Made by a program: the position numbers and the translations under genes
The notes under the pieces: model-generated
Told to the model about the DNA's origin: nothing
Seen by the model: only the letters and a program-made list of their open reading frames with translations
The model's database searches: none
Assembly (NCBI GenBank): GCA_046350615.1
Contig: JAXMAA010000001.1
Span: 8,480-72,479 of the forward strand
Direction: 5' to 3'
DNA from: Candidatus Saccharimonadales bacterium
Lineage (GTDB): Bacteria > Patescibacteriota > Saccharimonadia > Saccharimonadales > UBA7683
DNA: 64,000 bases
Part shown: one piece after another, positions 1 through 64,000 of the stretch
Layout: the number at the start of each line of letters is the position of its first letter
Numbering within the stretch: the first letter of the stretch is position 1

Positions 1-6
1 CGAGTC

Positions 7-46
7 ATAAAAATAGAGACTAGCTTTTAGGAAAGTTAGTCTCTAT
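7..46 (-). terminator. Rho-independent terminator downstream of tRNA-Glu
   Basis: 10-bp stem ATAGAGACTA (13-22) / TAGTCTCTAT (37-46) with a 14-nt loop. On the minus strand the hairpin is followed by a T-run (plus-strand A-run 9-13). Confidence 0.6.
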
Positions 47-60
47 CTGTTATTCCAATT

Positions 61-135
61 TGGTGACCTCACGGGGAATCGAACCCCGATTGCCAGGATG
101 AGAACCTGGTGTCCTAGCCGTTAGACGATGAGGCC
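61..135 (-). tRNA. tRNA-Glu (anticodon CUC), CCA encoded
   Basis: Reverse complement reads GGCCTCATCGTCTAACGGCTAGGACACCAGGTTCTCATCCTGGCAATCGGGGTTCGATTCCCCGTGAGGTCACCA. It has a 7-bp acceptor stem, anticodon stem CCAGG/CCTGG with loop TTCTCAT, and T-arm GGGGTTCGATTCCCC. The D-arm and body resemble bacterial tRNA-Glu. Confidence 0.9.
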
Positions 136-247
136 TGATGTTGATTTGCAACTCAAAAACTATAGCACATCAGAGGTGGGGGAGCAATATTGAACCTATC
201 ATTAACAGGAGTTTTCATCTATACTTAACCATAAGCAGGAACTATAC

Positions 248-1954
248 ATGCAGCACGTCAAACCAAGCTGGCTCCGGATTTTCAATTATGCTCTCATCGG
301 TCTGACCGCAATTCTTGCGGCTATTTATATTCTGTTTGAACAAACAGGGGCAAGCGAAGCGACCAAAGCAACTTGGGGAATAACACCCTCAATTCTAATC
401 ATCGGGGCCATTCATGCGCTATATACACTTATTATCTATCCGTTCTTCTACAAAAAATATACCTGGGCCACATCACTACTGTCGTTTGTGATATACGCTG
501 CACTATTTGCAGCCGTTATCGATACCAGCGGTAACACAAACTTAACCTATAGGCTTGGATACGCAGCGTTTGTTTTCTGCATGGGGATGAACGGGCCGTT
601 TACGCCGCTCCTTGCCACGCTCTTAACGTGGATTGTTTTGATCTTTTCGTTGGTTGGCCTCACAACCCCTACTAAGGCTTCGATCGGCTTCAATATACTC
701 ATTGATATCATCGTAACTGCGGCAGCGTTCGGCGGCTGGTATGTATTCAAGCGCTGGTATGTTGGCAGCGGAGAATCTGCTGAACTACAAAGCCTACTAC
801 AACAAGAACAGCTGAAATCTAACACCATTATCGAATCAATCACCGATGGAGTGATGATTGTTGATACCGCCGGAACAGTGCAGACCCTTAACGAAAGTGC
901 AGCAATTATGCTGGGGTGGAGCCGGGAAGAGGCTACGAAACTCGACTATCGTTCATTAATTGTTCCCGAAGCAATAAATGAAAAAGCCCCTGAAATCGAC
1001 GCCATAACAGAGAGCCTTAAAAGCGGCACTGCCAATAAAAAAGTAAGCCTACTCACCACTCAGCACCAGCGCCATATCTATGTTGACATCGTTGCCTCGC
1101 CACTCTTTAAAACAGTCGAGGATCCAGAAACCCTGCAGCTCAGTCAAAAGCACGTTGGAACAATAGCCATTCTTCGTAATGTGGATGCCCAGAGGCGAGA
1201 AGAAGAACAGCGAAGCGATTTTATCTCCACCGCCAGTCATGAGATGCGCACTCCTGTTGCGGCAATACAAGGATTTTTAGAGCTGGCACTCAACCCGAAA
1301 GTAGCTACAGTTGACGACAAAGCTCGTGAGTATCTTCAAAAAGCATATGATTCAACAAAACATCTGGGAACATTATTTCAAGACCTGTTAACTGTCTCAA
1401 AAACTGAAGATGGCAGGCTGGCTAATACACCGGTTGTTATTGAAATAAATGAGCTCTTACAAGAACTTGTTGAACAAGAGAAAATGGCCGCCGCAAAAAA
1501 GCAGCTTGAGCTTCACTTTAGCCGTGCAGATGCAGGCGAAAAGAATGTGCAACCACTACTGTACGTGCACGCTGATCCTGAACGTCTTCGGGAGGTTATT
1601 TTAAATCTTATTGAAAACGCTCTTAAATACACGAAGGCCGGGCTTATTACCGTTGGCGCAAGCCTCAAAGACCAATCTGTAGTCATTCGTGTTTCAGATA
1701 CGGGGATTGGCATGGCCGAAGAGGACATCCCGCATTTATTCCAAAAGTTTTACCGTATTGATAATTCCGCCACTCGCGAAATCGGCGGCACCGGCCTTGG
1801 TCTTTACATCAGCAAGCAGGTGGTAGAGCAAATGGGCGGCAAAATCTGGGTTGAGAGCAAACTAGGTGAAGGAAGCACCTTTTTTGTGCAAATACCAAGA
1901 GTCAGCGCCGAGACTGTTCAAGCTGCTCAGCCCGCCCCGAGATTACCCGATTAG
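248..1954 (+). CDS. Membrane sensor histidine kinase (multi-TM N-terminus, PAS-like region, HisKA, HATPase_c)
   Basis: H-box SHEMRTPV, N-box NLIENALKYT, G-boxes DTGIGM and GGTGLGL. The N-terminal third is hydrophobic. Confidence 0.9.
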   Translation: MQHVKPSWLRIFNYALIGLTAILAAIYILFEQTGASEATKATWGITPSILIIGAIHALYTLIIYPFFYKKYTWATSLLSFVIYAALFAAVIDTSGNTNLTYRLGYAAFVFCMGMNGPFTPLLATLLTWIVLIFSLVGLTTPTKASIGFNILIDIIVTAAAFGGWYVFKRWYVGSGESAELQSLLQQEQLKSNTIIESITDGVMIVDTAGTVQTLNESAAIMLGWSREEATKLDYRSLIVPEAINEKAPEIDAITESLKSGTANKKVSLLTTQHQRHIYVDIVASPLFKTVEDPETLQLSQKHVGTIAILRNVDAQRREEEQRSDFISTASHEMRTPVAAIQGFLELALNPKVATVDDKAREYLQKAYDSTKHLGTLFQDLLTVSKTEDGRLANTPVVIEINELLQELVEQEKMAAAKKQLELHFSRADAGEKNVQPLLYVHADPERLREVILNLIENALKYTKAGLITVGASLKDQSVVIRVSDTGIGMAEEDIPHLFQKFYRIDNSATREIGGTGLGLYISKQVVEQMGGKIWVESKLGEGSTFFVQIPRVSAETVQAAQPAPRLPD

Positions 1955-2006
1955 GTTTCAGACCTTAGTTCTTGGTAATGAGAATGGTATGCAGACCGCC
2001 CGTGCC

Positions 2007-2115
2007 GTCATCTCGACCGTAGTGGAGAGATCTGATTTCGGTGTATATATATGCCAGTAGATCTCTCCTCCTTCGCTAAAGCCATGGCGGACAGGCCGAC
2101 TACACTCGAGATGAC
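2007..2115. repeat. Nested palindromic GTCAT-module unit (MITE-like)
   Basis: Termini GTCATCTCGAC (2007-2017) and CTCGAGATGAC (2105-2115) are inverted. Inner perfect 10-bp inverted repeat GGAGAGATCT/AGATCTCTCC. Contains the word TCGCTAAAGCCATGGCGGACAGG, which recurs at 35920. Confidence 0.7.
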
Positions 2116-2205
2116 GACAATGGCCAGCCCTCACCCTAGCCATTTCTTCTAGTCATAACCATCTTGTGCTACACTTATGGTGTATAAAAAGAGGGAAGTA
2201 ACTGC

Positions 2206-2778
2206 ATGCCTACAATTCTATTAGTTGAAGATGATGTTAACATTCGCGAGATCTATAGCGCTCGTCTCCTGGCAGAGGGCTATACCATTGCCGTATCTGG
2301 TGACGGAGAAGAAGCACTTGCTGCAGCTGTGCGCGAAAAGCCTGATCTAATAATCTCGGACATTATGATGCCTAAAATTAGCGGCTTCGATATGCTCGAT
2401 ATTTTGCGCTCCACCCCCGAAACCAAAGATGTGAAAGTAATTATGATGACTGCCCTGGGGCAAGAGGAAGACCGCCAGCGCGGCGAATCTCTCGGTGCGG
2501 ACCGCTACTTTGTAAAAAGCCAGGTTACACTAGACGAAGTTGTCCAAGCCGTTCAAGAGCTTTTGGGGCAAGCTCCTGCCGCCCCAGCACAGCCAGTGAC
2601 TAATGATGATAGCGCAGCTCCAAATCCTTCCGCCTCTGATGACCTTGCAGACGAAGTTGCTGATTTTGCAGCGTCAAGTCCGCTTATGAACGGCAGCGCT
2701 CCAACACCAAGCCAGCCACAACAAGTAGCGCCAAACGACCCTAATCGTACGCCAGATATCGACGAAATCGAGACATAG
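2206..2778 (+). CDS. Response regulator, receiver domain only, with Pro/Ala/Gln-rich tail
   Basis: ILLVEDD start, DLIISDIMMPKISG phospho-acceptor region, MMTALG, KS motif. No DNA-binding output domain is visible. Confidence 0.9.
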   Translation: MPTILLVEDDVNIREIYSARLLAEGYTIAVSGDGEEALAAAVREKPDLIISDIMMPKISGFDMLDILRSTPETKDVKVIMMTALGQEEDRQRGESLGADRYFVKSQVTLDEVVQAVQELLGQAPAAPAQPVTNDDSAAPNPSASDDLADEVADFAASSPLMNGSAPTPSQPQQVAPNDPNRTPDIDEIET

Positions 2779-2782
2779 CGTT

Positions 2783-3469
2783 ATGTCAGGGCCAGTTCGC
2801 CTCAATAAATACCTGGCACTGCAATCGGGAATAAGCCGTCGTGAAGCAGACCTTAAGATTGAGCAGGGGAGAGTGTCTATAAATGGTCAGCGTGCGCGGC
2901 TCGGCGCAGTCATCCAGCCAGAACGCGATACCATCACCCTTGACAACAGCGCTATTACCACGGCTGTCAAGCGTGCTACCTACATCTTATTGAATAAACC
3001 CCTTGGTTACGTTTGCTCAAGGAAGCAGCAAGGCAATTCTCCAACCATTTACGCGCTGCTGCCGCGCGAATATCAGCGCCTCAAAGTTGCCGGGAGGCTT
3101 GATAAAGACAGTTGCGGCATAGTGCTTCTTACCGATGACGGCGACACAATATTTAAGTTAACGCATCCTAAATTTGGCAAAGAAAAACGCTACGAGGTGG
3201 GTCTCAATAAACCACTTACACCCGCTGATCTTAAAAAACTTACTGGTGGCATAGAGCTTGAAGATGGCATTAGCGCAATCACCGTTTCAACACTTTCAAA
3301 AAAATCAACTCGGCCAAACATGTACTTAGTTGTTATGCACGAAGGTCGCAACCGCCAGATCCGGCGCACTTTTAAGGCGCTCGGCTACACCGTAACTCAT
3401 CTGGAACGCATCAAGTTTGGACCCTACACCCTCAAAGAGCTAGGCTCCAAACAATTTTTGCAGATTTAA
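2783..3469 (+). CDS. Pseudouridine synthase, RsuA/RluB family (S4 domain plus catalytic domain)
   Basis: N-terminal S4-like RLNKYLA..GISRREADLKIEQGRVSING. Catalytic motif GRLDKDSCGIVLLTDDG. C-terminal HEGRNRQIRR. Confidence 0.9.
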   Translation: MSGPVRLNKYLALQSGISRREADLKIEQGRVSINGQRARLGAVIQPERDTITLDNSAITTAVKRATYILLNKPLGYVCSRKQQGNSPTIYALLPREYQRLKVAGRLDKDSCGIVLLTDDGDTIFKLTHPKFGKEKRYEVGLNKPLTPADLKKLTGGIELEDGISAITVSTLSKKSTRPNMYLVVMHEGRNRQIRRTFKALGYTVTHLERIKFGPYTLKELGSKQFLQI

Positions 3470-3518
3470 GCATTTTTATGTTATAATAAAGGTATAGTTT
3501 AAGAAATCCATAGGTATT

Positions 3519-4877
3519 ATGAGTAAAAAACTTCCTGTTGTTGCAATTGTTGGCCGTGCAAACGTTGGTAAATCCAGCTTATTTAATCGTGTATTGCAGC
3601 GCCAAGAGGCAGTCGTAGCGCGCGAGGCCGGGACCACTCGCGACGCAGTGTATCGCACTGTTGAGCACGGCGCACACCATTTTTGGTTGGTTGATACCGC
3701 TGGCTTAAAAGATCCTGAGGATGAATTTGAAGCCACTATTCAAGAACAGATCGAGGAAGCCGCCGCAGCTGCTGATGTAATTATTGTCGTTGTTGAGGCG
3801 CACACTGCAATTACCGAAGAAGATCGCCGCGTGGCCAAAAAAGCTTTGAAGAGTAAAAAACCCGTGCTACTCATCACCAATAAAGTTGACCAGGTAGCCA
3901 AAACTGAGAGCGAAACCCCCTGGGAGCGGCTGGGCATTAAAGAAATCATCAGCACCAGTGCCACGCAAAACCAAGGGATCTCAAGCGTTTTAGACGCCAT
4001 TACAGATCTGATTCCGCCACGCGAGGCACTTCCCGAAGATAATGTTTTGAGAATTGCCTTGCTCGGACGCCCAAATGTCGGCAAAAGCTACCTTTTCAAT
4101 ACACTCGCCAAAAAGCAACAAGCTGTAGTGGCTAACGTTGCTGGCACCACGCGAGATGTCAATAAAGTTCGAGTCCGTTACGAGGGTCGTGATATTGAGC
4201 TCCTTGATACTGCTGGCATCAGAAAAAGTGGCAAGATAGAAAAAGGCATTGAAAAATTCAGTGTTTTAAGAAGTCTGCAAGCCATTGAACAAGCGGATGT
4301 CTGCCTGCTTTTAATGGATGTGAACGAACATTCCACTGCACTCGATCAAAAAATTGCGGGCTTAATTAAAGAGGCGGGGAAGGGATTGGTGCTTGTTGTC
4401 AGCAAGTGGGATAGCCTCGAGAAAACAGCCTATACGCGGGATTCAATTGCCCCAGTCATTACACACAACTTTCAGTTTGTGCCATGGGCGCCACTTATTT
4501 TTACCAGCGCGGAAACTGGCCAAAATGTTACTAAACTGTTTGATCTCGCCATGGATATCTATGCTCGCCGGCGCGCTAAGCTTAAGACCACCGAGCTCAA
4601 CCGCATACTAGCGACCAGCCTGCAGGCGCATCCGCCAGCTGGTCTCAAAAGCCGTCACCCAAAGCCACGCTACCTGGTGCAAGATGATGTCGCTCCGCCA
4701 ACCTTTCGCCTCTACGGTGCCCATCTTGAATACCTCCACTGGAGCTGGAAGCGCTACTTAGAAAAAAACCTCCGATCACAAATCGACTACAACGGCACCC
4801 CAATCCGTTTCTACATGATGAACAACGCCCGAAAATCCGGCAAAACCAAGAAGTTCCTGCCAAAAGTTGAGGAGTAA
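3519..4877 (+). CDS. der: Ribosome-associated GTPase Der/EngA
   Basis: Two tandem GTPase domains (GRANVGKSS..DTAG; GRPNVGKSY..DTAG..SKWD) followed by a KH-like C-terminus. Confidence 0.95.
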   Translation: MSKKLPVVAIVGRANVGKSSLFNRVLQRQEAVVAREAGTTRDAVYRTVEHGAHHFWLVDTAGLKDPEDEFEATIQEQIEEAAAAADVIIVVVEAHTAITEEDRRVAKKALKSKKPVLLITNKVDQVAKTESETPWERLGIKEIISTSATQNQGISSVLDAITDLIPPREALPEDNVLRIALLGRPNVGKSYLFNTLAKKQQAVVANVAGTTRDVNKVRVRYEGRDIELLDTAGIRKSGKIEKGIEKFSVLRSLQAIEQADVCLLLMDVNEHSTALDQKIAGLIKEAGKGLVLVVSKWDSLEKTAYTRDSIAPVITHNFQFVPWAPLIFTSAETGQNVTKLFDLAMDIYARRRAKLKTTELNRILATSLQAHPPAGLKSRHPKPRYLVQDDVAPPTFRLYGAHLEYLHWSWKRYLEKNLRSQIDYNGTPIRFYMMNNARKSGKTKKFLPKVEE

Positions 4878-5539
4878 TGCCGGCAACGACACTTCGACTT
4901 CCAGAACCACACATACTAAGACCAGCGGAAATTGGCCTTTCTATTAGTCAACAAGAAATCACAAGACTTGGAGCATGGATAGCAAGAAATTCCGTACACC
5001 AGCGAGCGCCGCATATACATAGCACAAGTAGAGATAGCCGGGACCATTCTTGGCTCAGAAAAACAAAGCCCTTATTGGTTCCCAGCGAGTTCACGCCACC
5101 CGAAGACGTAGCCGGCTTAGTGCGAGACCTGTACGACGCGCTTCATGAGCCAATGCAGCAATTTATTCGAGCACCACTTGAAAAAATAACCACCCGATAC
5201 GCCGCATCTGGCCACACACATCTACCTGGAGATGATGCAGCAGAAGGCCATCTAGATTACTATCCCAGCGCAAATTTCTACACCGGCAGAACTAACCGCG
5301 GAGGAAAGCTACTCGTCGCTCAAACAGCCAGCCCAAGAAGCGTCGAACAAATTCGAGAGGAAGCATACGATGTCACACCACAACCCGGAACGTTTCTTTT
5401 ATTCTTCGGAACCATCTTCCCTCACTGTGTTGATGCCATTCCAGCCGCCGCAACCGGCGCACGTACTTGTATAAATCTGACCTACTCTGACGGAAACCCA
5501 CAAGACCCTTCACACCCACGCTTCACTTCCGCCAGATAA
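4877..5539 (+). CDS. Hypothetical protein, possible 2OG-Fe(II) oxygenase fold
   Basis: The start overlaps the der stop (TAATG). The pattern HTHLPGDD ... GGKLLV ... PQPGTFLLFFGTIFPHCV ... RTCINLTY resembles HxD...H...R dioxygenase spacing; this is a weak call. Confidence 0.45.
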   Translation: MPATTLRLPEPHILRPAEIGLSISQQEITRLGAWIARNSVHQRAPHIHSTSRDSRDHSWLRKTKPLLVPSEFTPPEDVAGLVRDLYDALHEPMQQFIRAPLEKITTRYAASGHTHLPGDDAAEGHLDYYPSANFYTGRTNRGGKLLVAQTASPRSVEQIREEAYDVTPQPGTFLLFFGTIFPHCVDAIPAAATGARTCINLTYSDGNPQDPSHPRFTSAR

Positions 5540-5577
5540 AGACAACGCCTGAAAATAGAGGAATAGGCCCCCGTCCC

Positions 5578-5602
5578 GTCATTCCCAACTTGATTGGGAA
5601 TC
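5578..5602. repeat. GTCAT hairpin module (left end of GIY-YIG cassette)
   Basis: GTCATTCCCAACTTGATTGGGAATC. 8-bp stem ATTCCCAA/TTGGGAAT with loop CTTGA. Ends 7 nt beyond the GIY-YIG stop codon. Confidence 0.85.
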
Positions 5603-5609
5603 TCGTCCG

Positions 5610-5909
5610 TTAGCCAAGTAGGCTGTCATAGAGATCAGTCCAATCTGAATTCTGGCTCTCAATCAATTCAATCTTCCATTGCCGATTCCACCGTTTCAGC
5701 TGCTTTTCTCGAGTCATCGCATCTTCTGAGGTAGGGTGTTCTTCAAAATAGACAAGCTTATCTATTTGATACTGTTTTGTAAAACCATCTGTAAGTTTCT
5801 CTTTATGTTCATACACCCGGCGAATCAAATCATTCGTAATTCCAATATACAGGGCGCCCCTCTTGGGCCGGCTTGCCAGTATGTATACGTAGAAAGTTCG
5901 CAATTTCAT
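5610..5909 (-). CDS. GIY-YIG nuclease family protein (small stand-alone URI-domain type)
   Basis: FYVYILAS..GALYIGITNDLIRRVYEHK ... REKQLKRWNRQWKIELIE. I place the start at the internal Met (ATG 5907-5909). The ORF-track N-terminal extension only translates the flanking hairpin. Confidence 0.85.
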   Translation of the reverse strand: MKLRTFYVYILASRPKRGALYIGITNDLIRRVYEHKEKLTDGFTKQYQIDKLVYFEEHPTSEDAMTREKQLKRWNRQWKIELIESQNSDWTDLYDSLLG

Positions 5910-5924
5910 GTACTTATTGTACGA

Positions 5925-5949
5925 GATTCCCAACCAAGTTGGGAATGAC
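5925..5949. repeat. GTCAT hairpin module (right end of GIY-YIG cassette, inverted)
   Basis: GATTCCCAACCAAGTTGGGAATGAC. Same 8-bp stem as 5578-5602 with loop CCAAG, in the opposite orientation. Lies 15 nt upstream of the GIY-YIG ATG. Confidence 0.85.
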
Positions 5950-5975
5950 GCCCGGCGAAGGGTATACTTAGACAC

Positions 5976-6584
5976 ATGGCACTATTCCAACAGTTTAATC
6001 AGCGAAAAGATCGGATTTTTGAGTTAGCGCAAGATCAGTGTAGTGAAACGGGGCAAACGGAAAGTTTTATTACGTTGGTTTTTGGGCTTGGCAACATCGG
6101 GAAGCAATTTGATGGTACACGCCATAATAGCGGCTTCTTGACGCTCGATGCTTATCGAGAAGTGAACGATTTCCCGGAGTGGCAAGAAAAGCCAAAATTT
6201 AAGGCATTCACCTCCGAAAGCTTCATAAACGGCAAAAAAGTGATCCTCGCCAAACCAACTACGCTCTACAACTTGGCGGGAGAGAGCATTCGGGCTATTA
6301 AAGATTTCTACAAACTAGCAAACAGCGATATCACCGTAGTGCACGATGAGCTCGATTTACCGTTCAGCACCGTCAAAGAGAAGCAGGGAGGGGGATCCGC
6401 TGGCAGTAACGGTCTAAAAAGCATTATCAGCCACATCGGCGAAGACTTCCGCCGCATCCGCATTGGCATTAAAAACGACCAGCTGGAAAAAATGGATCCA
6501 GCCGATTTCGTGCTATCAAAATTTTCCAGCACAGAAAAAAAGCAGCTCGATCAAATAATTAAAGCTGCTTTAGAAAAAATCTAG
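5976..6584 (+). CDS. pth: Peptidyl-tRNA hydrolase
   Basis: VFGLGNIGKQFDGTRHNSGF signature plus VVHDELDLPF. The true start may be the TTG at 6075, because the first ~33 residues are not Pth-like. Confidence 0.9.
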   Translation: MALFQQFNQRKDRIFELAQDQCSETGQTESFITLVFGLGNIGKQFDGTRHNSGFLTLDAYREVNDFPEWQEKPKFKAFTSESFINGKKVILAKPTTLYNLAGESIRAIKDFYKLANSDITVVHDELDLPFSTVKEKQGGGSAGSNGLKSIISHIGEDFRRIRIGIKNDQLEKMDPADFVLSKFSSTEKKQLDQIIKAALEKI

Positions 6585-6605
6585 ATTGTCCTCAAAAATT
6601 CAGAC

Positions 6606-6923
6606 CTACACCGAGCCGTCTGCTTTGGCAGCTGCACGTCTGGCGTCAGCCTCACGATCAAACGTATCATACGCCTCAATCTCTTCTGGAGTTAAATCAC
6701 CATTATCTGGTTCAGTAGACGCCTCTGGAGTCTCCACCGTCGGAACACCATCCGGTCCGATACCAGTTACAACTAGCCTGCCAGTATAGTGAGCTACAAA
6801 TACTCTGCGCACCTGCACTCCCTGATCCTTTTCCCTAGGGTCCAATTCAATACGCCGACCTATTACTCTTCTTGGGTCCAGCTTAACGTCTGATCGTTCA
6901 TTCATGCCTTTATGATAGCACAC
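6606..6923 (-). CDS. Hypothetical small protein
   Basis: The ORF has a charged, non-repetitive composition. It is preferred over the overlapping plus-strand ORF 6586-6789, which is Ser/Ala low-complexity. The start may be the internal MNERS. Confidence 0.4.
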   Translation of the reverse strand: MCYHKGMNERSDVKLDPRRVIGRRIELDPREKDQGVQVRRVFVAHYTGRLVVTGIGPDGVPTVETPEASTEPDNGDLTPEEIEAYDTFDREADARRAAAKADGSV

Positions 6924-6995
6924 TTATCTTGAAATGTCAAATATTATTCGCCCTGAGAAAATCGAAGGGTATGGCAAAAACACCGTTTATTATCC

Positions 6996-7023
6996 AGATC
7001 TTTCGACAAGCTCAAGATGACGG
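6996..7023. repeat. Single arm of GTCAT-module family
   Basis: AGATCTTTCGACAAGCTCAAGATGACGG is near-identical to 46991-47018 and similar to 53173-53197. Confidence 0.7.
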
Positions 7024-7050
7024 TTAAACGGGCCGCACAAAAACTATGCT

Positions 7051-7263
7051 TTACTCAGTCCTCTCGTCAGCTACACCTCTGGGTAAGATAATCGTACTAG
7101 CCACATCAGTTGCGGAGCGACCATCATGAGAGCGAGTTGTGTCGTTAGGAGCACCAAGAATAACCAGCCCAAGCCCGCCAGGTATCAGCGCTCGAACCAA
7201 CTTATCCAGTTCTTCGCCTTCAACTAGTTCACCAATTGAAAATGGGTCATGTTCTAATGGCAT
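7051..7263 (-). CDS. Hypothetical small protein
   Basis: ORF only; no clear Shine-Dalgarno sequence precedes the ATG. Confidence 0.3.
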   Translation of the reverse strand: MPLEHDPFSIGELVEGEELDKLVRALIPGGLGLVILGAPNDTTRSHDGRSATDVASTIILPRGVADERTE

Positions 7264-7292
7264 ATGTTGCTAGAATAGCAGACCAAAACAAT

Positions 7293-7338
7293 TTGTAAAT
7301 AAACAGCGCCCAGCAGGGGTGGGCACTGCTGGGCGCTG
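7293..7338 (-). terminator. Strong rho-independent terminator (minus strand)
   Basis: Perfect 13-bp stem CAGCGCCCAGCAG (7304-7316) / CTGCTGGGCGCTG (7326-7338) with a 9-nt loop. On the minus strand it is followed by TTTATTTAC. Confidence 0.75.
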
Positions 7339-7530
7339 AAACCTCCCTTCAACCCACCCGGACGACGCGTGTGACGCATGTCTCTCTCGAATGCTCACAG
7401 CTAGGGCTAGGCCCAACCTATTAGGCTCACCGCTGAATTGGGGTTAAAGGGGTTAGAAGACCTTCAAAGCTTGACTTCAAGCGGACAAGTGTCCTCGTCG
7501 AAAACGAAAAGTGGAGGGTAAAAACTTTAT
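7339..7530 (-). ncRNA. Candidate unclassified small RNA or long leader ending at the 7293-7338 terminator
   Basis: About 190 nt of non-coding, GC-balanced sequence with several local hairpins (GCTTGA/TCAAGC, GGACA/TGTCC) directly upstream of a strong terminator. No known RNA family motif was recognised. Confidence 0.3.
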
Positions 7531-7678
7531 GTTTACTTTGAAAGCTTCCTAACATTACTTATCGAATGATAAGATGTTAAATGGGGTATAAAAGGTACGA
7601 AAGTGATTAATACCACTTACGAATAGCCATATTAGCATACACAGGGCATATTGTCAATACTTTTTGAGATAATATTGT

Positions 7679-8536
7679 ATGAAAATCAATAAAGTTACGA
7701 AACAACGTAAGCAGTATCCGGCCTATTTGCTGGAAATCTCATCTGTTCCAAAACAGTTATTTTATCTTGGCGAGCCGCCTGAAGCCTATCTGCCTGCAGT
7801 AACCATTGTTGGTAGTCGCAAGCTCTCGCCGTACGGCCGAGAGGTGACGTACCAGTTGGCATACGACCTAGCAAAACAAGGAGTCTCCGTTATTAGTGGC
7901 CTTGCCTTAGGAGCTGACGGAGTGGCGCACCAAGCCGCAATTGATGCTGGCGGCAGAACAATTGCCGTTCTTGCCAATGGGCTCGATGAGATCTACCCGG
8001 CATCGCACCGAAATTTAGCCATTGAGATCTTGAAAAAGGGCGGCACCATCATGAGTGAATACCCAACCGGCACGCCATCACTCAAGCATCACTTCATCGC
8101 TCGTAATCGTATTGTTTCCGGGCTTTCAGATATGGTAATTATCACTGAGGCAGCCGAGGCCAGCGGCTCGCTTGTAACGGCCAATTTTGCGCTTGAACAA
8201 AACAAACTCGTTGGCGCAGTACCGGGCAATATTACCAATCCGCTCAGTATCGGCACTAATACCTTGATAAAAAGTGGTGCTCAGCTTATTACTTCTGCCC
8301 AAGATGTGCTTAATGCACTCGGCATTCAGGCTGAAGAAAAAGTGCGCCAAGAGGTATTTGGAGATACCGCCGAAGAACAAGCAATCATCGACCTTATGAA
8401 GCAAGGTATAACAGAGATGGACCAGCTCCAACAGCAAAGCAATCTCGACCCAGCCATATTCAGCCAAACCCTCACTATGCTCGAAATCTCCGGCAAAATC
8501 CGCCCCTTGGGCGCAGCCCATTGGACACTTAATTAA
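7679..8536 (+). CDS. dprA: DNA processing protein DprA (Smf)
   Basis: GSRKLSPYG...SGLALGADGVAHQAA...IAVLANGLDEIYP...SGSLVTA core with a C-terminal winged-helix-like tail. Confidence 0.9.
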   Translation: MKINKVTKQRKQYPAYLLEISSVPKQLFYLGEPPEAYLPAVTIVGSRKLSPYGREVTYQLAYDLAKQGVSVISGLALGADGVAHQAAIDAGGRTIAVLANGLDEIYPASHRNLAIEILKKGGTIMSEYPTGTPSLKHHFIARNRIVSGLSDMVIITEAAEASGSLVTANFALEQNKLVGAVPGNITNPLSIGTNTLIKSGAQLITSAQDVLNALGIQAEEKVRQEVFGDTAEEQAIIDLMKQGITEMDQLQQQSNLDPAIFSQTLTMLEISGKIRPLGAAHWTLN

Positions 8537-8632
8537 AGCCAGCGCCCAACATGCCGAGTATACCCTGACAACATGTAGAGAAGATCGTCGAACTGTGTCC
8601 GGCAAAACCTTAAGAGTCATGAAGTAACTATT

Positions 8633-9004
8633 TCAACTTAGATATTTCTGTATACGCTGCTGATCTTCACGGTTTTTAACATTCTTAGCGTATAGCTCAA
8701 TAAATGTTACAGTGCCCTCGCTTATGACGGCTATAAATACCAATCGAAGCTTGCCACTCATGGAGCGCGTTTCGGTATCCAATCGCATTTTTATAACTTC
8801 ATGTGTCTGTGACTGGTGTAAGATTGTGGCTCGCTTGCCATCAAAGAACAGTGATCGATATTTTTTGAGCTCCTCATCACCTCCAGACACATATAACTGC
8901 TCTATAAGCGCATAGACGGGTTTTAGATCGGACTTTAGGGTTCGCACCTTCTTGCCAAGTGCTTTTATATCTTTTTTAAACTCCGGGCTCTCATTAAAGT
9001 TCAT
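8633..9004 (-). CDS. Candidate toxin, RelE/ParE-fold-like, partner of the Panacea antitoxin
   Basis: Overlaps the upstream antitoxin gene by 11 nt. The C-terminal pattern KMRLD..SGKLRLVFIAV..EGTVTFIELYAKNVK resembles the RelE/ParE beta-core. Confidence 0.5.
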   Translation of the reverse strand: MNFNESPEFKKDIKALGKKVRTLKSDLKPVYALIEQLYVSGGDEELKKYRSLFFDGKRATILHQSQTHEVIKMRLDTETRSMSGKLRLVFIAVISEGTVTFIELYAKNVKNREDQQRIQKYLS

Positions 9005-9785
9005 CTTCTGGCTCGGTGACAGCAGTTAGTTTGGTACGGTAAAACACATAACGGTAATCTAGAGGTTTGCCCTGACCCGCCACCACCCATGGCGTATCAT
9101 AGTGGGATAGTTCTGTTAACTCCTTGGCCGTCTTGTCACTTAGTCGTGCAAGAGTTTCGTCTATATGTCTGAGTTCGCGTGCAGATAGGCCATCAAATGG
9201 TACTGGTTTTGTTGGCAAGTACTTCTTCTGCTTGTTCTTGAAGAAATTGGTTTCAACAACCTCAAGCTCGCCTTTGGTCTTCATGCCCTCTACGACACTC
9301 TTGAATTCTGCTACAGGTGATGGACCGTAGTGGTTATGAATGTAAGTCAAACCGGTTATGGACTTACCATGTTTTTCGTAGTAATCAAAATCTATGAAGT
9401 ATAGCAGTTTGTATAGAACGGTTTCACCAACATTTGGCTTAGCACCGACTTTTTCCAAAACGTAGGCAAGCACTTCGCGCAATTTATTGTGGTCAACAAT
9501 TTGTATCGTTTCTCTGGGCTCTATACTTGGTTTGCTGAAACTGGTTGGTTCGACAGCTTGTTCTGTCGGTAGCTTACCGGTAATTAAATCTGATGGAGAA
9601 ATCTGATAAAACTCAGCAATGTCGTTAATCTGGCTTAAATCTGGCTGGCGTTTGCCGGCCTCTAAGTTGGCGTAGGTTGCCCGCGCCATGCGTAGTTTAT
9701 TTGCTACGTCTTGCTGGCTCAGGCCAGCATTGTCGCGCAGTGCTGCTATTGTCTTGCTGAAATCCATGAGGAACCTTTCTTTCAT
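8994..9785 (-). CDS. XRE-HTH plus Panacea (DUF4065/SocA-like) domain antitoxin
   Basis: N-terminal HTH LRDNAGLSQQDVANKLRMARATYANLEAGKRQP. C-terminal VLYKLLYFIDFDYYEKHGKSITGLTYIHNHYGPSP is typical of DUF4065. Confidence 0.75.
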   Translation of the reverse strand: MKERFLMDFSKTIAALRDNAGLSQQDVANKLRMARATYANLEAGKRQPDLSQINDIAEFYQISPSDLITGKLPTEQAVEPTSFSKPSIEPRETIQIVDHNKLREVLAYVLEKVGAKPNVGETVLYKLLYFIDFDYYEKHGKSITGLTYIHNHYGPSPVAEFKSVVEGMKTKGELEVVETNFFKNKQKKYLPTKPVPFDGLSARELRHIDETLARLSDKTAKELTELSHYDTPWVVAGQGKPLDYRYVFYRTKLTAVTEPEDEL

Positions 9786-10079
9786 GCCTAATAGTATAGC
9801 TTATGCTACTGTTTTGTGCAATTAATCAGTGCAGAATGTTGACGTCATCTGTTATTTTTGCTATGATTACAATCATACCGACTTATCTGAAATAAAGAGA
9901 ACTTTAACAAACAGATGTCGGGAGGTTTTAAGGAGGGTAACTCCTGACCAAACCAATCACTAGGAATGGCAACGGTGCTGACCCTCGCCAGCACCGCACA
10001 TACAAAGACTGATGACCCTTGTATGCTGCTAATTCTAGCACACATTAACAATTAATGTTTTGCTATAAGGAGTAAAATC

Positions 10080-10325
10080 ATGGCAGCAAACAGACGCGAC
10101 GTTCATGTCGTACCCAACAAATCCTCAGGCCAATTAGACTGGTCTGTAAAGCGTGAAGGCGCGCAACGTTCTAGTGGCACTTATGCCAACAAGGCAGATG
10201 CTTTGGCGGCAGCTCGACAAATTGCCGTTAATAACGGGCTTGAGATGTTCGAGCATGGTAAGAACGGCCAGATACAAAATCGTAACACGTACGGCAAGCA
10301 TGATCCGTACCCACCAAAGGGCTAA
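10080..10325 (+). CDS. DUF2188-like small protein
   Basis: Good SD (AAGGAG at 10067-10072). VHVVPNKSSGQLDWSVKREGAQRSSGTYANKADALAAARQIA fits the DUF2188 pattern. Confidence 0.6.
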   Translation: MAANRRDVHVVPNKSSGQLDWSVKREGAQRSSGTYANKADALAAARQIAVNNGLEMFEHGKNGQIQNRNTYGKHDPYPPKG

Positions 10326-10327
10326 TC

Positions 10328-10537
10328 ATGGAAAAGTTTTGCGTAAACGAGAACGAACAAGATAACGGTGATCACGAGGTACATCGAAGCTGCAGGCGGT
10401 TGCCTAAACCGGAGAACCAAGAATATCTTGGTGAGCTACCAGATAGCTTCAGTGCTATTAAGGAAGCACAACGGCGACATCCCAACTGGCGTATCAACGG
10501 ATGCGCATGGTGTTGCCCCGAAAGCCACACGAGCTAA
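10328..10537 (+). CDS. Small Cys/His-rich protein (DHEVH...C...GC.WCC..H type)
   Basis: Starts 2 nt after the DUF2188 gene. The conserved-looking motif GDHEVHRSC ... INGCAWCCPESH suggests metal binding. Confidence 0.5.
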   Translation: MEKFCVNENEQDNGDHEVHRSCRRLPKPENQEYLGELPDSFSAIKEAQRRHPNWRINGCAWCCPESHTS

Positions 10538-10551
10538 CGGCAGTACAAATT

Positions 10552-10587
10552 AAAAACAGGGTGCGTTTGCGAGGACGCCCTGTTTTT
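10552..10587. terminator. Bidirectional rho-independent terminator between convergent genes
   Basis: 12-bp stem AAAAACAGGGTG / CGCCCTGTTTTT (one G-U pair) with a 12-nt loop. A-run and T-run flanks allow function in both directions. Confidence 0.7.
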
Positions 10588-10598
10588 AGATCAGTGAC

Positions 10599-11240
10599 TC
10601 ACTTAACTTCAATACTCTCACCGTCAGTAAGAAACACAAATTCTCGGGCTGAATCAATACTGTTCACAACAAAGTTGTGTGTTACTTTATGCCCGTTGTC
10701 GCTATTCAGACCATTGTGTGTAGGAATAACAATGTCGGAATCAACTGCATTGGCGAACTCAATACACTCTGAGACTTTGAACCATGGCCCCGAGGTTGGC
10801 AAGGCAAGAACCTTCACCTTCGTATCAATAGTCTTGTACGAATCACTTGGGTAGTACAGTGCGTCGCCATCTACCATAATAGCCAGGGACTTACAAGGTG
10901 ATTTTTGGTATACCACTGCATGATCGGTTTCACTGAACGCGACCTCAAAAGCACCGAGCGATATAGTCTTATCGCCCGTTACGGCGTGTGTATGCAGGTC
11001 TGCGTCTTTCAGCTTCTCTTGTACGGCTGTGGTGGTATAGATTTGTACGTCTGGATTAGCGCGAGCAACCATTTCGAGATTGTCAGGGTTGAAGTGGTCG
11101 TAATGCTCTTCGGTCACAATCACGAAGTCTATCTTTGGCAGACCGGCCGGTAGTTCAGTAAACGAGCCTGGGTCAATGAGCATATACGCACTATCTTTTT
11201 CGAGTAGCAGGCAGGCGTGGCCGTATTTAGTGAGCTTCAT
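10599..11240 (-). CDS. MBL-fold metallo-hydrolase
   Basis: MKLTKYGHACLLLE... and VIVTEEHYDHF (HxHxDH-like) are typical of the small YtkL/UlaG-like MBL fold. Confidence 0.75.
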   Translation of the reverse strand: MKLTKYGHACLLLEKDSAYMLIDPGSFTELPAGLPKIDFVIVTEEHYDHFNPDNLEMVARANPDVQIYTTTAVQEKLKDADLHTHAVTGDKTISLGAFEVAFSETDHAVVYQKSPCKSLAIMVDGDALYYPSDSYKTIDTKVKVLALPTSGPWFKVSECIEFANAVDSDIVIPTHNGLNSDNGHKVTHNFVVNSIDSAREFVFLTDGESIEVK

Positions 11241-12192
11241 AGGCCTCCTTGAGTTCTTGCTTTGCCACTGGTTGAACCCCCCGTTTATGAAACTGCAACG
11301 TACCAGCTAGAATAGCTTGCTGAGCAGCCTCGCTGATTGCCGCTCCATCCTGCAGGAGCGCACAGAGAGCAGCCATCGTTTGATCACCGCACCCTGTTTC
11401 GTCTTTTTCGCCGGATGCTTTGATATCAGGGATTGCAATATGCGTCTGTATGTCGTTTGTAAATAAATAGGCTCCGTTCACACCCGCAGTTATAAGAATA
11501 TTCTCAACACCTTGTTCGCGTAATTTTTGGGCAGCTTTTTTAGCAGTTTCAAAGTCAGTAACCTCAATACCAGTTAGTATTTTTGCCTCATGTTCGTTTG
11601 GTTTCATTAGGTAGATGCCGGCTGCTATAAGCTCACTTAATTCTGTAGTAGCTTCAATGCCTCCTGGATCAAACATTACTTTCAGGCAATGCTTGTTTGC
11701 TAGTTGAACCGCATAAGTGGCTGTTTTTAGCGGACACTCCAAGGTCAAGACTAGAGTTCCGTTGTTCGTTGCGACGATTTCAAATAGTTCAGAGGCGGCG
11801 TCAATATCGTCTGTACTAAAGTCGTCACTCACGCCAGGCAGCACAAAAATCTGGTTATTACCATGCTGATCTACTGGTATGAGAGCAATTCCTGGCAGCT
11901 TATTCACTAGCTCATACTCAAGCACATTTACATAATCAGTATTAACACCAATTTTTGCTAATGCGTCCATCGGCTGCCGCCACAAACCGTAAGGATCTTC
12001 TACGGTTCGGCCAACCATGGCAACGCTATTTTCTGATGCAAGGTGAGCAATCATGTCAGCGATATTACGTGACTTACCGCCCGGGCCGATTAACAGTTCT
12101 TTGCCATATACGTGTTCGCCTGGTTTTGGAAATTGCGTAATACCCGTTGCCACGAGATCAGTGTTGAGCGAGCCGATGACTATGGTTTTCAT
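11227..12192 (-). CDS. PfkB-family carbohydrate/nucleoside kinase (ribokinase-like)
   Basis: GSLNTDLV, GPGGKSRN, and C-terminal DETGCGDQTMAA (the DTxGAGD-type motif). Confidence 0.85.
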   Translation of the reverse strand: MKTIVIGSLNTDLVATGITQFPKPGEHVYGKELLIGPGGKSRNIADMIAHLASENSVAMVGRTVEDPYGLWRQPMDALAKIGVNTDYVNVLEYELVNKLPGIALIPVDQHGNNQIFVLPGVSDDFSTDDIDAASELFEIVATNNGTLVLTLECPLKTATYAVQLANKHCLKVMFDPGGIEATTELSELIAAGIYLMKPNEHEAKILTGIEVTDFETAKKAAQKLREQGVENILITAGVNGAYLFTNDIQTHIAIPDIKASGEKDETGCGDQTMAALCALLQDGAAISEAAQQAILAGTLQFHKRGVQPVAKQELKEAYEAH

Positions 12193-12470
12193 TTCTCTAC
12201 TTCCTCAAGCAATGAAATAATCTGATAGCCATATTTGTCGATATCCTCTTTGTTCCAGAAGTCAAAGTCTTTTGTTTTGCCTACAAAACCTACTTTTCGC
12301 TTTAGGGTGCGACCAGTTGGTTGTTTTGTGTTCTCATCAATCTCAACCAGTACGAGAATATCCCCTTGACTGCACTCCCAGTCAGCTAGGCGTAGCTCGT
12401 AGGTCTTTTCTCCAGTCTCAATCTTGTCGAAATACTCAGGCAAGATTTTCTTTTCAATTAGTTTACTCAT
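12189..12470 (-). CDS. ASCH-superfamily protein (DUF3850-like)
   Basis: KKILPEYFDKIETGEKTYELRLADWECSQGDILVLVE matches the DUF3850/ASCH N-terminal pattern. Overlaps the kinase gene by 4 nt. Confidence 0.6.
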   Translation of the reverse strand: MSKLIEKKILPEYFDKIETGEKTYELRLADWECSQGDILVLVEIDENTKQPTGRTLKRKVGFVGKTKDFDFWNKEDIDKYGYQIISLLEEVEK

Positions 12471-12511
12471 CTCTATGATTATACCTTAACTCTCGAACAA
12501 AATATCCTGTT

Positions 12512-13300
12512 CTACTCCTCCACAAACCCCACCGGCAACTCGTGGTAAACGGGTTCCTCATCCCAATCCACTTCCATTGGTCGCAGCCAGATATCCTTTT
12601 CACCGCCGAGGAGGCGTTCTTCAGTGGTGGTGAATAGTTCAGAGTCCCAGAGCAAGTCAGTCGACATCTTAATAATTCGTTTTTCAGTACTATTGTTGCC
12701 GGCAACCAGCAGTAGGTAGGGATAGCGGTACTCCGCTTCCTCATCAGCATAGTCAATATGTTGGTTAATACGTTTACGAATAGTCCAGCTTTGTTCACCA
12801 GCGGGGATGTATTCCATAAAGAGTTCAGGAGTATCCTCAGCGTCTGGGGCGAATAACAGCCAGGGCATGGGGTTCAGATAGTCTTCGGGGTCAAGCTGGT
12901 ATTTGGTATACGTACGGTACATCTGCGGGTAGTTGCGGTGAATAGCTCGGCTAAACTTCGGGTAGCGGTAGTATTCATCTATCTGCGGTTCAGTGAAGTC
13001 TTTGTTCTTGTAGTGTAGTTGGGTACGGGCTACGCACTGGGCTTTTAAGTAGCGTATGCCAGCTGGGGCTAAGTAGTAGGTTGCTGGTCGTCTATCTATA
13101 CGGTACGTATTACTGTACTTCTTTGCTGCATATCCTTGGTCTACGAGTACTGCTAATCTCTCGTATATTGTTGATCTATCTTTATGTAGTAGGTCTGCTA
13201 GTAGATCGGTTGTTAAGAATCGGTATTTCAGTAACGTGTGTAATATCGAAGTTTGTGAACTGCTAATCTTATATCTTGCTCTTGTCTCCGCACGCCGCAT
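12512..13300 (-). CDS. Replication-relaxation family protein (plasmid/ICE-type wHTH)
   Basis: N-terminal ILHTLLKYRFLTTDLLADLLHKDRSTIYERLAVLVDQGY winged-helix pattern of the replication-relaxation family. Confidence 0.55.
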   Translation of the reverse strand: MRRAETRARYKISSSQTSILHTLLKYRFLTTDLLADLLHKDRSTIYERLAVLVDQGYAAKKYSNTYRIDRRPATYYLAPAGIRYLKAQCVARTQLHYKNKDFTEPQIDEYYRYPKFSRAIHRNYPQMYRTYTKYQLDPEDYLNPMPWLLFAPDAEDTPELFMEYIPAGEQSWTIRKRINQHIDYADEEAEYRYPYLLLVAGNNSTEKRIIKMSTDLLWDSELFTTTEERLLGGEKDIWLRPMEVDWDEEPVYHELPVGFVEE

Positions 13301-13394
13301 GTATTTTTTCTCCTATATGTATATATAAAAGAAGAGAAAGTAAAAGTAAAGAATTAACAGAGGTGATAGCAAGAATAAAATACCATGTGCTTAG

Positions 13395-14456
13395 TGGGGA
13401 TTTTAGACTACCCTGGAAGCTCGTATTGTAGGAGTGCGCTATACTGTTTGGTATGGCAAAACAACCCCGTGAATGACGATCAACGCAGATTTCTTGATAA
13501 CCTGCCGGATGATCAGGTAAATGAGAATGCTGAGCAAAAGCTCGACAAAGCTATTGCACGCGCCGCGCAGCAGTCGCAATCAAAACAGGAAAAACCGGAA
13601 CCTGCCGATGGTTATAGCGATATACAAACTCGTTCAGATACAGCTGGAGATACTTCCGACTAACGCAGTGATAAGTACCATCCATGGAGCGTTTCAGTTG
13701 TGACCAAAAGCCCTCAATAGTGTTGGTATGCACGGCTCCACGACCATACTCACCAATACTGTGATTCACGCTATCGTGGTAGTAGCCGATACGGTGCACC
13801 GTTCGGTAGACTCGAGCCTGGTCGCTATATACCACTGAGCCAGGTGCTATGCCAGACTGCAAGCGTGGCAGTAGTACCCGAGCGCCAGCACTGCGCACAT
13901 GTTCGGCTTTGACTTTACCACCACGTTCGACCATACCAAAGACAATGGCTTTATTCTGCACGGTGACATTCTTGCCCCGTTCACGGCCGCCTATGTAGGT
14001 TTCATCAGTTTCAACAATGCCAGACAAAGAAGTGTTGCTATCGAGCATCAAGGTGCGTACCTGCTTGGCAATCCGCCAAGCAGTTTTGTAGGTCACGCCC
14101 AGATGGCGTTCCACTTCTTTGGCCGAGACGCCGTTCTTAGCGACTGAGAACAAGAAGATGACGTAGAACCAGTCTTTCAGCGGTGTCGACGACTTATGGA
14201 AGATGGTATTAGCTAACGGATGAATCTGATTACCACAGTCTTTACACTCGTAGCACTTACGATTCCGAACTCGGTAATAGCTGGGATCAGCGACCCCGCA
14301 CTTGGGGCAAGCGGGCATCTGTCCATAGGCCAGGTCAAACATATATTCCAAACAAGCAGTATCATCTGGGAAGCGTTCGTTGAATTGCTTAACCGTAAAC
14401 CTCATACTTACAGTGTATCACAGAGGTTACATGTTGTAAAGGGATAATCGTCCCCA
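13395..14456 (-). mobile_element. IS1595-family insertion sequence (ends uncertain)
   Basis: Contains the transposase gene. Only a weak candidate terminal inverted repeat was found (TGGGGA at 13395, TCCCCA at 14451), and no target-site duplication was found. Confidence 0.45.
13551..14405 (-). CDS. IS1595-family (ISXO2-like) DDE transposase with N-terminal zinc ribbon
   Basis: CPKCG...CKDCG zinc ribbon, HTH GVSAKEVERHLGVTYKTAWR, VETDETYIGG and the later D/E positions typical of IS1595. Confidence 0.85.
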   Translation of the reverse strand: MRFTVKQFNERFPDDTACLEYMFDLAYGQMPACPKCGVADPSYYRVRNRKCYECKDCGNQIHPLANTIFHKSSTPLKDWFYVIFLFSVAKNGVSAKEVERHLGVTYKTAWRIAKQVRTLMLDSNTSLSGIVETDETYIGGRERGKNVTVQNKAIVFGMVERGGKVKAEHVRSAGARVLLPRLQSGIAPGSVVYSDQARVYRTVHRIGYYHDSVNHSIGEYGRGAVHTNTIEGFWSQLKRSMDGTYHCVSRKYLQLYLNEFVYRYNHRQVPVFPVLIATAARRVQ

Positions 14457-14499
14457 ACATTAATTGATTATTTTTAATATACATGTTTAAATATAATTT

Positions 14500-15627
14500 A
14501 TGTACCGGCCAAGTGCTACATATGAATTTGCTCAAATAGACGAACCTCTCGAAATTGAACCAACGGTATTTCGAAGCTCTGTATTTGGCCAAGATGAACC
14601 ATACTCAGATGCTCTTATTAACTCGCTCTCTTTTAGCAAGGGGGCTTTTAAGCCAGAAACAATTCTATATGTTGAGGGTCGAAACTACTTTGTAGATCTT
14701 CAGGATAGAGCTAGGGGAGTATATGATACATTACAAGTTTCCGGTGCGGGGTATATTCAACCCTCTCAAGCCAGAAACGCACACAATGGCTTAATTATTA
14801 CAACCGCAGCGACTGGTGTGCAAGTTATACAACCACCCCAACCATATCATGATGGATCTGCGTTGTATGCACACATCACTGATTACTACGATCCCTCTGA
14901 AGAATCTCTGCTCCGTAAAGTCGTTGATCACTCACCGATGGGCGGCTATGCACATGACCTAGCAATTCGCAAGTGGGTGCATATGCGTAAAGCGGAAAGG
15001 TTATTTGCTGATAGTAATGTACTGGTTCCACTTTGTCAGGGCTACGTTGACTTTCCGCAGGTCGTTGACCAACTGGGTGAATCACAGCGTGGCATAATTT
15101 CACTCGTTCCAAATAAAGGGAACCGCCTGAACCGCGACCTCACTCCATTGTTGGGTTACGTTGATAGCCCCAGCAAAGCTGGTAGATACTACAGTGATAT
15201 TGTTGCAAAGAAGATGTATGCCACAGGGCTTGCAGCAGCTACGGTGCATGCGTCAGGTCTGGTGCACAACCAACTCACAGCCGGCAACGTTGACCCCTCC
15301 TTTACTAGACAAGATGGTTCAGATGTAGTTTTTGTGGCTGACTGGGAAACTCCGACTGAAATTATCCCAGAAGACGACCTACAAATGCGCGCACTTGATG
15401 TTATGAAGACTATCAGATCACTCACTTCAATAGCGATTAGAGCGGCAGAAATGGGCAATGCAGGGTTTTGGTCCGGCTTGGCAGCACAACAGGCTATTGA
15501 TATTTTATGCGGATACAACAATATAGAGAGCTTTGACTTTAAAGAAGATACCATTGAGAGAATCTCGCAGGTCATAGATGGTGGATCACGAGCAGGAGTT
15601 ATGGCTACTGCTTCATTTTTGGCATAA
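14500..15627 (+). CDS. Hypothetical protein with protein-kinase-like/APH-like C-terminal motifs
   Basis: HASGLVHNQLTAGNV (in the position of HGDLhxxN) followed by VFVADWE (like IDWE/DFG). The catalytic Asp position is Gln. Confidence 0.4.
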   Translation: MYRPSATYEFAQIDEPLEIEPTVFRSSVFGQDEPYSDALINSLSFSKGAFKPETILYVEGRNYFVDLQDRARGVYDTLQVSGAGYIQPSQARNAHNGLIITTAATGVQVIQPPQPYHDGSALYAHITDYYDPSEESLLRKVVDHSPMGGYAHDLAIRKWVHMRKAERLFADSNVLVPLCQGYVDFPQVVDQLGESQRGIISLVPNKGNRLNRDLTPLLGYVDSPSKAGRYYSDIVAKKMYATGLAAATVHASGLVHNQLTAGNVDPSFTRQDGSDVVFVADWETPTEIIPEDDLQMRALDVMKTIRSLTSIAIRAAEMGNAGFWSGLAAQQAIDILCGYNNIESFDFKEDTIERISQVIDGGSRAGVMATASFLA

Positions 15628-15703
15628 TTTGCAAATTTATGACAGCTCGTGTATCTTTTATTGCTGTTGCATTTGAAACTTAAATGCATACACTGGAATA
15701 AGC

Positions 15704-18088
15704 ATGAGCAAAAATAATCTTGTTATTGTAGAGAGCCCGGCTAAGGCGAAAACTATCGAGAAGTATCTTGGTAGTGACTTTAAAGTGATGTCTTCGGTTG
15801 GGCACATCCGTTCAATTGCCAAAAAAACTAAAGATGGCAAAGAGGCAATTGATGTAAAAAACGGTTTTGAAACTGTATACGAGATTGATCCGGATAAAAA
15901 GAAGGTCATCACCGAGCTAAAAAAAGCCGTCAAAGAAACGCAGGCTGTTTGGCTAGCAACTGATGAAGACCGTGAGGGTGAGGCAATTGCCTGGCATTTG
16001 TGTGAGGTCCTGAAACTTGATCCGAAGACCACCAAGCGGATTGTGTTTCATGAAATCACCAAAGGAGCGATTGAAGAGGCGATTAAAAATCCGCGGTACG
16101 TAGATATGAACCTCGTACATGCCCAGCAAGCACGGCAGATTTTAGATAGGATCGTTGGCTTTGAGCTCTCACCAGTCGTCTGGCAGAAGGTGCCAGGTGG
16201 TAAATCTGCTGGCCGAGTGCAATCACCGGCTGTTCGATTGCTTGTGGAGCGTGAGCGTGAAATTGAAAGTTTTGAAGGTAGCTTTCAGTTTAAAGTTACT
16301 GCTGAGTTTATGCATAATGGCGACCTTGTTAAGGCCGAGCTACCACAGCGTTTTGATACCGAAAAAGAGGCTCAAGAGTTCTTAGAAAGCCTCAAAAACG
16401 CTTCATTTACAGTAGGTAGCGTTGAAACTACTCCTGGCACTCGTAACCCTTCAGCGCCGTTCACTACCAGCACCCTGCAGCAAGATGCCAACAGTAGGCT
16501 CGGTTTTAGCGCCAAAGCCACCATGGCAGCCGCCCAGAAGCTTTACCAAGAGGGTAAAATCACCTACATGCGTACTGATTCGGTCAATCTAAGCAGCCAA
16601 GCTTTGGCCCAAATGACTGAGTTTATCAAAAAAGAGTACGGCGAGAAGTATCATCAATTCAGAACCTTCAAAACCAAGAATTCGAGCGCACAGGAGGCTC
16701 ACGAAGCCATACGCCCAACAGATGTGAAAACCACCTCTGCCAGTAGTGATAGCTACAACCAGAAGCTCTACGAACTAATCCGAAATCGCACCCTAGCAAG
16801 CCAGATGGCGCCTGCTAAACTGGAAAAGACTACAGTGAGCATTATAATTTCAACCAGCAAATACATCTTTGAAGCTAAAGGTGAGGTGATTTTATTTGAT
16901 GGCTTCCTGAGAGTATATGGCGGCAGCAAAAAAGACCCTGAGATTTTACCAGCACTCGTTGCGGACGATCGGCTGGAGCTAGAAATTGCATCTGCTCGCC
17001 AAATATTTGCCCGTCCACCAGCACGCTACACCGAAGGCTCGCTGGTTAAAAAACTTGAAGATCTTGGCATCGGCCGCCCATCCACCTACGCTACGATCAT
17101 CAATACAGTACAAGTACGAGGCTATGCAGAAAAAGGTGAAAGTGAAGGCGAACCACGCGATGCAATCGTTTTATCATACGTGCCATCCGGTCATTCTGAA
17201 CTTGTTTCAGGATCTACAAACGCCCAAGAGCAGATTCCGAAACAAGTTCGGAATGGCATCGTGCGTGAAGTTGTGCAAGAAAAAACCGGCTCAGATAGGG
17301 GCAAACTAGTACCGACTGCTGCTGGAAAAGTTCTCAACAACTTTCTAGTAGATCACTTTGACCAAGTGGTAGACTATGGTTTTACGGCTGCTGTAGAGGA
17401 AGAATTTGATCAAATTGCTGCTAATAAGTTGGCTCGTAATAAGATGTTAAACGAGTTTTATGATCCGTTTCACAAATTGATTGAAAACTCCGGCAGCATT
17501 GACCGCTCAACTGTCGCCCAAGCACGCGAGATAGGGGTACACCCTAAAACCGGAAAACCGATTTTAGCTCGATTTGGACGCTTTGGCCCCATGCTGCAGC
17601 ACGGTGCGACTGAAGATAAAGAGGCAAAACCGCAATTTGCGCCCCTTCCAAAAGGCGCAAAGCTTGAAACCGTCACGCTCGAGGAGGCCCTAAAAGCCTT
17701 CGAGCTGCCGCGAACCGTTGGCCAAACTGAAGATGGCAAAGAAATCAAAGCGAATATTGGCCGTTTTGGGCCTTATATTCAAGTGGAGAAGCTGTTTGTA
17801 AGTATTAAACCACTCGACCCGCACACAATCACACTCGAGGAGGCAAAAGAGCTCTACGCCGCTAAATTAAAGGCTGAGGCAGAGAAAAATATTGCCGATT
17901 TTGGCGATGGTATCAAAGTGTTAAACGGACGGTTCGGCCCCTACATAACCGACGGTACCAAAAATGCCAAAATTCCAAAAGACACCGACCCCAAGAAGGT
18001 TACCCACGAAGAAGCCAAAAAGCTCCTCGCCGAAGCCCCAGCAAAAGGCAAGCGCACCTTCAAGCGCCGTACTTCTAAAAAGAAATGA
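15704..18088 (+). CDS. topA: DNA topoisomerase I
   Basis: TOPRIM LVIVESPAKAKTIEKYLG, DEDREGE, active-site YMRTDS. The C-terminus has three GRFGPY-type repeats and a basic tail instead of Cys4 zinc fingers. Ends with TGA. Confidence 0.95.
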   Translation: MSKNNLVIVESPAKAKTIEKYLGSDFKVMSSVGHIRSIAKKTKDGKEAIDVKNGFETVYEIDPDKKKVITELKKAVKETQAVWLATDEDREGEAIAWHLCEVLKLDPKTTKRIVFHEITKGAIEEAIKNPRYVDMNLVHAQQARQILDRIVGFELSPVVWQKVPGGKSAGRVQSPAVRLLVEREREIESFEGSFQFKVTAEFMHNGDLVKAELPQRFDTEKEAQEFLESLKNASFTVGSVETTPGTRNPSAPFTTSTLQQDANSRLGFSAKATMAAAQKLYQEGKITYMRTDSVNLSSQALAQMTEFIKKEYGEKYHQFRTFKTKNSSAQEAHEAIRPTDVKTTSASSDSYNQKLYELIRNRTLASQMAPAKLEKTTVSIIISTSKYIFEAKGEVILFDGFLRVYGGSKKDPEILPALVADDRLELEIASARQIFARPPARYTEGSLVKKLEDLGIGRPSTYATIINTVQVRGYAEKGESEGEPRDAIVLSYVPSGHSELVSGSTNAQEQIPKQVRNGIVREVVQEKTGSDRGKLVPTAAGKVLNNFLVDHFDQVVDYGFTAAVEEEFDQIAANKLARNKMLNEFYDPFHKLIENSGSIDRSTVAQAREIGVHPKTGKPILARFGRFGPMLQHGATEDKEAKPQFAPLPKGAKLETVTLEEALKAFELPRTVGQTEDGKEIKANIGRFGPYIQVEKLFVSIKPLDPHTITLEEAKELYAAKLKAEAEKNIADFGDGIKVLNGRFGPYITDGTKNAKIPKDTDPKKVTHEEAKKLLAEAPAKGKRTFKRRTSKKK

Positions 18089-18163
18089 TCTGCCAAAGGC
18101 AGATACAACCGCCCCGCCTACTCAAGAACCGAGAGAGCCAAGCCTTGTTGTACCCTGCGAGCC

Positions 18164-18560
18164 GAGGATGTCTGAGGCCTGATGTAATCAGGCCGAGTTC
18201 CGCAGGCTCCAGAGTATGACAAGGTTTGGCGACCATCGTGCTTTTTGAATCTAGGCGGTGCTTTTGTTTTACTTTTGGCAGCAAAAGTAATGAAAGAAGA
18301 GTATAAGATAGTATCTCTAGGTATTTCTCCTTACCACTTTTGGCAGCAAAAGTGGAGCAAAACTGCCAACCAGAACTCACCAAGACGATGTTACGAGCAG
18401 TCAGTACCTCTCGGGCTGCTGCGGAACTCGCTCTCCTTGTTCGCTCAGACATCCTCACAGCGCCGGGAGCTACTAACTGCTCTCCACTCGGTTGGATCGA
18501 TGGTTGGGTGGGCTGCAGCGGCACAGGAGAGTCTTGCTGTTTTGGGTATTCTCATTTCAG
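18164..18560. ncRNA. Unknown conserved structured intergenic element, copy 1
   Basis: Shares perfect blocks with 48905-49185: a 23-mer at 18366-18388, an 11-mer at 18419-18429, an 8-mer at 18449-18456 and a 27-mer at 18482-18508. The hairpin ACTTTTG-GCAG-CAAAAGT occurs twice (18271, 18336). The strand is unresolved. Confidence 0.4.
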
Positions 18561-18818
18561 ATTTGCTTGCCCACCGTAGCTTTAGCGAAGGCGGATTTAG
18601 TATTTATTTGTATTTTGGTGCTTGGAATTTGAGATTACATCCGTAAATATGCTTATTATTTACTGCTTTTGACAAGCATAAAAGGTTACATCTAGTGTGT
18701 TCATGTATTTGGAATACCTGCTATTTAGTGCTATAATTTGTGCATATACGAGAAAACGTATTGACTTTCAAAAATATATGTATTAAAATATGGTAAATCC
18801 ACAATAAATTAAGTTAAT

Positions 18819-19868
18819 TTGCAAGAGGAAGTTATGGAACAGACAACCAATCTCGACATCAAGAAGGCAGCCAAGGAAATCTTGGAGACAATTGAGCGTG
18901 ATCGCGAACGCGAAATCATTGCCCGTCGATTTGGTCTGTATGACCGAAAAGAAACCCTCGAACAGATTGGCGAACTTCTCGGTATTACCCGTGAACGGGT
19001 TAGACAGCTTGAAAAGGCTATTCTTATTCGCCTGAAGATTGCTGCCGAGAAGGGTGAACTTCCGCACATGCAGGAAGTTGAGAAAGAATTTATCAAGCAG
19101 CTTTCTGAAATGGGCCGAGTTGCTCGTGTCAGTGATCTTGCTGAAAAAGTAGGGGATACCGGCGACGAACGAGATCGTGCACATGTGGCTTTTCTCGCAA
19201 CGCTCGCGCCCAAGCTTTCAGTACTGGATGAAAACGATGATTATCATCAAGCAGTCGCTATCAAAGAGCACTACGATGAAAAAACCTTAAGAGATCGTGT
19301 CTCTGACATTGTGAAGACCATCAAAACTCACGGCCAGCCACTGACTATTACTCAACTCCACGAGAAGGTCAGCGGCTACGAACACCCAGACCACGTTCGC
19401 GCGATCGCAAGTGCCAGCAAGAATCTTGCAAACCTGAAAGACCAGTGGGGTCACATAAAATGGCCACTAGTTAATCCGAAGAATATTCGTGATAAGATCT
19501 ACGTAATTTTGCAGGAAAACGAAAAGCCCATGCACTTTTCTGAAATCTCCGAAAAAATCAAAGATTCTGATTTTAAGCGCAAAGACGTTACTACTCAGGC
19601 TATTCATAACGAGCTCATTAAAGATGCTCGTTTTGTATTAATTGGCCGCGGTATCTATGCCCTCAAAGAATGGGGCTACAGCAAGGGAACCGTATCTGAT
19701 ATCATCACCAAAATCTTGAAGAAATCGAAAGAGCCAATGCACCGCGACGACATCGTCCGTGAGGTCCTCAAGAGCCGCCAGGTAAAAGAAACGACCATTC
19801 TACTTAACCTCCAGGGCAAGCCACAGTTCAAACGAGTGGCAAAAGCCACCTACGAACTCGCTGAGTAG
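18819..19868 (+). CDS. Sigma-70 region-4-like HTH plus HARE-HTH domain protein
   Basis: IIARRFGL..TLEQIGELLGITRERVRQLEKAIL (sigma r4), then MHFSEISEKI...IGRGIYALKEWGY (HARE-HTH, RpoE-delta-like). The start may be the ATG at 18834. Confidence 0.7.
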   Translation: MQEEVMEQTTNLDIKKAAKEILETIERDREREIIARRFGLYDRKETLEQIGELLGITRERVRQLEKAILIRLKIAAEKGELPHMQEVEKEFIKQLSEMGRVARVSDLAEKVGDTGDERDRAHVAFLATLAPKLSVLDENDDYHQAVAIKEHYDEKTLRDRVSDIVKTIKTHGQPLTITQLHEKVSGYEHPDHVRAIASASKNLANLKDQWGHIKWPLVNPKNIRDKIYVILQENEKPMHFSEISEKIKDSDFKRKDVTTQAIHNELIKDARFVLIGRGIYALKEWGYSKGTVSDIITKILKKSKEPMHRDDIVREVLKSRQVKETTILLNLQGKPQFKRVAKATYELAE

Positions 19869-19906
19869 AGCTGTAAAATCATCAATTAAAATACGGCGAC
19901 CTTAAT

Positions 19907-20521
19907 ATGAGCACGCGATTTTCATCAACAGCTCCCGGCGAACTAGGTATAGAAACGCTCGAGGCCGTGGAACGCATGCTCACTACACCTAATCGGGAGC
20001 TTATTTATCATGGAGCTCCTGATGATTTAAGGCCGCTTGCAACCAGTAACCGAGATCAGATTGAGTTCTCACTAGCCGCACAACTGCCCAAATTCTTGGC
20101 TTTTGATCCCGAGGTTGTGTTGTTTACGGCATGCTCTGCCACACCTATGGTCGATGTTTTTCGTGGCATTTATGATGCCTTATTTGATCAAGAGGTGCCC
20201 GACCTAGAGTTGGTTCACGTTACACAACGCAAGTCACTCCATGTTGCCGAAGATCGAGAGGTACTACGGTTAAAAGAAGTTGTCGCCGATAGAAGAGTAG
20301 CGATCGTTGATCAATTTGTTTGCTATGGCGGAAGTATTCTGAGGGGGAATACTATTGCAGAAAGATGCGGCGCAGACAACAGCTTACTGATACCTGGTAG
20401 ATGGTATGGCAATTTTGCAAGGGCAAGAGTAAATCAATCTGTGGTAACAACTCGCTCGCGACGACTGGCCAATGAACTTATGAGAATTGGCTCAAAGATC
20501 GCAAAAACTACAGCCAGCTGA
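19907..20521 (+). CDS. Hypothetical protein, possible phosphoribosyltransferase-like fold
   Basis: RRVAIVDQFVCYGGSIL resembles the PRTase PRPP-binding motif. Otherwise unassigned. Confidence 0.4.
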   Translation: MSTRFSSTAPGELGIETLEAVERMLTTPNRELIYHGAPDDLRPLATSNRDQIEFSLAAQLPKFLAFDPEVVLFTACSATPMVDVFRGIYDALFDQEVPDLELVHVTQRKSLHVAEDREVLRLKEVVADRRVAIVDQFVCYGGSILRGNTIAERCGADNSLLIPGRWYGNFARARVNQSVVTTRSRRLANELMRIGSKIAKTTAS

Positions 20522-20538
20522 TAGTATAAGAGAAGAAC

Positions 20539-20769
20539 ATGCTTAAGTTTTTGCTGACAAGTTGGTGGCTTTATATTCCGATTATCGGCGTTTTACTCTA
20601 TTTAACCCGGCGGAATAATCAGAAGATTAAGGCTATAAAAGCGCAACGCACAGAACGGGGTGGTCACAGTTTCCACAAGCAAGCTTCGGTTAAGTCTACA
20701 CGGATTAAAAAGGCGGCTGGTAAACTCGGCCTAAGTGGCGCAGCAAGCCATCTTCACCGCTCAAAGTAG
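20539..20769 (+). CDS. Small basic membrane protein
   Basis: One N-terminal TM segment followed by a Lys/Arg-rich tail; ORF evidence only. Confidence 0.35.
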   Translation: MLKFLLTSWWLYIPIIGVLLYLTRRNNQKIKAIKAQRTERGGHSFHKQASVKSTRIKKAAGKLGLSGAASHLHRSK

Positions 20770-21181
20770 ACAAATGCAGCATATGCCGTCATTCTTGACT
20801 TGATTAGGGGCGTAGTTAGCACGATATACCGTAAACTCGAAATACTAAAAATACGATCAAAACACAGTAGTGTAGACAAAATACGAACATTATCGTTGTC
20901 TGTGATTGTAAGCTCTAAGCACGGAAGCATGTTCGTTAGCACAATAATTCAAACACTCGCACTAAATCCGCTGTGGCATGTCGGTCAATTGTAAATGTAC
21001 AAAATACGAACATTCAATAACGGTATCGTGGGGCGTGGAACCAAAATACGGCATACATTAAATCTCAAATATACAAGGTACGGTAGGTGATGAGAACGCA
21101 AATCAAGAACATGTAAGCAAAACGAGATTATTAAGCATAAGAAAGATGAGTGCGCATATGCGACTTTGAGATGGTATCGTA

Positions 21182-21209
21182 ATGTCGCACAATGTATATT
21201 TTGCGACAT
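21182..21209. other. Candidate dif-like Xer recombination site (11-6-11)
   Basis: ATGTCGCACAA-TGTATA-TTTTGCGACAT. The arms are inverted repeats matching at 10 of 11 positions. The central hexamer equals the E. coli dif spacer TGTATA. The site lies in a gene-free convergent zone. Confidence 0.4.
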
Positions 21210-21645
21210 ATAATAAATCTCCCCCTGGTGGGCGCAAGTTACTCCCCAGCAGGGGACTTTCTGCAGGTATGCCACTAAAAAACGCCTCCATCCACCCGTA
21301 AACTTACTTTAAATCTGCCGGTATCCGTGCAGCCGCTACACCACGTGATGCACTCTACAACCGCACACTAATTTGACTTTTCCACAATACCTTGTGAAAA
21401 GTTGCATTTTTGACATTTTCATGCCGCAATGTTTTTATACTGCTCTCTCCCCTCCATCATGTGGTTTTTGCATAATTTGCTTTTTTCTATTTTTATATGT
21501 TTTATAGACTTTTTTCAGAAATAAAACACTCGAACAAAATACGAACATGAAGAGAAGAGAGGAAAGCGTGGTTCGTGGTTCGTTCTAATTATGGCCGCTC
21601 CGTCATGTTTTCATGAACGGCTTACAACCCACCAAGCTAAACTCC

Positions 21646-22581
21646 CTATTTATAGAATGCTTTGTGCGGCGTCCGTAAATCAATATACTCAGCAGGCGTG
21701 ATATTCTTGGCCTTAAGATAGCCCAGCAACGAGCCCAACTCCCCTACTTGCTCCGGAAGTGGCCGTGTAGAACTAAGCTTAACAATATAGGCCTGCGAGC
21801 TTAACTGTACCTGCACTTCTCTTGTTGAACGTGGCACAATAACTCGGCTAACCTTTACATCACCACCTCCGTATACGGATGGTATCTGATTATGTAGTTG
21901 GCCGATAAACTGAATGAGTTGTGTGCTCAAAACTGATGCTCCTGCATCAAGCGCCACACCACTTTGATCTTCAATCTGGGTCAGTCTATTAATTTGTACA
22001 CTGGGGTCGAGGTTTCTAGAAAATAATACACCGTTTGCATCGACAAATTGCTGTGTGTTACTTACATCCTTCCACACAAAAACTGGCTTTCTGAAACGAA
22101 CGTCAACCTTCAGCGCGGCACTAATGGGGGCCGTTTGAGAAACTTCAAGCCACTGTATCTCCGGATACTGCTTTGTTATAGCACTCTTCAGGCCCGCCTC
22201 ATCTAGCAGCCAAGACTGTCCTAAAACTGTATGTTCGTGGTATGCGCGCAGTATACTCGCTTGATACTGATCCGCGAGTTCAGTTGTCAGTTTGGTCGAA
22301 GCATTACTGCGTAACTGCACTCTTGTAATCTGCATTCGATAGCCCAACGCTACAATAAGGCATAGACCCACTAGGGCGAGTGTTCTATTACGAACAATCC
22401 GGCGAGCGAGTAGTTTTTTACGATCCTGTTGCCTCTGGGTTACAGACTGTTGCCGTGCTGCCATTTCACGCTGCGAACGGGAAATAACCACATTGTTACG
22501 CCTAAACACCTCACCAATACCAGCCTTTGGCTGACGTGTACGTACTGATGCAAATGATTGTTCTTTTTTTTTGCGAAACAT
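21646..22581 (-). CDS. ftsQ: Cell division protein FtsQ/DivIB-like (TM plus POTRA)
   Basis: Basic N-terminus, one TM segment (LALVGLCLIVALGY), a POTRA-like segment, and a position directly after murG. Confidence 0.7.
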   Translation of the reverse strand: MFRKKKEQSFASVRTRQPKAGIGEVFRRNNVVISRSQREMAARQQSVTQRQQDRKKLLARRIVRNRTLALVGLCLIVALGYRMQITRVQLRSNASTKLTTELADQYQASILRAYHEHTVLGQSWLLDEAGLKSAITKQYPEIQWLEVSQTAPISAALKVDVRFRKPVFVWKDVSNTQQFVDANGVLFSRNLDPSVQINRLTQIEDQSGVALDAGASVLSTQLIQFIGQLHNQIPSVYGGGDVKVSRVIVPRSTREVQVQLSSQAYIVKLSSTRPLPEQVGELGSLLGYLKAKNITPAEYIDLRTPHKAFYK

Positions 22582-22649
22582 CTGTTTATTTGCTACTTTC
22601 TATTACGTCTAGTATACCGCAAGAACCAACCAAAGACCACGCATGACGT

Positions 22650-23816
22650 TTATTGCGGAGTTGATGCAAGAATAATATGTGCCAGTTCTACAGCAGCGTG
22701 CGGTTTGGCAAATTCATCATGGAGGGTCTGGGCCAGTTGCTGCGAGTGCTCTGGATTTTTTTGTAACTGTTCGATGGCTGAAAGTAGCTCCGAGCCATCA
22801 TCAGAGAACGTTGTTTCATCAAGCGCGATAATGGCTTCCTTCGATGCAAAAAAGGCGGCATTTTGCTTTTGATCATCGAGATTGTGACTTGGAACACCAA
22901 TCACGGCCTTCTGAGCATTTGCACACTCCTGAACAGTACTTGCACTTGTACGACAAATAACCAAATCAGACGCCAAAAGACGTGGAAGCATTTCGGCAAA
23001 TTCCTCAATCTGCCAGTGTTGTTGTTGAGATTGTGGTAGAGCCTCTCGCACTGCCCGAAGCTCAACGTCCTTGCCTCTGCCGGCAAGATTGATGATACTC
23101 CAACCATCACCAATAAGCTTGCGCGCGATAGCCGTTATTTGAGCGTTCAGTGTTGCGGCGCCCTTCCCGCCCCCGGTCACAAGCAACAATGGTCGATCGG
23201 CAGCCAGCCCGAGATCGTTTTTATATACTTTCTGCTTTTTACTGTTGACCGGTTGATATGACCTCTGTACTGGGATACCTACGTACTTCATTTTCTGCTG
23301 AGGATATGGGTAAAAAGATGTTGGCATACCCGTAGCAATCGTTTGCGCCCAACGCGCAAGGATACGGTTAGTCAAGCCTGGACGAGTATCAGAATCATGA
23401 ATGATGAGTGGAACTCTAAATAAACGAGCGGTAAAACCAATTGGCACACAGACAAAACCGCCTTTGCAAAAAACAACATCAGGTTTATGCATCAAAAAAT
23501 ACACTATAGATTGCACTAACCCAGCTCCGAGCAGTACAATATCTCGAGCATTTTTTAGAAGTGTTGGCACATGCGTTATATGCCATAACAGAGATTTGCT
23601 CTTATATCTACGGTACTTCCCCGAAAAAATTTTTTTAAGTTGAACTTTCTCAATATCCTTAAAAATAGCCTGCGTTTCCTTGTAGAAACCTCGGTCTGTC
23701 ACGACAGTTATTGAAAGGTTATCTACATTCGCCTCTTCATTTAATTCGCTAATGATTGCCTTTAGCGGTGTGACATGTCCGCCTGACCCGCCACCGGCTA
23801 GTAGTACCCTAGCCAC
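22650..23816 (-). CDS. murG: Lipid II synthase MurG (UDP-GlcNAc transferase)
   Basis: N-terminal GGGSGGHVTP loop, C-terminal LVICRTSASTVQE region, and dcw context. Confidence 0.9.
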   Translation of the reverse strand: MARVLLAGGGSGGHVTPLKAIISELNEEANVDNLSITVVTDRGFYKETQAIFKDIEKVQLKKIFSGKYRRYKSKSLLWHITHVPTLLKNARDIVLLGAGLVQSIVYFLMHKPDVVFCKGGFVCVPIGFTARLFRVPLIIHDSDTRPGLTNRILARWAQTIATGMPTSFYPYPQQKMKYVGIPVQRSYQPVNSKKQKVYKNDLGLAADRPLLLVTGGGKGAATLNAQITAIARKLIGDGWSIINLAGRGKDVELRAVREALPQSQQQHWQIEEFAEMLPRLLASDLVICRTSASTVQECANAQKAVIGVPSHNLDDQKQNAAFFASKEAIIALDETTFSDDGSELLSAIEQLQKNPEHSQQLAQTLHDEFAKPHAAVELAHIILASTPQ

Positions 23817-25060
23817 TACACCGCTCCCCTTCTTGCAGTCCGCAGGCTATGGCTACGGCTCGGCTGATCGCTTGGAGAGTTATGGCCCAATTGTGTATAG
23901 CGTGAAATATGAAAAACCACACCAAGAGCAGCTAGTGTAAATATCAGGCTCGTTCCTCCGAAGCTTAAGAGTGGTAAAGTCACCCCTGTGAGAGGCATAA
24001 TGCTTAGCATCGCTCCGACATTAACAAATGCCTGCACCGTCATCCATGCAAACACTCCCCCACTGACAAGTTTAAGATAGTTATTGGGCGCTCGGCTCAC
24101 AATACCGATCAGCCGAAAAAGCAACGCACCATACACACTAAATACTACAATCATCCCTAAAAAACCAAACTTTTCTGCCATAATCGCGAAGATTGAATCA
24201 TTCGCCGCCTCAGGCAGATATCCATAAGCTTGCACACTGCGTCCGAGACCCTTTCCAAACATGCCACCGCTGCCAACCGCAATGAGGGCTTGGTTAATAT
24301 GATAGCCGCTACCGCTCGCATCGGCTTCAGGGTTAAGAAATGTCAGCACCCGAGCACGCCGATGCCCGGCGCTTGCAATTGCTAGAACGCCACCAATAGC
24401 AATAATGCCCACCACAAACCAAAATCGCTTTAATGAAATACCGCTCAGATACAGCATAGCGAGCATAATTGCCACAATAGGAATCATCGTTCCGAGATCC
24501 TTCTGCAAAACAACAATTTCCAGGCCGATCAAAGCCATTATCACCAAAAAAGCCCTTACAGTTACCGATGCATTAAGTGATCCGTTTTTAATCCGTGAGG
24601 TAAAGAAGAGTGCGAGATTAAAGATCAGCCCAAATTTGAGTAACTCCGCTGGCTGGTAATTAATTGGCCCAATATGCACCCAGCGAGTAGCACCTCCATA
24701 GGCAAGGCTCAGCGCTGGAATAAGCAGAAAAAAGAACGAGAGGATCGCAAACCAAAGTATATACTTTTGAATAAATGACCAGAATGCGAGTGGTATGATG
24801 CTGGCTACTGTAAACACGCTAAAACCAAGCCCTAGAAAGAAGAGTTGTCGATACATAAAATGGTTAGGATCAACATCACCAACCAATTGCGCACTGATAG
24901 CTGGACTCACCGAATATATCACCACGAGGCCGATGGACAACAATATGACAATACAAAGCATCAAGATATAATCGGGACGATGTCTTCTGCCAAGATCTTC
25001 CCTGCCGCTTTTTGCTGATTGGCGAGGGCAGCGAGCTGATTGAGTTGATCTCGGCATCAT
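23816..25060 (-). CDS. ftsW: SEDS-family peptidoglycan polymerase FtsW/RodA
   Basis: Multi-TM protein with PAELLKF, GYHINQALIAVGSGGMFGKGLG and LPEAANDSIFA motifs. Confidence 0.9.
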   Translation of the reverse strand: MMPRSTQSARCPRQSAKSGREDLGRRHRPDYILMLCIVILLSIGLVVIYSVSPAISAQLVGDVDPNHFMYRQLFFLGLGFSVFTVASIIPLAFWSFIQKYILWFAILSFFFLLIPALSLAYGGATRWVHIGPINYQPAELLKFGLIFNLALFFTSRIKNGSLNASVTVRAFLVIMALIGLEIVVLQKDLGTMIPIVAIMLAMLYLSGISLKRFWFVVGIIAIGGVLAIASAGHRRARVLTFLNPEADASGSGYHINQALIAVGSGGMFGKGLGRSVQAYGYLPEAANDSIFAIMAEKFGFLGMIVVFSVYGALLFRLIGIVSRAPNNYLKLVSGGVFAWMTVQAFVNVGAMLSIMPLTGVTLPLLSFGGTSLIFTLAALGVVFHISRYTQLGHNSPSDQPSRSHSLRTARRGAV

Positions 25061-26109
25061 AGCGTGAGATGCCCTCCCAGTACCGCAATAAGCAATCCCA
25101 GTACTGCGGCTATTTGCCCGAGTACCCAGAAGCGCATAGTCACTTTTGTCTCTGGCCAGCCGATAGCCTCAAAATGATGATGAATTGGTGCCGAAAGAAA
25201 CACCTTTCGTTTGAAAACCTTTTTTGAAAATAGCTGCACGCCGGCCGAACCCACTTCAACCACAAATACGACCCCAATAACAGGTATGAGTAGCACGGCA
25301 TTTAGCATAATTGCCACAACCGCAAGCGTCGTTCCAAACGCAAAACTACCAACATCACCCATAAAAAAACGTGCTGGAAAGATGTTGAACCATAAATAAC
25401 TCAGTAATACACCAACCAGAGTGAGACAAAAACCAGCAATACCAAAGTTACCTTGCAAAAATGCAATGAGCGCAAACGCAGAAAAAGCAGTTACCAAAAG
25501 TCCGCCAGCTAAACCGTCGAGACCGTCGGTAATGTTCACTGCATTAGCGGTAGCAATGATGACAAACACGAAGCCAAGCAACAGGAGCGGTGCAGCTAGC
25601 ATAATATCACCTACAAATGGCACATGAATCGACTGATAGCCAAGCTTGTATACAAACCAGTAACTTAATGTTCCGGCAATAAGTGCCGTAAGTAGTAGCT
25701 TTATCTTAAAATTTAACCCTGCCGTTCCCCTACCGCTGCTACGCAAATTAAAGACATCATCAAGTAAACCGATAAGTCCCGCCCCGACAGCTGCAGCGAG
25801 TGGTAGATACGTTTGGCCGCGATCGAGGTTGAATGCAAGCGTTACCACACTGAGTGCTAGTAGACTCACTGCGCCAGCCATGGTTGGAATATTTCGTTTA
25901 TGCTTCTCAGCATGCATTTTGTGAAGCACCTCGGCTTTCTCGCCGCTGACGGCATCAGTTCGCAACTTCTTCCACCACTGATGTTTAAAAGCAAATCTTG
26001 TGTACAGTGGTGTTAGTAGCATAGAAACCGCAAAGCCCGCAAAGCCAAGTGCTAAAAATGGTTTGAGATTCTCTAGTATAAGTTGAACGCTTATTGGTGT
26101 TTGCTGCAT
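25057..26109 (-). CDS. mraY: Phospho-N-acetylmuramoyl-pentapeptide transferase MraY
   Basis: KRNIPTMAG, NAVNITDGLDGLA, FMGDVGSFAFG, APIHHHFE motifs. Confidence 0.95.
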   Translation of the reverse strand: MQQTPISVQLILENLKPFLALGFAGFAVSMLLTPLYTRFAFKHQWWKKLRTDAVSGEKAEVLHKMHAEKHKRNIPTMAGAVSLLALSVVTLAFNLDRGQTYLPLAAAVGAGLIGLLDDVFNLRSSGRGTAGLNFKIKLLLTALIAGTLSYWFVYKLGYQSIHVPFVGDIMLAAPLLLLGFVFVIIATANAVNITDGLDGLAGGLLVTAFSAFALIAFLQGNFGIAGFCLTLVGVLLSYLWFNIFPARFFMGDVGSFAFGTTLAVVAIMLNAVLLIPVIGVVFVVEVGSAGVQLFSKKVFKRKVFLSAPIHHHFEAIGWPETKVTMRFWVLGQIAAVLGLLIAVLGGHLTL

Positions 26110-26122
26110 AGTATTCTTCCTA

Positions 26123-27937
26123 TCACATGGGCTTAATATTATAGTAATCTATTAACCAGTTGCTCAGTTCGCCAAATATCGGACCAGCTGCAGCACTTCC
26201 GGTAAAACTACCCGCTCCAATATTCGAGTCATCAACTCGTACCATTATGACATATCGCGGCTTCTCATCGCCACCAAAGCCAAGATAACTACCGACGGTC
26301 TTATCATCGGTATATCGACCCGTTGCTGGATCAATAGTCTGCGAGGTACCAGTTTTGCCGCCAACGTTATATCCCTTTCTCACAAGATTCGCAACCGCTG
26401 GGGCTTCATTCAATGCCGTTCGAGTCATATCACGAATAGCCTGCGAGGTAGTCTCGCTCACGACACCTTTTCTATCAGGCTGCGGTGCGTTGTTTGAGAC
26501 ACTACCATCGGCATTCACGCTTCCTTCGACAATATGCGGCTTGTAGTAATTGCCACCGTTTACCACACTTCCAAATGCAGCTGCGGCCTGAATCATCGTC
26601 ACACCCATTCCCTGGCCAAATGCCATATTGGAATACCTCACATTATTACCCTGCTCGGTTTTTGGACCATAAATACTACCTGTTGATTCCCCTGCCTGCT
26701 CAATACCAGTTAGAGATCCGAAACCGTAATGCTCAGTAAAGTAATTATACAATCGTTCGCGAGCCTGCAAATTAATCCCACCGCCGCCGAGTTGTGAAAG
26801 TATGTATACTACGCCAGTATTGAGTGAGTACTTCAAAATATCAGTCATCGTACGGGTACCATTCACATCTTGTTCGACATTCTTAATGCGCGCATCATCC
26901 ACCTGAACATATCCGGCATTATTAAAGCGAGAGTCTTTATTGATCACACCTTCGTTTAATCCTGTGGCCATTGTTAAAACTTTAATAACAGAGCCTGCCT
27001 CATACTGATCACTCACCACCCTGTTCTGAAAGCGCTGATAAGCATCGTCACCAACTTCAAAGTATTTGGCTGGATCATAACTTGGCACGTTGGCCATGGC
27101 CTTTACCGCACCTGTGTTCGGGTCAAGCACAACTACACTGCCTTTAGTAGCCTTTGCCTTCACCAAACCACTGGCCAGGATCTCTTCTGCCTTTGCTTGA
27201 ATATTGCGATCTATTGTTAGTACAGTATCCTGGCCATTCTTTGGCGCTTGTGCAACATTTGTTGCATCATCAACGCTTAGTGGCACGCCATTAACATCAG
27301 TAATTGCCTTCAGGACACCAGCCGTACCACTGAGCTTAGCATTGAGCGCACTTTCTACGCCATACTGGCCAGCACCTTCATCATTCACAAAGCCCAGTAC
27401 CTGCGCACCCAGCCCGCCCTCTGGGTACACACGCTGTGGTACTGCGGTAACATTAATACCCACCAATTGTTTTTTGTCTTTAAAAAGATGGTCCACCTGA
27501 GCTTTACTCAGTCGTTTTGCAAGTACAACATAGGCGGTATTCTTTTTAGCAAGCAACTTCTTGAGTTCATTTTTATCAAGTGCAAGCTTCTGAGCTAATG
27601 TGTTGGCCACCCCTTCAACGTTATGGACCTCACTGGGGTCGGCATATAAAGTGTAGACCGTTGTGTTCAGTACCGCAGGCACAATGCCATCGCCATCACG
27701 ATAGTAAAGTGTCCCACGGGTTGCCGGAATGGTGAATTTCTTTTGATGTTCGGCAACAGCCAGCTTTGTATAATAGCCATGCTTCACAATCTGCAGATAA
27801 AAGAGCCTCGCCGTCAATACAACACCAATTAAGACAACAACGAGGCGCATGTTTAATGCGCGATTACCAGAACGAACAACCACAGCTTCTCCTGCTGTGT
27901 TTGCCGAACGATAAGATGTTGATCGTCTCGTATTCAT
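26123..27937 (-). CDS. ftsI: Class B penicillin-binding protein (FtsI/PBP2-type transpeptidase)
   Basis: N-terminal TM, dimerisation domain, SVIK (SxxK), YSNMAFG (SxN), KTGT (KTG). Confidence 0.9.
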   Translation of the reverse strand: MNTRRSTSYRSANTAGEAVVVRSGNRALNMRLVVVLIGVVLTARLFYLQIVKHGYYTKLAVAEHQKKFTIPATRGTLYYRDGDGIVPAVLNTTVYTLYADPSEVHNVEGVANTLAQKLALDKNELKKLLAKKNTAYVVLAKRLSKAQVDHLFKDKKQLVGINVTAVPQRVYPEGGLGAQVLGFVNDEGAGQYGVESALNAKLSGTAGVLKAITDVNGVPLSVDDATNVAQAPKNGQDTVLTIDRNIQAKAEEILASGLVKAKATKGSVVVLDPNTGAVKAMANVPSYDPAKYFEVGDDAYQRFQNRVVSDQYEAGSVIKVLTMATGLNEGVINKDSRFNNAGYVQVDDARIKNVEQDVNGTRTMTDILKYSLNTGVVYILSQLGGGGINLQARERLYNYFTEHYGFGSLTGIEQAGESTGSIYGPKTEQGNNVRYSNMAFGQGMGVTMIQAAAAFGSVVNGGNYYKPHIVEGSVNADGSVSNNAPQPDRKGVVSETTSQAIRDMTRTALNEAPAVANLVRKGYNVGGKTGTSQTIDPATGRYTDDKTVGSYLGFGGDEKPRYVIMVRVDDSNIGAGSFTGSAAAGPIFGELSNWLIDYYNIKPM

Positions 27938-28017
27938 ATTGATAACTTTGTGTTACTAATCTTACGTAGGTTGCTTATATCAGTATACATTGCCGCGTGC
28001 AACCGTGAGTAATGCTA

Positions 28018-28368
28018 CTAACGTATTGTCTCGATTGAACTAGGACTGCTCATATTTTTAGCGACAGTACTATTCTTTAGAGTATCAAGAGAGCCGAGCC
28101 GAGCCGCCTCAACCTTAAGCTGCTGTTGCTCGCTTAATAATGCCTCGCGCTTGGTCTCAAGTTCATTAATTGGGTATGTATACGCATTCGTTTTATTAAT
28201 TTGTGCGAGGTACATTAAACCCATAACACTCAGAAGCAGCACGACCACTACCGTGTGTGCAACAGGGCCAAATTGTTTGTTACTTAGGGTGTGACGAACG
28301 GTGTTTTGATTGCGACGCCATGAAGTAGCTGGCGTAGCTCGTGAAAGCATGAATGTGGTGGATGCCAT
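28018..28368 (-). CDS. FtsL-like small bitopic division protein
   Basis: One TM segment followed by a short coiled-coil-like region; lies between rsmH and the PBP as ftsL does in dcw clusters. Confidence 0.6.
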   Translation of the reverse strand: MASTTFMLSRATPATSWRRNQNTVRHTLSNKQFGPVAHTVVVVLLLSVMGLMYLAQINKTNAYTYPINELETKREALLSEQQQLKVEAARLGSLDTLKNSTVAKNMSSPSSIETIR

Positions 28369-28544
28369 ATGTATTACGTACCTTTTTGTTTGTATTTATG
28401 TTTTGGTGCCACCCACATAACAATGTATGCAGGTGGCAGTTTTAAAGTATTAAAGCCACGCGGACTTTTCACTTTGTATGCCCCAGGAGCTAGTTCGTAC
28501 CTGAGATTGTGAGCTACTCCTTTTCTTTATGTGTTTATTTGTTA

Positions 28545-29455
28545 GCGCGAAGCTGGGCGCTCCGTGCTCATCCGGTTTAAAACATCGTTGGTTGCACCGC
28601 TTATTGGTTTTTTTGTCAGAACTTGCAGCCGAAGCCTCGTAACCTTTTTGGGCTTCTGTTTTAAAAAAGTTTTTTGACCAGCCGATCTTCCAATTCTGAA
28701 AGCTAATCACTACTACCTACCGCTGGCTGTAGCAACTGCAGCAGCAAAGGTAGTGTGGTTTCAAGCTGTGCAAGTTCTTGGTTAACCGCGATGCGTAGTG
28801 CTTGAAAGGTGCGAGTCGCAGGGTGTGTTTTTGCACTCTGCGTCTATAAATCTCCTCAACAAGTGCAGCGAGCTGGAGTGTAGAACGAGCCGGACGCTGG
28901 GCAATTGTTGCCTGAGCAATCTGCTTAGCCCGTGGTTCTTCGCCGTAGTCCTTTAAAACTCTCGTGAGTTCTGCCTCCGGAATACTCATTAACCACTATG
29001 TGAGCAGTAGGTTCTTGGCGGTTTGTCCATTCACATGTCAAGCTCGGCATCAGTTTGAAAACTAAATCCGCGCTCGGCGTTGTCAAGTGCAGTGGCAATG
29101 CACCCAAATCGAGTAGTATCATATCAAACTGCTTACTCGCATCCTGCAAGCTCGAAATTGGCAACTTTCCAAACGAAAATCCTGATGGATAAGCCGAGCG
29201 CCCTGCTCTTTCAATGTTTGCAAACAGCCAATTGCGCTGACTATCTCGATCAACCAGTGTCATAAACGCGTTACCCGTTATTTCACGAATAGCCGAAGCG
29301 TGCCCGCCATACCCTGCCGTCAAATCAAGATAAGTTTCACCTGATTGTGGCGCAAGTACGTCAAGAACCGCCTCCAGCAAAACTGGAACATGGGAGTTGT
29401 TGTGGTGGTGTGCTTCTTTTACCATCCGCCTTAGCATAACGTAGGCAAATCCCAA
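28545..29455 (-). pseudogene. rsmH: 16S rRNA m4C1402 methyltransferase RsmH, degraded (multiple frameshifts plus nonsense)
   Basis: RsmH motifs are spread over three frames: HVPVLL..DLTAGYGGH and LLDLG; then ALDNAERGFSF..LDM*MD (TGA at 29031-29033); TAHIVVNEYS; ELTRVLKDYGEEPRAKQIA; [18 protein letters not shown]; VISF; LEDRLVKK; ARSAQLRANK*. Confidence 0.85.
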
Positions 29456-29887
29456 ATTACAAATTCCAAACTACAAATAATTCCAAAATTCGAACATTCT
29501 ATTACAAAACGTTTGTCGTTTATATCACTCGGTGATTGAAATTTATTTGTGATTTGTTATTTGATCATTGTGATCTGCTTTGCTAAAGCAAAGGCAGTTG
29601 GTTCGAGGTCACCTATCCTGGCAATCAGCTTGTTTGTTTTTGGTATCTTTTTAAGATATGTGTTTTTGTTTTTGATTTGTGCCAATGGAATGTTATGAGT
29701 GGTAATTTCAAAAATTACTATATATCCATTGGCGAGAGAGACTTATGTGTGAGGTGGAGTTTTTTGGGAGGTTTTTAAACCTAAGAAAGTGCAAAGATCT
29801 ATTTTTAGTGTAATCTTCATTCCCACCGCCAATTGCCAAGGTAGCTGACCTCGAAAGTACGAGTGTTTTAAACTGTTAAAGTGCGTA

Positions 29888-30256
29888 TCAAAGCGCAGGA
29901 TGGTCAGCTGGCATAATGCGCCAATACTGCCCCGCCCGTACTGCTACCACATCCTTGGTGATACCAGCGTAATCCAGAAGGTGGTTTTCAATGGTGAACC
30001 TGCCCTGCTTAAGATCGAGTTGTGATTCGATCTTGCCCATCCGAAGACGCACGTTCTTATCGGCTGTAACCTCATCAAGAATATCGCCTCGAAGAGCTGG
30101 TTCAACCATTTGATCCCAGACGTCTTTTGCATATAAATGCAGATACTGTCCGAACCCTCTGGTTACTACTACCCCGCTCGCAAATTCTGTTCGAATATCC
30201 GACGGTATGGTTAGCCGCCGTTTATCATCGAGTTTGCGCTCAAAGTAGTCGCTCAT
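29888..30256 (-). CDS. mraZ: Transcriptional regulator MraZ
   Basis: LDDKRRLTIPSDIR and a second SpoVT/AbrB-like half (LDLKQGRFTI). The start is taken at MSDYFERK (ATG 30254-30256) rather than the longer ORF. Confidence 0.9.
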   Translation of the reverse strand: MSDYFERKLDDKRRLTIPSDIRTEFASGVVVTRGFGQYLHLYAKDVWDQMVEPALRGDILDEVTADKNVRLRMGKIESQLDLKQGRFTIENHLLDYAGITKDVVAVRAGQYWRIMPADHPAL

Positions 30257-30362
30257 GATATATAGAAATCCTCTACTTGTTAATCTCAGCTTGACTGAAA
30301 CATCAGCAAGTTGAATCATTCTTTTTTGTTAATGTTTGTTTGTGGCTGGGTGGCTGCTTTGC

Positions 30363-30451
30363 TACCCACATTTACCCACTGACATTGATAATATACCTAC
30401 AACTACCCACATACAAGCCTTTTTACATAGATTTTTCGCCATTTTACCCAC
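30363..30451 (-). promoter_or_regulatory. Candidate MraZ operator: four direct GTGGGTA boxes
   Basis: Plus-strand TACCCAC at 30363, 30373, 30404 and 30445 (spacings of 10, 31 and 41 bp), lying 107-195 bp upstream of the mraZ ATG. Confidence 0.55.
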
Positions 30452-30603
30452 AAAAAACAAAATCCCCAGCACTTTTCCACAGTTCTGGGGATAAACACTC
30501 GTCTATTCCATCACCAATACCAAGCTCAACACCCCCGCCCCGACAAGGATAATCCTTGTCACGAAGACTAGCCTCTGACATGTGAGCTTTAGAAGTGTTA
30601 TGA

Positions 30604-31188
30604 TCAATCAGTTTTCTTCAAAAAATCTACTGGGTCAATCTTTACACCGTTCCAAAATATGCCTTCTTGCCCAGAAAATCTACCACTGGCTAGCGTATGC
30701 CCCCCGCCATCATACGGAATTTTTACCACTGTAGCGCCACCACCCATGTATTGAGCAGCATTGTCCAGTTGGTCAAGATAATGCCACTGGTCAGCGTCAC
30801 CTTCTCGCTTGCCATGGTGTGGACTTGCTTCTCCTGATCGAGGATAGGTAACAACAAATATCGGATCTTGCGCATTCCCCTGAGCAGTAGTTCGATGTTT
30901 AAAGTCGTACAAATCTGTAACAGCAGGACTACCCATGCCTGTAAAGAAGTGTGTCTGGCTCACTAGATCATAATGCGATACAAAAGCTTTAATGCTACCA
31001 TCAGGCTTCTTAGCAAAACCAGCGATGCCAGTACATCCAGTGAGACTGCCTGTAGCAACAATACCATCTGAGCCTGGCGCGACCTTTATACTCCCCGATG
31101 AGTTCATATCGACATAGGCAATCGATCGCTCATCTAAAGCTCTCTCTATGGAATTCAGAGATGTGACCGATAGCCACAAAACCCGCAC
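30604..31188 (-). CDS. Hypothetical protein
   Basis: ORF only. It may be the downstream part of a gene split from 31130-31366 by a frameshift. Confidence 0.4.
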   Translation of the reverse strand: MRVLWLSVTSLNSIERALDERSIAYVDMNSSGSIKVAPGSDGIVATGSLTGCTGIAGFAKKPDGSIKAFVSHYDLVSQTHFFTGMGSPAVTDLYDFKHRTTAQGNAQDPIFVVTYPRSGEASPHHGKREGDADQWHYLDQLDNAAQYMGGGATVVKIPYDGGGHTLASGRFSGQEGIFWNGVKIDPVDFLKKTD

Positions 31189-31366
31189 CCTGCGCTAGCG
31201 CACTCTCTTTGATAAGTCTGTCGCTTACCACAGACTCACCTTTCGGAAGTTGGCGAACTGTAATAATTGTTGGTTTTTGTGCCATATGTGATAGTGTATC
31301 AAATATTAGTACTTTTGTCAACATTTTGTAATAATCTGCATCTTGAGGACTGCCCAATAAAGGCAA
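31130..31366 (-). CDS. Hypothetical protein (possible N-terminal fragment of 30604-31188)
   Basis: Overlaps the next minus-strand ORF by 59 nt in a different frame. Confidence 0.3.
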   Translation of the reverse strand: MPLLGSPQDADYYKMLTKVLIFDTLSHMAQKPTIITVRQLPKGESVVSDRLIKESALAQGAGFVAIGHISEFHRESFR

Positions 31367-31531
31367 CGGCTATTGAGCATCACAACCGACCTTTAAGCGG
31401 CGGCAATTGCCCAGCAGGCTGCAAGCTCGTGTGGTTTGCGCGAACGATAAAACTCTTGAGCACCCCCTACTAAAAGTGCTCCTTGCTCTACTCTTAATGG
31501 GAGTTCGTCTGTAACGTTTGCTAACATGGGG

Positions 31532-32797
31532 CTATGCTGACAATGTTTTGACTAATCGAGAGTACCAGATGGCGCTTTGGCGGGGGCGGCGTTTCATGGT
31601 TTTGTAGTTGACTTCCAAAAGGCCGAAACGTGGCCAGAAGCCTTCGGCCCATTCAAAGTTATCAAGCAAGCTCCAGTGAATGTAGCCTTTTAGCTCCACT
31701 CCATCTTTCATGGCTCCATCCATCGCCTTCACACTTTGGGCAATCCACCACTTTCTGTACTTGTCGTTTCGATCCGCTACGCCGCTTTCGGTGATGATAA
31801 AGGGCAACTTGTATTTTTGATGCAGCTTCATGAGTAGTGGCCGGATTTTATCGGGCTGCATATCCCAGCCAAGATCATTCTTTTTGTTATCTTCAGGATT
31901 ATGCACCCGTGTGCCGAGTACTTGATTTGCAAAATAGTAGTTGAGGCCAAAAAAATCTTGTGTGCGCCTCACCCTGTTCACAAACCACTCATTTGCAAAA
32001 TAATGACTCCACCGCGCAATAAAGTGAGAGATCCATGAATCGTCGCCGCCATAATAATAGGCACAGTTATGAGCCAGCCCAATTTGTGCCTTGGGGTGTA
32101 ACTTTTTGAGCAATCTATAGCTTTTACGGTGTGCTCGGGCCAGATTTCGCATGACAGCGATCATAGCAAGCTTTGAGCCGCCTTCCGGTGGCCAACGCCG
32201 CTCATGGTAGCTCATAGCGGCGTACACCGTTGGTTCATTAAGAGTAATAACGTAACGAAAATCGACATCAAGATGTTCTGCCAAATAGCGCACGTACCGT
32301 ACAAAATACCTCACGTTACGTCGATGTAAAAAACCGCCCTTCTCGGCAAACCACTCCGGAAATGTCCAATGCCACAAGGTAATGATTGGTGTAATACCAC
32401 GTGCTTTGAGCCCTTCAAAATAATTTTGATAGTGTTTCAATGCAGCTTTATTAAATTCACCCTCTTTTGGCTCAATTCGCGACCATTCTATACCGGAGCG
32501 GAGTGTGTTCAAATGAAGTTTTTTTGCCAAATCAAAATCGGCCTCATAGCGCTTAAAATGATCTGCAGCTCTGCCTGAAACATAATTAGAGGGTCTCAAC
32601 GCCTGGTCTTTAATTTCATCCCAGATCGGCAAATGCTGATACGTATATGGTGCCTGAGCCACTTTTACCTGCGCCGTCTCCAGCTCCCACGCCGTCCACT
32701 GATTGTGATTGCCGCCTTCAGCCTGGTGAGTTGAAATACTCGCCCCCCACAAAAACTTTTTAGGAAACTTCAAATTTATTTTTGTACCCTGCGCCAT
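31532..32797 (-). CDS. Glycoside hydrolase family 1 beta-glucosidase
   Basis: FLWGASISTHQAEGG, acid/base TLNEP, nucleophile ITESG, C-terminal WSLLDNFEWAEG. Confidence 0.9.
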   Translation of the reverse strand: MAQGTKINLKFPKKFLWGASISTHQAEGGNHNQWTAWELETAQVKVAQAPYTYQHLPIWDEIKDQALRPSNYVSGRAADHFKRYEADFDLAKKLHLNTLRSGIEWSRIEPKEGEFNKAALKHYQNYFEGLKARGITPIITLWHWTFPEWFAEKGGFLHRRNVRYFVRYVRYLAEHLDVDFRYVITLNEPTVYAAMSYHERRWPPEGGSKLAMIAVMRNLARAHRKSYRLLKKLHPKAQIGLAHNCAYYYGGDDSWISHFIARWSHYFANEWFVNRVRRTQDFFGLNYYFANQVLGTRVHNPEDNKKNDLGWDMQPDKIRPLLMKLHQKYKLPFIITESGVADRNDKYRKWWIAQSVKAMDGAMKDGVELKGYIHWSLLDNFEWAEGFWPRFGLLEVNYKTMKRRPRQSAIWYSRLVKTLSA

Positions 32798-32889
32798 TAC
32801 TGATTAGTATACCGTATGCAAGCATAAAAGCATTACCGCAACAAGCAATTACCGCCCGAATCACAAAATTAAATACACACTACAAGCCC

Positions 32890-32958
32890 GTCATCCTGAA
32901 CTTGTCTCAGAATCCATGGCCTTTATTAGACTAGATCCTGAAACAAGTTCAGGATGAC
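32890..32958. repeat. GTCAT-module unit with perfect 16-bp terminal inverted repeat
   Basis: GTCATCCTGAACTTGT ... ACAAGTTCAGGATGAC, 69 bp in total. The right half also forms its own hairpin ATCCTGAA/TTCAGGAT. Confidence 0.8.
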
Positions 32959-32989
32959 GGTGAGGGGTTTGTGATTGGGGTATTAATTA

Positions 32990-34621
32990 CTACTTTAAAA
33001 TATCTCGTAGCTGCGCAAGATCTTCCTCGCTCAGCGCAATCCCTCGGGCACTTAAGAACGCCTCCAGCTCATCACGGGACTGTATAGGAGCTGCTTCGCC
33101 AGTATATTCTCGAATTAAAGCCAGCAGCTCCTCTCCGTAGCGTTCGATCATTTTTGGGCCAATACCAGAAATAAGCTTTAACTGCTTTTGCGACAATGGT
33201 TTATTCGTAGCTAGGGCCTCAAGTGTTTTATTACTGGCAATCATATAAAGCGGCACGCTGCGTTTTGAGCCTTCCTGCGAGCGCCAGGTCTTTAACAACT
33301 GTAAAAGTGCTTCATCAAGACCTTTGCCACTCGTTGCGATGCTCTCCTCATCTACCGGTATCTCTTCCGGTGTTTCGCGGGCGATTGCCTCCGAAAGCTG
33401 CCTTATCTCCTCATCAAAGCTAAAGATCTCCGGGTGCATTGCCATTGCCGTATTGTTGATACCTTTCAGATACAGGCCATCAAGACTTCGGACCCGAGAA
33501 AGCGCCACATATCCCATGCCAGGCGTAAAGGCTCGTGAAAGATCAATCTCCGCTGCGTCCAAGCTCATCCCCTGACTTTTATGGATTGTAATGGCCCAAG
33601 CTAAACGAAGTGGCAATTGCGTCACACGGGCGCGCTCTTTACCATCTTCCTCAAGCGCCCAACTATGTTGCTCTACGGTTAACAATTTGCCGCCACGTTG
33701 CAACTTGACCACAGGTTTGCCATCATGAAAATCCACCACTCTACCACGAGAACCGTTCACAAAGCCTTCTGAAAAGTTATTTGCCACGAACATAACTTCA
33801 GCGCCAATTTTCAGCTCTAAAACTTCAGGCGCAAGAACACTCTTCATCAACTGCTCAACCTTTGCCTGCACGCCGTAGGTTTCCATAACGAATGTTCGCG
33901 CATCGTCACTCAGTGCTTTAAGGTGCGAATCATTAATCTGCTCAACATCTTGGTTGTGCGAATACAGTTTTGTCACTGAAATATCTCGTGGTGCCTCAGC
34001 CCCAAGGCGCTCGCTTAAAGCATCAAAATGAACATCCAGCACTTCGCCCGCTCGCATTGCCTCAAGCAAATCAAGTAGCTGATCATTCTGCTGACGGTGC
34101 TGCTCGCTCAAATAACAAATTTTAGGATTTAATTCTTGCCATGCTGCGCTAAGATGAGCAAAATCAATGGTGGCATCACCTCTATTTATTGGCGGCAACT
34201 GAAACAAATCTCCCGTTAGAATTACCTGCATGCCACCAAACGGCTCGTCCGAATCGCGTAACCATTTTGCAACTTGGTTCACCATATCAAGCCGTTTACC
34301 GTGAATCATCGAAACCTCGTCAATAATCAGAATGTCGGTATTGTTGTAACGCTTCAGCAACCGATCGTTATCCTTCAACCACTTTTCATCCCGATCGCTA
34401 ATTTCATCACGAATTCCAAGACCTGACCAGCTATGAATTGTCGTGCCACCAATATGCGTAGCTGCAATACCCGTACTTGCCGTAATTGCCACGCGCTTTT
34501 TTTGTTTTTTAGCCCAGTCAATAAATTGGTTTAGTACATATGTCTTACCACTTCCAGGAGCACCAGTCAGAAAAACTGATTCACCGCTCATCATCACCCT
34601 CAAAGCCTGTATTTGTTTCAT
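32990..34621 (-). CDS. PIF1/RecD-like SF1 helicase with C-terminal HRDC domain
   Basis: Walker A GAPGSGKT, IIDEVSM, ITIHKSQG, and an HRDC-like tail (LLQLLKTWRSQEGSKRSVPLYMIASNKTLEALA). Confidence 0.85.
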   Translation of the reverse strand: MKQIQALRVMMSGESVFLTGAPGSGKTYVLNQFIDWAKKQKKRVAITASTGIAATHIGGTTIHSWSGLGIRDEISDRDEKWLKDNDRLLKRYNNTDILIIDEVSMIHGKRLDMVNQVAKWLRDSDEPFGGMQVILTGDLFQLPPINRGDATIDFAHLSAAWQELNPKICYLSEQHRQQNDQLLDLLEAMRAGEVLDVHFDALSERLGAEAPRDISVTKLYSHNQDVEQINDSHLKALSDDARTFVMETYGVQAKVEQLMKSVLAPEVLELKIGAEVMFVANNFSEGFVNGSRGRVVDFHDGKPVVKLQRGGKLLTVEQHSWALEEDGKERARVTQLPLRLAWAITIHKSQGMSLDAAEIDLSRAFTPGMGYVALSRVRSLDGLYLKGINNTAMAMHPEIFSFDEEIRQLSEAIARETPEEIPVDEESIATSGKGLDEALLQLLKTWRSQEGSKRSVPLYMIASNKTLEALATNKPLSQKQLKLISGIGPKMIERYGEELLALIREYTGEAAPIQSRDELEAFLSARGIALSEEDLAQLRDILK

Positions 34622-34676
34622 CGCCCCACTTTCAAGTTACTCGTTTAAGTATAGCAGCTCACGACGTGATTGCTCA

Positions 34677-35540
34677 TTACTTTGCGTGAACAAAATAACC
34701 AAGTAGATCTTGGACCTTACCACTTTGTGCACGCTCAACTACACCTTCGTTTGCTTCAAGTAAGCCAAGTAACCTTCCTTTAAATCTAAAAGCGCCTCTT
34801 GCAATTATGCCAATTTCTGAATGATCTATACCATCACGCAGATTATAAATACTGACTGCAAAATCCAACCAAGCCCTATAATCTCCTTGAGTAATCGCTT
34901 TTTCAAATTCAGGCTCATCGAGCACTCTCTTGAGCATTGCATCAAGTTTATCTACATCCTTTGCCCTCACGCCAGAAATTGATCTCAAACCATACGCAAG
35001 CACATGTCCAGCAGGGTTCAGCACAGAAACACTTGAGCCAGATTCAGTTACAAGCTCCCATGGGGCATACGAGCCTTCGGCAACCTCTTGAGAAAGCGGG
35101 CCAAGCTCATAACGCCTCACGCCAGCATCATCGATCGTGCGTTGCGATATCCAATCAGTAAACAGCGACTTCGTGCCACCGAACCTTTCTTGAGGCTGGT
35201 AGCGTTCAAAGCCAAATACCGAAACAACCAGCTCGCCCCGAACAGCCTCCTCAACTTCTGCAACCACCACAGCAGCCTCGCTATCGCTCATGACTCTATC
35301 AACGAGAATATCTATATCTCTAACGGTACCATTCGGCCTAATCGTCCCTTCGCTAGCAGCCGCCGATGCGCTTATTGTTTGTGTTGCATGGTTGAATACT
35401 ATGCCTGAATGCTTCAGCGCACTACTTGCAATTCCACCCAGCACAAAGTAATTTGGTTCATTACCGATAGCACTGCGCATTGCTGCATCAACATCTACAA
35501 TCGCTTCGTAACACGACATTCCTTCGGATCTTCTGCTCAT
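34677..35540 (-). CDS. Hypothetical protein with weak nucleotidyltransferase-fold signature
   Basis: FVLGGIASSAL ... TVRDIDILV resembles the G[GS]...DxD pattern of pol-beta-type NTases, but with a long insert. Confidence 0.35.
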   Translation of the reverse strand: MSRRSEGMSCYEAIVDVDAAMRSAIGNEPNYFVLGGIASSALKHSGIVFNHATQTISASAAASEGTIRPNGTVRDIDILVDRVMSDSEAAVVVAEVEEAVRGELVVSVFGFERYQPQERFGGTKSLFTDWISQRTIDDAGVRRYELGPLSQEVAEGSYAPWELVTESGSSVSVLNPAGHVLAYGLRSISGVRAKDVDKLDAMLKRVLDEPEFEKAITQGDYRAWLDFAVSIYNLRDGIDHSEIGIIARGAFRFKGRLLGLLEANEGVVERAQSGKVQDLLGYFVHAK

Positions 35541-35602
35541 GCCTACAATGTACGTACAACATTATAAAAACACAAGCACAAGCGTACTTAATAACTGAGT
35601 AC

Positions 35603-35705
35603 CAAAACTCACCGGTGTCATCCCGGACTTGATCCGGGATCTAGTATTTGAACTGGATTCCCGTCTTCACGGGAATGACGGACGTGAGGTTTTTAGATTC
35701 AGGTT
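35603..35705. repeat. 103-bp double-hairpin GTCAT module, copy A
   Basis: Identical at all 103 positions to 41302-41404. Contains the hairpins ATCCCGGA-CTTG-ATCCGGGAT and ATTCCCGT-CTTC-ACGGGAAT. Confidence 0.95.
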
Positions 35706-35855
35706 ACTTCATGATCTGCATTTCACGGCTATGGAATATTCTGAATCTTAAAACCAAACAAACCTACGGATCACCCTCTTTCTGTGCTTATTTCATAACG
35801 AAGACGACTTTTCGAGGCTCGGATACATTAACCTATACCTTGAAACCCCGCCCTT

Positions 35856-35884
35856 GTCATCCTGAGCAACGTCGAAGGATCTAG
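35856..35884. repeat. GTCAT hairpin module variant
   Basis: GTCATCCTGAGCAACGTCGAAGGATCTAG, followed at 35920-35942 by TCGCTAAAGCTATGGCGGACAGG (22 of 23 identical to 2073-2095). Confidence 0.7.
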
Positions 35885-36042
35885 TGGGTATACACCAGAT
35901 CGGCTAGACCCTTTCTTACTCGCTAAAGCTATGGCGGACAGGTCAACAGGCCCAACATGACACACTAACAGATTGGGAGTTCCGAGATTCAGTTATAGAT
36001 TAATTTTGATTATTCAATACAATATGCTATAATTAGTATATT

Positions 36043-36825
36043 ATGAGCACTGAACAAACAACATCCCCGCTATCTGGCGACGATCAAGTAATAGCAGAAA
36101 CCTGGACAAAGGTTTATGGTCATAGACAAAACCAAGGTCAAGCTACGGCTGATCAAATGTCAGTACCGGAAGCGTTCCAACCACGCAGACGAGCTCGAAT
36201 TGGCAGAGTGGCTGGCTTTATAAAAAACCTGAGATTGCCCCGCGCCAAAGCCAAACACGAGGCCAAACATATGCGAACAGCCCGCAATGCCGAGTTTCAA
36301 AGCCTGCTTAGATCTGATGCTATGTTCCTTGAAGAGCATACAGAATCTCAATCTTCTATTGAAACGACAACCCCAAAACCCAATCAATACTCTGGGCTTT
36401 TTCGCAAAACCACGCGAGTTGGCTTGGCCATGGGTGCCCTTACACTTCTCTCATTTGGTCTCAATAACCACGTGCAATACCGGCCCGATAGCACCACGCA
36501 AACATCGAGAGCGCACACTTCTCAATCCTTTGGAACCAATGACACAACAGCGGCAGCAAACCATGCTATCTCAGTCGAAACCGCCACACCTGCTATAGCC
36601 ATCGCCGAGCAAGGCAATGATCGGACCATCCTAAGTTTCACCATAAATCAAGACACCCCGACTATCTGGCAGGGTGTTGAACAACAGCTTGAGGCATCGA
36701 GCGGTACGCCAGCCTCACCTCAACAGATTGCCGAAAATGTTGATCGAATCGGACAATTTTACGATGCGGACCCGTCCGTAGTGTATGCCGGGGATAGGGT
36801 CATTTTTGAACCAACGGCAGCCTAA
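36043..36825 (+). CDS. Hypothetical membrane-anchored protein
   Basis: ORF with one central TM segment (VGLAMGALTLLSFGL). The C-terminus is weakly LysM-like. Confidence 0.4.
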   Translation: MSTEQTTSPLSGDDQVIAETWTKVYGHRQNQGQATADQMSVPEAFQPRRRARIGRVAGFIKNLRLPRAKAKHEAKHMRTARNAEFQSLLRSDAMFLEEHTESQSSIETTTPKPNQYSGLFRKTTRVGLAMGALTLLSFGLNNHVQYRPDSTTQTSRAHTSQSFGTNDTTAAANHAISVETATPAIAIAEQGNDRTILSFTINQDTPTIWQGVEQQLEASSGTPASPQQIAENVDRIGQFYDADPSVVYAGDRVIFEPTAA

Positions 36826-37250
36826 AGCGTAATCTTTTCCGCACGAGCCTTATTTGCCCACTGGTCAGCCATTTCGTTACCCGGGTCGCCAACGTGACCT
36901 CGAACCCAAGTAAGCTTGGCTTTCGAGCTTCGATATAACGGACAAACCTCTTGTACAATATCTAGGTTTTTAATGCCACCTTTTTTCTGCCAGCCGTTAG
37001 CCTCCCAGGTTAGCGACCATTTGGTAATCACGTTGATCCAGAATTCGCTATCTGTAAAAATCTCACACTCTTCGCCGTTCGCATGTTCCAAGGCAGCAAT
37101 CAACGCCCTTCCTTCCATGCGAATATTGGTAGAATCCCCATCAAATCCAAGCCGCACCGGCTCCATCTTCTCACCATCCACTAAAATAACCGAAAATCCC
37201 CCCGGCCCCGGGTTCGGACTACAACTCCCATCAGTATAATAAACTTTCAA
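36822..37250 (-). CDS. rnhA: Ribonuclease HI
   Basis: YTDGSCSPNPGPGG, EGRALIAALE, IFTDSEF, HVGDPGNEMADQWA (DEDD residues in the expected order). Confidence 0.9.
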   Translation of the reverse strand: MKVYYTDGSCSPNPGPGGFSVILVDGEKMEPVRLGFDGDSTNIRMEGRALIAALEHANGEECEIFTDSEFWINVITKWSLTWEANGWQKKGGIKNLDIVQEVCPLYRSSKAKLTWVRGHVGDPGNEMADQWANKARAEKITL

Positions 37251-37251
37251 A

Positions 37252-37638
37252 CTACCCTACTTTCTTGCTATGTTCTTCAAGCCAACTAGCAATTACTGGC
37301 ACATCCAGCTTATCAGTTGCAACTTTCACCGCAAAATTTTCGACTTCCCCTTCTTGAAAATCAATATGGTATCCGTTTTTCTCTACAAATGTCAACGCTG
37401 CCAATGTTCCGGTACGCTTATTGCCATCAACGAACGCATGATCAGCAATAATTGCTCGCATAAGTGCAGCCGCTTTTGCAAAGATCGTGCTGTATAGTTC
37501 TTCTCCAAAAACAACTTGCGTTTGCGTTGCTAGTGCAGATTCAAGCCTTCCAAGATCACGAATCCCATCAGAACCACCGGTTTCTTGAATAACAAGAACG
37601 TGTATTTCCAGCAGCCCCTCTAAATCTATGCAATTCAT
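37252..37638 (-). CDS. doc: Doc (death-on-curing) Fic-fold toxin
   Basis: The Fic/Doc motif HAFVDGNKRTG matches HxFx(D/N)GNKR. Confidence 0.9.
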   Translation of the reverse strand: MNCIDLEGLLEIHVLVIQETGGSDGIRDLGRLESALATQTQVVFGEELYSTIFAKAAALMRAIIADHAFVDGNKRTGTLAALTFVEKNGYHIDFQEGEVENFAVKVATDKLDVPVIASWLEEHSKKVG

Positions 37639-37862
37639 CGTTCGGAAAGGTTTTTAAAGTCCGTTTTATATCGCTCCAGAATTCCACGAGCAACATCCAT
37701 CGTATTGGAAGTATTTGAACCTCTTCCTTTTGTCTGCTTTGAGAGAACAACTACTTCAACCTCATCACCAATCGAGAGGTTCTGTTGCTTCAAGTCCTTC
37801 GCAGGAATGGTTACCCCAGCGCTCGAGCCAATTTTTATAATTTTTTGAATGCTTTGAATCAT
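37635..37862 (-). CDS. AbrB/MazE/SpoVT-type antitoxin for Doc
   Basis: IIKIGSSAGVTIPAKDLKQQNLSIGDEVEV swapped-hairpin motif. Overlaps doc by 4 nt. Confidence 0.8.
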   Translation of the reverse strand: MIQSIQKIIKIGSSAGVTIPAKDLKQQNLSIGDEVEVVVLSKQTKGRGSNTSNTMDVARGILERYKTDFKNLSER

Positions 37863-37904
37863 AGATTCATTATAACAATATTATAATAAAGATCAACACT
37901 TGAG

Positions 37905-38588
37905 TTATAAGTTTTCAAATCTCCCATCTTTATAAGGAGGTTCACAAATCTCTGCAAATACGAGACCGCTCTCACCCGCCTGCCACTGCATAACTTGACC
38001 TATCTCAACCTCAACTGATCGTGCATTATCAGGGGTAATATCATCAAAAACATATTCTTGCGCTACACCATCTTCGGAAACTACCGTAAGCACCCCTGCT
38101 CCTCTAATAAATTGCTCGACCGTTTTCGTACCGCCCAGCACCCGTTGATTAGGCGTTTTCGCATTTGCCGCTACTTCTACCACGGCCACGTCCTCAGATA
38201 TCGTATCGGCAAATGCATATTCATCACATTCAATATTTTCATAGGGATCATGTGATCTTATCAAACGCACTGATCTTCCTCCAAACAGTATGCTTTCCGA
38301 CTGAGGAATTCTAGTGCCACCATCAACCTCTTCCAGGTAGCGTTTTATCACGTCTTGGTCGCCAGCAGCTCTCTTGTGCGTAATAAGCTCTTGTCTCATC
38401 TGTAGCCTTATTTCTCTTGCTCGTTTTATTGCAGCATCATAAAACGGCATGATTGGATATAGCCGACCATAACCGGTTATCTTATCTGGATGATCATCTG
38501 GCATACTACGTTGTCTGCGACGTTCCAAAGCAGCGATCGATGCTACTTCAAGATGATCTTCAATTCTTTGTCTAAATTTCTCACTCAT
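37905..38588 (-). CDS. Hypothetical protein (C-terminus possibly cupin-like)
   Basis: ORF only. The C-terminal beta-rich segment VEIGQVMQWQAGESGLVFAEICEPPY gives a weak call. Confidence 0.35.
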   Translation of the reverse strand: MSEKFRQRIEDHLEVASIAALERRRQRSMPDDHPDKITGYGRLYPIMPFYDAAIKRAREIRLQMRQELITHKRAAGDQDVIKRYLEEVDGGTRIPQSESILFGGRSVRLIRSHDPYENIECDEYAFADTISEDVAVVEVAANAKTPNQRVLGGTKTVEQFIRGAGVLTVVSEDGVAQEYVFDDITPDNARSVEVEIGQVMQWQAGESGLVFAEICEPPYKDGRFENL

Positions 38589-38687
38589 AGCAACTCCTTA
38601 TCTGTTACTAAGTTACTATAATACTTTTTTCACAATATGTTAAAAAGTTGTCTGGACTTTCAGACATTTGTGTGCTAGGATAAACAC

Positions 38688-39467
38688 ATGCATGTTGATA
38701 ACTCACTGCAAAATAAAGTTGTCCGATATTTGAAACAACTGGGCTTAGAGCGTGAACAAGCGCTTGTGTATCTGTTTTTACTTCAAAACGGCCAAAATAC
38801 CGTTCTTGCAATTAGTAAAGGGCTTAAAACCGGCCGTACCAAGCTCTACCCTCTTCTGGAGGAGCTTGCAGAAAAGCAATTGGTTGTCATCCACGAACGT
38901 CATTATGGCACTAGCTATGAGGCGCAGAAGCCAGAAGTTATAGAATTTTTAGTGAGCGAACACGAACGCAAGGCAGAAGCGCTCCGAAGCTCGTTACCCG
39001 CTGCAGTCAACATTTTAGAGAATTTGCAGCAACAATCCCCTACCCACACCAAAATCGTAGAATATCGCGGCATAGATGGTCTCAAACAGATGAACTTCAA
39101 TCTGAGCAAAGCCACCAAAGAGTACCGTGTTTTTGAGCTAGCCGGGCTCGATAAGCACCTTGGTACACATTTTGCCCAGAAGATGCGCGAGCGCTATCAA
39201 GAGCGCAACCTAAAAAGCTTCGATATCACAAACAATCCAGACCGAGCCAAAGAACCAGGCGCCGAACTACCCGGCTCGCAAACGGCATATATATCACCTA
39301 GTGTATTCAAGATCGAATTTGAAACCTACATTTACGACAACGTGGTTGGCCTACTTAACTACGAGAGCAACGATATCTTTGGCGTAGAAATCTACAGCGA
39401 AAAACTCGCCCGCCAACAAACCCAGCTTTTCAACCTGCTGTGGAACCAAGCAAAGATATTAAACTAG
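38688..39467 (+). CDS. TrmB-family transcriptional regulator
   Basis: N-terminal LKQLGLEREQALVYLFLLQNGQNTVLAISKGLKTGRTKLYPLLEELAEKQLV winged helix. Confidence 0.75.
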   Translation: MHVDNSLQNKVVRYLKQLGLEREQALVYLFLLQNGQNTVLAISKGLKTGRTKLYPLLEELAEKQLVVIHERHYGTSYEAQKPEVIEFLVSEHERKAEALRSSLPAAVNILENLQQQSPTHTKIVEYRGIDGLKQMNFNLSKATKEYRVFELAGLDKHLGTHFAQKMRERYQERNLKSFDITNNPDRAKEPGAELPGSQTAYISPSVFKIEFETYIYDNVVGLLNYESNDIFGVEIYSEKLARQQTQLFNLLWNQAKILN

Positions 39468-39472
39468 TATTA

Positions 39473-39928
39473 TTACTCAGTAACGGTGAGCATGCCGACA
39501 TGGCGGTCGTCGATGTGGTCGTGGAAGCCATGGGTGCCAACGGTTTCGGCGGTGAAAGTGGCAGATTCGCCGGGCGCCAACACACGCATATTCATTTCCG
39601 TATTTAAACGATGTGTTGGATGGTCATCTGATGAAAATTGCACTTGTGTTGAAGAGTCATTTTTCACCGTTATTATCGCGCCCTTCTTAACAGTGAGATT
39701 ATTGGGCGAAAAGCCATTGTTGGTAAAAGTAATTGTGGCATTCTGGGCATCCGCCTCTTCTTCACTTGGCCCAGCTGAAGCTTCTTCAGGTTCAGTACCT
39801 TCACTCGTCTGAGTATCCGTCACCTCGCTAGCTGGCGCGTTCGCGTCCTGATTGAGTGCAAATACCGCTACCAAAATAGCTGCCAAGATTGCCGCTATGC
39901 CAATTCCGATTATGACTTTTTTGCTCAT
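39473..39928 (-). CDS. Membrane-anchored cupredoxin-fold protein (no type-1 Cu Cys visible)
   Basis: N-terminal TM, acidic linker, then ITFTNNGFSPNNLTVKKGAIITVKNDS...HGFHDH. Confidence 0.6.
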   Translation of the reverse strand: MSKKVIIGIGIAAILAAILVAVFALNQDANAPASEVTDTQTSEGTEPEEASAGPSEEEADAQNATITFTNNGFSPNNLTVKKGAIITVKNDSSTQVQFSSDDHPTHRLNTEMNMRVLAPGESATFTAETVGTHGFHDHIDDRHVGMLTVTE

Positions 39929-40578
39929 ACTTGTTCCTTCATGCCTCGCTTATCGTACCAGTAATTATACACGATCGCCGCAATCAAGCTCACACCGTAC
40001 ACATACCAAACAGCTTTATACCAGCTTACAGAAAGCTCGCGCCCCAAACTCAGACCATGATAAAAAATCATCGCCATCGCAACAACCTGCGCCCAATCGA
40101 CATACTTCCACCACGATTTCTTCTGAAATCTCCGCTTCAACTCAAACAACAAAAAGATGATCAGACCGATACTACCAAGCCCAATCGCAAACTTCATTGC
40201 ACCATAAACCTCCAGATAGCTCTGTGGCGGCAAGCCAAAACCATCTTTGTAGAGTTGAAAAATAAACAAGCCAGGGTGTAAAAGAATAAATGCCAAAACA
40301 AGATAGCTGCTTACCATAGAATACAGTTTATTCTCTTTCGCAGACACTCCAAGCACTCGCCTCAACGAGCCGAGCACATAATGTGTCCACATCAAACTAA
40401 ATGCCGCTAAACCAAGGAGCGGAAAGATATCGTAAGTAGCCAAAGAGCCGCCATTAAGTCGCTCCCCGGCCCATACAACAGTAGCTAGCACGAGAACAAA
40501 TAACCCCAGTCCCCACGAACAAACTCGAAGAATAGTTTTATTGTTCATATGTTTATTGTAACAGATCAGACGACTCAA
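39925..40578 (-). CDS. Polytopic membrane protein, ferric-reductase/cytochrome-b-like
   Basis: Six predicted TM segments with conserved-looking His residues (WTHYVLG, LHPGLF, FYHGLSLG). 4-nt overlaps with both neighbouring genes. Confidence 0.45.
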   Translation of the reverse strand: MSRLICYNKHMNNKTILRVCSWGLGLFVLVLATVVWAGERLNGGSLATYDIFPLLGLAAFSLMWTHYVLGSLRRVLGVSAKENKLYSMVSSYLVLAFILLHPGLFIFQLYKDGFGLPPQSYLEVYGAMKFAIGLGSIGLIIFLLFELKRRFQKKSWWKYVDWAQVVAMAMIFYHGLSLGRELSVSWYKAVWYVYGVSLIAAIVYNYWYDKRGMKEQV

Positions 40579-40976
40579 ACTAACCGCGCATGTTTGCTTT
40601 GACGTGAGAGTTTTTTATCAAAAGTCAGAAGCTGCACACCCTGTAGTTCTGCGTACGTTGCCAAGCAAGCATCGGCAAAAGAGATTGCCGGATGCTCAAC
40701 GTAAAACGGCAAGGCTTTTGCTAAGAGCTCTCGATTACAATTTACCTTGGGATGCTTCAAGATAATCTCCGCAATCTCTGAAACCTCTTTGCGCGAATAG
40801 CCGAGACGTGAGGAATGTAAAATCCACACCACCTCCGCCCACGCAAGATCTGCAATATGTACTTCTTTCACGCTCGGATCCTTAAGAACAGCAATCACCT
40901 GCTCTGCTTGATCTGGAATATCTTGCAGTATCCAACGCAACAATAAGTTTGTGTCAAATGCAACCGAACTGCTCAT
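40575..40976 (-). CDS. vapC: PIN-domain toxin VapC
   Basis: An N-terminal acidic residue (AFDTNLLLR), later D/E positions, and a TFD C-terminal motif; paired with an AbrB-type antitoxin. Confidence 0.8.
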   Translation of the reverse strand: MSSSVAFDTNLLLRWILQDIPDQAEQVIAVLKDPSVKEVHIADLAWAEVVWILHSSRLGYSRKEVSEIAEIILKHPKVNCNRELLAKALPFYVEHPAISFADACLATYAELQGVQLLTFDKKLSRQSKHARLV

Positions 40977-40979
40977 ATG

Positions 40980-41282
40980 CTACGCTCGATCTTTCCATGC
41001 TTGATCACGAAGCTGTTCAATCTCTTCAACCAAAAGTGGCGCAATACCTCGCTCTTTGCGATGTTTCTGCACCTTTTTTTGCAGTCGCTCAAACTCTACC
41101 CAATAGTCATCTTTCTCCAAAATTATCTGGCCCTTAACTTCTTTCACGCGCAGCCTATCAGATGTAGAAATACCAAGTTTTCTGCGAATAGTCACCGGCA
41201 CAGTTACCTGACCCTTGCTCGTAATTGTTGTGCTAAATGTTTTCATAGGTATTACTTTATCAAAAGTAATACCTAATGTCAA
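40980..41282 (-). CDS. vapB: AbrB/SpoVT-type antitoxin VapB
   Basis: TITSKGQVTVPVTIRRKLGI motif; 3 nt upstream of vapC. Confidence 0.8.
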   Translation of the reverse strand: MTLGITFDKVIPMKTFSTTITSKGQVTVPVTIRRKLGISTSDRLRVKEVKGQIILEKDDYWVEFERLQKKVQKHRKERGIAPLLVEEIEQLRDQAWKDRA

Positions 41283-41301
41283 GGTAATACCACTTGACTC
41301 T

Positions 41302-41404
41302 CAAAACTCACCGGTGTCATCCCGGACTTGATCCGGGATCTAGTATTTGAACTGGATTCCCGTCTTCACGGGAATGACGGACGTGAGGTTTTTAGATTCA
41401 GGTT
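41302..41404. repeat. 103-bp double-hairpin GTCAT module, copy B
   Basis: Identical at all 103 positions to 35603-35705, in the same orientation. Confidence 0.95.
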
Positions 41405-41437
41405 TTTTGTGGCCCAAGCCTCAAGATCTCTCCCAAC

Positions 41438-41555
41438 GTCATCCCCAACTCGATTGGGGATCCAGTTATGTACTAGACTCTCAGTATAGCTTCGTTACAC
41501 TCAGTACATAATTCGACCCTTCTTTTAGCTACCAAATTAGCAAGCTGAGAATGAC
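41438..41555. repeat. GTCAT-module unit (hairpin plus distal inverted terminus)
   Basis: GTCATCCCCAACTCGATTGGGGATCC at the left end and GCTGAGAATGAC at the right end. Confidence 0.5.
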
Positions 41556-41650
41556 AGATCTGAGGTTTCGAGGTTTGGGCCAAACGTCCATTCCCGAAAA
41601 CTTGCACTAAAGTATGGCTAGTCGGCCAACCTCCAGTGTAATATCGAGGG

Positions 41651-41887
41651 ATGGCATTTAATCACTACGCAAAAATCAAACGAATTTTAGAAGCCGAACC
41701 ACCTGGCTGGTATGTTAAAAGAATCAACAAGCCGACTACTGCAAAAAACTTTAAGGGCGAGCTTCGCCACTTTGACCATTATTACCGCATCTACCGAGCT
41801 GATGGCTCCCCCATCAAATACTGCAAGTTCCAACAGCTCGATAAATTTGCCCAGATATTACACTCAGAAACCCTTGAAGTACGCTAA
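41651..41887 (+). CDS. Hypothetical small protein
   Basis: ORF only, with a plausible globular composition. Confidence 0.4.
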   Translation: MAFNHYAKIKRILEAEPPGWYVKRINKPTTAKNFKGELRHFDHYYRIYRADGSPIKYCKFQQLDKFAQILHSETLEVR

Positions 41888-41919
41888 CAAATCATCGCTC
41901 ATTATCTACGGTAGGCATT

Positions 41920-42522
41920 TCAGAAGTCGATATCAGAAAGAATTTTAATAAGCGCTTCGGTATATACAGGATCTTTGATGCTATGCGGCGCAGATACAAC
42001 CTCAATAGGCTCAACATTAAAATCTTTAGCTGACTTTTTCACTCTCTCGACTAAGTATGGAACTTTACTCTTTTCAAGTTCTCCATAAGTAAAGATTATT
42101 TTGACTCCCGCACTTTTTGCCTGCCGAACAAGAACTTGAGCACTATATTGCCTTAGGTCGGCAAGACGTTTTTTGCCAAACCTCATACCACGGATATAGG
42201 CTGCTTCTGTTGCAATATCTTCTTGAAAATAAGGAGATAGTGATGCCAGCAAAACAAGATCTGGTCGTAACTCATTGGCAGTAATCAAGGCCACCATTGC
42301 GCCAAATGAATTGCCGACCACAATATTAGTATCACTCTTTTGTTCTTTATATAACTGTCTGAACTGTTGACAAAATTGAGAAACAGTTGTAAATCTCCAG
42401 CTAATATCTACTGGCACCACTCTATAGCCAAGCACCTCTAAACCATCGCGCAATGGCTTGAAGGCTACATCTGTCGCAGTCCGCTTGGTATTGTAACCAT
42501 TAATAAGAAAGAGTGTCGCCAT
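41920..42522 (-). CDS. Alpha/beta hydrolase
   Basis: Nucleophile elbow GNSFG with LFLINGYN at the N-terminus. The start is taken at MATLF (42522), which removes the overlap with glyQS. Confidence 0.7.
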   Translation of the reverse strand: MATLFLINGYNTKRTATDVAFKPLRDGLEVLGYRVVPVDISWRFTTVSQFCQQFRQLYKEQKSDTNIVVGNSFGAMVALITANELRPDLVLLASLSPYFQEDIATEAAYIRGMRFGKKRLADLRQYSAQVLVRQAKSAGVKIIFTYGELEKSKVPYLVERVKKSAKDFNVEPIEVVSAPHSIKDPVYTEALIKILSDIDF

Positions 42523-42541
42523 GCAGTTAAACCTCAGTTCA

Positions 42542-43885
42542 CTACAGCTCTTCAATCTTCACCCGTTTTTGTTCGGTCGTATCCCGATCACGAACGGTAA
42601 CAGTTCCGTCTTCAAGCGTATCAAAGTCGATTACTACACAGTATGGTGTACCGATTTCATCTTGACGGCGATAGCGTTTACCAATATTCCCGTTATCGTC
42701 CCAGGTAACGTTACCGTATTTTTTCTTCAGTGCAGCAAAGACCTCTCTCGCCTTCTCCACAAGCTCCGGCTTGTTCTTTAGCAGCGGCGAAACACAAAAT
42801 TGATACGGCGCAAGATGGGTTGGCAGCTTCAAGTACGCACGCGCCTCACTATTCACCTCATCCTCTTGGTACGCAGCACATAGCACCGCCATCAACGCTC
42901 GCTCAACACCGAATGAGGGCTCGATCACGTGAGGAACAAATTTTGTGTTCGAACCTTTTATAGTGTATTCCATGCTCTTGCCAGAATTATTCTGAATATT
43001 CATCAGGTCGAAATCTGTACGGTACGCCATACCCAAAAGCTCATCCCGACCATGCGGAAAGTCGAACTCAAAATCGATCGTACGCTTGCTATAATGCGCC
43101 CTATCCTCCTCTGGAACTTCAAGTTCATGCACACTCTCTTTTGGTAGACCCAACGCCGCAAACCACTCATGAATTTTTACACGCCACTGCTCAAAAAGCT
43201 CCTCCCACTGCTCTGGATCAACAAAGTATTCAATCTCCATTTGCTCAAATTCGCGCGAACGAAACACAAAATCACGCGGGCTAATTTCATTCCGAAACGC
43301 CTTACCTTGCTGGGCAATACCAAACGGCAAATCTGGATAAAAACTATCCACCACGTTCTTAAAGTTCGTGAAGATACCCTGCGCAGTTTCTGGCCGCAAA
43401 TAGCTCACCGAACTTTCATCACTCACCGGCCCAACATGGGTTGTGAACATCATATTGAAAGTTCTCGATTCCGAAAGCGGATTCTTATCAGGGCTCACAA
43501 TGTTGTTTTCTTTAATTGCCGTATCCATCTGCGCCATCGTCATGCCGGTCGGGTCAATACCATTATCTTTCAGAATATGATCAGTACGATACCGCTTCTT
43601 AGTTACAGTATCCTCACAAAGTGGATCAACGAATGTATCAACATGCCCGCTTGCCTGCCAAACCTTCTGGTTCATTAAAATTGCCGCATCGACACCGTAC
43701 ATATCCTCGCGGTCTTCCACAAAAATCTTCCACCAGAGATTCATAATGTTACGCTTGAGTATCACACCAAGCGGACCGTAATCCCACGTTCCAGAAAGCC
43801 CACCATACACCTCACTACCCTGATAAATAAACCCACGCCGCTTACAGAGGCTCGTGATTGTCTCTAAATTTAATTCGCTACTCAT
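42542..43885 (-). CDS. glyQS: Glycine--tRNA ligase (dimeric class II, GlyQS)
   Basis: RGFIYQGSEVYGGLSGTWDYGPLG, FRNEISPR (motif 2), GVERALMAV (motif 3), and a C-terminal anticodon-binding domain. Confidence 0.95.
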   Translation of the reverse strand: MSSELNLETITSLCKRRGFIYQGSEVYGGLSGTWDYGPLGVILKRNIMNLWWKIFVEDREDMYGVDAAILMNQKVWQASGHVDTFVDPLCEDTVTKKRYRTDHILKDNGIDPTGMTMAQMDTAIKENNIVSPDKNPLSESRTFNMMFTTHVGPVSDESSVSYLRPETAQGIFTNFKNVVDSFYPDLPFGIAQQGKAFRNEISPRDFVFRSREFEQMEIEYFVDPEQWEELFEQWRVKIHEWFAALGLPKESVHELEVPEEDRAHYSKRTIDFEFDFPHGRDELLGMAYRTDFDLMNIQNNSGKSMEYTIKGSNTKFVPHVIEPSFGVERALMAVLCAAYQEDEVNSEARAYLKLPTHLAPYQFCVSPLLKNKPELVEKAREVFAALKKKYGNVTWDDNGNIGKRYRRQDEIGTPYCVVIDFDTLEDGTVTVRDRDTTEQKRVKIEEL

Positions 43886-43937
43886 AATTAGTTACCCTTA
43901 TTTGTTAGGTTGTTTTAGAAAAATCAAAAATAGTGTT

Positions 43938-43966
43938 AAAGAAAAAGCGCTGCTAAGCAGCGCCGC
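43938..43966 (-). terminator. Rho-independent terminator after 44064-44627
   Basis: Stem GCGCTGC / GCAGCGC with loop TAA (43947-43963). On the minus strand it is followed by TTTTTCTTT. Confidence 0.65.
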
Positions 43967-44063
43967 CGAAACCACGACCAGCAAAGAAGGCAATACGCGC
44001 CTCAACAAAAAACAATGCTGATTTGGTAACAGTTATCATACTCAGCAAGATTATACCTTAGAT

Positions 44064-44627
44064 CTAAAGCACTGTCATCTCTTGCTTATTTACTTTTTCT
44101 ACCACTAAACCACAAACGGCAACTATCTTCCCAATCGCCTTTGAACCATCCGGTTCATCACTATCGGGTGGGAATTCCACGATACCATCGTTCATATGCC
44201 CAAGTAATGTAAAGGATCCATCTGCTACGGCAAGAACCTCAAAAGCACTATAACGACGCGTTGTATCACCATCAAGAGGCTGCAACGGACCGTAATCATA
44301 CGCATCGTAAGGTGCACTCATTTGAACACCACTATCAGCAGGTGCGAATATAAACCGAAGTGCATTATCGGAACGATTGACGATCAGTTTTGCCGGTACG
44401 TTACATACTTCAGCCGAGTCTCTATCAACATTAAGTCGAAGTGCACCAGTTTCGGTATCAAGTGGCAGCGTTATTGTAAATCCAGCCTCTTGTTCACCAT
44501 CAGCTAGCGCTGTATCAACGTACTTTCTAGCAATCAAATATTGCAACCTCCTTAGAAGAGCAGGATCAACATTACTTGTCTGCTCTGACGCACTCTGATT
44601 GCTATGCCGCTCATTTTCCTTAGCCAC
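44064..44627 (-). CDS. Hypothetical protein
   Basis: ORF only. Confidence 0.4.
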   Translation of the reverse strand: MAKENERHSNQSASEQTSNVDPALLRRLQYLIARKYVDTALADGEQEAGFTITLPLDTETGALRLNVDRDSAEVCNVPAKLIVNRSDNALRFIFAPADSGVQMSAPYDAYDYGPLQPLDGDTTRRYSAFEVLAVADGSFTLLGHMNDGIVEFPPDSDEPDGSKAIGKIVAVCGLVVEKVNKQEMTVL

Positions 44628-44659
44628 GTGATCAACTCACTCTCTTCGATCTAAACAGA

Positions 44660-44920
44660 TTATGGGAGCTCACTGCAACGAACATCATGCTCCTTTTGTT
44701 GCCCTACACTATCAGCAGGTTGGATCTCGGGCACTTTACCAGTATGATGAATCTTGCGTGATAATTCAGGGTCTAATACCAAAGGTAATCCCGAGTTTGC
44801 TGTGGTATCAGCAAACTCCACCAGTGCACCCGCAACCGCCGTGGCAGCCAAAGCCTGTGCTTCTCGCAAATCATGTAATTCTTTATCGGCACCGTCATTT
44901 GCTTTTTCTACTGTTGGCAT
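44660..44920 (-). CDS. Hypothetical small protein
   Basis: ORF only; lies upstream of, and in the same orientation as, 44064-44627. Confidence 0.35.
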   Translation of the reverse strand: MPTVEKANDGADKELHDLREAQALAATAVAGALVEFADTTANSGLPLVLDPELSRKIHHTGKVPEIQPADSVGQQKEHDVRCSELP

Positions 44921-45006
44921 TTTTGTTCCTTGTTTATTTCATCTTACGACGATATTTTTATTATAGCAAACATAAGCGTAAATGTCAATACTTTATGCCC
45001 TTTTCG

Positions 45007-45681
45007 CTATAATTTGGCAATTTGTTCGATGAGGGTTTCGAGTGGTTTTGCGGTTGCGGATAAATCCTTTACTTGGCGAAGTACTTGAGATTTGTGCGAG
45101 GCGAGTAGGCGCAGTAATTTGATGTGCTCTGTACGGAATGTGCCGTTGGGGCTTGAGTAAAAACACATCTCTTCTGCCGAAAACCCGTACAGCTCATCAT
45201 CTATCAGCTTCGCGCCTCTTTGATCAGTATGTAAGTTCGGCTCTCTTCCCTGCAGCTTCAAAAGGCGGAGGTAAAACCACGTTTTTATACCTGAGAGCGA
45301 GACTTCGGCCTCTCCTAAAATGGCGAGGGTATCTCGCAGTAGTTCGTAGTAATCTCGCTCGGCCTCATCTTCAATAATGGTATCCATCAGCTTCATGGCT
45401 TCGTAGCCAAACATCATCCGCTGCAAATCTCCCACAATACCATCCCAATGAGTTTCAAGGCGCGTGCTGATGATCCGCTGTAGATCACCCTGGGTCTGCA
45501 AAAACGTAATGGTACTTTCTGAAAAAAGCTCAATGCCTCCGGCAAGTTTACTTTTAGAGCGTCGTACACCCTTAACTATAGCTTTTACTTTACCGATTGG
45601 AGTAAGAAACGTTACAATCCGATCCGCCTCGCCGTAGTTGGTGCGTCTTAGAACAATCGCCGGTGAAGTCTGCTGCCTCAT
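45007..45681 (-). CDS. recO: DNA repair protein RecO
   Basis: N-terminal OB-fold pattern AIVLRRTNYGEADRIVTFLTPIGKV with a helical C-terminal part; the length fits RecO. Confidence 0.8.
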   Translation of the reverse strand: MRQQTSPAIVLRRTNYGEADRIVTFLTPIGKVKAIVKGVRRSKSKLAGGIELFSESTITFLQTQGDLQRIISTRLETHWDGIVGDLQRMMFGYEAMKLMDTIIEDEAERDYYELLRDTLAILGEAEVSLSGIKTWFYLRLLKLQGREPNLHTDQRGAKLIDDELYGFSAEEMCFYSSPNGTFRTEHIKLLRLLASHKSQVLRQVKDLSATAKPLETLIEQIAKL

Positions 45682-46079
45682 ACCTGCACCTCAACATATG
45701 CAAGCTGCTTTTTAACAGCAGCTACCAGATCTTGCGGCTTGGTTTTTGATTTATCAAGATACTCCTGAACGCCATACTGCCGCCATCGTTCTTGGCTCAT
45801 CCTAAAATCGTGAGGAGAAACATTACTTAAAATAACGACTGGTATTTGACCGCTGTCTTCATACGAGGCAAGTTCATGCAGCAGCTCAATACCATTATGT
45901 TGGGGTAAAAACATGTCAAGAATAATAAGATCGATCTTCTTGTTGGTATCGAGTTGTGTCAATGCAGCATCAGCACTTGCAGCAGTCAGCACACTACAGC
46001 TGGGTATTTTTTGCACAATATCATGGTACAGCTCGGCAAGCCATGGATCGTCTTCAACCAGTAGAATTGTGTATGTCAT
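45678..46079 (-). CDS. Response regulator, receiver domain only
   Basis: ILLVEDDPWL, DLIILDMFLPQHNG, ILSN, K. Overlaps both the histidine kinase gene and recO by 4 nt. Confidence 0.9.
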   Translation of the reverse strand: MTYTILLVEDDPWLAELYHDIVQKIPSCSVLTAASADAALTQLDTNKKIDLIILDMFLPQHNGIELLHELASYEDSGQIPVVILSNVSPHDFRMSQERWRQYGVQEYLDKSKTKPQDLVAAVKKQLAYVEVQV

Positions 46080-46813
46080 AACTCAAACAAACTCAGTTGG
46101 TGAGATAACTGAAGGTTAACCAGAAAGCTCGAGCCATCTTTGCGTCGTGTTAATTCGAGGCTTCCGTTCATCGCCTCAGTCAGTTGCTTAGCAATATACA
46201 GCCCCAGACCGGTGCTGGTTGCCCACTGCGGCACTGGGCGTTGCATCCGGCCAAATTGAGAGAAGAGTCGCTTCAAATCTGAACGCTTGATTCCTTGCCC
46301 ATAATCCTTCACAGCCACCTGTGCCCCCCCACGCCGGAGCCGGCTTTCAAGCTCAATCGTACATTCCGCCTTAGAATATTTAATGGCGTTATCTAGCAAG
46401 TTGAACACCACGGCATGCAAGCAGCTTTTATCAGCAAGAACCATCTGTTTTTGGCGTCCACTTTTTACTTGAATAAGCTGCGCTTGTTTGCGCGCGTGCG
46501 GCTCAAGCTCGTGCGCAACTTCTTCTAGAATAAGCTGCGGGCAGAGTGGTTCAAGATGAAGTTCAAGCATGTGCTGATCAAGCTCATATCCTCGCAAAAT
46601 ACCATCAATTAATCCAAGCAGCCGATCTGATGAAAATTGAATACGCTCTACGTACTGTTGATACTGTCGTGGATCAATGGCAGAATCTTGCAGCTGTGCA
46701 CTGAGGCCGCTAATAAGTGTTAGGGGTGATTTTAATTCGTGCGCCACACTGGCAATAAGCTGTTGATTCACAGCCTCTAGGCCCCCGTCTGCCTCGTCTC
46801 GCAATTGGCTCAC
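46076..46813 (-). CDS. Cytoplasmic histidine kinase (HisKA plus HATPase_c, no sensor domain)
   Basis: H-box AHELKSPL, NLLDNAIKYS, DYGQGI, TGLGLYIAK. Confidence 0.9.
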   Translation of the reverse strand: MSQLRDEADGGLEAVNQQLIASVAHELKSPLTLISGLSAQLQDSAIDPRQYQQYVERIQFSSDRLLGLIDGILRGYELDQHMLELHLEPLCPQLILEEVAHELEPHARKQAQLIQVKSGRQKQMVLADKSCLHAVVFNLLDNAIKYSKAECTIELESRLRRGGAQVAVKDYGQGIKRSDLKRLFSQFGRMQRPVPQWATSTGLGLYIAKQLTEAMNGSLELTRRKDGSSFLVNLQLSHQLSLFEL

Positions 46814-46883
46814 TTCCCTCCTTACTTTTGTAGCCTTATTATAGCTGGAGCTAGTGCCAAAAATCGAGTGCTTGTGTTTATTA

Positions 46884-47064
46884 GGGTTAGATATTAGAGC
46901 TTAGTTCTTAGTTCTTAGATCTTAGAAATAGACATAAAGCTGTCATCTCGACTTTATGGAGAGATCCGCTCTCTGATTAGCTTGGATGGTAGATCTTTCG
47001 ACAGGCTCAAGATGACGGCATATACAATCTTGTGGTCTCACTCTGAGAACTAAGATCTAACCCC
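46884..47064. repeat. Nested palindromic unit: outer TTAG-rich inverted repeat enclosing a GTCAT module
   Basis: Outer arms GGGTTAGAT..CTTAGTTCTTAG (46884-) and CTGAGAACTAAGATCTAACCCC (47043-47064). The inner part runs GTCATCTCGAC (46942) ... CTCAAGATGAC (47016). Confidence 0.7.
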
Positions 47065-47094
47065 TGCTATCTATTTGCTATTATCTGTTATCTA

Positions 47095-47736
47095 CTATGG
47101 GACAAAGCTCAAACCAGGGAGAACAATCTTATCAAAATCGCCTCGGAACTCGACATTTTCAGTCCACACCTTCAAGGTTTTATCTCTCAGTGGGAAAATC
47201 ACCAAGCTTCCTTCTTGATCTTTCTTCAGAAAACCATCCAACCGCGAACCTTTCACGCCAGAAACTTGCACGGAACTCGCCTTCAAATCACCTTTTTTCA
47301 ACTGAGATTCATAAGTTCTCATCTCATCCGCAAACGCCTTCGTGACAACGCTCATACGCAGTGCGTAATTCACATTTTTAGATGGTACGTAGTTTGGATG
47401 TCCGTAGTAATCAATGCCAGAGTTACCATTGATATCAACGTAACTACTCCATGTTTTTGGGAAGGTTAATTGAACACTACCCAGCTCGGTTGGCGATGTA
47501 TAACTTCTGGTAGGGAGCTTCTCGCGATCGGCAAAATCCTCTTCAAGATCTTTCCGCTGTGCATCTTCAGCCTCTTTAACAGCAGCTTCAATACGAGGTT
47601 GATTACCGTCTCGCTGATCAACAAATTTACCATAATATACCACTGCCATAGCAGAGGCGACAACAAGCACAATACCCGCAATGATCAAGGGGATCAGCAA
47701 CGGATTTAATATTCCAGTTTGATTAAGTTTACGCAT
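47095..47736 (-). CDS. Hypothetical membrane-anchored protein
   Basis: N-terminal TM segment (LLIPLIIAGIVLVVASAMAVVYY) followed by a soluble domain. Confidence 0.45.
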   Translation of the reverse strand: MRKLNQTGILNPLLIPLIIAGIVLVVASAMAVVYYGKFVDQRDGNQPRIEAAVKEAEDAQRKDLEEDFADREKLPTRSYTSPTELGSVQLTFPKTWSSYVDINGNSGIDYYGHPNYVPSKNVNYALRMSVVTKAFADEMRTYESQLKKGDLKASSVQVSGVKGSRLDGFLKKDQEGSLVIFPLRDKTLKVWTENVEFRGDFDKIVLPGLSFVP

Positions 47737-47768
47737 ATGCTTAATGGTACCGAAAATTGCTTAGAGTA

Positions 47769-48188
47769 TCAAGCTACAGATGCAACTTCTGGCATAGAAG
47801 AGACCTCAACCAATACACTTATAGGATCAGCAGTGAAGCCACCTGGCCCATAATGTCTATACACAGAGATAATACGCCCATCATCAAGCTTAAAGCTCGC
47901 AGTTCTTACACGAGTATTCTCATCCGCCACATCACTAAACTCGGTAGATCGGCCATAAAATGCCCTAGCAATCTTAAGCTCGATAATGCGTGCCGTTTCT
48001 TCTACACCTTCAATTTTAATATCGTTCTCCCTGCTAGAAAGCAATGCGCCATCTTTCGTACTATCATATACAATAGTGATCGTACCATGCTCAATTTCCG
48101 AATCTAGCTGCTCGATGATACTTTCTGGGCTTACTTCTGGACGATCCCTATGATCGATTATTTCGTAGTTTGGGTTTTTACCATCCAT
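47769..48188 (-). CDS. Hypothetical protein
   Basis: ORF only. Confidence 0.4.
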   Translation of the reverse strand: MDGKNPNYEIIDHRDRPEVSPESIIEQLDSEIEHGTITIVYDSTKDGALLSSRENDIKIEGVEETARIIELKIARAFYGRSTEFSDVADENTRVRTASFKLDDGRIISVYRHYGPGGFTADPISVLVEVSSMPEVASVA

Positions 48189-48221
48189 ACATCATATTAT
48201 AGCATAAGTGGTATATAAAAG

Positions 48222-48704
48222 TCAATACTTATAGAGGTACAGGGCGCCCTGAACGGCTTTTGGCTTCTTGTTAGGAATTTGAAACGTATAACTGACCAGT
48301 TGACTGCCCTTTTTTAGTTCTTTTGAAAGTTTGGCGTCGAGCTTTGGCATGTATTTATCCAGCAAAAAGACGAATACGCCTTTGGTCTCTGGCGACAGAG
48401 TAATCTTCCAGAAGTTTTTACAGCGCACTGTAACTAAATCTCGAACCTTCCGAGTGCGCCACACGGCAACTGCCCATACAAACGGATTTAGTTCGTAACC
48501 GTAGCAGCGAAGACCGCGCCGCGCCGCAGCCACCAAAAGTGCGCCGTCACCGCAGCCAAGATCAACAAACACCTCACCCTCTTTAAGGCCCAGCATATCG
48601 AGCGCTTGCTCCGCCTGCTCGCGCCGCGTTGGCAAATACGGCGCGCCGTAAAGCAGCACGAAAGCAAATGGCAGAACAATCAAGCATAGCGCCAGCCAAA
48701 TCAT
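48222..48704 (-). CDS. Class I SAM-dependent methyltransferase with N-terminal TM
   Basis: Motif I VFVDLGCGDGALLV. The start is taken at MIWLAL (48704). Confidence 0.7.
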   Translation of the reverse strand: MIWLALCLIVLPFAFVLLYGAPYLPTRREQAEQALDMLGLKEGEVFVDLGCGDGALLVAAARRGLRCYGYELNPFVWAVAVWRTRKVRDLVTVRCKNFWKITLSPETKGVFVFLLDKYMPKLDAKLSKELKKGSQLVSYTFQIPNKKPKAVQGALYLYKY

Positions 48705-48904
48705 ACAACCACCTTTTTTAAATCCAGATAACCCTCGCAAAGCGAGTCAGCCAGCCTCCACCCCCTCACAAAAACCCGAATACCGGAAGCTTTGTTTTTC
48801 CGAGTCAAGGAGCAACTTGCCCGAACCCATAACTTTACACTTTGTGAGGGATGCTTGTCATTGTTGCGACGCGGAAAAAACAAAGCTGGAGGTATATCGA
48901 GCTT

Positions 48905-49185
48905 TTGGTGTCGGGGGTGCAGTTTTGTTTTGCTTTTGCTGCCAAAAGCGAAGAGAGAAACACGGTTTTTTATACCCCTACTTTTTGATAGCAAAAAGAT
49001 AGCAAAAACTACCAACCAGAACTCACCAAGACGAAGCTTCGTACCACACTTTGTTCTTGGGTCACTGCGGAACTCAGCCTGATTAACATCAGGCTTCAAA
49101 CATCCTCGCGACGCCAGGAACAAAGCATGGTGCTCCACTCGGTTGGATCGATGGTTGGGGAGCTGCATCGGCAGATGGTAGTCGA
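48905..49185. ncRNA. Unknown conserved structured intergenic element, copy 2
   Basis: Perfect blocks shared with copy 1 at 49012-49034, 49065-49075, 49100-49107 and 49133-49159. The hairpins GCTTTTG-CTGC-CAAAAGC (48932) and CTTTTTG-ATAG-CAAAAAG (48981) covary with those of copy 1. Confidence 0.4.
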
Positions 49186-49227
49186 TTCTAAATTCTATAG
49201 AGCTTGTATCGAGCACCGTCTGTTTGA

Positions 49228-49431
49228 TCATGGGGTGAATTTTTGTTTGATGATTTCTACTTGGTTTTTGGCATCTTTCAGCTGAGCTTCTAGCTCCTGC
49301 GAAAGCTTCAAGGCCTGCTCGTATTTTTCAAGCGATTCTTCCACCGTAATTTCTTCAGACTCAAACCAAGCCAGCAAGGCCTCAAGCCGTTCCATCTTCT
49401 GGGCAATTGTGGTTTTTTTACTTTCTGACAT
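49228..49431 (-). CDS. xseB: Exodeoxyribonuclease VII small subunit
   Basis: Small helical protein (LEALLAWFESEEITVEESLEKYEQALKL); overlaps xseA. Confidence 0.85.
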   Translation of the reverse strand: MSESKKTTIAQKMERLEALLAWFESEEITVEESLEKYEQALKLSQELEAQLKDAKNQVEIIKQKFTP

Positions 49432-50545
49432 CTGTTACCCTTGCTCCTATCACACCATCTTTCAATTGAATATTCAGCTCATCATCTAGTATAACAGCCG
49501 AGGCTGAGCTAATAATCTGCTCATCTTTTTTCACCAGCCCATATCCACGCCGCAGCACAACCTCAGGATTTAATTGCAAAAGTGTTTGGTTCATGAGTAA
49601 AAGGCGGCCCTCAAGCTGTGAAAAAAAGGTTTGAAGTGATTTTTCAATACCATCTTGCACAACCTCTCGATCTTCAACGAACACTCGAATTGCAGCCGTC
49701 ACACCGTTGTGGGCCATCGATGTGAGTCGTTCCACTTTTTCAAAAACCTGATGCTTGCTCGGCACCAGAAGCTCGGCAGCATTACTCGGTGTTGCAGCGC
49801 GCAGATCTGCTGCAAGATCAGCCAAAGTTACATCGACCTCATGTCCCACGCCCGTAATAGTTGGTGCTCTACTCGCCGCTACAGCACGCACCACATCTTC
49901 ATGATTAAAAGCCGCCAAATCGTCAGCACTGCCGCCACCGCGAATTACTGCGATCACATCGAGCGGCTCCGCCAGCTCATTTAAGTGTTTCAATGCACCG
50001 ATAAGCTGAGCTGGAGCTTCAACACCCTGCACGGCGCAATCCGCTAAAACGATCTGGAGATCCCCCCACCGATTATCTAAAATCTTGATGAAATCAGCGT
50101 AACCGGCAGCCTGAGAAGAGCTGACCACGCCAATACGTCTTGGAATTTTTGGCAAGAGCCGCTTGCGTCCCTCATCAAAAAGCCCTTCAGCCACCAGCTT
50201 TGCCTTCAAAAGCTCAAATGATTTTTTTAAACTCCCCTCGCCCACTGGCATAACCTCTCGAACCGTCAGGCTAAACTTACCCCACTGAGTAAGTTTTGGC
50301 TGCGCCGAAATCCGCACCTTCATGCCATCTTGCAGCGGAAACTTCAGTGCAAACGCCATCATAAAACAGCCGAGACTCGCCGCCTCATCCTTCACATCGA
50401 AAAAAACAAACTTACCCTGATTCACCTTAAAGCTTGCCACCTCGCCTTCAACAAGAATAAACGGATACGCCTCATCAAGCGTCTGATTAATTAAATCGAT
50501 GGCATCACTTACGCCAAGTGTCACATCATCCATGCTTGAGCTCAT
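49418..50545 (-). CDS. xseA: Exodeoxyribonuclease VII large subunit
   Basis: N-terminal OB fold (ILVEGEVASFKVNQGKFVFFDVKD) and catalytic core (RIGVVSS...IRGGGS..DL..FN). Confidence 0.9.
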   Translation of the reverse strand: MSSSMDDVTLGVSDAIDLINQTLDEAYPFILVEGEVASFKVNQGKFVFFDVKDEAASLGCFMMAFALKFPLQDGMKVRISAQPKLTQWGKFSLTVREVMPVGEGSLKKSFELLKAKLVAEGLFDEGRKRLLPKIPRRIGVVSSSQAAGYADFIKILDNRWGDLQIVLADCAVQGVEAPAQLIGALKHLNELAEPLDVIAVIRGGGSADDLAAFNHEDVVRAVAASRAPTITGVGHEVDVTLADLAADLRAATPSNAAELLVPSKHQVFEKVERLTSMAHNGVTAAIRVFVEDREVVQDGIEKSLQTFFSQLEGRLLLMNQTLLQLNPEVVLRRGYGLVKKDEQIISSASAVILDDELNIQLKDGVIGARVTDVRK

Positions 50546-51581
50546 CCGGCGTTTTGCCCAAACTTGGCAATGCTTTGTGATAAAAATAGTATCCTACTGG
50601 CAAGCTCAGCAGCAGGTTCAGTACTCGGTACATCACCGTTACTGAAATCGCCAGACCAGCCGGCACCCCGGCTGAAACCAATACAGCCGCCATCAAACCC
50701 TCGTACACTCCAATACCACCCGGTAGCACCGCCACAAGACCAGCAAAATTAGCCAGCGCATAGGCGATAATAATTGCTCCGGGGTTCACAAACTGACCAT
50801 ATGCAATATACACAATGTAAATTGTTGCGAGCTCTGTTATATTCGCCAGTATAGAGTAGAAAAAAGGTGTTTTTAGCTGCGGTAGCTTAGTGCGAAGTAG
50901 CACGTAATTTTCATGCATTTCGTTACCCAACTTTTCAACTCGGGCCAAACCAATTGTTTCCGGATGACTCGGCCGAACAAGGTGCAGTAAGCGATTTACT
51001 AATTTCGTCAGTGTTTTGGTAAATGTTTTAATGCGAGCTTTTTTGCTGACAATGTAGCCGCCCACCACAATAGTAAATACCGTCAAGAAGCTCAGGCTAC
51101 AAGTAATCAGAATCGTCATATTGCTCGCACTGCCACCAAGAGCCAACAAGAACAGCCCAATAAACAGCAGAATCACGTAGCTCGCAAAAGTTAACATAAA
51201 TCTCATAGTCTGAGTCAGTGTTGCCTGCGCCGTACTCACACCGACCGATTTCAAACGAGCCGCAAAATAACTAAAGCCCGAAACCCCGCCACTCGGAAAA
51301 ACGTGATTGACAAAATTTAATTCCAGAGAGACTTTGTACATAAATTTAGTCGGCAGTTTCTTACCCAAAATCTTCAAAAATTCCTGATACAAATGTGCAT
51401 ATGCAGCATAATTCTGCGCTTGCAGCGGAATCATCAACAGAAGTGCAACTGTGTTAATTTTACCCAAATCACGCAGGGCATGCGCAATATCGTGACGCAC
51501 TAAAAAAACGGCCAGGCCGAGTAGCCCAAAAGTTATAATGTTTAAAAACAGCTTCCAGCGTTGCTTAAATAATTGTTTCAT
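50526..51581 (-). CDS. Flippase-like/lysyl-PG-synthase TM-region family membrane protein (UPF0104)
   Basis: Eight or more TM segments with the VLPGGIGVYEG motif near the C-terminus. Confidence 0.65.
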   Translation of the reverse strand: MKQLFKQRWKLFLNIITFGLLGLAVFLVRHDIAHALRDLGKINTVALLLMIPLQAQNYAAYAHLYQEFLKILGKKLPTKFMYKVSLELNFVNHVFPSGGVSGFSYFAARLKSVGVSTAQATLTQTMRFMLTFASYVILLFIGLFLLALGGSASNMTILITCSLSFLTVFTIVVGGYIVSKKARIKTFTKTLTKLVNRLLHLVRPSHPETIGLARVEKLGNEMHENYVLLRTKLPQLKTPFFYSILANITELATIYIVYIAYGQFVNPGAIIIAYALANFAGLVAVLPGGIGVYEGLMAAVLVSAGVPAGLAISVTVMYRVLNLLLSLPVGYYFYHKALPSLGKTPDELKHG

Positions 51582-52078
51582 CTCGCCCGCCTCTTAGCCA
51601 TCACATTTAGTATCAGTAGGATGCATAAAAAACCAACAAATGCACCGACATTGTTTGCCACTAGATCAATGTTGGTATCAAGCTTGGTAGAAATATACAC
51701 ATGCCGAGTAGTCAGCTCGCCAATTAGTTCAGCAATTTCATTCACATTTCCAAGAATATTAACAACCGAAAACAACAAAAAAAACCGCGGCCACAATATC
51801 AACCGCGGCCACAAACGGCTAATAACATACGCCGTCATGATCGCCACCACCACTCCGCCACCAATAGCATGATGCAAAAAGTTTGCCGGCAAACGATCAA
51901 GAAAATAATATGGAATTGTCGAGGCTGCAAACTGCACACCCGCCGCCAAAAGCGGCACCAACAGATCATTTCGCCGCCAACTATAGCCACTTTTAAGAAT
52001 ACATGTTTGATACCAGTAGATCACCACAAGAGGCAAGCCGGCAGTAGCAATCAACAAAATAATCCCAAGCATCAGCAC
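51578..52078 (-). CDS. VanZ-like membrane protein
   Basis: Four TM segments; the C-terminal DLVANNVGAFVGF resembles the VanZ family motif. Confidence 0.5.
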   Translation of the reverse strand: MLMLGIILLIATAGLPLVVIYWYQTCILKSGYSWRRNDLLVPLLAAGVQFAASTIPYYFLDRLPANFLHHAIGGGVVVAIMTAYVISRLWPRLILWPRFFLLFSVVNILGNVNEIAELIGELTTRHVYISTKLDTNIDLVANNVGAFVGFLCILLILNVMAKRRAR

Positions 52079-52373
52079 CTAGTATACCAGCCGCCCAAAA
52101 AATCGCATCGTACAAAAATACCATTTTCCGTCCAATCGGACGTTTTTTAGTACAAATACGTTGCCTTGAAATTACACGATCTTATTCGATACAAATCATA
52201 AACATAACATTAATCGTATTATAACTACCCATGTATGCACTGCCCAACCGTTTCTATCACCTGGCCGTTTGAATAAAAATTATACTAAATTTTGTCCAAT
52301 TGGACGATTTTTAGTATATTTTCTATTCTAGGATGGCTTGATACTTGCTGTTTACTGGGTAATACTTATCGGT

Positions 52374-53612
52374 ATGCAGATTGTGATTTTAGGGAGGCAA
52401 CCGAAACTTTCTTTGGCGGAGCTGGAGAGTTTGTTTGGTGCTGAAAAAATTATTGAGATATCGGACTATGCGGCACTTGTGACGAGCGAGGATCCTCTGC
52501 CTCAAGCACGACTTGGTGGCACCATGAAGTGCGCTCGCCTGCTTTCTCGGCTAGAAAATACGGATCTTTCCGGCGCTTTTTCATATCTACAAACAAACAC
52601 CCCTGAACACCTTCAGTATCTCCCAGATGGAAAACTCCAGTTTGGCGTAAGTATCTACGGCTTTAAGGCGCAGAAAAATTGGCTACTCAAACAGATGTTA
52701 GAGCTAAAAAAAATCATTAAAAAGCAGGGCCGCAGCGTTCGGATTATTGAAAATAAATCTGAAGCGTTAGAGAGCGCGCAAGTTCTCTACAATAAACTTA
52801 CAGGCCCGCTTGGTTGGGAGTTACTACTTATAAAAGATCGCGACGATGTCATCTTAGCACAAACCTACGCCGTGCAAGATATCGATGCCTACGCCGCCCG
52901 AGATTTTGAGCGACCAAAACGCGATGCATTTGTGGGTATGCTGCCACCGAAACTTGCGCAGATTATGATCAACCTTGCCGCATCAAGGATAGTAGATACA
53001 AACAAACAGATAACAGATGGGGCTGCATCCGAAGCCTGCATCCTCGACCCATTTTGTGGCACCGGTGTAGTGCTACAAGAAGCCATATTGATGGGCTTTG
53101 CCACCTATGGCTCTGACATCTCGGAGAAAATGGTTGAATATAGTACTGAAAACATAAAATGGCTCCAAGATCAGATCCTTCGACAAGCTCAGGATGGCCC
53201 ACTGCAATGGCGTATTGAAACAGGCGATGCTATAAACCACCACTGGGATTTCTCTAAAATCCATTCTTTAAACCCTCAGATCTCTGTGGTGTGCGAAACA
53301 TACCTTGGTACACCGCTTGCTTCACTTCCTGAAACGCATCGGCTAGACACAATCATGGATGAAGCCAATACAATTGCTGAAGGTTTTTTGCAAAATATCT
53401 CCAGTCAGCTCAAAAAAGGGACTCGGTTCTGCGTAGCATTCCCCGCCTGGTATCTGGGAAATAGCGAGTTTAAACACCTCAAAGTGCTTGACCATCTGGC
53501 AGATCTGGGGTACAATCGATTAGATTTAGTCCACGCCGATAAAAAAGATTTAATCTATCACAGAGAAAATCAGGTTGTGGCAAGAGAATTAACCATTTTG
53601 GAGAAGAAATAG
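52374..53612 (+). CDS. N6/N2-type RNA/DNA methyltransferase (UPF0020-like) carrying an embedded repeat arm
   Basis: Motif I LDPFCGTGVVLQEA. The start is taken at MQIVILGR. Residues ILRQAQDG are encoded by a GTCAT-family repeat arm (53173-53197). Confidence 0.7.
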   Translation: MQIVILGRQPKLSLAELESLFGAEKIIEISDYAALVTSEDPLPQARLGGTMKCARLLSRLENTDLSGAFSYLQTNTPEHLQYLPDGKLQFGVSIYGFKAQKNWLLKQMLELKKIIKKQGRSVRIIENKSEALESAQVLYNKLTGPLGWELLLIKDRDDVILAQTYAVQDIDAYAARDFERPKRDAFVGMLPPKLAQIMINLAASRIVDTNKQITDGAASEACILDPFCGTGVVLQEAILMGFATYGSDISEKMVEYSTENIKWLQDQILRQAQDGPLQWRIETGDAINHHWDFSKIHSLNPQISVVCETYLGTPLASLPETHRLDTIMDEANTIAEGFLQNISSQLKKGTRFCVAFPAWYLGNSEFKHLKVLDHLADLGYNRLDLVHADKKDLIYHRENQVVARELTILEKK

Positions 53613-53613
53613 T

Positions 53614-53886
53614 ATGTCACATGTCAAAGCTGGCGGCTCAGCCAAAAACCTTAAAGACTCACCCGGCCAGCGGCTTGGCGTAAAACGCTATGGCGGCCAA
53701 AAAGTAAAAACCGGCGAAGTTATTGTTCGCCAAGTTGGCATGACCAAACGATCTGGTGAAGGCACATTCATCAGTAAAAACTTCACTATTCACGCCGCCA
53801 AAGATGGCGTCGTAGAATTCACCAAAAAGAAGGTTAAAACCTTCACCGGGCGCTCGGTCCCTCGCGTCGAAGTTTCTGTTAAGTAA
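53614..53886 (+). CDS. rpmA: 50S ribosomal protein L27
   Basis: HVKAGGSAKNLKDSPGQRLGVKRYGGQKV..GEVIVRQ.G matches the L27 N-terminal signature. Confidence 0.95.
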   Translation: MSHVKAGGSAKNLKDSPGQRLGVKRYGGQKVKTGEVIVRQVGMTKRSGEGTFISKNFTIHAAKDGVVEFTKKKVKTFTGRSVPRVEVSVK

Positions 53887-53899
53887 CCGACACGCTCAA

Positions 53900-64000: not shown

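Follow-up and report, generated by a model that had tools for sequence, protein, structure and literature searches.

The window analysed here, a 64,000-nt stretch of a Saccharimonadales (Patescibacteria) metagenome-assembled genome (MAG), carries short tagged hairpins and, between two of them, a small nuclease gene. The original prediction had proposed a window-wide family of GTCAT...ATGAC hairpin modules, and at all eleven coordinates on its list there is either a single unit or a composite element; the pair in topA (17188-17259) and the GIY-YIG gene between 5578 and 5949 were not on its list. The features are as follows, with scores in bits for the covariance model R1 described below.

2005..2117, unstranded: composite element of 113 nt with a G.A-class unit at 2005-2034 (+; 31 bits) downstream of a histidine kinase gene, a conserved internal word spanning 2058-2100 and, at 2059-2117 (-), a long-loop unit ending ...CTCGAGATGAC; fold of the complete element -24.4 kcal/mol (z = -3.9).
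5576..5604, plus strand: SRM unit CCGTCATTCCCAACTTGATTGGGAATCTC (40.0 bits), 7 nt past the ssn stop codon, tag outward; DNA hairpin of -7.3 kcal/mol (z = -3.3).
5610..5909, minus strand: ssn-like gene for a 99-aa single-domain GIY-YIG nuclease (Pfam PF01541, E = 6e-16).
5923..5951, minus strand: SRM unit (37.5 bits), lying 15 nt before the start codon of ssn, tag outward; DNA hairpin of -8.8 kcal/mol (z = -3.3).
6995..7023, minus strand: single G.A-class unit CCGTCATCTTGAGCTTGTCGAAAGATCT (40.0 bits) between two minus-strand genes.
17188..17259, unstranded: inverted pair in topA (15704-18088), 17188-17216 (+; 36.8 bits) and 17231-17259 (-; 31.0 bits); 72 nt, or 24 codons, in frame, folding at -18.4 kcal/mol (z = -5.4).
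20788..20812, plus strand: possible decayed relic GTCATTCTTGACTTGATTAGGGGCG, proposed from sequence only.
32888..32960, unstranded: inverted pair between two minus-strand genes, 32888-32916 (+; 35.5 bits) and 32932-32960 (-; 42.8 bits), folding at -21.9 kcal/mol (z = -6.4).
35596..35705, unstranded: 110-nt composite in a divergent intergenic region, an inverted heterodimer of 35615-35643 (+; 37.9 bits) and 35654-35681 (-; 27.5 bits) nested in an outer palindrome (AAAACTCAC...GTGAGGTTTT); fold z = -3.7.
35854..35965, unstranded: composite element with a G.A-class unit at 35854-35883 (+; 29.1 bits), the word at 35905-35947 and, on the right, a decayed end ...CAACATGAC.
41295..41404, unstranded: second copy of the 110-nt composite, with units 41314-41342 (+) and 41353-41380 (-).
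41436..41557, unstranded: unit 41436-41464 (+; 37.5 bits) with a decayed partner, the right end ...GAGAATGAC not being detected by R1.
46884..47064, unstranded: outer palindrome (GGGTTAGAT..TTAGTTCT / AGAACTAAGATCTAACCC) enclosing an inverted G.A-class pair, 46940-46968 (+; 33.4 bits) and 46990-47018 (-; 39.1 bits); in the fold, the outer arms pair with each other (-24.6 kcal/mol, z = -2.6).
53172..53200, minus strand: single G.A-class unit (29.7 bits) with a damaged tag, CCATCC replacing CGTCATCC, in frame within a methyltransferase-like ORF (52338-53612; TIGR01177-like, E = 1e-15), where it encodes ...QILRQAQDG....

The GTCAT...ATGAC hairpins are one real repeat family. The unit, of about 29 nt, consists of a (C/T)GTC tag, an 8-bp stem starting with AT, a loop of 3-5 nt and a tail with an invariant C, which in the window is mostly CTA or CTG; a second stem class (G.A class) has 5 bp, a tandem G.A mismatch and then 1 bp. 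GTCAT...ATC are the invariant positions. A covariance model, which had been suggested as a check, was built from 13 units (R1) and scanned over the window with filters off. It gave 17 matches of 27.5-42.8 bits (E <= 1.2e-4), at 2005+, 5576+, 5923-, 6995-, 17188+, 17231-, 32888+, 32932-, 35615+, 35654-, 35854+, 41314+, 41353-, 41436+, 46940+, 46990- and 53172-, all well above the runner-up of 14 bits, which is a real unit's palindrome matched in reverse. GTCAT followed by a perfect stem of at least 7 bp and a C occurs 8 times in the window, against a mean of 0.023 and a maximum of 1 in 300 dinucleotide shuffles. The stems covary, with 86% of cells paired (72% in shuffles; 8-53% in slid registers) and both sides changing in 6 of 8 stem pairs, a value as high in none of 500 shuffles. 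At least five stem types, among them ATTCCCAA, ATCCTGAA and the G.A-mismatch class, occur within the 64-kb window, with a single ssn gene in view.

Nine of the 11 loci are intergenic, although intergenic DNA makes up only 12% of the window. The intergenic location originally proposed thus holds for these loci but not for three units at two loci, in topA and in the methyltransferase-like ORF, which lie in frame inside genes. Inverted pairs occur at 7 loci, with the tags outward in all. The elements 2005-2117 and 35854-35965 align end to end and represent a composite type of about 110 nt. Its interior is the second word that had been seen to travel with the hairpins (two exact copies against 0 expected; internal repeat D6, 77% identity over 43 nt), while the supposed inverted fragment of this word at 18577 is a 13-mer indistinguishable from chance (0.21 expected at <=1 mismatch). 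The 103-nt copies at 35603 and 41302 proved to be part of the 110-nt repeat at 35596 and 41295, whose copies are 97% identical, and the proposed nesting in larger inverted repeats is real at 46884-47064. The right ends of the modules placed at 2007-2115 and 41438-41555 are non-standard units, the first long-loop and the second decayed. The degenerate copy suggested near 20787 is at best a decayed relic: R1 is silent there even at E <= 10, and 19 of 25 positions are identical, by eye, to the 5578 unit.

The gene at 5610-5909 is enclosed by the hairpin pair 5576-5951. Its product is 100% identical to a 'GIY-YIG nuclease family protein, Candidatus Saccharimonadales' (P0001) and has 5389 homologues, with Y9, Y21, R31, H35, E68 and N87 invariant in their alignment (A2). 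It matches PDB 1zg2 (UPF0213; E = 5e-5), and NCBIfam has no model for it. From its sequence, the product is a putative Ssn and the candidate partner enzyme of the window's hairpins. The 5576..5604 unit also flanks ssn in relatives L083 and L084, and the cognate stem ATTCCCAA...TTGGGAAT is kept beside 93% and 76% identical ssn orthologues. The window also encodes DprA, which handles ssDNA during competence.

Judged by their anatomy, the hairpins are Ssn-related motifs (SRM), that is, CGTC-tagged REPs. This superfamily, catalogued in 2013 and including Neisseria dRS3 and Rickettsia RPE-4 and RPE-6, has as its defining features a CGTC/TGTC tag, a stem of 8-9 bp that begins with AT, a 4-5 nt loop and a C-led 3-nt tail; inverted dimers predominate, with some heterodimers, dimers are nested in longer palindromes, in-frame intragenic copies encode 20-30 aa, and several stem variants occur per genome (Di Nocera, De Gregorio, Rocco, BMC Genomics 14:522, PMC3733652). 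The window units share the tag, the AT-started stem, the inverted dimers, the nesting, the in-frame copies and the coexisting stem variants, whereas their tails are mostly CTA or CTG rather than CCA and the G.A-mismatch class has no uninterrupted 8-9 bp stem. In that survey CGTC REPs occurred in five phyla, and no dedicated enzyme was found (PMC3733652); here, in a candidate-phylum genome, the repeat lies beside its GIY-YIG gene.

Experiments in 2025 linked the repeats to Ssn, a family of nucleases of the GIY-YIG type that cut single-strand DNA (Chenal et al., Nat Commun 16:2388, PMC11893778). According to that study, NTS is CGTCATTCCCGCGMAVGCGGGAATCYRG, SRM flank 71% of ssnA homologues, and the Ssn of Neisseria and Wolbachia binds ssDNA only, cleaves upstream of the tag and restricts SRM-bearing transforming DNA; in mutagenesis, the 3 nt before the palindrome were critical for cutting and the following C for binding, and an altered stem sequence abolished activity even with the hairpin kept (PMC11893778). 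The invariant GTCAT...ATC positions of the window units coincide exactly with these critical positions. Both systems comprise oriented hairpins with a CGTC-type 5' tag, an AT-started palindrome and a C directly after it, dispersed mostly between genes, together with a single-domain GIY-YIG gene of about 95 aa flanked on both sides by the inverted repeat. They differ in host, Patescibacteria not being mentioned by Chenal et al. (PMC11893778), and in the share of intragenic units, 3 of 18 in the window against 2% in N. meningitidis (PMC11893778). The published degenerate SRM search string has four matches in the window (0.17 in shuffles), which are two distinct units in four copies, 35615+ and 35654- among them; the other 13 of the 17 units, the cognate pair flanking ssn included, fall outside it. 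The window enzyme is likened to N. meningitidis SsnA by its single GIY-YIG domain and flanking repeats.

The hairpins are linked to the GIY-YIG gene across phyla. In a survey of 80 homologue loci from 80 genomes of more than 12 phyla, a unit adjoins the gene on at least one side in 53 loci and on both sides in 27. Within 100 nt upstream there are 41 units in + orientation, and 45 units in - orientation overlap the gene end or lie no more than 100 nt downstream of it, compared with about 1-3 units per 100-nt bin beyond this distance. The exact NTS consensus is present at many homologue loci, and on two metagenome contigs Ssn-like genes have G.A-class units at their flanks. WIPVFTGMT and VILSNVEGS had been pointed out as recurrent spurious peptides; units 35654- and 35854+ do translate into them, and recurrence is borne out by SFPRKRES-type extensions on the GIY-YIG homologues and by RHSELVSGS and ISPQGRDD inside TopA proteins, all peptides derived from units. 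The family was also described as probably widespread but uncharacterised in function: it is extremely widespread, but its function is no longer uncharacterised (PMC3733652, PMC11893778).

Insertion polymorphism, another proposed check, and inversion of the cassette are both observed in the lineage. The 24-aa TopA insert is absent from 81-84% identical relatives (770 aa) and present in a 96% identical one, and a DNA alignment with L082 shows the topA insertion. The 2005..2117 element is missing from the syntenic HK-RR spacer of L081 (40 nt against 251 nt here), and the ssn cassette is inverted in L084. Rickettsia palindromic elements, which Ogata and colleagues reportedly described in 2000 (work cited in PMC3733652), are likewise inserted in protein-coding genes. 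As with these elements, the topA pair is inserted in frame into an essential gene and adds a short peptide, here of 24 aa, while the protein is kept; RPE-1 elements are longer (about 100-150 nt), and in different Saccharibacteria the same two topA hot spots carry different SRM pairs.

The hairpins might act mainly in RNA, as intrinsic terminators or 3' mRNA-stabilising stem-loops repeated only because many genes need one. This would suit the units that follow genes: 2005 behind the histidine kinase gene, and 6995, 32888-32960 and 46940-47018 between genes of the same direction. According to Di Nocera et al., REPs frequently lie 3' of ORFs and are plausibly transcribed (PMC3733652), and a loose terminator scan caught two identical units. 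Such a role is nevertheless unlikely. No unit stem in the window is followed by a T-run, and terminator-like sites, of which there are 20, show no enrichment over the 16.5 expected. Units are not restricted to gene 3' ends, as those at 35615-35883 and 41314-41464 are found between divergent genes (5'-5') and three units are in frame in topA and the methyltransferase ORF, and both strands carry units because these form inverted pairs. Neither the single-stranded tag and tail, which are conserved, nor the association with a DNA nuclease gene, surveyed in 80 genomes, serves any purpose in termination, and SsnA does not bind RNA (PMC11893778).

Short palindromes with a tag, inverted dimers, nesting within larger palindromes and a small gene flanked by the repeats also recall classical REP/REPINs mobilised by RAYT, a tyrosine HUH transposase of IS200/IS605 type. 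REP/REPIN-RAYT and IS200/IS605 likewise combine a small enzyme, a tagged ssDNA hairpin and a cut beside it, and REPtrons, like the window, have an enzyme gene framed by repeats and gene-less inverted doublets scattered in the genome. IS200/IS605 elements demonstrably excise and insert; we know of no transposition chemistry for Ssn. Mobilisation by RAYT is extremely improbable here: the tag is (C/T)GTC rather than GTAG, the flanked gene encodes a GIY-YIG enzyme of unrelated fold and chemistry rather than a Y1/HUH one, and Di Nocera et al. found CGTC repeats flanking a RAYT in no species (PMC3733652). Ordinary MITEs, deletion derivatives of a DDE-type insertion sequence with self-complementary terminal inverted repeats, would explain why pairs end in inverted GTCAT...ATGAC and why 70-120 nt composites recur (2005/35854; 35596/41295) and are polymorphic between relatives. 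This origin is very unlikely, however, as no target-site duplications are visible at the boundaries of the inverted pairs, single units are common, and the sole gene found between such ends, in the window and the 80 other genomes, is a 95-100 aa GIY-YIG nuclease. Moreover, a structure-recognising protein fits better than a TIR-binding transposase, because the stems change compensatorily while tag and tail are fixed. Neisseria dRS3 is used as a target by filamentous (Nf) prophages and IS110-family elements. With this precedent and that of IS1111, which targets a REP in Coxiella QMITE2 (PMC5896051), the units could be chiefly attachment or target sites for other mobile elements, which would be compatible with the main explanation. 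As their chief function this has very little probability: no IS110-family or integrase gene is next to any unit among the annotated window ORFs, and the ssn linkage would be left unexplained.

Taken together, the window hairpins are most probably SRM sites of Ssn, with an SRM-ssn-SRM cassette and gene-less relatives. A unit would fold once its strand is single-stranded, as can happen in transforming DNA that enters the cell, on the template of the lagging strand or in a cruciform formed by a unit pair, giving an 8-bp stem starting with AT/TA and a 3-5 nt loop, or the G.A-class form. The small monomeric Ssn (5610-5909) would bind the hairpin plus the C after it, and then cut that strand on the 5' side of the GTC tag, a few nucleotides away from it. 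By analogy with the enzymes studied, we infer that the Saccharimonadales enzyme acts likewise on its cognate ATTCCCAA stem, and it could also act on other stem classes and have a part in spreading the repeats. Many window units may not be substrates of this Ssn, because at least five stem types face one ssn gene and a changed stem abolishes activity (PMC11893778). The cassette is laid out like a minimal insertion sequence, and the gene-less inverted pairs with tags outward would be its REPIN/MITE-like non-autonomous relatives; intergenic pairs as well as in-frame ones within genes have been gained and lost in the lineage. Locally new are the predominance of units outside the SRM string, the in-frame topA pair, whose site in relatives is empty or filled by other inserts, and the inversion of the ssn cassette in one relative.

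At 45% G+C, the window consists of densely packed bacterial coding DNA and contains one tRNA; two of its proteins are 100% identical to Saccharimonadales entries. The original prediction described a family of GTCAT...ATGAC hairpins in eleven stretches, and units of this kind are indeed present in all of them. Aligned in one orientation (alignment A1), the units share a common 29-nt plan with C or T, an invariant GTC, a palindrome with a loop of 3-5 nt, and an invariant C. The first two palindrome pairs, A-T followed by T-A, are invariant among the window units, as are columns G3, T4, C5 and C28 of A1. Of the 18 GTCAT-tagged sites, 17 have C or T before the GTC, and the one at 17190 has G; in a 19th site, at 53172, the GT is missing from the tag. 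Eight units have perfect stems of 8-9 bp with loops of 3-5 nt. The 3' tail always begins with C; in the window it reads CTA, CTG, CTC, CCA or CCG, and the 80 other genomes have CCA as a rule.

The covariance model called for by the original prediction (R1) was built from 13 units and finds 17 matches in the window, scoring 27.5-42.8 bits; the next-best match, at 14 bits, corresponds to the same palindromes read in reverse. A strict test requiring GTCAT, a perfect stem of at least 7 bp and the C detects 8 sites, compared to 0.023 in 300 dinucleotide shuffles. It was used in place of a looser hairpin scan (stem of at least 5), which was uninformative with 9 sites for 3.3 expected. Stem cells are paired in 86% of cases versus 72% in shuffles, and both sides have changed in six of the eight pairs, a level of covariation that none of 500 shuffles reaches. 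Sliding the stem register lowers the pairing to 8-53%, and the predicted folding of the units as ssDNA gives z values from -3 to -6.

Features of the window discussed here
5576-5951: cassette consisting of a unit (5576-5604), the ssn gene and a second unit (5923-5951)
5909-5610, minus strand: ssn, a 99-aa ORF
7679-8536: DprA
17188-17259: pair of units within topA, in frame
35596-35705: pair of units nested in a longer palindrome
46884-47064: pair of units nested in a longer palindrome
52338-53612: methyltransferase-like ORF with an in-frame unit

The units had been described as intergenic, which holds for nine of the eleven loci, compared to 12.4% of the window being intergenic (P about 3e-7). 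However, three units lie inside genes, with in-frame copies in topA and in the methyltransferase ORF, and the topA pair had been missed. Inverted pairs occur at seven of the eleven loci, with the tags outward in all of them, and the predicted outer palindrome at 46884-47064 was recovered. A second word said to travel with the hairpins has two copies versus 0 expected, and each forms the inner part of a composite element of roughly 110 nt, of which there are two. Less secure are its inverted 13-mer fragment at 18577, which may be due to chance and was discarded as evidence, and a degenerate copy proposed near 20787, which R1 does not detect. Two other similar segments (18359-18508 and 49005-49159, 78-89% identical) are located within ORFs 18075-18524 and 48701-49231, both on the minus strand and without a Pfam family; these ORFs are therefore probably paralogous genes, unrelated to the hairpins.

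Over the whole window, AGATCT occurs 36 times for about 18 expected and CTAG 117 times for 244 expected; unit tails (..GAGAGATCT and ..AAAGATCT) contribute to the excess of AGATCT. A cyanobacterial HIP1/SDR context and organelle DNA were both dropped as candidates: the window has one HIP1 site, its coding is dense and of bacterial type, and its proteins belong to Saccharimonadales. From about 21 kb onward, the minus strand carries most of the genes, and the GC skew is negative over almost the whole window. Directly beside the hairpin cluster of highest density (41295-41557) lies a PIN-domain toxin (40575-40976), together with a MazE/AbrB-type antitoxin (40980-41282).

The 99-aa minus-strand ORF is enclosed by two units with outward tags, one located 7 nt past its stop codon and the other 15 nt before its start codon. 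The only domain of the encoded protein is GIY-YIG (PF01541; Pfam, E = 6e-16). We found no NCBIfam model for it, and in the PDB only a distant UPF0213 structure was matched. Homologues of 93-100 aa number more than 5000 and are unusually conserved across phyla, with 57-76% identity. Residues Y9, Y21 and E68 do not vary across 26 homologues (alignment A2), and the spacing of 47 between the second Tyr and the Glu is the same as for Y17/E64 in Neisseria meningitidis.

Using the model derived from the window together with a simple scan, we analyzed 80 homologue loci from Alpha-, Beta- and Gammaproteobacteria, Planctomycetota, Ignavibacteria, Chlorobi, Acidobacteriota, Omnitrophota, Dehalococcoidia, Latescibacterota, Verrucomicrobiota, Cyanobacteria, Bacteroidota and Patescibacteria. 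At these loci, tagged hairpins directly adjoin the GIY-YIG gene, their tags facing away from it on either side, with 41 matches within 100 nt upstream and 45 within 100 nt downstream or overlapping the gene end, against a background of about 1-3 matches per 100-nt bin beyond. At least one flanking unit is present at 53 of the 80 loci, and both sides are occupied at 27 in a strict scan, the commonest unit being (C/T)GTCATTCCCGCGAAAGCGGGAATCCA. The family was rightly predicted to be widespread; it is not uncharacterised, as had been supposed, since two published descriptions cover it (PMC3733652, PMC11893778).

The first of these defined a superfamily of CGTC-tagged REPs that includes dRS3 of Neisseria and RPE-4/-6 of Rickettsia (Di Nocera et al., 2013; PMC3733652). 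Its members have a CGTC or TGTC tag (CCTC being allowed), an 8-9 bp stem starting with AT, a 4-5 nt loop and a CCA tail; inverted dimers predominate, with palindrome nesting and in-frame intragenic copies, and the elements "apparently lack a dedicated transposase" (PMC3733652). The window units agree in their (C/T)GTC tag, AT-starting stem, outward inverted dimers and in-frame intragenic copies. They differ in that six of them have a mismatched stem that departs from the 8-9 bp definition. Of the consensus CCA tail, the leading C is shared by all window units.

More recently, dRS3 was recast as an oriented motif, the NTS (CGTCATTCCCGCGMAVGCGGGAATCYRG), and generalised to "Ssn-related motifs" (SRM) (Chenal et al., 2025; PMC11893778). 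In that work, ssnA is a 94-aa single-domain GIY-YIG gene, and SRMs flank 71% of its homologues, on both sides in 42%. The SsnA proteins of three Neisseria species and Wolbachia bind the hairpin only as ssDNA and cut a few nucleotides upstream of the tag. Mutagenesis showed that the three bases before the palindrome are most important for cutting and the C after it for binding, and that the stem sequence also matters for activity (PMC11893778). In N. meningitidis, SsnA lowers transformation by NTS-bearing DNA; an IS-like architecture of SRM-ssn was raised only as a hypothesis, and Patescibacteria are not mentioned (PMC11893778). The window protein (99 versus about 94 aa) is likewise a single-domain GIY-YIG protein with the Tyr, Tyr and Glu residues, and its gene is flanked 5' and 3' by the motif. 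Its link to SsnA itself is indirect, through 52-66% identity with homologues flanked by the exact NTS consensus. The invariant columns of the window units are the very bases critical for cutting and binding in the mutagenesis, which argues that, at the sequence level, the repeats are a member of the known CGTC-REP/SRM-Ssn system, with its nuclease gene also in the window. A gene for DprA (TIGR00732, 249 bits) lies 700 nt from a unit; its presence indicates competence-type handling of ssDNA in this organism, ssDNA being the substrate state that Ssn needs.

Other explanations of the repeats were weighed against this assignment. If the units were intrinsic (Rho-independent) terminators, or primarily acted as RNA, T-runs should follow the stems, and there are none; terminator-like sites number 20 for 16.5 expected, without enrichment, and the units also occur in divergent promoter regions and within ORFs. 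A terminator or RNA role as the primary explanation is therefore not supported, and the refuting case named in the original prediction, simple terminators placed only at gene 3' ends, does not apply. At its gathering thresholds, Rfam reports one tRNA only and no RNA family at the units.

REP elements of the RAYT type are excluded on two counts: unlike in the GTAG REP/REPIN-RAYT system, the window tag is (C/T)GTC and the framed gene is GIY-YIG, not Y1/HUH. Against an origin as MITEs of DDE-type elements, target-site duplications are absent and no transposase is found among the annotated ORFs, a subset of the 76 in the window. As a side role, the units may possibly be used as targets by IS110-type elements, but nothing in the window shows such use.

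Within this system, the window supplies stem variants that lie outside the published motif. The published SRM string, HGTCWYN(0-2)YYVSBRHN(0-5)WNVSBRGN(0-2)RNCYNB, was hand-built from 29 genomes (PMC11893778) and matches four of the 17 window units (35616, 35653, 41315 and 41352) versus 0.17 in shuffles; the other 13, including the pair flanking ssn, fall outside it. Uninterrupted 8-bp stems (ATTCCCAA, ATCCCCAA, ATCCCGGA, ATTCCCGT and ATYCTGAA) are present in eleven units. The remaining six (2005, 6995, 35854, 46940, 46990 and 53172) form the G.A class, whose stem comprises 5 bp, a tandem G.A/A.G mismatch and one further pair, as in ATCTT-GA-G...C-GA-AAGAT; the translated VILS.../ILRQAQD peptides come from these units. 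One of them lies in frame at residues 279-288 of the methyltransferase-like ORF. This ORF has a TTG start, and 168 residues precede the first family match, so that its true start may be further downstream; the unit is intragenic whichever start is taken.

An exact-pattern scan of metagenomes for the G.A class matched at least 120 contigs. An Ssn-like gene is present on only three of the 120 among the matches listed, a proportion that is uninformative because most copies of dispersed repeats lie far from the gene. On two of these three contigs (L111 and L119), G.A-class hairpins lie on both sides of the Ssn-like gene with the tags outward; the G.A class is therefore an SRM type too, belonging to a more distant Ssn clade unseen in the window. 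On another metagenome contig (L112, 830-1077), a G.A-class unit (TGTCATCCTGAGCGAAGTCGAAGGATCTTT) is repeated in eight head-to-tail copies with a period of 32 nt, a tandem array unlike the inverted pairs of the window. At least five stem types occur within 64 kb alongside one ssn gene in view, and tblastn found no further ssn paralogues in the window. This diversity could be due to relaxed specificity, to relic copies, or to more ssn paralogues in other parts of the genome.

Comparison with relatives reveals gain, loss and rearrangement of the units. The 72-nt topA pair adds 24 codons in frame. Among the best 120 Saccharibacteria TopA proteins listed, most have about 770 aa; in the TopA alignment (A3), the insert is missing from the ten proteins of 769-772 aa and present in a 96%-identical protein. 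Other relatives have different SRM-encoded inserts (RHPEPVEGS...ISPQGRDD, RHSRPDRES, WIPDQVGDD), located both at this position and at another one near residue 383. In the DNA, two R1-positive pairs lie within topA of a relative with two inserts, and none within that of an insert-free relative. Saccharibacteria topA has two recurrent in-frame insertion positions (11149-11208 and 11539-11598 in contig L081; A3 columns 385-425 and 550-590), with different SRM pairs per relative and up to about 45 aa at one position. Similarly, the spacer between a histidine kinase and a response regulator is 251 nt in the window, where it contains a 113-nt element, and 40 nt in a syntenic relative.

In the window and two relatives alike, der and pth flank the ssn cassette, whose units have the ATTCCCAA stem in all three. 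In one of them, the short contig L084 (627-1004 versus window 5570-5950; Ssn 76% identical at the amino acid level), the segment between the units is inverted relative to der and pth; the 93% relative, L083, is oriented as in the window. Logan assemblies use a 31-nt word size. As the 28-nt arms are shorter than this, the inverted orientation is probably real, though the contig is short. Such an arrangement suggests that the cassette either flipped between the two inverted arms or was inserted anew. In both relatives, der directly abuts the cassette, and a 675-bp segment of the window (4877-5551) is absent; it carries ORF 4877-5539 (220 aa), whose start overlaps the der stop and for which no Pfam family was found.

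Three details of this known system are locally new in Saccharimonadales: the stems outside the published motif, the inversion of the cassette, and the topA hot spots for in-frame insertion. A further-reaching reading, which we consider doubtful, is that CGTC-tagged REPs would have in Ssn their long-missing mobilising enzyme, the cassette being an autonomous GIY-YIG "REPtron" still active in Saccharibacteria; gene-less pairs would then insert at preferred ssDNA targets, including the two in-frame topA hot spots, and the stem classes would go back to several Ssn specificities, either co-resident or past. Cheap comparative evidence on whether and how the repeats move comes from the insertion polymorphisms and the inverted cassette.

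An entire class of spurious ORFs and unusual peptide extensions, among them inserts in essential proteins such as TopA, is explained by the units, which should be masked or labelled SRM/CGTC-REP in annotation. The natural variants beyond the published motif, namely the cognate ATTCCCAA stem and the G.A-mismatch class that also flanks Ssn-like genes, can serve to map the specificity of Ssn and benefit the proposed ssDNA-cutting tools. Finally, the window places Ssn/SRM in the ultra-small, epibiotic and naturally competent Saccharibacteria, in which ssDNA-specific restriction of incoming DNA could matter.

Follow-up and report, generated by a model that had tools for sequence, protein, structure and literature searches.

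A 374-bp unit between der and pth in a Candidatus Saccharimonadales (Patescibacteria) metagenome-assembled genome is very probably an Ssn/SRM locus, i.e. the gene of an ssDNA endonuclease placed between inverted copies of its cognate hairpin, and a long-term resident of this position. We describe the anatomy of this unit within the 64-kb stretch of DNA that was analysed (the window), the association of gene and hairpins across the nuclease family, the presence/absence and inversion polymorphism of the locus in relatives, and an insertion of the repeat in topA. The Ssn/SRM phenomenon has already been published and the locus itself is confirmatory; new here are an empty site in one relative (L088), an inverted cassette in another (L002), the 66-nt topA insertion and an exact 103-nt duplicate of a gene-less repeat element. 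The idea that the unit is a mobile cassette, first put forward in a reading made from the letters alone (the sequence-only reading), is a hypothesis that now has some fresh circumstantial support.

The published system is that of Chenal et al. 2025 (Nat Commun, PMC11893778), who described an NTS-ssnA-NTS layout in which the NTS is CGTCATTCCCGCGMAVGCGGGAATCYRG, an oriented form of dRS3. SsnA of Neisseria meningitidis (NMV_0044/NMB0047) is a 94-aa protein, and degenerate relatives of the NTS, termed SRM, flank small single-domain GIY-YIG ssnA genes across many phyla; at least one SRM was present at 71% of the homologs in that survey, and SRM were present on both sides at 42% (PMC11893778). The purified N. 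meningitidis SsnA and three homologs bound the repeat as ssDNA only and had no activity on dsDNA or RNA. Cleavage falls a few nt upstream of the repeat, is Mg2+-dependent, and is abolished in SsnA by Y6A, Y17A and E64A; the 3 nt that precede the palindrome are important for cutting and the C that directly follows it for binding (PMC11893778). In Neisseria, Ssn/NTS lowers transformation by NTS-flanked DNA, a role shown only in N. meningitidis, and the application promoted for these enzymes is site-specific ssDNA cutting (PMC11893778). The sequence-only reading knew of no established description that linked such a nuclease to such hairpins; this part of it was mistaken, as the NTS-ssnA-NTS layout is such a description.

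The unit and its neighbours in the window are as follows.

3519-4877: der/EngA, left neighbour of the unit
4877-5539: 220-aa ORF overlapping the der stop
5577-5606, plus strand: left arm of the terminal inverted repeat, an SRM-like CGTC-tagged hairpin module (CGTC / ATTCCCAA / CTTGA / TTGGGAAT / CTCGT), core 5578-5602
5610-5909, minus strand: putative ssn-type gene for a single-domain GIY-YIG nuclease of 99 aa (PF01541, E=3.7e-16)
5921-5950, minus strand: right arm of the terminal inverted repeat, the same module as the left arm, core 5925-5949
5976-6584: pth, right neighbour of the unit

Direct lookup in the 64-kb window recovered both of the 25-mers quoted in the sequence-only reading exactly where they had been placed, GTCATTCCCAACTTGATTGGGAATC at 5578-5602 (plus strand) and GATTCCCAACCAAGTTGGGAATGAC at 5925-5949. 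They form the greater part of an inverted repeat of 30 nt (5577-5606 / 5921-5950), in which 29/30 positions are complementary. The core ATTCCCAA-N(3-9)-TTGGGAAT occurs twice in the window compared with 0.00 times in 100 shuffles, and the 25-mer with up to three mismatches occurs three times in the window and 0 times in the shuffles; an origin of the arm sequences by chance is excluded. The GIY-YIG gene had also been placed correctly, on the minus strand at 5610-5909 between a der-coupled gene and pth, with gaps of 7 nt to the left module (3' side, measured from the stop codon) and 15 nt to the right module (upstream of the start codon). A mechanical ORF that extends to 5975 is read-through of the hairpin and not the true ssn start.

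The CGTC tags of both flanking modules point outward, in agreement with the outward GTCAT ends reported before. Folded as ssDNA, each module forms a hairpin of 8-9 bp (8 bp in the earlier description), with free energies of -7.3 kcal/mol (z = -3.0) on the left and -8.7 kcal/mol (z = -4.0) on the right, and the right hairpin has an alternative 9-bp form with a 3-nt loop. The length first given for the unit, 372 bp, becomes 374 bp once the full CGTC tags are counted.

The assignment of the window protein to the Ssn family rests on its Pfam domain, its size, the spacing of its predicted catalytic residues and the canonical NTS that flank some of its homologs, and is in this sense a prediction from sequence. 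The GIY-YIG domain (PF01541, E=3.7e-16) covers residues 6-80 of the 99 aa, and Pfam finds no second domain; single-domain Ssn proteins span roughly 90-150 aa, a range into which the window protein falls. The predicted catalytic residues, Y9, Y21, R31 and E68, are invariant in an alignment of 22 homolog sequences (A2). The Tyr/Tyr/Glu spacing (9/21/68) is that of N. meningitidis SsnA (6/17/64) if a 1-residue insertion is allowed: the first interval is 11 plus the inserted residue, and the second is 47 in both proteins. The window protein has 5391 homologs, and the one that matches at 100% is a Ca. Saccharimonadales MAG protein; homologs with 54-66% identity are flanked by repeats that fit the exact N. 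meningitidis NTS consensus. A sequence search of the PDB gave a single, distant match, the UPF0213 protein 1ZG2 (E=4.9e-5), and no Ssn structure; neither NCBIfam nor PADLOC holds a model for the protein.

We surveyed the surroundings of 80 homologs from species-representative genomes of many phyla, including Alpha-, Beta-, Gamma- and Deltaproteobacteria, Planctomycetota, Omnitrophota, Chloroflexota, Bacteroidota, Cyanobacteria, Acidobacteriota, Rickettsiaceae and three other Patescibacteria, with no Neisseria locus among the 80. The gene was bracketed on both sides by modules with outward tags in 44 of the 80, at least one module lay within 200 nt in 69, and no module was nearby in the other 11. 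Module density was 5.45 per kb near the gene and 0.34 per kb beyond 300 nt from it, a difference of about 16-fold. With the published SRM search pattern, at least one SRM was found in 54/80 and SRM on both sides in 25/80, and the exact N. meningitidis NTS consensus was present at nine of the 80 loci. Three loci, L001, L002 and L003, whose Ssn proteins are 93%, 76% and 75% identical to the window protein, are bracketed head-out by modules with a stem, ATTCCCAA, identical to that in the window; L004-L007, which come from a different organism (66% identity), are likewise bracketed head-out, there with the stem GTCATTCCCGCGAAAGCGGGAATCC of a Neisseria-type NTS. Related loci that lack ssn, 63 kb in all, yielded no convincing module. 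These observations support the view that nuclease and hairpins belong together.

The survey bears on a different reading, in which the hairpins are REPs that serve the host or spread independently and the nuclease is merely among them or regulated by them; the roles considered were those of mRNA stabilisers, parts of promoters or terminators, and repeats moved by another enzyme. Such a reading could appeal to Di Nocera et al. 2013 (BMC Genomics, PMC3733652), who saw no dedicated enzyme for CGTC-tagged REPs (these "apparently lack a dedicated transposase") and discussed RNA-level roles, to the 11/80 homologs with no module nearby, and to the right hairpin of the unit, which overlaps with the -35-like hexamers of two divergent promoter-like sites, one for ssn and one for pth. 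However, the 16-fold enrichment of modules beside the gene holds across phyla with a fixed orientation, and the four purified homologs bind and cut their own flanking repeats as ssDNA and are inactive on RNA (PMC11893778). The promoter-like matches at the right hairpin are also no more frequent than chance allows (two -35/-10-like matches compared with 1.0 expected, not significant), and a promoter reading of this 5' hairpin was rejected. The 3' hairpin is not an intrinsic terminator because no T-run follows it, and the sole terminator-like match (5572-5558, minus strand) lies outside the module. We consider independent REPs of this kind very unlikely.

The repeat is also present elsewhere in the window. 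A structural definition was needed because plain motif searches undercount the repeat family; TCATTCCCAA with one mismatch gave seven matches compared with 5.4 expected, which is not above chance. Defined as GTC, an 8-bp stem starting AT, a loop of 4-5 nt and then C, modules numbered 10 in the window (the flanking two included) compared with 1.3 in shuffles, and there is an extra degenerate module at 32890 that is the partner of an intact one. The scattered modules without a nuclease gene that had been noted from the letters alone are therefore real; beyond the ssn unit there are eight or nine, nearly all in gene-less head-to-head doublets.

17190-17257: gene-less head-to-head doublet in topA, modules 17190-17214 (plus) and 17233-17257 (minus), fold -17.7 kcal/mol, z = -5.1
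32890-32958: gene-less doublet, intergenic, degenerate module 32890-32914 (plus) and intact module 32934-32958 (minus), fold -21.9 kcal/mol, z = -8.3
35603-35705: 103-nt REPIN/MITE-like element, copy 1, with doublet 35617-35641 (plus) and 35656-35679 (minus), fold -21.3 kcal/mol, z = -4.1
41302-41404: 103-nt doublet element, copy 2, an exact duplicate of copy 1
41438-41462, plus strand: solo module (GTC / ATCCCCAA / CTCGA / TTGGGGAT / C), 34 nt to the right of the 103-nt element

Five pairs of modules can be recognised (17190/17257, 32890/32958, 35617/35679, 41316/41378 and 5578/5949), all of them head-to-head with outward tags, and only 5578/5949 encloses a gene. An 8-bp stem starting AT and a loop of 4 or 5 nt are common to all 10. 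The tag is CGTC in six modules, TGTC in two, and GGTC and TGCC in the two of topA; the tails are CTC, CTA, CCA or, in the right topA module, CTG. The stems of the doublet modules differ (e.g. ATCCCGGA, ATTCCCGT and ATCCTGAA), and they do so by compensatory changes: 100% of the cells in the stem alignment are paired, four of the eight pairs have changed on both sides, and controls in a slid register collapse. Rfam gave no match to any of the modules, its sole match in the window being a tRNA-Glu.

The published SRM pattern, HGTCWYN(0-2)YYVSBRHN(0-5)WNVSBRGN(0-2)RNCYNB, matches four modules in the window (35616, 35653, 41315 and 41352) compared with 0.14 expected, and these four are both modules of each 103-nt copy. 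The two modules that flank ssn fall outside the pattern because their stem has CCCAA rather than CCCGC, where S/B/R is required. The pattern is a hand-made search tool and not a functional definition, and its failure to match the flanking modules is probably a limit of the search pattern rather than a real difference. The window contributes a variant SRM, A/T-richer in its stem and outside the published pattern, and as such variants are missed by it, this suggests that the published counts understate the family. Taken as a whole, the shared structure supports the gene-less copies as derivatives of the same repeat family as the modules that flank ssn. The sequence-only reading had named two outcomes that would count against it, i.e. 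hairpins and gene occurring independently at orthologous loci, or other copies of the nuclease consistently lacking the modules; the association in 69/80 homologs therefore points the other way, and the same outward geometry is seen in 5/5 window pairs.

Comparison of the der-pth interval in related genomes, proposed in the sequence-only reading as a search for empty sites, found both occupied and empty alleles. The window, L001, L002 and L003 all carry the cassette between der and pth, and the three orthologous loci have the left-arm module where the window has it. Across these cassette-bearing relatives the identities of Ssn, der and pth fall together at one locus, which therefore indicates vertical inheritance. 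In L088 the site is empty: the der stop is followed by GCTATACTAGACAT (14 nt) and then the pth ATG, and neither hairpin nor gene is present. The pth of L088 is 76% identical to that of the window, i.e. closer than the pth of L002 or L003, and a GCTATACT motif is found directly upstream of pth both in L088 and in the occupied genomes. The contrast between the clean L088 site and the occupied relatives therefore indicates that gain or loss involved the entire unit, as a single block. In L002 the orientation of the unit with respect to der and pth is reversed, and its inner flanks have turned with it; such a flip is what recombination between the two inverted arms would yield. The ssn copy of L001 is apparently damaged at its 5' end/start.

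The gene-less doublets have been gained recently in the window lineage. The two 103-nt copies match exactly and have unrelated flanks, and the topA doublet is an in-frame stretch of 22 aa (66 nt) that is absent from 12/12 orthologs with 50-77% identity. No target-site duplications were recognised at the cassette junctions or at the 103-nt element.

GIY-YIG is a classical homing-endonuclease fold, and the presence/absence polymorphism at the locus could be read in the same sense, i.e. as the mark of a free-standing homing endonuclease that would cleave the hairpin palindrome, as dsDNA, in alleles lacking the cassette and be copied into them during repair. The sequence-only reading had offered this as one option, a homing nuclease with its target hairpins, and it did not survive the comparison. 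The empty allele of L088 offers neither a hairpin nor a palindrome as a target, the protein consists of one 99-aa domain and lacks a DNA-binding extension, the Ssn family has no dsDNA activity (PMC11893778), and the surroundings hold no intron, intein or phage, the neighbours being chromosomal housekeeping genes. Homing is in our judgement highly improbable.

A stronger case can be made for the other option in that reading, an autonomous element with MITE-like derivatives, i.e. an active transposable element (a GIY-YIG 'insertion sequence') whose nuclease also mobilises the gene-less doublets as MITEs. The 30-nt terminal inverted repeats around a single nuclease gene have the look of such an element, an IS-like architecture also remarked on by the authors of the Ssn paper (PMC11893778), and the empty der-pth site in L088, the inverted cassette in L002, the exact 103-nt duplicate with unrelated flanks and the lineage-specific in-frame insertion in topA all agree with it. 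An insertion sequence would be expected as several near-identical copies with their gene, at non-orthologous sites and with target-site duplications. Some observations speak against the transposon reading: the unit contains the only GIY-YIG gene in the 64 kb, it occupies the same der-pth locus in four diverged relatives with the concordant identities of vertical inheritance, no target-site duplication is visible at its junctions, and the L001 copy is apparently damaged at its start. The nuclease chemistry also comes without a joining step; to our knowledge GIY-YIG hydrolases form no covalent intermediate, and we know of no joining activity among them. An autonomous transposable element is therefore unlikely, and the gene-bearing unit resembles a RAYT-like, vertically inherited resident with REPIN-like satellites more than it does a hopping IS.

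In REPIN-RAYT systems, GTAG-tagged REPs are associated with a domesticated IS200/IS605-type Y1 (HUH) transposase. A tentative extension of the Ssn/SRM reading, which we regard as possible rather than probable, is that the unit belongs to a GIY-YIG counterpart of such systems, in which Ssn would be the missing dedicated enzyme of the CGTC-REPs and would spread the repeats by ssDNA nicks followed by host repair or replication. The empty site, the block inversion, the 103-nt duplicate and the topA insertion are the traces expected of such a system. The link from nuclease to spread of the doublets is circumstantial because Ssn proteins are plain hydrolytic nucleases that are not known to carry out strand transfer or transposition; the window protein may be what spreads the doublets. 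If it is, the counterpart would be a transposition-like route outside any known transposase chemistry. Ssn-driven spread was raised as an idea by Chenal et al. 2025 (PMC11893778), who point to the IS-like, REP/RAYT-like architecture and propose domestication as a hypothesis. In a search of the literature, theirs was the one paper to appear on the mobility or structure of Ssn.

For the 374-bp unit as an Ssn/SRM locus we propose the following mechanism, modelled on the four Ssn proteins studied in vitro. The protein would recognise the hairpin only when it is single-stranded, e.g. at replication forks or in transforming DNA as it enters the cell. Binding would depend on the stem sequence and on the C after the palindrome, and cleavage on the unpaired GTC tag; the cut is predicted to fall in the tagged strand, a few nt to the 5' side of the tag, and to require Mg2+ together with Y9, Y21 and E68. 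Both modules face outward, and the predicted cuts therefore lie just outside the unit and on opposite strands. The ssDNA-specific binding and cleavage in this scheme are taken from the literature on the family and not from the window protein; by analogy, we infer that the window protein cuts its flanking hairpins. The other modules in the window would be REPIN-like gene-less doublets recently gained in the lineage, and the unit itself would have been inherited mostly vertically at der-pth in the Saccharimonadales clade, with occasional loss or inversion of the whole block. DprA is encoded 1.7 kb from the ssn unit, and a transformation-related role as in Neisseria is therefore conceivable.

The results extend the Ssn/SRM pairing to the Saccharimonadales (CPR/Patescibacteria). 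The block-wise presence, absence and flipping of the unit and the recent doublets bear on how CGTC-type REPs, dRS3 and some Rickettsia palindromic elements spread, and the same comparative evidence bears on whether Ssn is the agent of that spread. The gene that received the in-frame doublet insertion, topA, is an essential gene. In addition, every new nuclease-hairpin pair is a candidate reagent for site-specific ssDNA cutting.

Among known systems, the I-TevI-type homing endonucleases and the UPF0213/YhbQ proteins have the GIY-YIG catalytic core in common with the window protein. The window protein differs in that it lacks a DNA-binding domain and a dsDNA target and is not encoded in an intron or phage, and its similarity to UPF0213 is distant. 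The likeness to REPIN-RAYT is one of arrangement: in both, a single gene for an enzyme of ssDNA hairpins is flanked by inverted hairpins, gene-less doublets are dispersed, and the gene itself is passed on vertically at a fixed locus. In contrast to those systems, the enzyme here is a GIY-YIG hydrolase and not an HUH/Y1 transposase, and the tag is CGTC and not GTAG. The ssn unit is therefore REPIN-RAYT-like in architecture and not a member of that group; we know of no cleavage-joining chemistry in GIY-YIG enzymes, and it would be premature to assume transposition by a RAYT-like mechanism.

The repeats themselves match the CGTC-tagged REPs, a class that includes the dRS3 of Neisseria and RPE-4/RPE-6 of Rickettsia (PMC3733652). 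These REPs have an unpaired CGTC/TGTC tag (variant CCTC), a stem of 8-9 bp in which the first two pairs are A-T, a loop of 4-5 nt (CTTGA or GAAG types) and a 3-nt tail, and they are found mostly as head-to-head dimers, with occasional copies inside replication or repair genes, in five phyla that do not include the Patescibacteria (PMC3733652). The window modules show every one of the defining features, the in-frame copy here being that in topA, and differ in having a nuclease gene between them, as do the repeats of Chenal et al. 2025.

With Ssn/NTS the unit has several features in common: the nuclease is a single-domain GIY-YIG protein (99 aa here, 94 aa for SsnA) with the same Tyr/Tyr/Glu spacing, inverted hairpins with a CGTCAT...ATC core bracket the gene, and the repeat is also dispersed in the genome. 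The differences concern the host, which here is a Saccharimonadales MAG whereas the examples in PMC11893778 are mainly from Pseudomonadati; the stems, which here are A/T-richer (ATTCCCAA, with loop CTTGA) and lie outside the literal SRM pattern; and the distribution of the repeat, which occurs here mostly as tight head-to-head doublets and there in clusters around surface-protein genes.

The right hairpin of the ssn cassette overlaps a pair of divergent promoter-like sites (5916-5968), whose -35-like hexamers are formed by its two arms: the site facing ssn reads TTCCCA-18-TACAAT, the one facing pth TTGGGA-18-TATACT. At the three related loci with ssn (L001-L003) the TACAAT box that follows the hairpin is conserved; the promoter-like sites in this interval are not above chance, with 2 observed vs 1.0 expected.

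The ssn ortholog at L001 is 93% identical (L001 1531-1575 corresponds to window 5880-5924), and has ACG instead of ATG at the start codon and, near codon 10, an indel of 1 nt; these two changes leave a called product of 89 aa in which the GIY tyrosine is missing. Either this copy of ssn is decaying, or the low-coverage contig contains an assembly error. In the mechanically called ORF at 5610-5975 on the minus strand, which begins upstream of the true ATG, the hairpin is translated into the peptide tail SFPTWLGIS, and two database homologs (P0017 and P0054) carry hairpin-derived tails as well (MSFPRKRES, VIPMKMGIQ). The upstream starts of all three are over-called. Such tails offer a convenient way to spot NTS-type repeats by text search in protein databases.

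The genes around the cassette include:

4877-5539, plus strand, 220-aa ORF overlapping the der stop codon
7679-8536, plus strand, dprA, encoding DprA (PF02481, E=2e-71)
8633-9004, minus strand, 123-aa ORF overlapping the next gene
8994-9785, minus strand, antitoxin-like gene with HTH and SocA/Panacea domains

The 220-aa ORF was found at none of four related der-pth loci (L001, L002, L003 and L088, the last without the cassette) and had no match in Pfam or NCBIfam; PADLOC gave a weak '2OG' match (E=1.3e-3). Directly after it, 5545-5568 resembles the der 3' end of L001, like a leftover copy, which suggests a lineage-specific insertion adjoining the cassette. DprA protects ssDNA in natural transformation. 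Its gene lies 1.7 kb from the cassette; this proximity matters in view of the modulating effect of SsnA on transformation in Neisseria (Chenal 2025, PMC11893778), but may also be coincidence. The 123-aa ORF, which had no family match, and the SocA/Panacea-domain gene form a possible toxin-antitoxin pair (8633-9785, minus strand).

Head-to-head hairpin doublets occur elsewhere in the window:

15704-18088, topA (DNA topoisomerase I), with a CGTC hairpin doublet inserted at ~17187-17257
35603-35705, 103-nt element with a doublet, copy 1
41302-41404, exact duplicate of this element, copy 2

Beyond its doublet the 103-nt element has outer inverted flanks (CAAAACTCAC... / ...GTGAGGTTTT), the sequences around the two copies are unrelated, and a solo module (41438-41462) lies 34 nt right of the second. 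The element resembles a REPIN/MITE-like unit that was copied recently. In topA, an in-frame insertion of 22 residues (66 nt), about VPSGHSELVSGSTNAQEQIPKQ, coincides exactly with the doublet and is missing from 12/12 orthologs compared at 50-77% identity. As an intragenic repeat, the topA doublet resembles the Rickettsia palindromic elements, and it parallels the preference of intragenic REPs for replication and repair genes (Di Nocera 2013, PMC3733652).

Follow-up and report, generated by a model that had tools for sequence, protein, structure and literature searches.

The 64-kb window, by which we mean the whole stretch of DNA analysed here, holds three full elements and one remnant of a structured repeat, arranged as two head-to-head inverted pairs. 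Together they make up a pair of loci from an uncatalogued, structured repeat family that crosses phylum boundaries: the 23-base core of the element is letter-identical in at least 12 bacterial phyla and is kept letter for letter in Saccharibacteria, Omnitrophota, Bacteroidaceae, Firmicutes and Proteobacteria. A preliminary description of this DNA had proposed a novel ncRNA. The element is indeed novel, structured and non-coding, but its copy number, its strand and its nature as a mobile repeat had been misjudged. Its wide spread, its occurrence as multi-copy inverted doublets and its presence or absence in close relatives argue for the behaviour of a mobile repeat and not for that of a single-locus ncRNA gene. 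We place first, with about an even chance of being right, the reading that it is a REPIN/MITE-like non-autonomous repeat whose single-stranded hairpin apex would be read by a putative conserved factor.

Four units in two inverted pairs

The perfect blocks reported in the preliminary description are present as claimed. Block 1 (23 nt) occurs exactly at 18366-18388 and 49012-49034, and block 4 (27 nt) at 18482-18508 and 49133-49159, with two matches each in the window; 0.00 matches are expected, as judged from 100 shuffles, even when 3 mismatches are allowed. The regions that contain them, copies 1 and 2, are 74% identical overall. Three instances of the block 2-3 module, CTGCGGAACTC-N-ACATCCTC, were found, at 18419-18456 (+), 49065-49107 (+) and 18164-18205 (-), with a chance expectation of 0.

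The last of these had been taken for an inverted module belonging to copy 1, with identical flanks of 13 and 12 nt. The inverted module exists, with flanks of 11 and 12 nt, but it is accompanied by a long stem, a tail and an upstream hairpin of its own, which makes it a third complete copy, located on the opposite strand (copy 3, 18088-18290). Indeed, the covariance model R1 gives copy 3 the best score in the window, followed by copy 2 and copy 1 (Table 1). Because copy 3 is a separate unit, the two ACTTTTG-GCAG-CAAAAGT hairpins that had been assigned to copy 1 are divided between copy 3 (18271-18288) and copy 1 (18336-18353). Similarly, GCTTTTG-CTGC-CAAAAGC (48932-48949), thought to be part of copy 2, belongs to a decayed copy 4 on the opposite strand (48704-48949), in which the covariance model found no module. 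The two copies originally described are in this way four units, three full and one decayed.

Nor are the spacers between the blocks unrelated, as the term 'divergent' had implied: the stems beside the module are homologous and carry compensatory changes (for example, CTCTCGGG/CCGGGAG versus TTCTTGGG/CCAGGAA). The suggested pairing of CCAACCA with TGGTTGG is seen in the predicted folds, and the covariation suggested for the upstream hairpin, here called H1, is found in aligned CPR copies, where this hairpin is helix 6.

Each pair forms an insertion of about 500 bp (pair 1, ~18088-18590; pair 2, 48704-49227) that starts directly where the upstream gene, topA in one case and xseB in the other, has its stop codon; the tail of copy 2 reaches up to the xseB stop codon at 49228-49230. 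The neighbouring genes had been named correctly. At locus 1, topA lies upstream and a sigma70_r4/HARE-HTH gene lies downstream of copy 1; locus 2 is flanked by xseA/xseB and by a methyltransferase gene, the latter a weak hit. A saccharibacterial locus from UBA1050 (L082) is syntenic with the window, and a match to an identical XseA assigns the window to a Saccharimonadales MAG. Pair 2 has ATGAT at each of its junctions, and pair 1 has it at the left one; the ends of the window copies are fuzzy, and neither a target-site duplication nor a terminal inverted repeat could be cleanly delimited in them. The sole transposase in the 64-kb window, an IS1595-family gene at 13551-14405, has ends unrelated to the element.

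Two ORFs, 18075-18524(-) and 48701-49231(-), overlap the copies and contain block 4 in different frames, 16 nt and 72 nt from their respective starts. Neither has a Pfam match, and a spurious-ORF translation had no match in a protein database. The shared blocks are thus non-coding, in agreement with the original claim.

Table 1. Features of the four copies, in window coordinates
Feature	Position	Strand	Basis and remarks
Copy 3 tail hairpin ATCTGCCAAAGGCAGAT	18088..18104	+	From the topA stop codon; counterpart of CTGC-NNN-GGCAG in copies 1 and 2; terminator-like when read on the - strand (18104->18088; hairpin and T run)
Copy 3 rod, long imperfect hairpin	18114..18258	+ (structural strand)	Consensus fold, pair counts; R1 match 18150-18219, 62.1 bits, E=8e-15
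Copy 3 invariant apical core GAGGATGTCTGA-(GGCCTGAT gta ATCAGGCC)-GAGTTCCGCAG	18164..18205	+	Module search, R1
Copy 3 H1 hairpin (TTACTTTTG GCAG CAAAAGTAA)	18269..18290	+	Helix 6 covaries; preceded by TTTTG at 18263-18267
Copy 1 H1 hairpin (CCACTTTTG GCAG CAAAAGTGG) and second purine tract	18334..18363	-	Hairpin 18334-18355; second purine tract CAAAAC 18358-18363
Copy 1 rod, block 1 to block 4	18366..18508	- (structural strand)	Folds, consensus; -67.3 kcal/mol on the - strand, -61.6 on the + strand
Copy 1 invariant apical core	18419..18456	-	Apical hairpin only 2 bp; R1 53.0 bits
Copy 1 tail, GCTGCAGCGGCA through ATTCTCATTTC	18512..18559	-	Homologous to the copy 2 tail; also in relatives L121 and L131
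Copy 4, decayed	48704..48949	+	H1 48932-48949; TTTTG 48923-48927; terminal hairpin CTCGCAAAGCGAG; no recognisable core; terminator-like site 48787->48775 (- strand); sequence at its end also found at the outer end of the L131 copy
Copy 2 H1 hairpin CTTTTTG ATAG CAAAAAG and second purine tract	48981..49009	-	Hairpin 48981-48998; second purine tract CAAAAAC 49003-49009
Copy 2 rod	49012..49159	- (structural strand)	Folds, consensus; -79.6 kcal/mol (z=-6.6) on the - strand, -67.1 (z=-4.1) on the + strand
Copy 2 invariant apical core, 8-bp apical hairpin	49065..49107	-	R1 57.7 bits
Copy 2 tail, including CTGCATCGGCAG (49163-49174)	49160..49227	-	Ends at the xseB stop codon

A covarying fold with a preferred strand

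On its structural strand, the unit comprises a small tail hairpin, a rod of about 145 nt, a U/T tract and the A/T-rich hairpin H1. The apex of the rod begins with a 3-bp helix, which leads into an asymmetric loop, 5'-(C)UGUYUGA / GAGU-3' (written on the complement of the strand first described), and then into a variable hairpin. This loop is invariant in all copies compared, and the helices of the rod vary. By inspection, the loop has a tandem G.A beside the apical helix and two further non-canonical pairs between the G.A and the UGU bulge.

The rod was aligned for eight CPR copies, comprising the three in the window and five related ones from Saccharibacteria and Patescibacteria, with 57 consensus pairs. 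In this alignment 93.2% of cells are paired, compared with 40-47% when partners are slid; changes on both sides are seen in 38 of the 57 pairs, and the covariation score is 0.67 as against 0.23 when shuffled. A second comparison, of the core with the two helices that close it, used 98 distinct sequences from all phyla, whose core letters are fixed by the search pattern, so that the evidence is limited to the flanking and apical helices; here 96.5% of cells are paired (28-51% when slid), with 248 double-change cells (68 in shuffles). The inner 3-bp helix also covaries in diverged copies found with R1 (GGA/UCC, GCA/UGC, GAA/UUC and CAU/AUG). The covariation proposed at the outset is therefore real, lying far above both the shuffled and the slid controls, and the element is under selection for secondary structure.

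The element had been described on the strand that runs from block 1 to block 4. This proved to be the poorer-folding one, the structural strand being its complement. The complement is the more stable in 95/104, 100/104 and 96/101 unique elements at three flank sizes, with a mean gain of 6-10 kcal/mol that rises with length (p ~1e-17), and window copies 1 and 2 also fold better on it. Additionally, well-anchored non-Watson-Crick cells are G-U on the complement (A-C on the block 1 to block 4 strand) 42 times and the reverse 6 times, in many lineages. This bias identifies a functional single strand, which may be RNA or DNA.

Several finer features recur across phyla. One is H1, built as a pyrimidine tract, a loop and a purine tract, with another purine tract after it; others are a UUAAC/UA internal loop and internal loops with identical 5'->3' sequence on both arms. 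As regards a possible triple helix at H1, tract lengths co-vary, and mirror and direct repeats number 15 and 13, with 20 ties. A small leader peptide after H1 was considered and rejected, as start codons are common there and the ORFs are not conserved. TTTTG tracts follow the rods on the structural strand, and a scan for intrinsic terminators found the tails of copies 3 and 4 to be terminator-like on the - strand, with copies 1 and 2 unflagged.

Spread and insertion polymorphism

We scanned 185,579 species-representative genomes with the pattern CTGCGGAACTC-N(5-35)-TCARACATCCTC, for which about one chance match was estimated. The core pattern CTGCGGAACTC-hairpin-TCARACATCCTC was found at no fewer than 120 genome loci and no fewer than 120 metagenome loci, in at least 12 phyla. 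With at least 240 loci, the element is clearly not a two-copy ncRNA private to one genome, as it had first appeared. The genome matches listed include Omnitrophota, Elusimicrobiota and Saccharibacteria/Patescibacteria; Gamma- and Betaproteobacteria, among them the cultured Uliginosibacterium sp. H1 and Aquabacterium soli (SJQ9); Bacteroidaceae, Cryomorphaceae, Eubacteriales and Phascolarctobacterium; and Planctomycetales-labelled bins, Nitrospirales, Syntrophaceae, Aminicenantales and Auribacterota. Among 2.9 million viral contigs, the canonical core was absent and a one-base variant of it was found in 4. Exact block 4 had 0 matches in metagenomes, the window pair showed no similarity to plasmids and phages, and a Gammaproteobacteria copy showed none to plasmids or E. 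coli. Of a Betaproteobacteria copy, only the upstream part was matched, in unannotated sequence of two Burkholderiales replicons.

Among the matches listed, there are single MAGs that carry 4-9 or more copies, many of them at contig ends, and the copies inside one MAG are near-identical. Adjacent pairs are inverted in 24/24 cases and direct in none; 22 of the pairs are tail-to-tail, with a spacing of 128-189 nt in 19/22. The preliminary description had raised the possibility of an association with particular neighbouring genes. No such association was seen at the 240 loci listed: in an all-against-all comparison of the ORFs within ~4 kb, no linked family recurs, and the only ORF families that repeat are generic ones (response regulators, ABC ATPases) at varying positions. 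Similarly, no transposase, RAYT, TnpB or reverse transcriptase gene adjoins any of these 240 loci. Orientation is weakly biased, such that the upstream gene is co-oriented with the block 1 to block 4 strand ~62 times and opposite to it ~32 times.

Related genomes differ in whether the two sites are occupied. At the topA locus, three relatives with a neighbour protein 86-89% identical to that of the window (L122, L123 and L128) have a spacer of 240-260 nt without the pair, and three others (L124, L126 and L127) have unrelated inserts. In a 97% relative (L121), copy 1 is present and the contig breaks inside it. The alignment of the empty topA site is too diverged to place the ends of the element. 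At the xseB locus, a 78% relative (L132) has a gap of 4 nt between xseB and the methyltransferase gene, compared with 524 nt in the window. Another relative, L131, carries a copy-1-type unit at the position of copy 2, which argues for movement or conversion between loci. Finally, in Bacteroidaceae the unit lies inside an element of ~450 bp with an 18-bp TIR, TATTGGTGTCCGGTAAAA, and TA flanks, indicating that the conserved unit can be the cargo of an ordinary MITE.

Candidate explanations and comparison with known systems

If the element is a REPIN/MITE-like repeat, the unit would spread and persist as a single-stranded foldback, either ssDNA or a transcript of the structural strand. The invariant apical loop would then be the putative target of a conserved protein that acts in trans, and the inverted doublets would ensure that each DNA strand carries one unit in the correct orientation. 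Mobilisation in trans, recognition at the apex, the kind of partner and the active form, DNA or RNA, are inferences in this scheme. Several findings tell against it, namely the lack of any transposase, RAYT, TnpB or reverse transcriptase gene beside the 240 loci listed, the unrelated IS1595-family gene as the sole transposase in the window, the want of clean ends or a clean target-site duplication in the window copies, and the weak bias of orientation relative to flanking ORFs. Moreover, copies 1 and 2 are old, to judge from their 74% identity, and yet they keep perfect blocks, which suggests host-level selection or gene conversion over recent transposition. Conservation that is centred on the apex and identical across phyla is also unusual for REPs and MITEs, and looks more like that of a functional RNA motif.

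This pattern bears directly on the main alternative, a genuine possibility that we nevertheless rate below an even chance: a family of structured ncRNAs, either trans-acting or embedded in 3' UTRs or terminators, whose apical loop binds a putative conserved protein or RNA. Its copies would have spread by duplication, by horizontal transfer or inside unrelated MITEs that carried them along, and might act, for example, as a protein sponge, as a processing or stability element or as a bidirectional terminator cassette. In its favour, conservation falls on the apex and not on the ends, is identical across phyla and is accompanied by covarying helices, and the wobble of the G-U type is strand-specific. 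The copy that follows topA (copy 3) and the one that follows xseB (copy 2) have the structural strand in the sense of the upstream gene, and so would be transcribed as 3' UTR. The U tracts after the rods of CPR copies on the structural strand are in keeping with this explanation, as are the terminator-like tail hairpins with a T run on the other strand, the perfect 23- and 27-nt blocks that the diverged copies 1 and 2 keep in a reduced genome of the ~1-Mb class, and the Bacteroidaceae unit, which is internal cargo of a TIR-bounded element. However, neither strand has an assignable promoter, and gene orientation is mixed (the ~62 and ~32 cases given above). The element is also dispensable in close relatives, and a MAG may have up to 9 or more near-identical copies, at which assemblies break. 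The mobile and the structured-RNA readings are not mutually exclusive.

In either case, the 23-base core is identical across lineages, its hairpin covaries, the copies are many and the element is not in Rfam, all of which points to an unrecognised, apparently conserved molecular partner. The identity of this partner could define a new cross-phylum mobilisation system for non-coding repeats, including those in reduced CPR genomes, or alternatively a new widespread RNA motif. A bolder reading, which we think somewhat unlikely, is that the apical loop is a new and very widespread functional RNA or ssDNA motif, either bound by a universal protein or forming the core of a new ribozyme or guide-type RNA, that has been spread through at least 12 phyla, the CPR among them, on rod-shaped non-coding carriers. 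If this were true, the family would be a new class of element and not another REP or MITE. The cultured carriers Uliginosibacterium sp. H1 and Aquabacterium soli SJQ9 make direct testing possible. In practical terms, the element breaks MAG assemblies, gives rise to spurious ORFs and is a marker of insertion hot spots immediately past stop codons.

It is improbable that we are dealing with a viroid- or retrozyme-like unit, with the conserved loop as the candidate core of a new self-cleaving ribozyme or of another catalytic or guide RNA. Such a unit would have the rod shape seen here, in which an invariant internal loop of 11+12 nt is closed by covarying helices; the patchy, multi-copy spread across phyla without a linked protein resembles the distribution of hammerhead and twister ribozymes, and a tandem G.A next to the apical helix is found in many catalytic and protein-binding loops. 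In contrast, no Rfam ribozyme is matched even at E<=10, the loop misfits by inspection the cores of the known self-cleaving hammerhead (CUGANGA...GAAA), hairpin, twister, pistol and hatchet ribozymes, and there is no reverse transcriptase nearby.

A plain DNA repeat, a chance similarity without selection on the folded strand and a protein-coding remnant are hardly credible: ORFs of 133-176 aa do overlap the copies, but the covariation counts, with a chance expectation of 0 for the shared sequences, and the frame analysis rule these out, and the length of the apical insert ranges over 7-35 nt without keeping to multiples of 3.

The preliminary description had matched the element to no known RNA family, and this holds. 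A search of the whole window with Rfam 15 (4227 models) at the gathering threshold returned only tRNA-Glu, as did an ARAGORN scan for tRNA and tmRNA. Copy 1 gave only noise at E<=10, and 13 related loci together with a Comamonas variant gave no Rfam match on the element. At the locus L079, a TwoAYGGAY near-match lies 160 nt away from the element. Housekeeping ncRNAs (6S, SRP, RNase P, tmRNA and Y RNA) were rejected, as the element is multi-copy and dispensable in relatives and has no Rfam or ARAGORN match. A literature search by exact sequence (core, variants and H1 region) and by keywords found no relevant paper; matches in an Obelisk preprint are chance 13-mers within long sequence listings.

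Smaller motifs were compared by eye. A K-turn is a 3-nt bulge followed directly by tandem G.A, and was set aside since, on inspection, the tandem G.A of the element sits beside the apical helix, two non-canonical pairs away from the UGU bulge. CsrA-type GGA, loop E, boxA, dif, parS, DUS and oriT nic sites have only a partial resemblance.

The omega-RNAs of HEARO/IscB and IS605-orfB/TnpB, including PATEs, are similarly structured, strand-specific and multi-copy in many phyla, and their copies are often ORF-less, with hairpins near both ends and no TIR or target-site duplication. We nevertheless rejected them, as no Rfam HEARO or IS605-orfB match was obtained and no tnpA, tnpB or iscB gene lies beside the 240 loci listed; no guide-like variable end was identified in the element. 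Integron attC sites share with it the folding of one strand into an imperfect hairpin, recognition through structure and unpaired bases, and a variable terminal stem-loop. They lie in cassette arrays beside intI and conserve only their RYYYAAC/GTTRRRY ends, with no apical loop. On reading, these R boxes are absent from the element, whose units stand singly or in pairs between housekeeping genes, and attC was rejected on these grounds.

The hairpin MITEs (Correia/NEMIS, ERIC/IRU, RUP and BOX) come closer. Like the element, they are non-coding, 100-450 bp long and variable in presence or absence, with long hairpins and possible terminators; the element shares with MITEs in general that it is small, non-coding, multi-copy and polymorphic in presence. 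Each MITE family is restricted to one genus or family, and its TIRs are what is conserved, whereas in the present repeat the termini differ between lineages and the centre is universal. Neither in the window nor beside the 240 loci listed was there a parent insertion sequence whose ends match.

REP, BIME and REPIN sequences share several traits with the element: they are short extragenic palindromes without coding function, they can fold when single-stranded, they occur gene-free in many copies just downstream of genes, and they form inverted doublets (24/24 here) or alternating clusters. REPs are 20-40 nt long, species-specific and marked by a GTAG or CGTC tag, and they flank a RAYT gene; RAYTs are IS200/IS605-like Y1 HUH transposases that mobilise REP, BIME and REPIN sequences. 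No RAYT or Y1_Tnp match was found in the 47 window ORFs scanned or beside the 240 loci listed, and no GTAG or CGTC tag was seen at the hairpin foot in the element sequences. Unlike a REP, the unit described here measures 200-300 nt and has a conserved apical asymmetric loop and a core identical in at least 12 phyla. Known REP and MITE families are specific to a species or genus, with conservation highest at their ends. The element therefore most resembles REP/BIME/REPIN sequences and hairpin MITEs, yet it falls short of some defining features of each.

Insertion junctions and the spacer downstream of topA

Both inserted pairs of the element, one after topA (pair 1) and one beside xseB (pair 2), begin at the stop codon of the upstream gene, which lies within ATGATC (window 18081-18093 and 49225-49236). 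The end of topA at the first junction reads ...GAAATGATCTGCC and that of xseB at the second ...CCCATGATCAAAC, while the methyltransferase gene past pair 2 starts with ATGATT (window 48698-48706). In the relative L132, the empty site at the xseB locus reads TAG-CGCG-ATGATC (1750-1775). Judging from these sequences, ATGAT at the stop/start overlap could be a target, or a duplication, for the inserted pairs.

Saccharibacteria relatives have a hot spot in the spacer that separates topA from the sigma70_r4/HARE-HTH gene (L122, L123, L124, L126, L127 and L128; matching window 18089-18600). Some relatives have nothing there, others have an ORF of 239 aa or of 107 aa, and in L126 the spacer contains an unrelated, GC-rich segment of 440 nt. 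The promoter-like region downstream (TTGGAA-17-TATAAT, TTGACT-17-TAAAAT) is conserved.

Repeated motifs in the rod and in H1

Each window copy contains two instances of the hexamer GAACTC, which reads GAGUUC on the better-folding, structural strand: one in the invariant core and one in block 1, the 23-nt perfect block common to copies 1 and 2. Internal loops with an identical 5'-to-3' sequence on both arms (UCGCUCAA, GCGCUGCUCGG) were also found in other lineages. The dyad symmetry of these loops hints at a dimeric binder.

The A/T-rich hairpin H1 shows one arrangement in the window (18334-18363, 48981-49009 and 18263-18290) and in L026, L095, L047, L074 and L112. The order is pyrimidine tract, loop and purine tract, always followed 4-6 nt on by a second purine tract of 4, 5 or 6 nt that matches the H1 tract in length. 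Several Gamma copies have tracts that mirror each other; a mirror-versus-direct test of H1 tracts gave 15 mirror, 13 direct and 20 ties. Arranged in this way, H1 and the second tract could form a triplex within one molecule or act as a switch between alternative pairings.

An insertion sequence and an antitoxin-like gene in the window

The IS1595-family insertion sequence carries an imperfect inverted repeat of 17 nt (ATGTATATATAAAAGAA/TTATTTTTAATATACAT) at both limits, and its ends showed no relation to the element. The antitoxin-like gene belongs to a reduced Saccharibacteria genome.

Coordinates of the features in the window
Feature	Position	Strand	Remarks
GAACTC-bearing segments, copy 1	18366-18388, 18419-18429		
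GAACTC-bearing segments, copy 2	49012-49034, 49065-49075		
IS1595-family insertion sequence	13317-14484		Transposase ORF and bounding inverted repeat
IS1595-family transposase ORF	13551-14405	-	DDE_Tnp_IS1595 (1.4e-39) and Zn-ribbon domain
HTH_3 and SocA/Panacea-domain protein	8994-9785	-	Antitoxin-like
dprA	7679-8536		Near the HTH_3 and SocA/Panacea-domain gene

Cargo and carriers in other bacteria

In an Elusimicrobiaceae MAG (L015 259-4476), two inverted copies of the element flank a 4-kb block encoding a DndB-like protein, a MutH-like endonuclease and an N6/N4 DNA methylase, and this block is therefore assigned to restriction-modification or defence-type cargo. A diverged variant, with two units tail-to-tail and the core GCATAACTC-hairpin-TCAAACAGATGC, fills 800 bp of unannotated sequence that separates two genes for ABC-transporter substrate-binding proteins on the Comamonas odontotermitis plasmid NZ_CP083452.1 (L125 1500-2090); its H1-flanking part has a weak likeness to the Burkholderia sRNA candidate Bp1_684 (E=0.28). 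Separately, a gammaproteobacterial MAG has, 160 nt away from an element, a sub-threshold match to TwoAYGGAY RNA of the Csr/Rsm clan (L079 927-1048, minus strand; it scores 37.1 bits, where the gathering score is 43).

In Bacteroidaceae MAGs (L033 1-310, L061, L064 and other loci) the conserved unit lies inside a multi-copy element of ~450 bp, some copies of which contain internal insertions of 120-190 nt. This larger element is flanked by TA at both ends and has a terminal inverted repeat of 18 bp (TATTGGTGTCCGGTAAAA), and so resembles a MITE of the IS630/mariner type.

Follow-up and report, generated by a model that had tools for sequence, protein, structure and literature searches.

Most bacteria, E. 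coli and B. subtilis among them, carry a chromosomal dif site served by XerCD. This site is a 28-bp imperfect palindrome of 11-6-11 layout, non-coding and low in G+C, which occurs in one copy near the terminus and varies in its outer arms and central hexamer. Integration at dif via the host Xer system is classically known from filamentous phages such as CTX-phi. On plasmids, the cer (ColE1) and psi (pSC101) sites combine a core Xer site with accessory protein-binding DNA (~180 bp), and there ArgR, PepA or ArcA determine in what topology and direction Xer recombination proceeds; ArcA, the psi accessory protein, is an OmpR-family regulator. The classical chromosomal dif with its 6-bp centre is generally held to work without accessory sequences, and the flanks of proteobacterial dif sites are unconserved (PMC2731167). 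The difSL/XerS, difH/XerH and archaeal dif/XerA systems have arms more symmetrical than those of the classical dif, show lineage-wide conservation and often have the recombinase gene adjacent to the site. Our literature search found no description of dif in the Candidate Phyla Radiation. The locus described here appears to share the layout, base composition, copy number and variable positions of chromosomal dif, and probably a place near the terminus, down to its exploitation by integrating filamentous-phage-like elements, and to differ from it in its surroundings.

The window, that is, the whole 64-kb stretch of DNA that was analysed, belongs to the chromosome of a Saccharimonadales MAG, whose FtsQ-like protein bears the locus tag U0520_00190 on a 351,512-bp contig. 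A phage origin of the window was rejected, as megablast against phage records gave no match. The gene-free zone under study (20770-21645) is bounded by two convergent gene ends, a 76-aa ORF with its stop at 20769 and an FtsQ-like gene with its stop at 21646, and the neighbours therefore need no promoter there. The left flank, on the plus strand and ending at 20769, encodes TopA, a sigma-70 region 4 plus HARE-HTH protein (18819-19868), a 204-aa ORF and the 76-aa ORF. The right flank is the end of the cell-division (dcw) cluster on the minus strand, in the order PBP, MraY, FtsW, MurG and FtsQ-like, ending at 21646. The first-pass annotation had seen no convincing ORF in the zone, and we likewise found the small ORFs inside it to be without conservation. 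It had offered four options, namely a terminus region, a regulatory hub, a relic or plasmid-type origin, and a source of sRNAs. A genome scan with MurG peptides retrieved zero relatives. Relatives whose FtsQ was just 43-70% identical kept the gene order with a gap of 770-1260 nt, and blocks within this gap were identical or near-identical among them.

The zone contains an element that was absent from the earlier annotation, a 28-bp imperfect palindrome at 21182-21209. It reads ATGTCGCACAA-TGTATA-TTTTGCGACAT on the plus strand and ATGTCGCAAAA-TATACA-TTGTGCGACAT on the minus strand, that is, two 11-bp arms around a 6-bp centre. With up to 5 mismatches allowed, it occurred in a single copy in the 64-kb window. 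It was 100% identical across syntenic loci whose FtsQ was merely 55-70% identical. When one genome per GTDB species was scanned with the pattern GTCGNAAAANATANATTGTGCGAC, this core was found on at least 120 contigs, one per assembly. The matching contigs were mostly titled Patescibacteria (Saccharibacteria, Paceibacterota, Nomura-, Kaiser-, Morani-, Shapiro-, Beckwith-, Campbell- and Yonathbacteria). About ten records were titled Bdellovibrionales, Gamma-proteobacteria or Pseudomonadales, and some just "bacterium"; we take these to be mis-binned or untyped. Variation, which can be read solely at the pattern-free positions and those just outside, the remainder being fixed by the search pattern, affected the two outermost bases of either arm, position 7 (C/T) and central positions 1 and 5. 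A similar positional pattern of variability was described for dif by Carnoy and Roten (PMC2731167). The orientation of the 28-mer relative to dcw was the same in 68 of the 69 loci with dcw genes in view.

The 28-mer pattern was also present in 28 IMG/VR contigs, and in one of them, a 48-kb phage contig, genes for a terminase-like protein and an SU10-type portal lay ~480 nt away from it. Clustering of the 250-nt flanks, taken from low-GC contigs of human oral origin plus a single GTDB Saccharimonas contig, yielded two classes on the left and two on the right, which occurred in all four combinations (L0/R1 in four contigs, L1/R0 in four, L0/R0 in two and L1/R1 in one) and met exactly at the 28-mer. 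L0 corresponds to the flank on the chromosome, with TTTTCCACA located at -231 to -269. One L1/R0 contig encodes a Zot-like protein (phrog_197), Zot being the filamentous-phage assembly ATPase. Read as junctions, the four combinations are in all appearance the complete attB/attP/attL/attR set in oral relatives, and these natural recombinants point to strand exchange at the 28-mer. The mobile partner would be a filamentous-phage-like (inovirus-like) element. Like IMEX of the CTX-phi type, this Zot-like element has an identical 28-mer and is seen free and integrated at the chromosomal copy; unlike them, its hosts are Patescibacteria, and here the mobile element is without the box and DnaA-box flanks. 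Recombinant flanks at the 28-mer, together with a Zot-like, filamentous-phage-like element, led us to call the 28-mer dif, an assignment that we hold with considerable confidence. Given the shape of the site, its conservation and the natural recombinant junctions, dif appears to be the most likely identity.

Set against what we take to be the E. coli dif sequence, the 28-mer matches at 19 of 28 positions, the whole central TGTATA included. Arm TTTTGCGACAT agrees at only 7 of 11 positions with TTATGTTAAAT, presumably the conserved XerD arm, and we thus consider the 28-mer a divergent variant. In contrast to chromosomal dif, the arms ATGTCGCAAAA and ATGTCGCACAA are closer to each other than to the canonical XerD arm. 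The site shares its lineage-wide conservation with difSL, difH and archaeal dif, as well as these more symmetrical arms, which would fit a single recombinase, and differs from those systems in that the sequences are unrelated and no recombinase gene lies within 20-40 kb. Neither Xer nor FtsK nor DnaA genes were found within the 64-kb window, an observation that counts against a dif complex at this place.

Saccharibacteria-wide, the 28-mer sits in an array of ~700 bp in which the order and spacing of motifs are constant. These conserved flanks of fixed spacing set the site apart from the classical chromosomal dif, as do its linkage to the end of the dcw cluster across the phylum and the DnaA boxes alongside. 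Read on the dcw strand, with distances from dif, the array opens with box 1 (ATGTTCGTATTTTGTTCG, ~-340). Then come 125-128 nt that are AT-rich and then G-rich, a distance from box 1 to the DnaA block found in seven loci. In the window, the AT-rich tract spans 21456-21530, with a word, TATATAAAACATA, kept in the alignment; the AT-rich stretch noted earlier, 21470-21530, is indeed 80% A+T and falls in the top 0.13% among 61-nt windows. The G-rich tract (GGAGGGGAGAGAG, 21443-21455, minus strand) lies between the AT-rich tract and the DnaA block, and its GGGGA core is kept in an 18-locus alignment. Then follow CATGAAAATGTCAAAAATGCAACTTTTCACAAG-N5/6-TGTGGAAAAGTCAAAT, the facing DnaA-box-like 9-mers, at ~-180, and 170-270 variable nt with a CCCC/GGGG hairpin at their end, before the 28-mer itself. 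The 28-mer is followed by a conserved block and then by boxes 2 and 3, at ~+200 and ~+320 respectively. The conserved block reads AAAG.CGTATA...ACTCATCTTTCTTATG on the minus strand (21136-21172); it is kept in Saccharimonadales loci and also adjoins the 28-mer of a phage contig (L133). The hairpin, or hairpins, of the form CCCC(T/C)-loop-(A/G)GGGG lie 10-50 nt from dif. A GC hairpin had been reported here at about 21221-21258; it exists, with coordinates 21219-21257, and a short T run follows it on the plus strand. Its fifth pair is C-G in some lineages and T-A in others.

A long conserved gene-free gap (770-1260 nt) with blocks at constant spacing could also be expected of one large structured ncRNA spanning the zone, with the 28-mer and the CCCC/GGGG motif as RNA hairpins. 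One compensatory pair in a small hairpin speaks for it, and the C-to-T change at position 7 of the 28-mer would preserve a G-U pair on one strand. As a matter of fact, an Rfam search of the zone returned 0 families, at the gathering score or at E up to 10, and the stretch between the DnaA block and dif folded no better than shuffles (z-scores -0.9 and -0.6). At the outer positions of the 28-mer we saw no covariation (73 Watson-Crick pairs against 66 expected, and 54 against 50 expected), which argues for recognition by a protein and not for a hairpin. The blocks are conserved as sequence and not as structure, and the 28-mer recombines as DNA. We judge an ncRNA of this kind very improbable.

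The pair of DnaA-box-like sites that had been pointed out, TTTTCCACA at 21378-21386 facing TGTGAAAAG at 21393-21401, is present. On the minus strand the facing 9-mers read TGTGGAAAA and CTTTTCACA, and they belong to a block (21371-21423) in which the word (A/T)GTCAAA, or TTGAC(A/T) as seen from the plus strand, recurs. Stretches of 33 nt and 16 nt of this block were identical in three loci (L001, L003 and L004). In the window alone the consensus TTWTNCACA showed no enrichment, with 8 sites against 7.4 expected. Across 127 loci, it was enriched 15-20 times at -300 to -100 of the 28-mer, at a rate of 0.23-0.29 per locus per 100 nt, and 61 of the 63 sites there were on one strand. The other strand reached 0.04-0.07 per locus per 100 nt between 0 and +200, over a background of 0.00-0.02. 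At least one consensus site stood by the 28-mer in 60 of the 127 loci, with TTTTCCACA accounting for 40 and TTATCCACA for 17. The significance of the DnaA boxes thus comes from their cross-species position alone, and not from their frequency in the window. On this evidence the consensus is tied to the 28-mer phylum-wide, and such an association cannot be chance. In comparison with E. coli datA, DARS1 and DARS2, the locus likewise is a small non-coding DnaA-box cluster, here with putative architectural-protein sites; those loci are not beside dif, whereas here there are just two boxes, tied to a recombination site. The chromosomal position of datA and DARS is conserved (PMC4585315), as it is at the present locus.

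The 15-mer ACAAAATACGAACAT, the motif that had drawn attention to this zone, occurs exactly at 20876-20890, 20999-21013 and 21534-21548, all on the plus strand. With up to 2 mismatches there was one further match in the window, at 29483; shuffles had a mean of 0.25, and 0 of 100 reached 4. The match at 29483 lies upstream of rsmH, is absent from relatives and is probably due to chance. The same holds for an inverted core, CATGTTCG, which does exist, on the plus strand at 20928-20935, one base off its annotated position; it is a half-box not kept in relatives and probably a chance occurrence. The degenerate variants were also recovered, AAAATACGATCA at 20848-20859 and CCAAAATACGGCAT at 21041-21054, the former being a degenerate fourth box on the minus strand that is not kept in relatives.

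Read on the minus strand, the three exact copies are the boxes of the array. Box 1 (21531-21548) includes copy 3, is a full GTTC-N7-GTTC and lies at -337 from dif; in 36 loci its position is -325 to -430. Box 2 (TGTTCGTATTTTGTAC, copy 2, 20999-21013) lies at +198, conserved between +180 and +280, and box 3 (TGTTCGTATTTTGTCT, copy 1, 20876-20890) at +321, the spacing between the two being 114-127 nt in relatives. Box 1 thus stands alone on its side of dif, with boxes 2 and 3 opposite, and all three share one orientation. The 15-mer follows the direct-repeat scheme GTTC-N7-GT(T/A)C. In box 1 this becomes TGTTCG-N5-TGTTCG, with hexamers one helical turn apart; boxes 2 and 3 have a degenerate second half. 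Such spacing of hexamer repeats is typical of tandem winged-helix binders, for example OmpR/PhoB/ArcA-family regulators.

Over 959 kb of Patescibacteria loci, the relaxed form TGTTC-N6-TGT matched 119 times. Some 90 of the matches lay at -500 to -300 or at +100 to +400 of the 28-mer, on one strand, over a background that was almost nil within 1.5 kb of the 28-mer. The left box was present in 36 loci, the right box in 44 and both in 27. In the window and the related loci, the 15-mer thus turned out to be no common word: the box is position-specific and flanks dif in many Saccharibacteria. Lineages have their own versions of it at constant positions (TGTTCGCATT, GTTCGTAAAATGTT, GTTCGCAATTTGTT, GTTCTATTTTTGTTCTA, TTTGTACTAT and ACAGGGGTG), and within one genome the left and right copies match each other. 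Because the boxes change in concert while the dif arms stay constant, they are likely bound by a protein other than the recombinase, and the same protein would read both sides of dif. For the same reason, the idea that the boxes are Xer half-sites was rejected. A 17-mer form of the box was found in 65 viral contigs, mostly from low-GC prophage families, and 0 of these had the 28-mer. Its presence in unrelated low-GC prophages indicates that the word is not unique to the dif system.

Some of these viral 17-mers adjoin GAAC-N4-GTTC boxes, of the Cheo type of LexA. A possibility is that the boxes are ordinary operators, of a direct-repeat LexA or an OmpR-family regulator, which control unannotated sRNAs or peptides and merely share a gap with dif. 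GTTC-N7-GTTC is the published alphaproteobacterial LexA box (PMC8565304), a direct-repeat motif that box 1 fits, and the LexA of Patescibacteria has reportedly acquired a direct-repeat motif in its evolution (PMC7739468). A LexA box of this type would be expected in the promoters of lexA, recA and other repair genes. Beside dif, the conserved block, which resembles a mini-ORF, and the hairpin, which resembles a terminator, would also suit such operators, as would a histidine kinase/response regulator pair conserved 10-20 kb away (response regulator at 2206-2778). However, no further box copy was found near any promoter in the 64-kb window, recO, xseA, dprA and topA included, and boxes were almost absent outside the dif flanks in ~0.9 Mb of related loci. 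The sole LexA-like gene seen in ~1.4 Mb of loci had no box upstream. A promoter and terminator scan of the zone revealed no terminator and only promoter-like sites at chance level, with no consistent promoter. The Rfam search and the folding z-scores given above lend support neither to sRNAs nor to a regulatory hub, two of the earlier options. Last, the constant two-sided spacing to dif is not expected of a simple operator. We regard ordinary operators as rather unlikely.

We then turn to the terminus question. Of the window's 49 genes, 39 are oriented toward the 28-mer, across flanks of 21 kb and 43 kb. Such convergence holds for 20-40 kb on each side; in one relative, the far-side gene orientation holds for ~20 kb and is then mixed. 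Within 8 kb, 91% of the long ORFs point toward the 28-mer, in loci that are not independent since synteny is conserved. The 28-mer stands at 48.7% of the record in the complete genome CP064960.1, and at ~76% in CP023991.1, a record of unknown start point.

Total GC skew was higher on the left than on the right of the 28-mer in 80 of 91 loci. As this measure is confounded by coding-strand bias and conserved synteny, it was dropped as a terminus signal and replaced by an analysis of four-fold sites (GC4). To the right of the 28-mer, the coding-strand GC4 skew was +0.152 for minus-strand genes and -0.210 for plus-strand genes; to the left, it was -0.309 for plus-strand genes at 0.2-8.5 kb and -0.292 for those at 14.5-20.5 kb. 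The plus strand is C-rich on both sides, with no flip at the 28-mer. In pooled loci of the Saccharibacteria type the value was +0.06 toward dcw and -0.32 on the opposite side, and one relative showed the same picture across 20 kb. The GC4 signal drops to about zero 22-28 kb from the 28-mer, which is therefore close to the compositional terminus without coinciding with it. Most simply, the fork that copies the dcw cluster would as a rule run past dif and encounter its counterpart 20-30 kb beyond it. This offset is 2-3% of a ~1 Mb genome and agrees with the 17-kb gap (48.7% versus 50%) in CP064960.1. Proteobacterial dif sites have a median offset of 7.3 kb and a third quartile of 21.4 kb, so that the present one falls in the upper quartile (PMC2731167). 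Of the four early options, a terminus region thus comes closest: the dif-type site and the converging genes agree with it, while the strand-composition switch is 20-30 kb away.

These results bear on two other readings. According to the first, the boxes are polar fork-pause (Ter-like) sites which, with a terminator protein, set the stop of the fork beside dif. They do adjoin dif where genes converge, they are asymmetric with a fixed orientation, and terminators of the RTP type are winged-helix proteins. Nevertheless, all boxes on both sides face the same direction, whereas a fork trap needs opposed sets, and the GC4 skew shows the dcw-side fork usually passing through the site. Ter-like sites are thus improbable in our view.

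The second reading is that of an origin, be it chromosomal, relic or plasmid-type, in which the DnaA boxes would go with an AT-rich unwinding tract and the 15-mers would serve as iterons. The DnaA-box-like pair, the G-rich tract and the 80% A+T tract do follow one another in an origin-like order, the DnaA consensus is strongly linked to the locus phylum-wide, and the (A/T)GTCAAA words and the 15-mer look iteron-like. Yet genes converge on the site, as the ORFs within 8 kb illustrate, where oriC would have diverging genes and a matching composition. The right-side minus strand is G-rich whatever the gene orientation, indicating that forks arrive there rather than leave, and there is no negative-to-positive composition change. 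The 64 kb hold no dnaA, dnaN or rep gene; there are just two DnaA boxes, and their consensus is no commoner in the window than chance predicts. An iteron origin would have tandem iterons beside a rep gene, whereas the 15-mer boxes stand on either side of dif at intervals of 123 and 535 nt; and the neighbouring 28-mer behaves as a recombination site. The relic or plasmid-type origin with iterons proposed at first is thus not supported, and we consider an origin of any kind extremely unlikely.

Collectively, as far as sequence comparison can establish them, we put forward three points: a dif-type site, a conserved and oriented array of motifs with fixed spacing, and the apparent use of the site by mobile elements. 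The dif site would have conserved accessory-like flanks, DnaA boxes included, unlike the classical dif. On balance, we lean to the view that the zone is a dif locus set inside an array of putative protein-binding motifs, to which the 15-mer boxes belong. Xer-type tyrosine recombinases would cross over at the 28-mer and convert chromosome dimers to monomers near the end of replication. The boxes would bind a protein of the winged-helix type, such as an OmpR/ArcA-family response regulator or a direct-repeat LexA. DnaA might bind the facing DnaA boxes and form, with the box protein, a higher-order complex around dif. By analogy with the accessory sequences of cer and psi, this complex could control the timing or the mode of recombination.

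The analogy goes some way, as cer and psi also join a core Xer site to accessory protein-binding DNA. What we take to be the ArcA site, GTTAATTAAATGTTA, and the box GTTCGTATTTTGTTC are both direct repeats whose units recur every 11 bp. In contrast, the accessory DNA of cer and psi is one-sided and the boxes here are two-sided; the centre of cer is 8 bp, whereas here it is 6 bp, in a chromosomal site with DnaA boxes. No PepA or ArgR sites were identified in the zone. We counted both the two-sided boxes and the prevailing view that classical dif has no need of accessory sequences against an accessory role.

A bolder version, which we think unlikely, is that Patescibacteria have wired dimer resolution to DnaA, an origin-like complex of DnaA and the winged-helix protein being assembled at the last-replicated locus. 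This complex might license Xer recombination, or might titrate or reset DnaA once the terminus has been copied. Either function would tie the completion of one round of replication to the initiation of the following one. In an extreme form, initiation and termination may share the locus; this would fit the missing skew switch, but the converging genes contradict it.

At the 28-mer the genes change polarity and the mutational skew does not, and this poses a concrete puzzle as to where the forks meet. A dif site in the CPR would provide a sequence marker of the terminus region for thousands of fragmentary genomes, an aid to finishing and to growth-rate estimates. It would also point to a route for Xer-dependent mobile elements, and possibly genetic tools, in organisms that are very hard to manipulate. 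Last, the conserved flanks suggest a way, not described elsewhere, in which these minimal cells control dimer resolution or register that replication is ending.

Genes lying on the TopA side of dif were oriented toward it over ~20 kb (window 1-20769, and likewise in the compared loci L129 and L224), and their coding strands were C-rich at four-fold degenerate codon positions, with a GC skew of -0.29 to -0.31. Such C-rich coding strands are the signature of lagging-strand genes. The switch points of gene polarity and of mutational skew therefore differ. We also noticed on this side a minus-strand block (8994-14405) encoding an IS1595-family transposase, two HTH regulators (one of them RstR-like), a ribokinase and an MBL-fold hydrolase. 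At four-fold sites, the skew of this block was opposite to that of the surrounding DNA. Because the block was missing from the syntenic region in relatives, it probably represents an island that was inserted or inverted.

Closer to dif, a 349-aa protein (18819-19868) combines an N-terminal sigma-70 region 4 with a HARE-HTH domain near its C terminus, a domain also present in the RNA polymerase delta subunit. In 42 loci, a gene for this type of protein was located one or two genes away from dif. TTGAC(A/T) is the target of sigma-70 region 4, and the dif module contains three such words, which the protein may bind. In two relatives, the first far-side gene from dif encoded an 850-aa ATPase with DUF87 and TrwB-type domains (L006, 10285-12846; L007, 9972-12530), which resembles FtsK, HerA or coupling-protein families.

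Beside dif itself, a conserved ATG-led mini-frame preceded by AAGAAAG lies on the plus strand at 21145-21168, and a counterpart occupies the matching place in L001, L003, L004, L007, L008 and phage contig L133. The peptides read MSAHMRL, MSIYTSLR, MSVYTSLR, MSIYTTQ, MSMNTSFE and MSVHTSFLQ. The mini-frame could be a tiny peptide or merely a palindromic protein-binding block. In Patescibacteria other than Saccharibacteria (L012, L049, L056, L076 and L097), a perfect TTATCCACA was located 10-50 nt from the 28-mer, often near a C-rich tract; both its side and its strand were opposite to the Saccharibacteria arrangement.

Elsewhere in the window, mraZ (29888-30319, minus strand) is preceded by four to five copies of the word ACCCAC(A), that is, TGGGT on the mraZ strand, together with TTTTCCACA (30340-30490). 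MraZ is known to have a TGGG-repeat operator, and this arrangement looks like it. The rsmH gene, separated from mraZ by a 430-nt gap, seemingly consists of two ORFs of 176 and 90 aa (28717-29455) that overlap near 28925-28989; the apparent split reflects either a frameshift or an error in assembly.

The exact 17-mer TGTTCGTATTTTGTTCG, a form of the repeated box near dif, recurred in several unrelated prophage families of isolate genomes (GC ~31%; IMG/VR contigs L161-L223). Since a GGAAC-N4-GTTC box often lies 12 nt away, the 17-mer may serve these prophages as an operator of the repressor or LexA type.

The 28-mer was likewise carried by mobile elements. The 48-kb phage contig L133 has it with the adjoining conserved block (7329-7352), ~480 nt from a terminase-like gene, and this phage may use the host Xer system for integration or dimer resolution. 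Small low-GC elements from human-oral samples combined the 28-mer with a gene for a Zot-like protein and were found both unintegrated (L139, L144, L148 and L153) and joined to chromosomal flanks (L032, L149 and L156). In oral Patescibacteria, they would represent filamentous-phage-like elements that depend on Xer.

Follow-up and report, generated by a model that had tools for sequence, protein, structure and literature searches.

The stretch of Candidatus Saccharimonadales DNA analysed here (64,000 nucleotides; the window) contains an 876-bp non-coding gap, 20770-21645, in which two convergent gene runs meet (Table 1). The left run includes topA and a sigma70-r4/HARE-HTH gene, and the right run is formed by the dcw cluster, beginning with ftsQ; 36 of the 42 genes right of the site described below are on the minus strand. 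The ftsQ product is 100% identical to a protein (locus tag U0520_00190) of a Candidatus Saccharimonadales metagenome-assembled genome, which makes the window chromosomal DNA of a Saccharibacterium (TM7, Patescibacteria). A first-pass annotation of this DNA had placed in a gene-free convergent zone a 28-bp palindrome, proposed as a candidate chromosome dimer resolution site, and the gene arrangement around it was borne out. The ORFs that overlap the site show no protein conservation between the window and L002, a related locus from a metagenome contig. No Xer or other tyrosine recombinase gene was detected in the window, either by tblastn with XerD over its whole length or by a Pfam scan of ~30 of its ~55 ORFs. 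The window also lacks a second or hybrid copy of the site, which is therefore regarded as unoccupied.

Table 1. Features in and around the convergent gap (positions are those of the window)
Feature	Position	Strand	Remarks
topA	15704-18088	+	left run
sigma70-r4/HARE-HTH gene	18819-19868	+	left run
ORFs of 204 and 76 aa		+	left run
AAAATACGA[A/T]CA motif, three copies	20848-20859, 20878-20889, 21001-21012 (element 20848-21014)	+	left-arm side of the site
Core site	21182-21209	+	ATGTCGCACAA / TGTATA / TTTTGCGACAT; phylum-wide conserved core, 21184-21207
Left arm	21182-21192	+	core GTCGCACAA nearly invariant; arm kept with the centre in hybrid sites
Central (putative crossover) region	21193-21198	+	TGTATA; in relatives T[G/A/C]TA[T/C/G/A][A/C/G]; most variable part of the site
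Right arm, TTTTGCGACAT	21199-21209	+	position 22 is G or A in relatives; swapped for unrelated sequence in hybrids
AAAATACGAACA, fourth copy of the motif	21536-21547	+	right-arm side, just beyond the ftsQ stop codon, oriented as the left copies
ftsQ	21646-22581	-	right run, dcw cluster
murG, ftsW, mraY, PBP (penicillin-binding protein) gene		-	beyond ftsQ in the right run, dcw cluster

The 28-mer, ATGTCGCACAATGTATATTTTGCGACAT, was confirmed in the window sequence at the annotated position, and its arms are complementary at 10 of 11 positions, as had been claimed, the exception being position 9 (C) against position 20 (T). It occurs in a single copy even when up to three mismatches are allowed, the expectation from shuffled sequences being 0. 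The 11-6-11 form is the layout of dif cores, which span ~28-31 bp with two ~11-bp inverted arms and a centre of 6-11 bp, and the inner palindrome used as a criterion by Kono et al. is present, with five of six pairs formed between positions 7-12 and 17-22. The dif site of E. coli is GGTGCGCATAATGTATATTATGTTAAAT (Kono et al. 2011, PMC3025954); the first-pass annotation had given this sequence correctly, and its central hexamer is indeed the TGTATA of the 28-mer. The likeness it had seen between the left arm and the XerC arm of E. coli did not hold up, amounting to only 6 of 11 positions.

Taken alone, palindromy and similarity to E. coli dif count for little as evidence. The view that the palindrome arose by chance and resembles dif by accident would find some support here, since the window has four 11-6-11 palindromes with at least 10/11 complementarity (the site and three others, against 0.47 in shuffles) and the identity of the 28-mer to E. 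coli dif, 19/28, is one position above that of the best background 28-mer in the window (18/28). Identity to the dif sites of B. subtilis and Frankia alni is 17/28 and 14/28, respectively. The meaning of the site comes through the comparative evidence.

At locus L002, where FtsQ is 56% identical to that of the window, gene order and the 28-mer are the same and most of the intergenic DNA has diverged. The exact 28-mer was found at L002, L003, L007, L008, L011 and L012, with FtsQ identities of 42-58%. An FtsQ profile searched against metagenome contigs yielded 41 loci, and 33 independent loci were counted with the site; in these the core GTCGCACAAT-N5-TTTTRCGAC lies ~0.3-0.55 kb past the ftsQ stop codon, in a single orientation. 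Among site-bearing relatives FtsQ identity goes down to 24%, the 28-mer then differing by one to four arm changes. Over the 33 loci, all ascertained through ftsQ, 14 of the 28 positions are invariant and six further ones vary in one or two loci only. The invariant columns of this alignment all fall within the 28-mer, outside which conservation drops sharply and the flanks are diverged, and the conserved block is a discrete one of 24-28 bp. Most of the changes fall in the centre (with TGTATA, TATATC, TGTACC and other forms), at position 22 (G/A) and in the outer two bases of each arm, and the asymmetry of position 9 C and position 20 T is kept in every locus. Because the centre is as frequently TATATC as TGTATA among the relatives, the match of the latter with E. 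coli is a coincidence of this lineage.

The 20-base pattern GTCGCACAATNTANNTTTTNCGAC, for which about one chance match was expected in a collection of species-representative genomes, matched at least 120 species genomes, all of them different assemblies and each stretch having one match. The taxa include Saccharibacteria, Paceibacterota/Parcubacteria, and Nomura-, Campbell-, Kaiser-, Shapiro-, Woese-, Morani- and Berkelbacteria. Nine of the matched metagenome-assembled genomes (MAGs) carry the labels Gammaproteobacteria, Pseudomonadales or Bdellovibrionales, of which four or more (L074, L103, L104 and L126) are probably mislabelled, judging by the Pacebacteria gene context common to them. Every fetched locus has one full site, and Saccharibacteria and many Paceibacterota show tight linkage between the site and the end of the dcw cluster. 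Conservation of the 28-mer in relatives, named beforehand as a check, is thus seen in 33 loci and at least 120 species genomes. Dozens of distant relatives have the exact sequence or its core in the corresponding position, and its occurrence there and in these genomes refutes the idea of a chance palindrome, whose probability has become negligible.

Contigs ending at the site were considered as a sign of structural variation; of 120 genome contigs, 16 end within 1 kb of it, compared with 12 expected, which is not significant. Two contigs, L004 and L061, stop exactly at the site.

A conserved palindrome between converging genes could also be a protein operator, or an RNA hairpin that ends or stabilises the converging transcripts, with no relation to recombination. 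The 28-mer can form a stem of 12 bp closed by a 4-nt loop, a conserved terminator-like element (GC hairpin and T-run) follows 35-60 nt later on the plus strand, a TATAAT-like hexamer abuts the palindrome in both the window and L002, and most arm changes, by inspection, keep G-U pairs on the ftsQ-sense strand. However, on the plus strand covariation is absent, all measures being at or below the means of shuffles, one of the pairs is formed in no sequence, and a second is lost in 17 of 32. Neither strand has a T-run after the stem, and terminator scoring gave no site there. The palindrome matches no Rfam family; a scan of the window at gathering thresholds gave only the tRNA and a permissive scan of the gap gave only chance-level matches. 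An operator for a transcription factor is unlikely, because the site is downstream of both neighbouring genes and these vary by lineage, leaving no common regulated gene. Neither an operator nor a hairpin accounts for the recombination junctions found exactly at the site, described below, and a role of this kind is very improbable.

A recombinational role is indicated by the genes next to the site in other lineages. At eight loci of the Pace-/Woesebacteria type, selected by the pattern (L074, L103, L104, L105, L123, L126, L133 and L137), a full-length Xer gene is located 0.3-1 kb from the site. The order yebC, 255-aa membrane protein, site, xer is shared by L074, L105, L126, L133 and L137, the five with a readable left flank, and gyrA converges on xer in L103, L104, L105 and L123. 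The members of this family are 72-89% identical over many clusters, which fits a housekeeping-type protein, and are named XerC or XerD in their sources. Its consensus contains GLRVSEL, HTLRHSFAT and LGH...TTQIYTH, which we take to be the catalytic signature, as recognised from XerD.

The site-adjacent Xer proteins of L104, L105 and L133 contain Phage_integrase and SAM_1 domains. They score ~242-249 bits against both the XerC and the XerD models (NCBIfam equivalogs; cut-off ~330); these equal scores, below both cut-offs, place them in the Xer family without permitting assignment to XerC or XerD. With the archaeal XerA model they reach 206-218 bits (cut-off 220). Both the scores with the model for XerS, 124-132 bits (cut-off 267), and the match to the XerH structure (E 4e-12) are weak. 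The best solved relative of the L105 protein is E. coli XerD (1A0P, E 1e-39). The suggestion of the first-pass annotation that near-symmetric arms would suit a single recombinase is therefore plausible, given an adjacent Xer that scores equally against XerC and XerD and nearly at the XerA cut-off.

The linkage was also found in the reciprocal direction. Three Xer homologues (P0109, P0111 and P0101) picked by their Xer sequence alone all have a full site 1.1-1.5 kb upstream, with centres TATTAC and TAATAC that the scan pattern GTCGCACAATNTANNTTTTNCGAC is unable to match. No tyrosine recombinase is encoded in any of the fetched Saccharibacteria loci. A search with a single Xer protein gave only close relatives of the Pacebacteria type, and a profile search returned one member of the Xer family, P0374, labelled Candidatus Saccharimonadales, a database label of a kind that is unreliable elsewhere. 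On its contig (L231) the exact left-arm 10-mer GTCGCACAAT occurs 25 bp upstream of the xer start codon, where ~0.02 chance matches were estimated, and no full site is present within 10 kb of the gene.

In a collection of viral contigs, GTCGCACAATNTANNTTTTNCGAC matched 56 stretches, of which 17 are low-GC fragments of Saccharibacteria chromosomes with ftsQ (sometimes also murG) and the site. Six loci from oral-type Saccharibacteria (L188, L198, L200, L213, L215 and L220) contain an insert of ~5.3-5.9 kb with a full site at one end and a hybrid copy, in direct repeat, at the other. The two copies agree exactly over GTCGCACAAT and the centre, after which the hybrid passes into unrelated sequence, for example TTTTTTGTGCG or AAGTAGGAACA. 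The full and hybrid sites of L188 both have the centre TATACC, and both copies in each of the other five loci have TATATC. The chromosomal flanks of L198, L200 and L220 are 92-95% identical up to both sites and the interiors only ~70-77% identical, so that the same two boundaries hold different elements. A stretch of ~400 bp beside the left arm likewise occurs twice at the insert loci, its copies being 75% identical.

The one annotated insert, that of L200, encodes a Zot-like ATPase (PF05707, phrog_197) and a rolling-circle Rep (PF23343 Rep ORF2/G2P, phrog_3419), and tblastn of all viral loci with Xer and integrase queries revealed no tyrosine recombinase in any of the six insert loci. This combination identifies the L200 insert as an inovirus-like prophage, and inoviruses have been reported in CPR (Candidate Phyla Radiation) bacteria (PMC6813254). 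Elements that exploit Xer at dif leave one intact site and one hybrid with a degenerate arm (reviewed in PMC5357621). As read from the assembled loci, the insert junctions show recombination occurring at this sequence in Saccharibacteria, and, with no recombinase encoded by the elements themselves, the host presumably provides the enzyme.

The replication terminus is the place where a dif site would be sought, and the first-pass annotation had read the meeting of the two gene runs as the arrangement expected there. Gene convergence is a general property of the site: of 84 loci with sufficient flanking sequence, 81-83 have convergent genes on its two sides, even in lineages whose neighbouring genes are quite different. 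In CP064960.1 (1,322,297 bp), the one complete genome among the matches listed, the site falls at 643,564, which is 48.7% along a record whose start need not be the origin. In two assemblies of one genome the xer gene is found at ~68% and ~9% along the contig, megabase contigs with xer and the site starting at arbitrary points.

The compositional part of this expectation was not borne out. GC skew was computed at third codon positions (GC3) for genes of both orientations, by which strand is separated from coding effects. In the window, plus-strand GC3 skew is -0.17 for the 12 plus-strand genes left of the site, -0.21 for the 36 minus-strand and -0.16 for the six plus-strand genes to the right, and the only class of other sign is the six minus-strand genes on the left (+0.09), which form an island bearing an insertion sequence. 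Intergenic skew is slightly negative on both sides. The inflection of GC skew that had been named as a check is thus not seen at the site, the sign remaining the same from -21 to +43 kb. With strand bias uniform through the site, the skew switch of this genome must lie beyond 21 kb on the left or beyond 43 kb on the right. Three genomes selected through xer likewise have no GC3 reversal within 10 kb on either side, the skew being positive in all four classes of side and orientation, and a pattern of positive skew on the left and negative on the right was found at only 8 of 83 loci. Of the proposed terminus arrangement, the convergence of genes has therefore stood and the reversal of skew has not. 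In E. coli and B. subtilis, too, tens of kilobases separate dif from the skew switch or the fork trap, for which reason the missing switch within 10-40 kb is not decisive, and placement at the terminus is left unconfirmed rather than refuted. Replication has been described as terminating near dif, not at it (Kono et al., PMC3025954).

The uniform skew gives some weight to the view that the 28-mer is a genuine target of tyrosine recombinases whose main role is other than dimer resolution at the terminus, namely attachment of mobile elements, unloading of chromosome-organising complexes, or local regulation. The same view is favoured by the different, XerA-like integrase that adjoins the site in L114 and L146, the L114 type recurring at 81% identity in the viral contig L172, by the 56 viral-contig matches, some of which (L209) have primase, helicase and endolysin genes together with complete sites, and by the tight linkage to the dcw-cluster end. 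Attachment alone, however, leaves unexplained the near-invariance of the sequence across the superphylum in insert-free genomes, the window included. The adjacent Xer, moreover, is a highly conserved gene of core type standing outside any element, between the yebC/DUF5656 genes and gyrA, and the missing skew switch is not decisive, given the offset of dif in E. coli and B. subtilis. A principal role of this other kind is accordingly considered unlikely, with a higher probability than that of an operator or hairpin.

Taken together, the three comparative results, namely conservation, linkage to Xer genes and integration junctions, suggest with good confidence that the 28-mer is the dif-type Xer site of this Saccharimonadales chromosome.

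Around this probable dif site, within 700 bp, the AAAATACGA[A/T]CA motif is enriched 33-fold over the loci compared and is nearly always in plus orientation; many Saccharibacteria loci have a copy at +340 to +520. The copies are possibly an accessory or regulatory element, their tie to the site being positional. By inspection, neither the palindrome nor these neighbouring repeats fit a DnaA box, parS, CIRCE, an NrdR box or a LexA box.

Compared with the XerCD/dif system of E. coli and the CodV-RipX/dif system of B. subtilis, the site is similar in its 28 bp, its partly symmetric 11-bp arms and 6-bp centre, and its non-coding position between converging gene runs. As with XerCD/dif, filamentous-phage-like elements without integrases leave an intact and a hybrid site, like CTX-phi and VGJ-phi (PMC5357621). 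Unlike canonical dif, which has a widely conserved inner ATAA...TTAT, the arms here are GTCGCACAA and TTTTRCGAC, with overall identity of 14-19/28; the arms are also near-symmetric, the linked recombinase is neither XerC nor XerD by score, and GC skew does not reverse. The archaeal XerA/dif system has a single recombinase for its 28-bp site, which is highly conserved (PMC5357621, PMC2958812). In score, the Patescibacterial Xer proteins encoded beside the site come close to this type, falling just below the XerA cut-off, whereas their hosts are bacteria and their best solved relative is E. coli XerD.

The XerS/difSL system of streptococci and lactococci and the XerH/difH system of Helicobacter and Campylobacter are comparable in that the recombinase gene of the Pace-/Woesebacteria type adjoins its presumed site and in that near-symmetric arms would suit a single recombinase. 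They differ in that difSL has 31 bp with an 11-bp centre, against 28 bp and 6 bp here, that the Saccharibacteria loci, including the window, have no adjacent xer, and that scores against XerS and XerH are weak. The closest parallel to the inserts is with the elements that exploit Xer (CTX-phi, VGJ-phi, TLC-phi and the gonococcal genetic island), which also lack an integrase; the annotated insert has the Zot and rolling-circle Rep genes, and the second copy, with one good arm and the centre followed by a degenerate other arm, resembles difGGI and attP sites (PMC5357621). In contrast to these elements, the inserts described here are known from sequence alone, their hosts are ultrasmall episymbionts, and the Saccharibacteria inserts have the duplicated stretch beside the left arm.

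The following mechanism may be proposed. A tyrosine recombinase of the Xer family would occupy both 11-bp arms, strand exchange would take place over the 6-bp centre, and for the host this would convert chromosome dimers to monomers at division. The acting enzyme in Saccharibacteria would be an Xer homologue, and the near-symmetric arms may be served by one undifferentiated Xer rather than by a XerC/XerD pair. During integration of an element, the invariant left arm would bind the subunit that makes the productive strand exchange.

More tentatively, these features may be combined in a wider scheme, which is possible and has clearly less in its favour than the assignment of the site itself. In this scheme Patescibacteria as a whole would have a distinct dif variant, RYGTCGCACAAT-N5-TTTTRCGACRY, acted on by one undifferentiated XerA-like recombinase. 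The place of the variant would be set by a conserved boundary between convergent genes, which in Saccharibacteria is where the dcw cluster ends, and not by the compositional terminus, with AAAATACGAACA repeats of one orientation as accessory elements, and the site would be exploited by filamentous phages.

No description of dif or Xer in Patescibacteria or Saccharibacteria was found in the searchable literature. That these bacteria have some dif site was to be expected; what is new is the dif consensus, the prophages integrated at the site and the mismatch with GC skew. If correct, the assignment provides a dif consensus for the Candidate Phyla Radiation. A defined dif site would mark the segregation terminus in fragmentary MAGs, offer a test of whether one or two recombinases resolve dimers in tiny genomes, and allow the end of replication to be compared directly with gene convergence. 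It would also identify the integrase-less, apparently filamentous prophages of oral Saccharibacteria together with their attachment sites. Genetic tools for this group are only starting to emerge (PMC10633639), and such attachment sites, if truly used in this way, could be adapted for site-specific integration, as a natural, sequence-defined platform for episymbionts that are hard to manipulate.

In Saccharibacteria, the 28-bp dif-like site has a gene for a conserved ATPase as a neighbour: the protein is about 850-970 aa long, and its gene is located 0.3-1.5 kb from the site, on the flank away from ftsQ, in nearly all of 39 Saccharibacteria loci (L005, L015-L017, L021-L028 and L036 among them). 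The protein has an apparently hydrophobic N-terminus and contains DUF87/HerA and TrwB_AAD_bind domains, with DUF8128 reported in one annotation; no match to the Pfam FtsK_SpoIIIE family was found. The ATPase is absent from this position in the window and in the comparison loci L002 and L003.

The sequence around the site also carries a short repeat. Up to 700 bp from the site, copies of the 12-mer AAAATACGAACA, whose longer form is the 16-mer ACAAAATACGAACATT, are 33 times denser than elsewhere (0.36 versus 0.011 per kb). The repeat occurs in the window, in L002 and L003 and in many Saccharibacteria loci, at offsets of roughly -180 to -320 and +340 to +520 from the site. Nearly all copies share one orientation, pointing in the same direction on both sides of the site, unlike FtsK-orienting motifs, which converge. 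The 12-mer may act as an accessory element or in regulation.

Two other elements were found in the same intergenic gap (see table). The first is a stretch of about 65 nt that L002 shares almost unchanged, although the FtsQ proteins of the window and L002 are only 56% identical; it includes TTGACA-like hexamers as well as the inverted repeat TTTTCCACA / TGTGAAAA, and matched no Rfam family. The second is a hairpin found again in many relatives, where stem and loop vary and (C)AGGGGA[C/G]TTT is constant. It resembles an intrinsic terminator of the plus-strand genes, and it was not scored by a simple terminator scan.

Positions of the features discussed in the window and in loci from other records
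Feature	Record	Position	Strand	Remarks
12-mer AAAATACGAACA	window	20848-20859, 20878-20889, 21001-21012, 21536-21547
Hairpin	window	21243-21262	+	CCCC-loop-GGGG, then ACTTTC; about 35-60 nt past the site
Conserved block of about 65 nt	window	21371-21438		reads ATTTGACTTTTCCACAATACCTTGTGAAAAGTTGCATTTTTGACATTTTCATGCC...
Variable island	window	about 8100-15650		between dprA and topA
Further 11-6-11 palindromes	window	41247-41274, 16-43, 44792-44819
Insert at the site	L200	2195-7631
Left-arm 10-mer GTCGCACAAT	L231	9955-9964		start codon of an Xer-family gene lies 25 bp downstream
Asymmetric site	L074	2987-3010

Among the three further palindromes of 11-6-11 architecture in the window, the one at 41247 is perfect (AGGTATTACTT TATCAA AAGTAATACCT). 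The variable island is missing from L002. Its products comprise an HTH/SocA-Panacea antitoxin-like protein, a metallo-beta-lactamase-fold protein, a PfkB kinase, a TrmB/Replic_Relax-like protein, an IS1595-family transposase and a 375-aa protein with no Pfam match. All island genes lie on the minus strand except that for the 375-aa protein, and the six minus-strand genes measured have a GC3 skew opposite in sign to that of the genes around the island.

Several observations concern the Xer recombinases. In L231, a contig labelled Saccharimonadales, an exact copy of the left-arm 10-mer precedes an Xer-family gene and no full site is present within 10 kb; this copy may be an autoregulatory half-site. 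The L074 locus has the same order of yebC, a membrane protein gene, the site and xer as L137, while its asymmetric site is reversed relative to its neighbours; in that lineage the site therefore has no fixed orientation relative to its flanks. Many proteins of 650-750 aa (P0211, P0216, P0218 and others) that rank among the Xer family's closest cluster representatives contain two Xer-like halves and look like tandem fusions.

Several site-bearing records carry the labels Gammaproteobacteria, Pseudomonadales, Bdellovibrionales or Vitreimonas (L055, L070, L074, L078, L095, L103, L104, L108 and L126, and the proteins P0101 and P0111). At least L074, L103, L104 and L126, together with the P0101 and P0111 contigs, combine a patescibacterial site with a Pacebacteria-type gene context and a GC content of 32-49%, and their taxonomic labels are probably wrong.

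Mobile elements are also associated with the site. Low-GC, oral-type Saccharibacteria (L188, L198, L200, L213, L215 and L220) harbour integrase-less inserts of about 5.4 kb at this position, of which the one in L200 looks like an inovirus prophage, since it encodes Zot and a rolling-circle Rep. About 400 bp adjoining the left arm are homologous between both site copies (approximately 75% identity), and these flanks of the two copies combine as mosaics. Complete two-arm sites, usually with the centre TATACA or TCTACA, are found on viral contigs L209, L218, L223, L173, L177, L196, L203, L210 and L211, and no recombinase was detected on the contigs carrying them. L209, the only annotated one, has primase, helicase and endolysin genes. 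The sites on these contigs may represent Xer sites that phages or plasmids carry and use for multimer resolution or integration.
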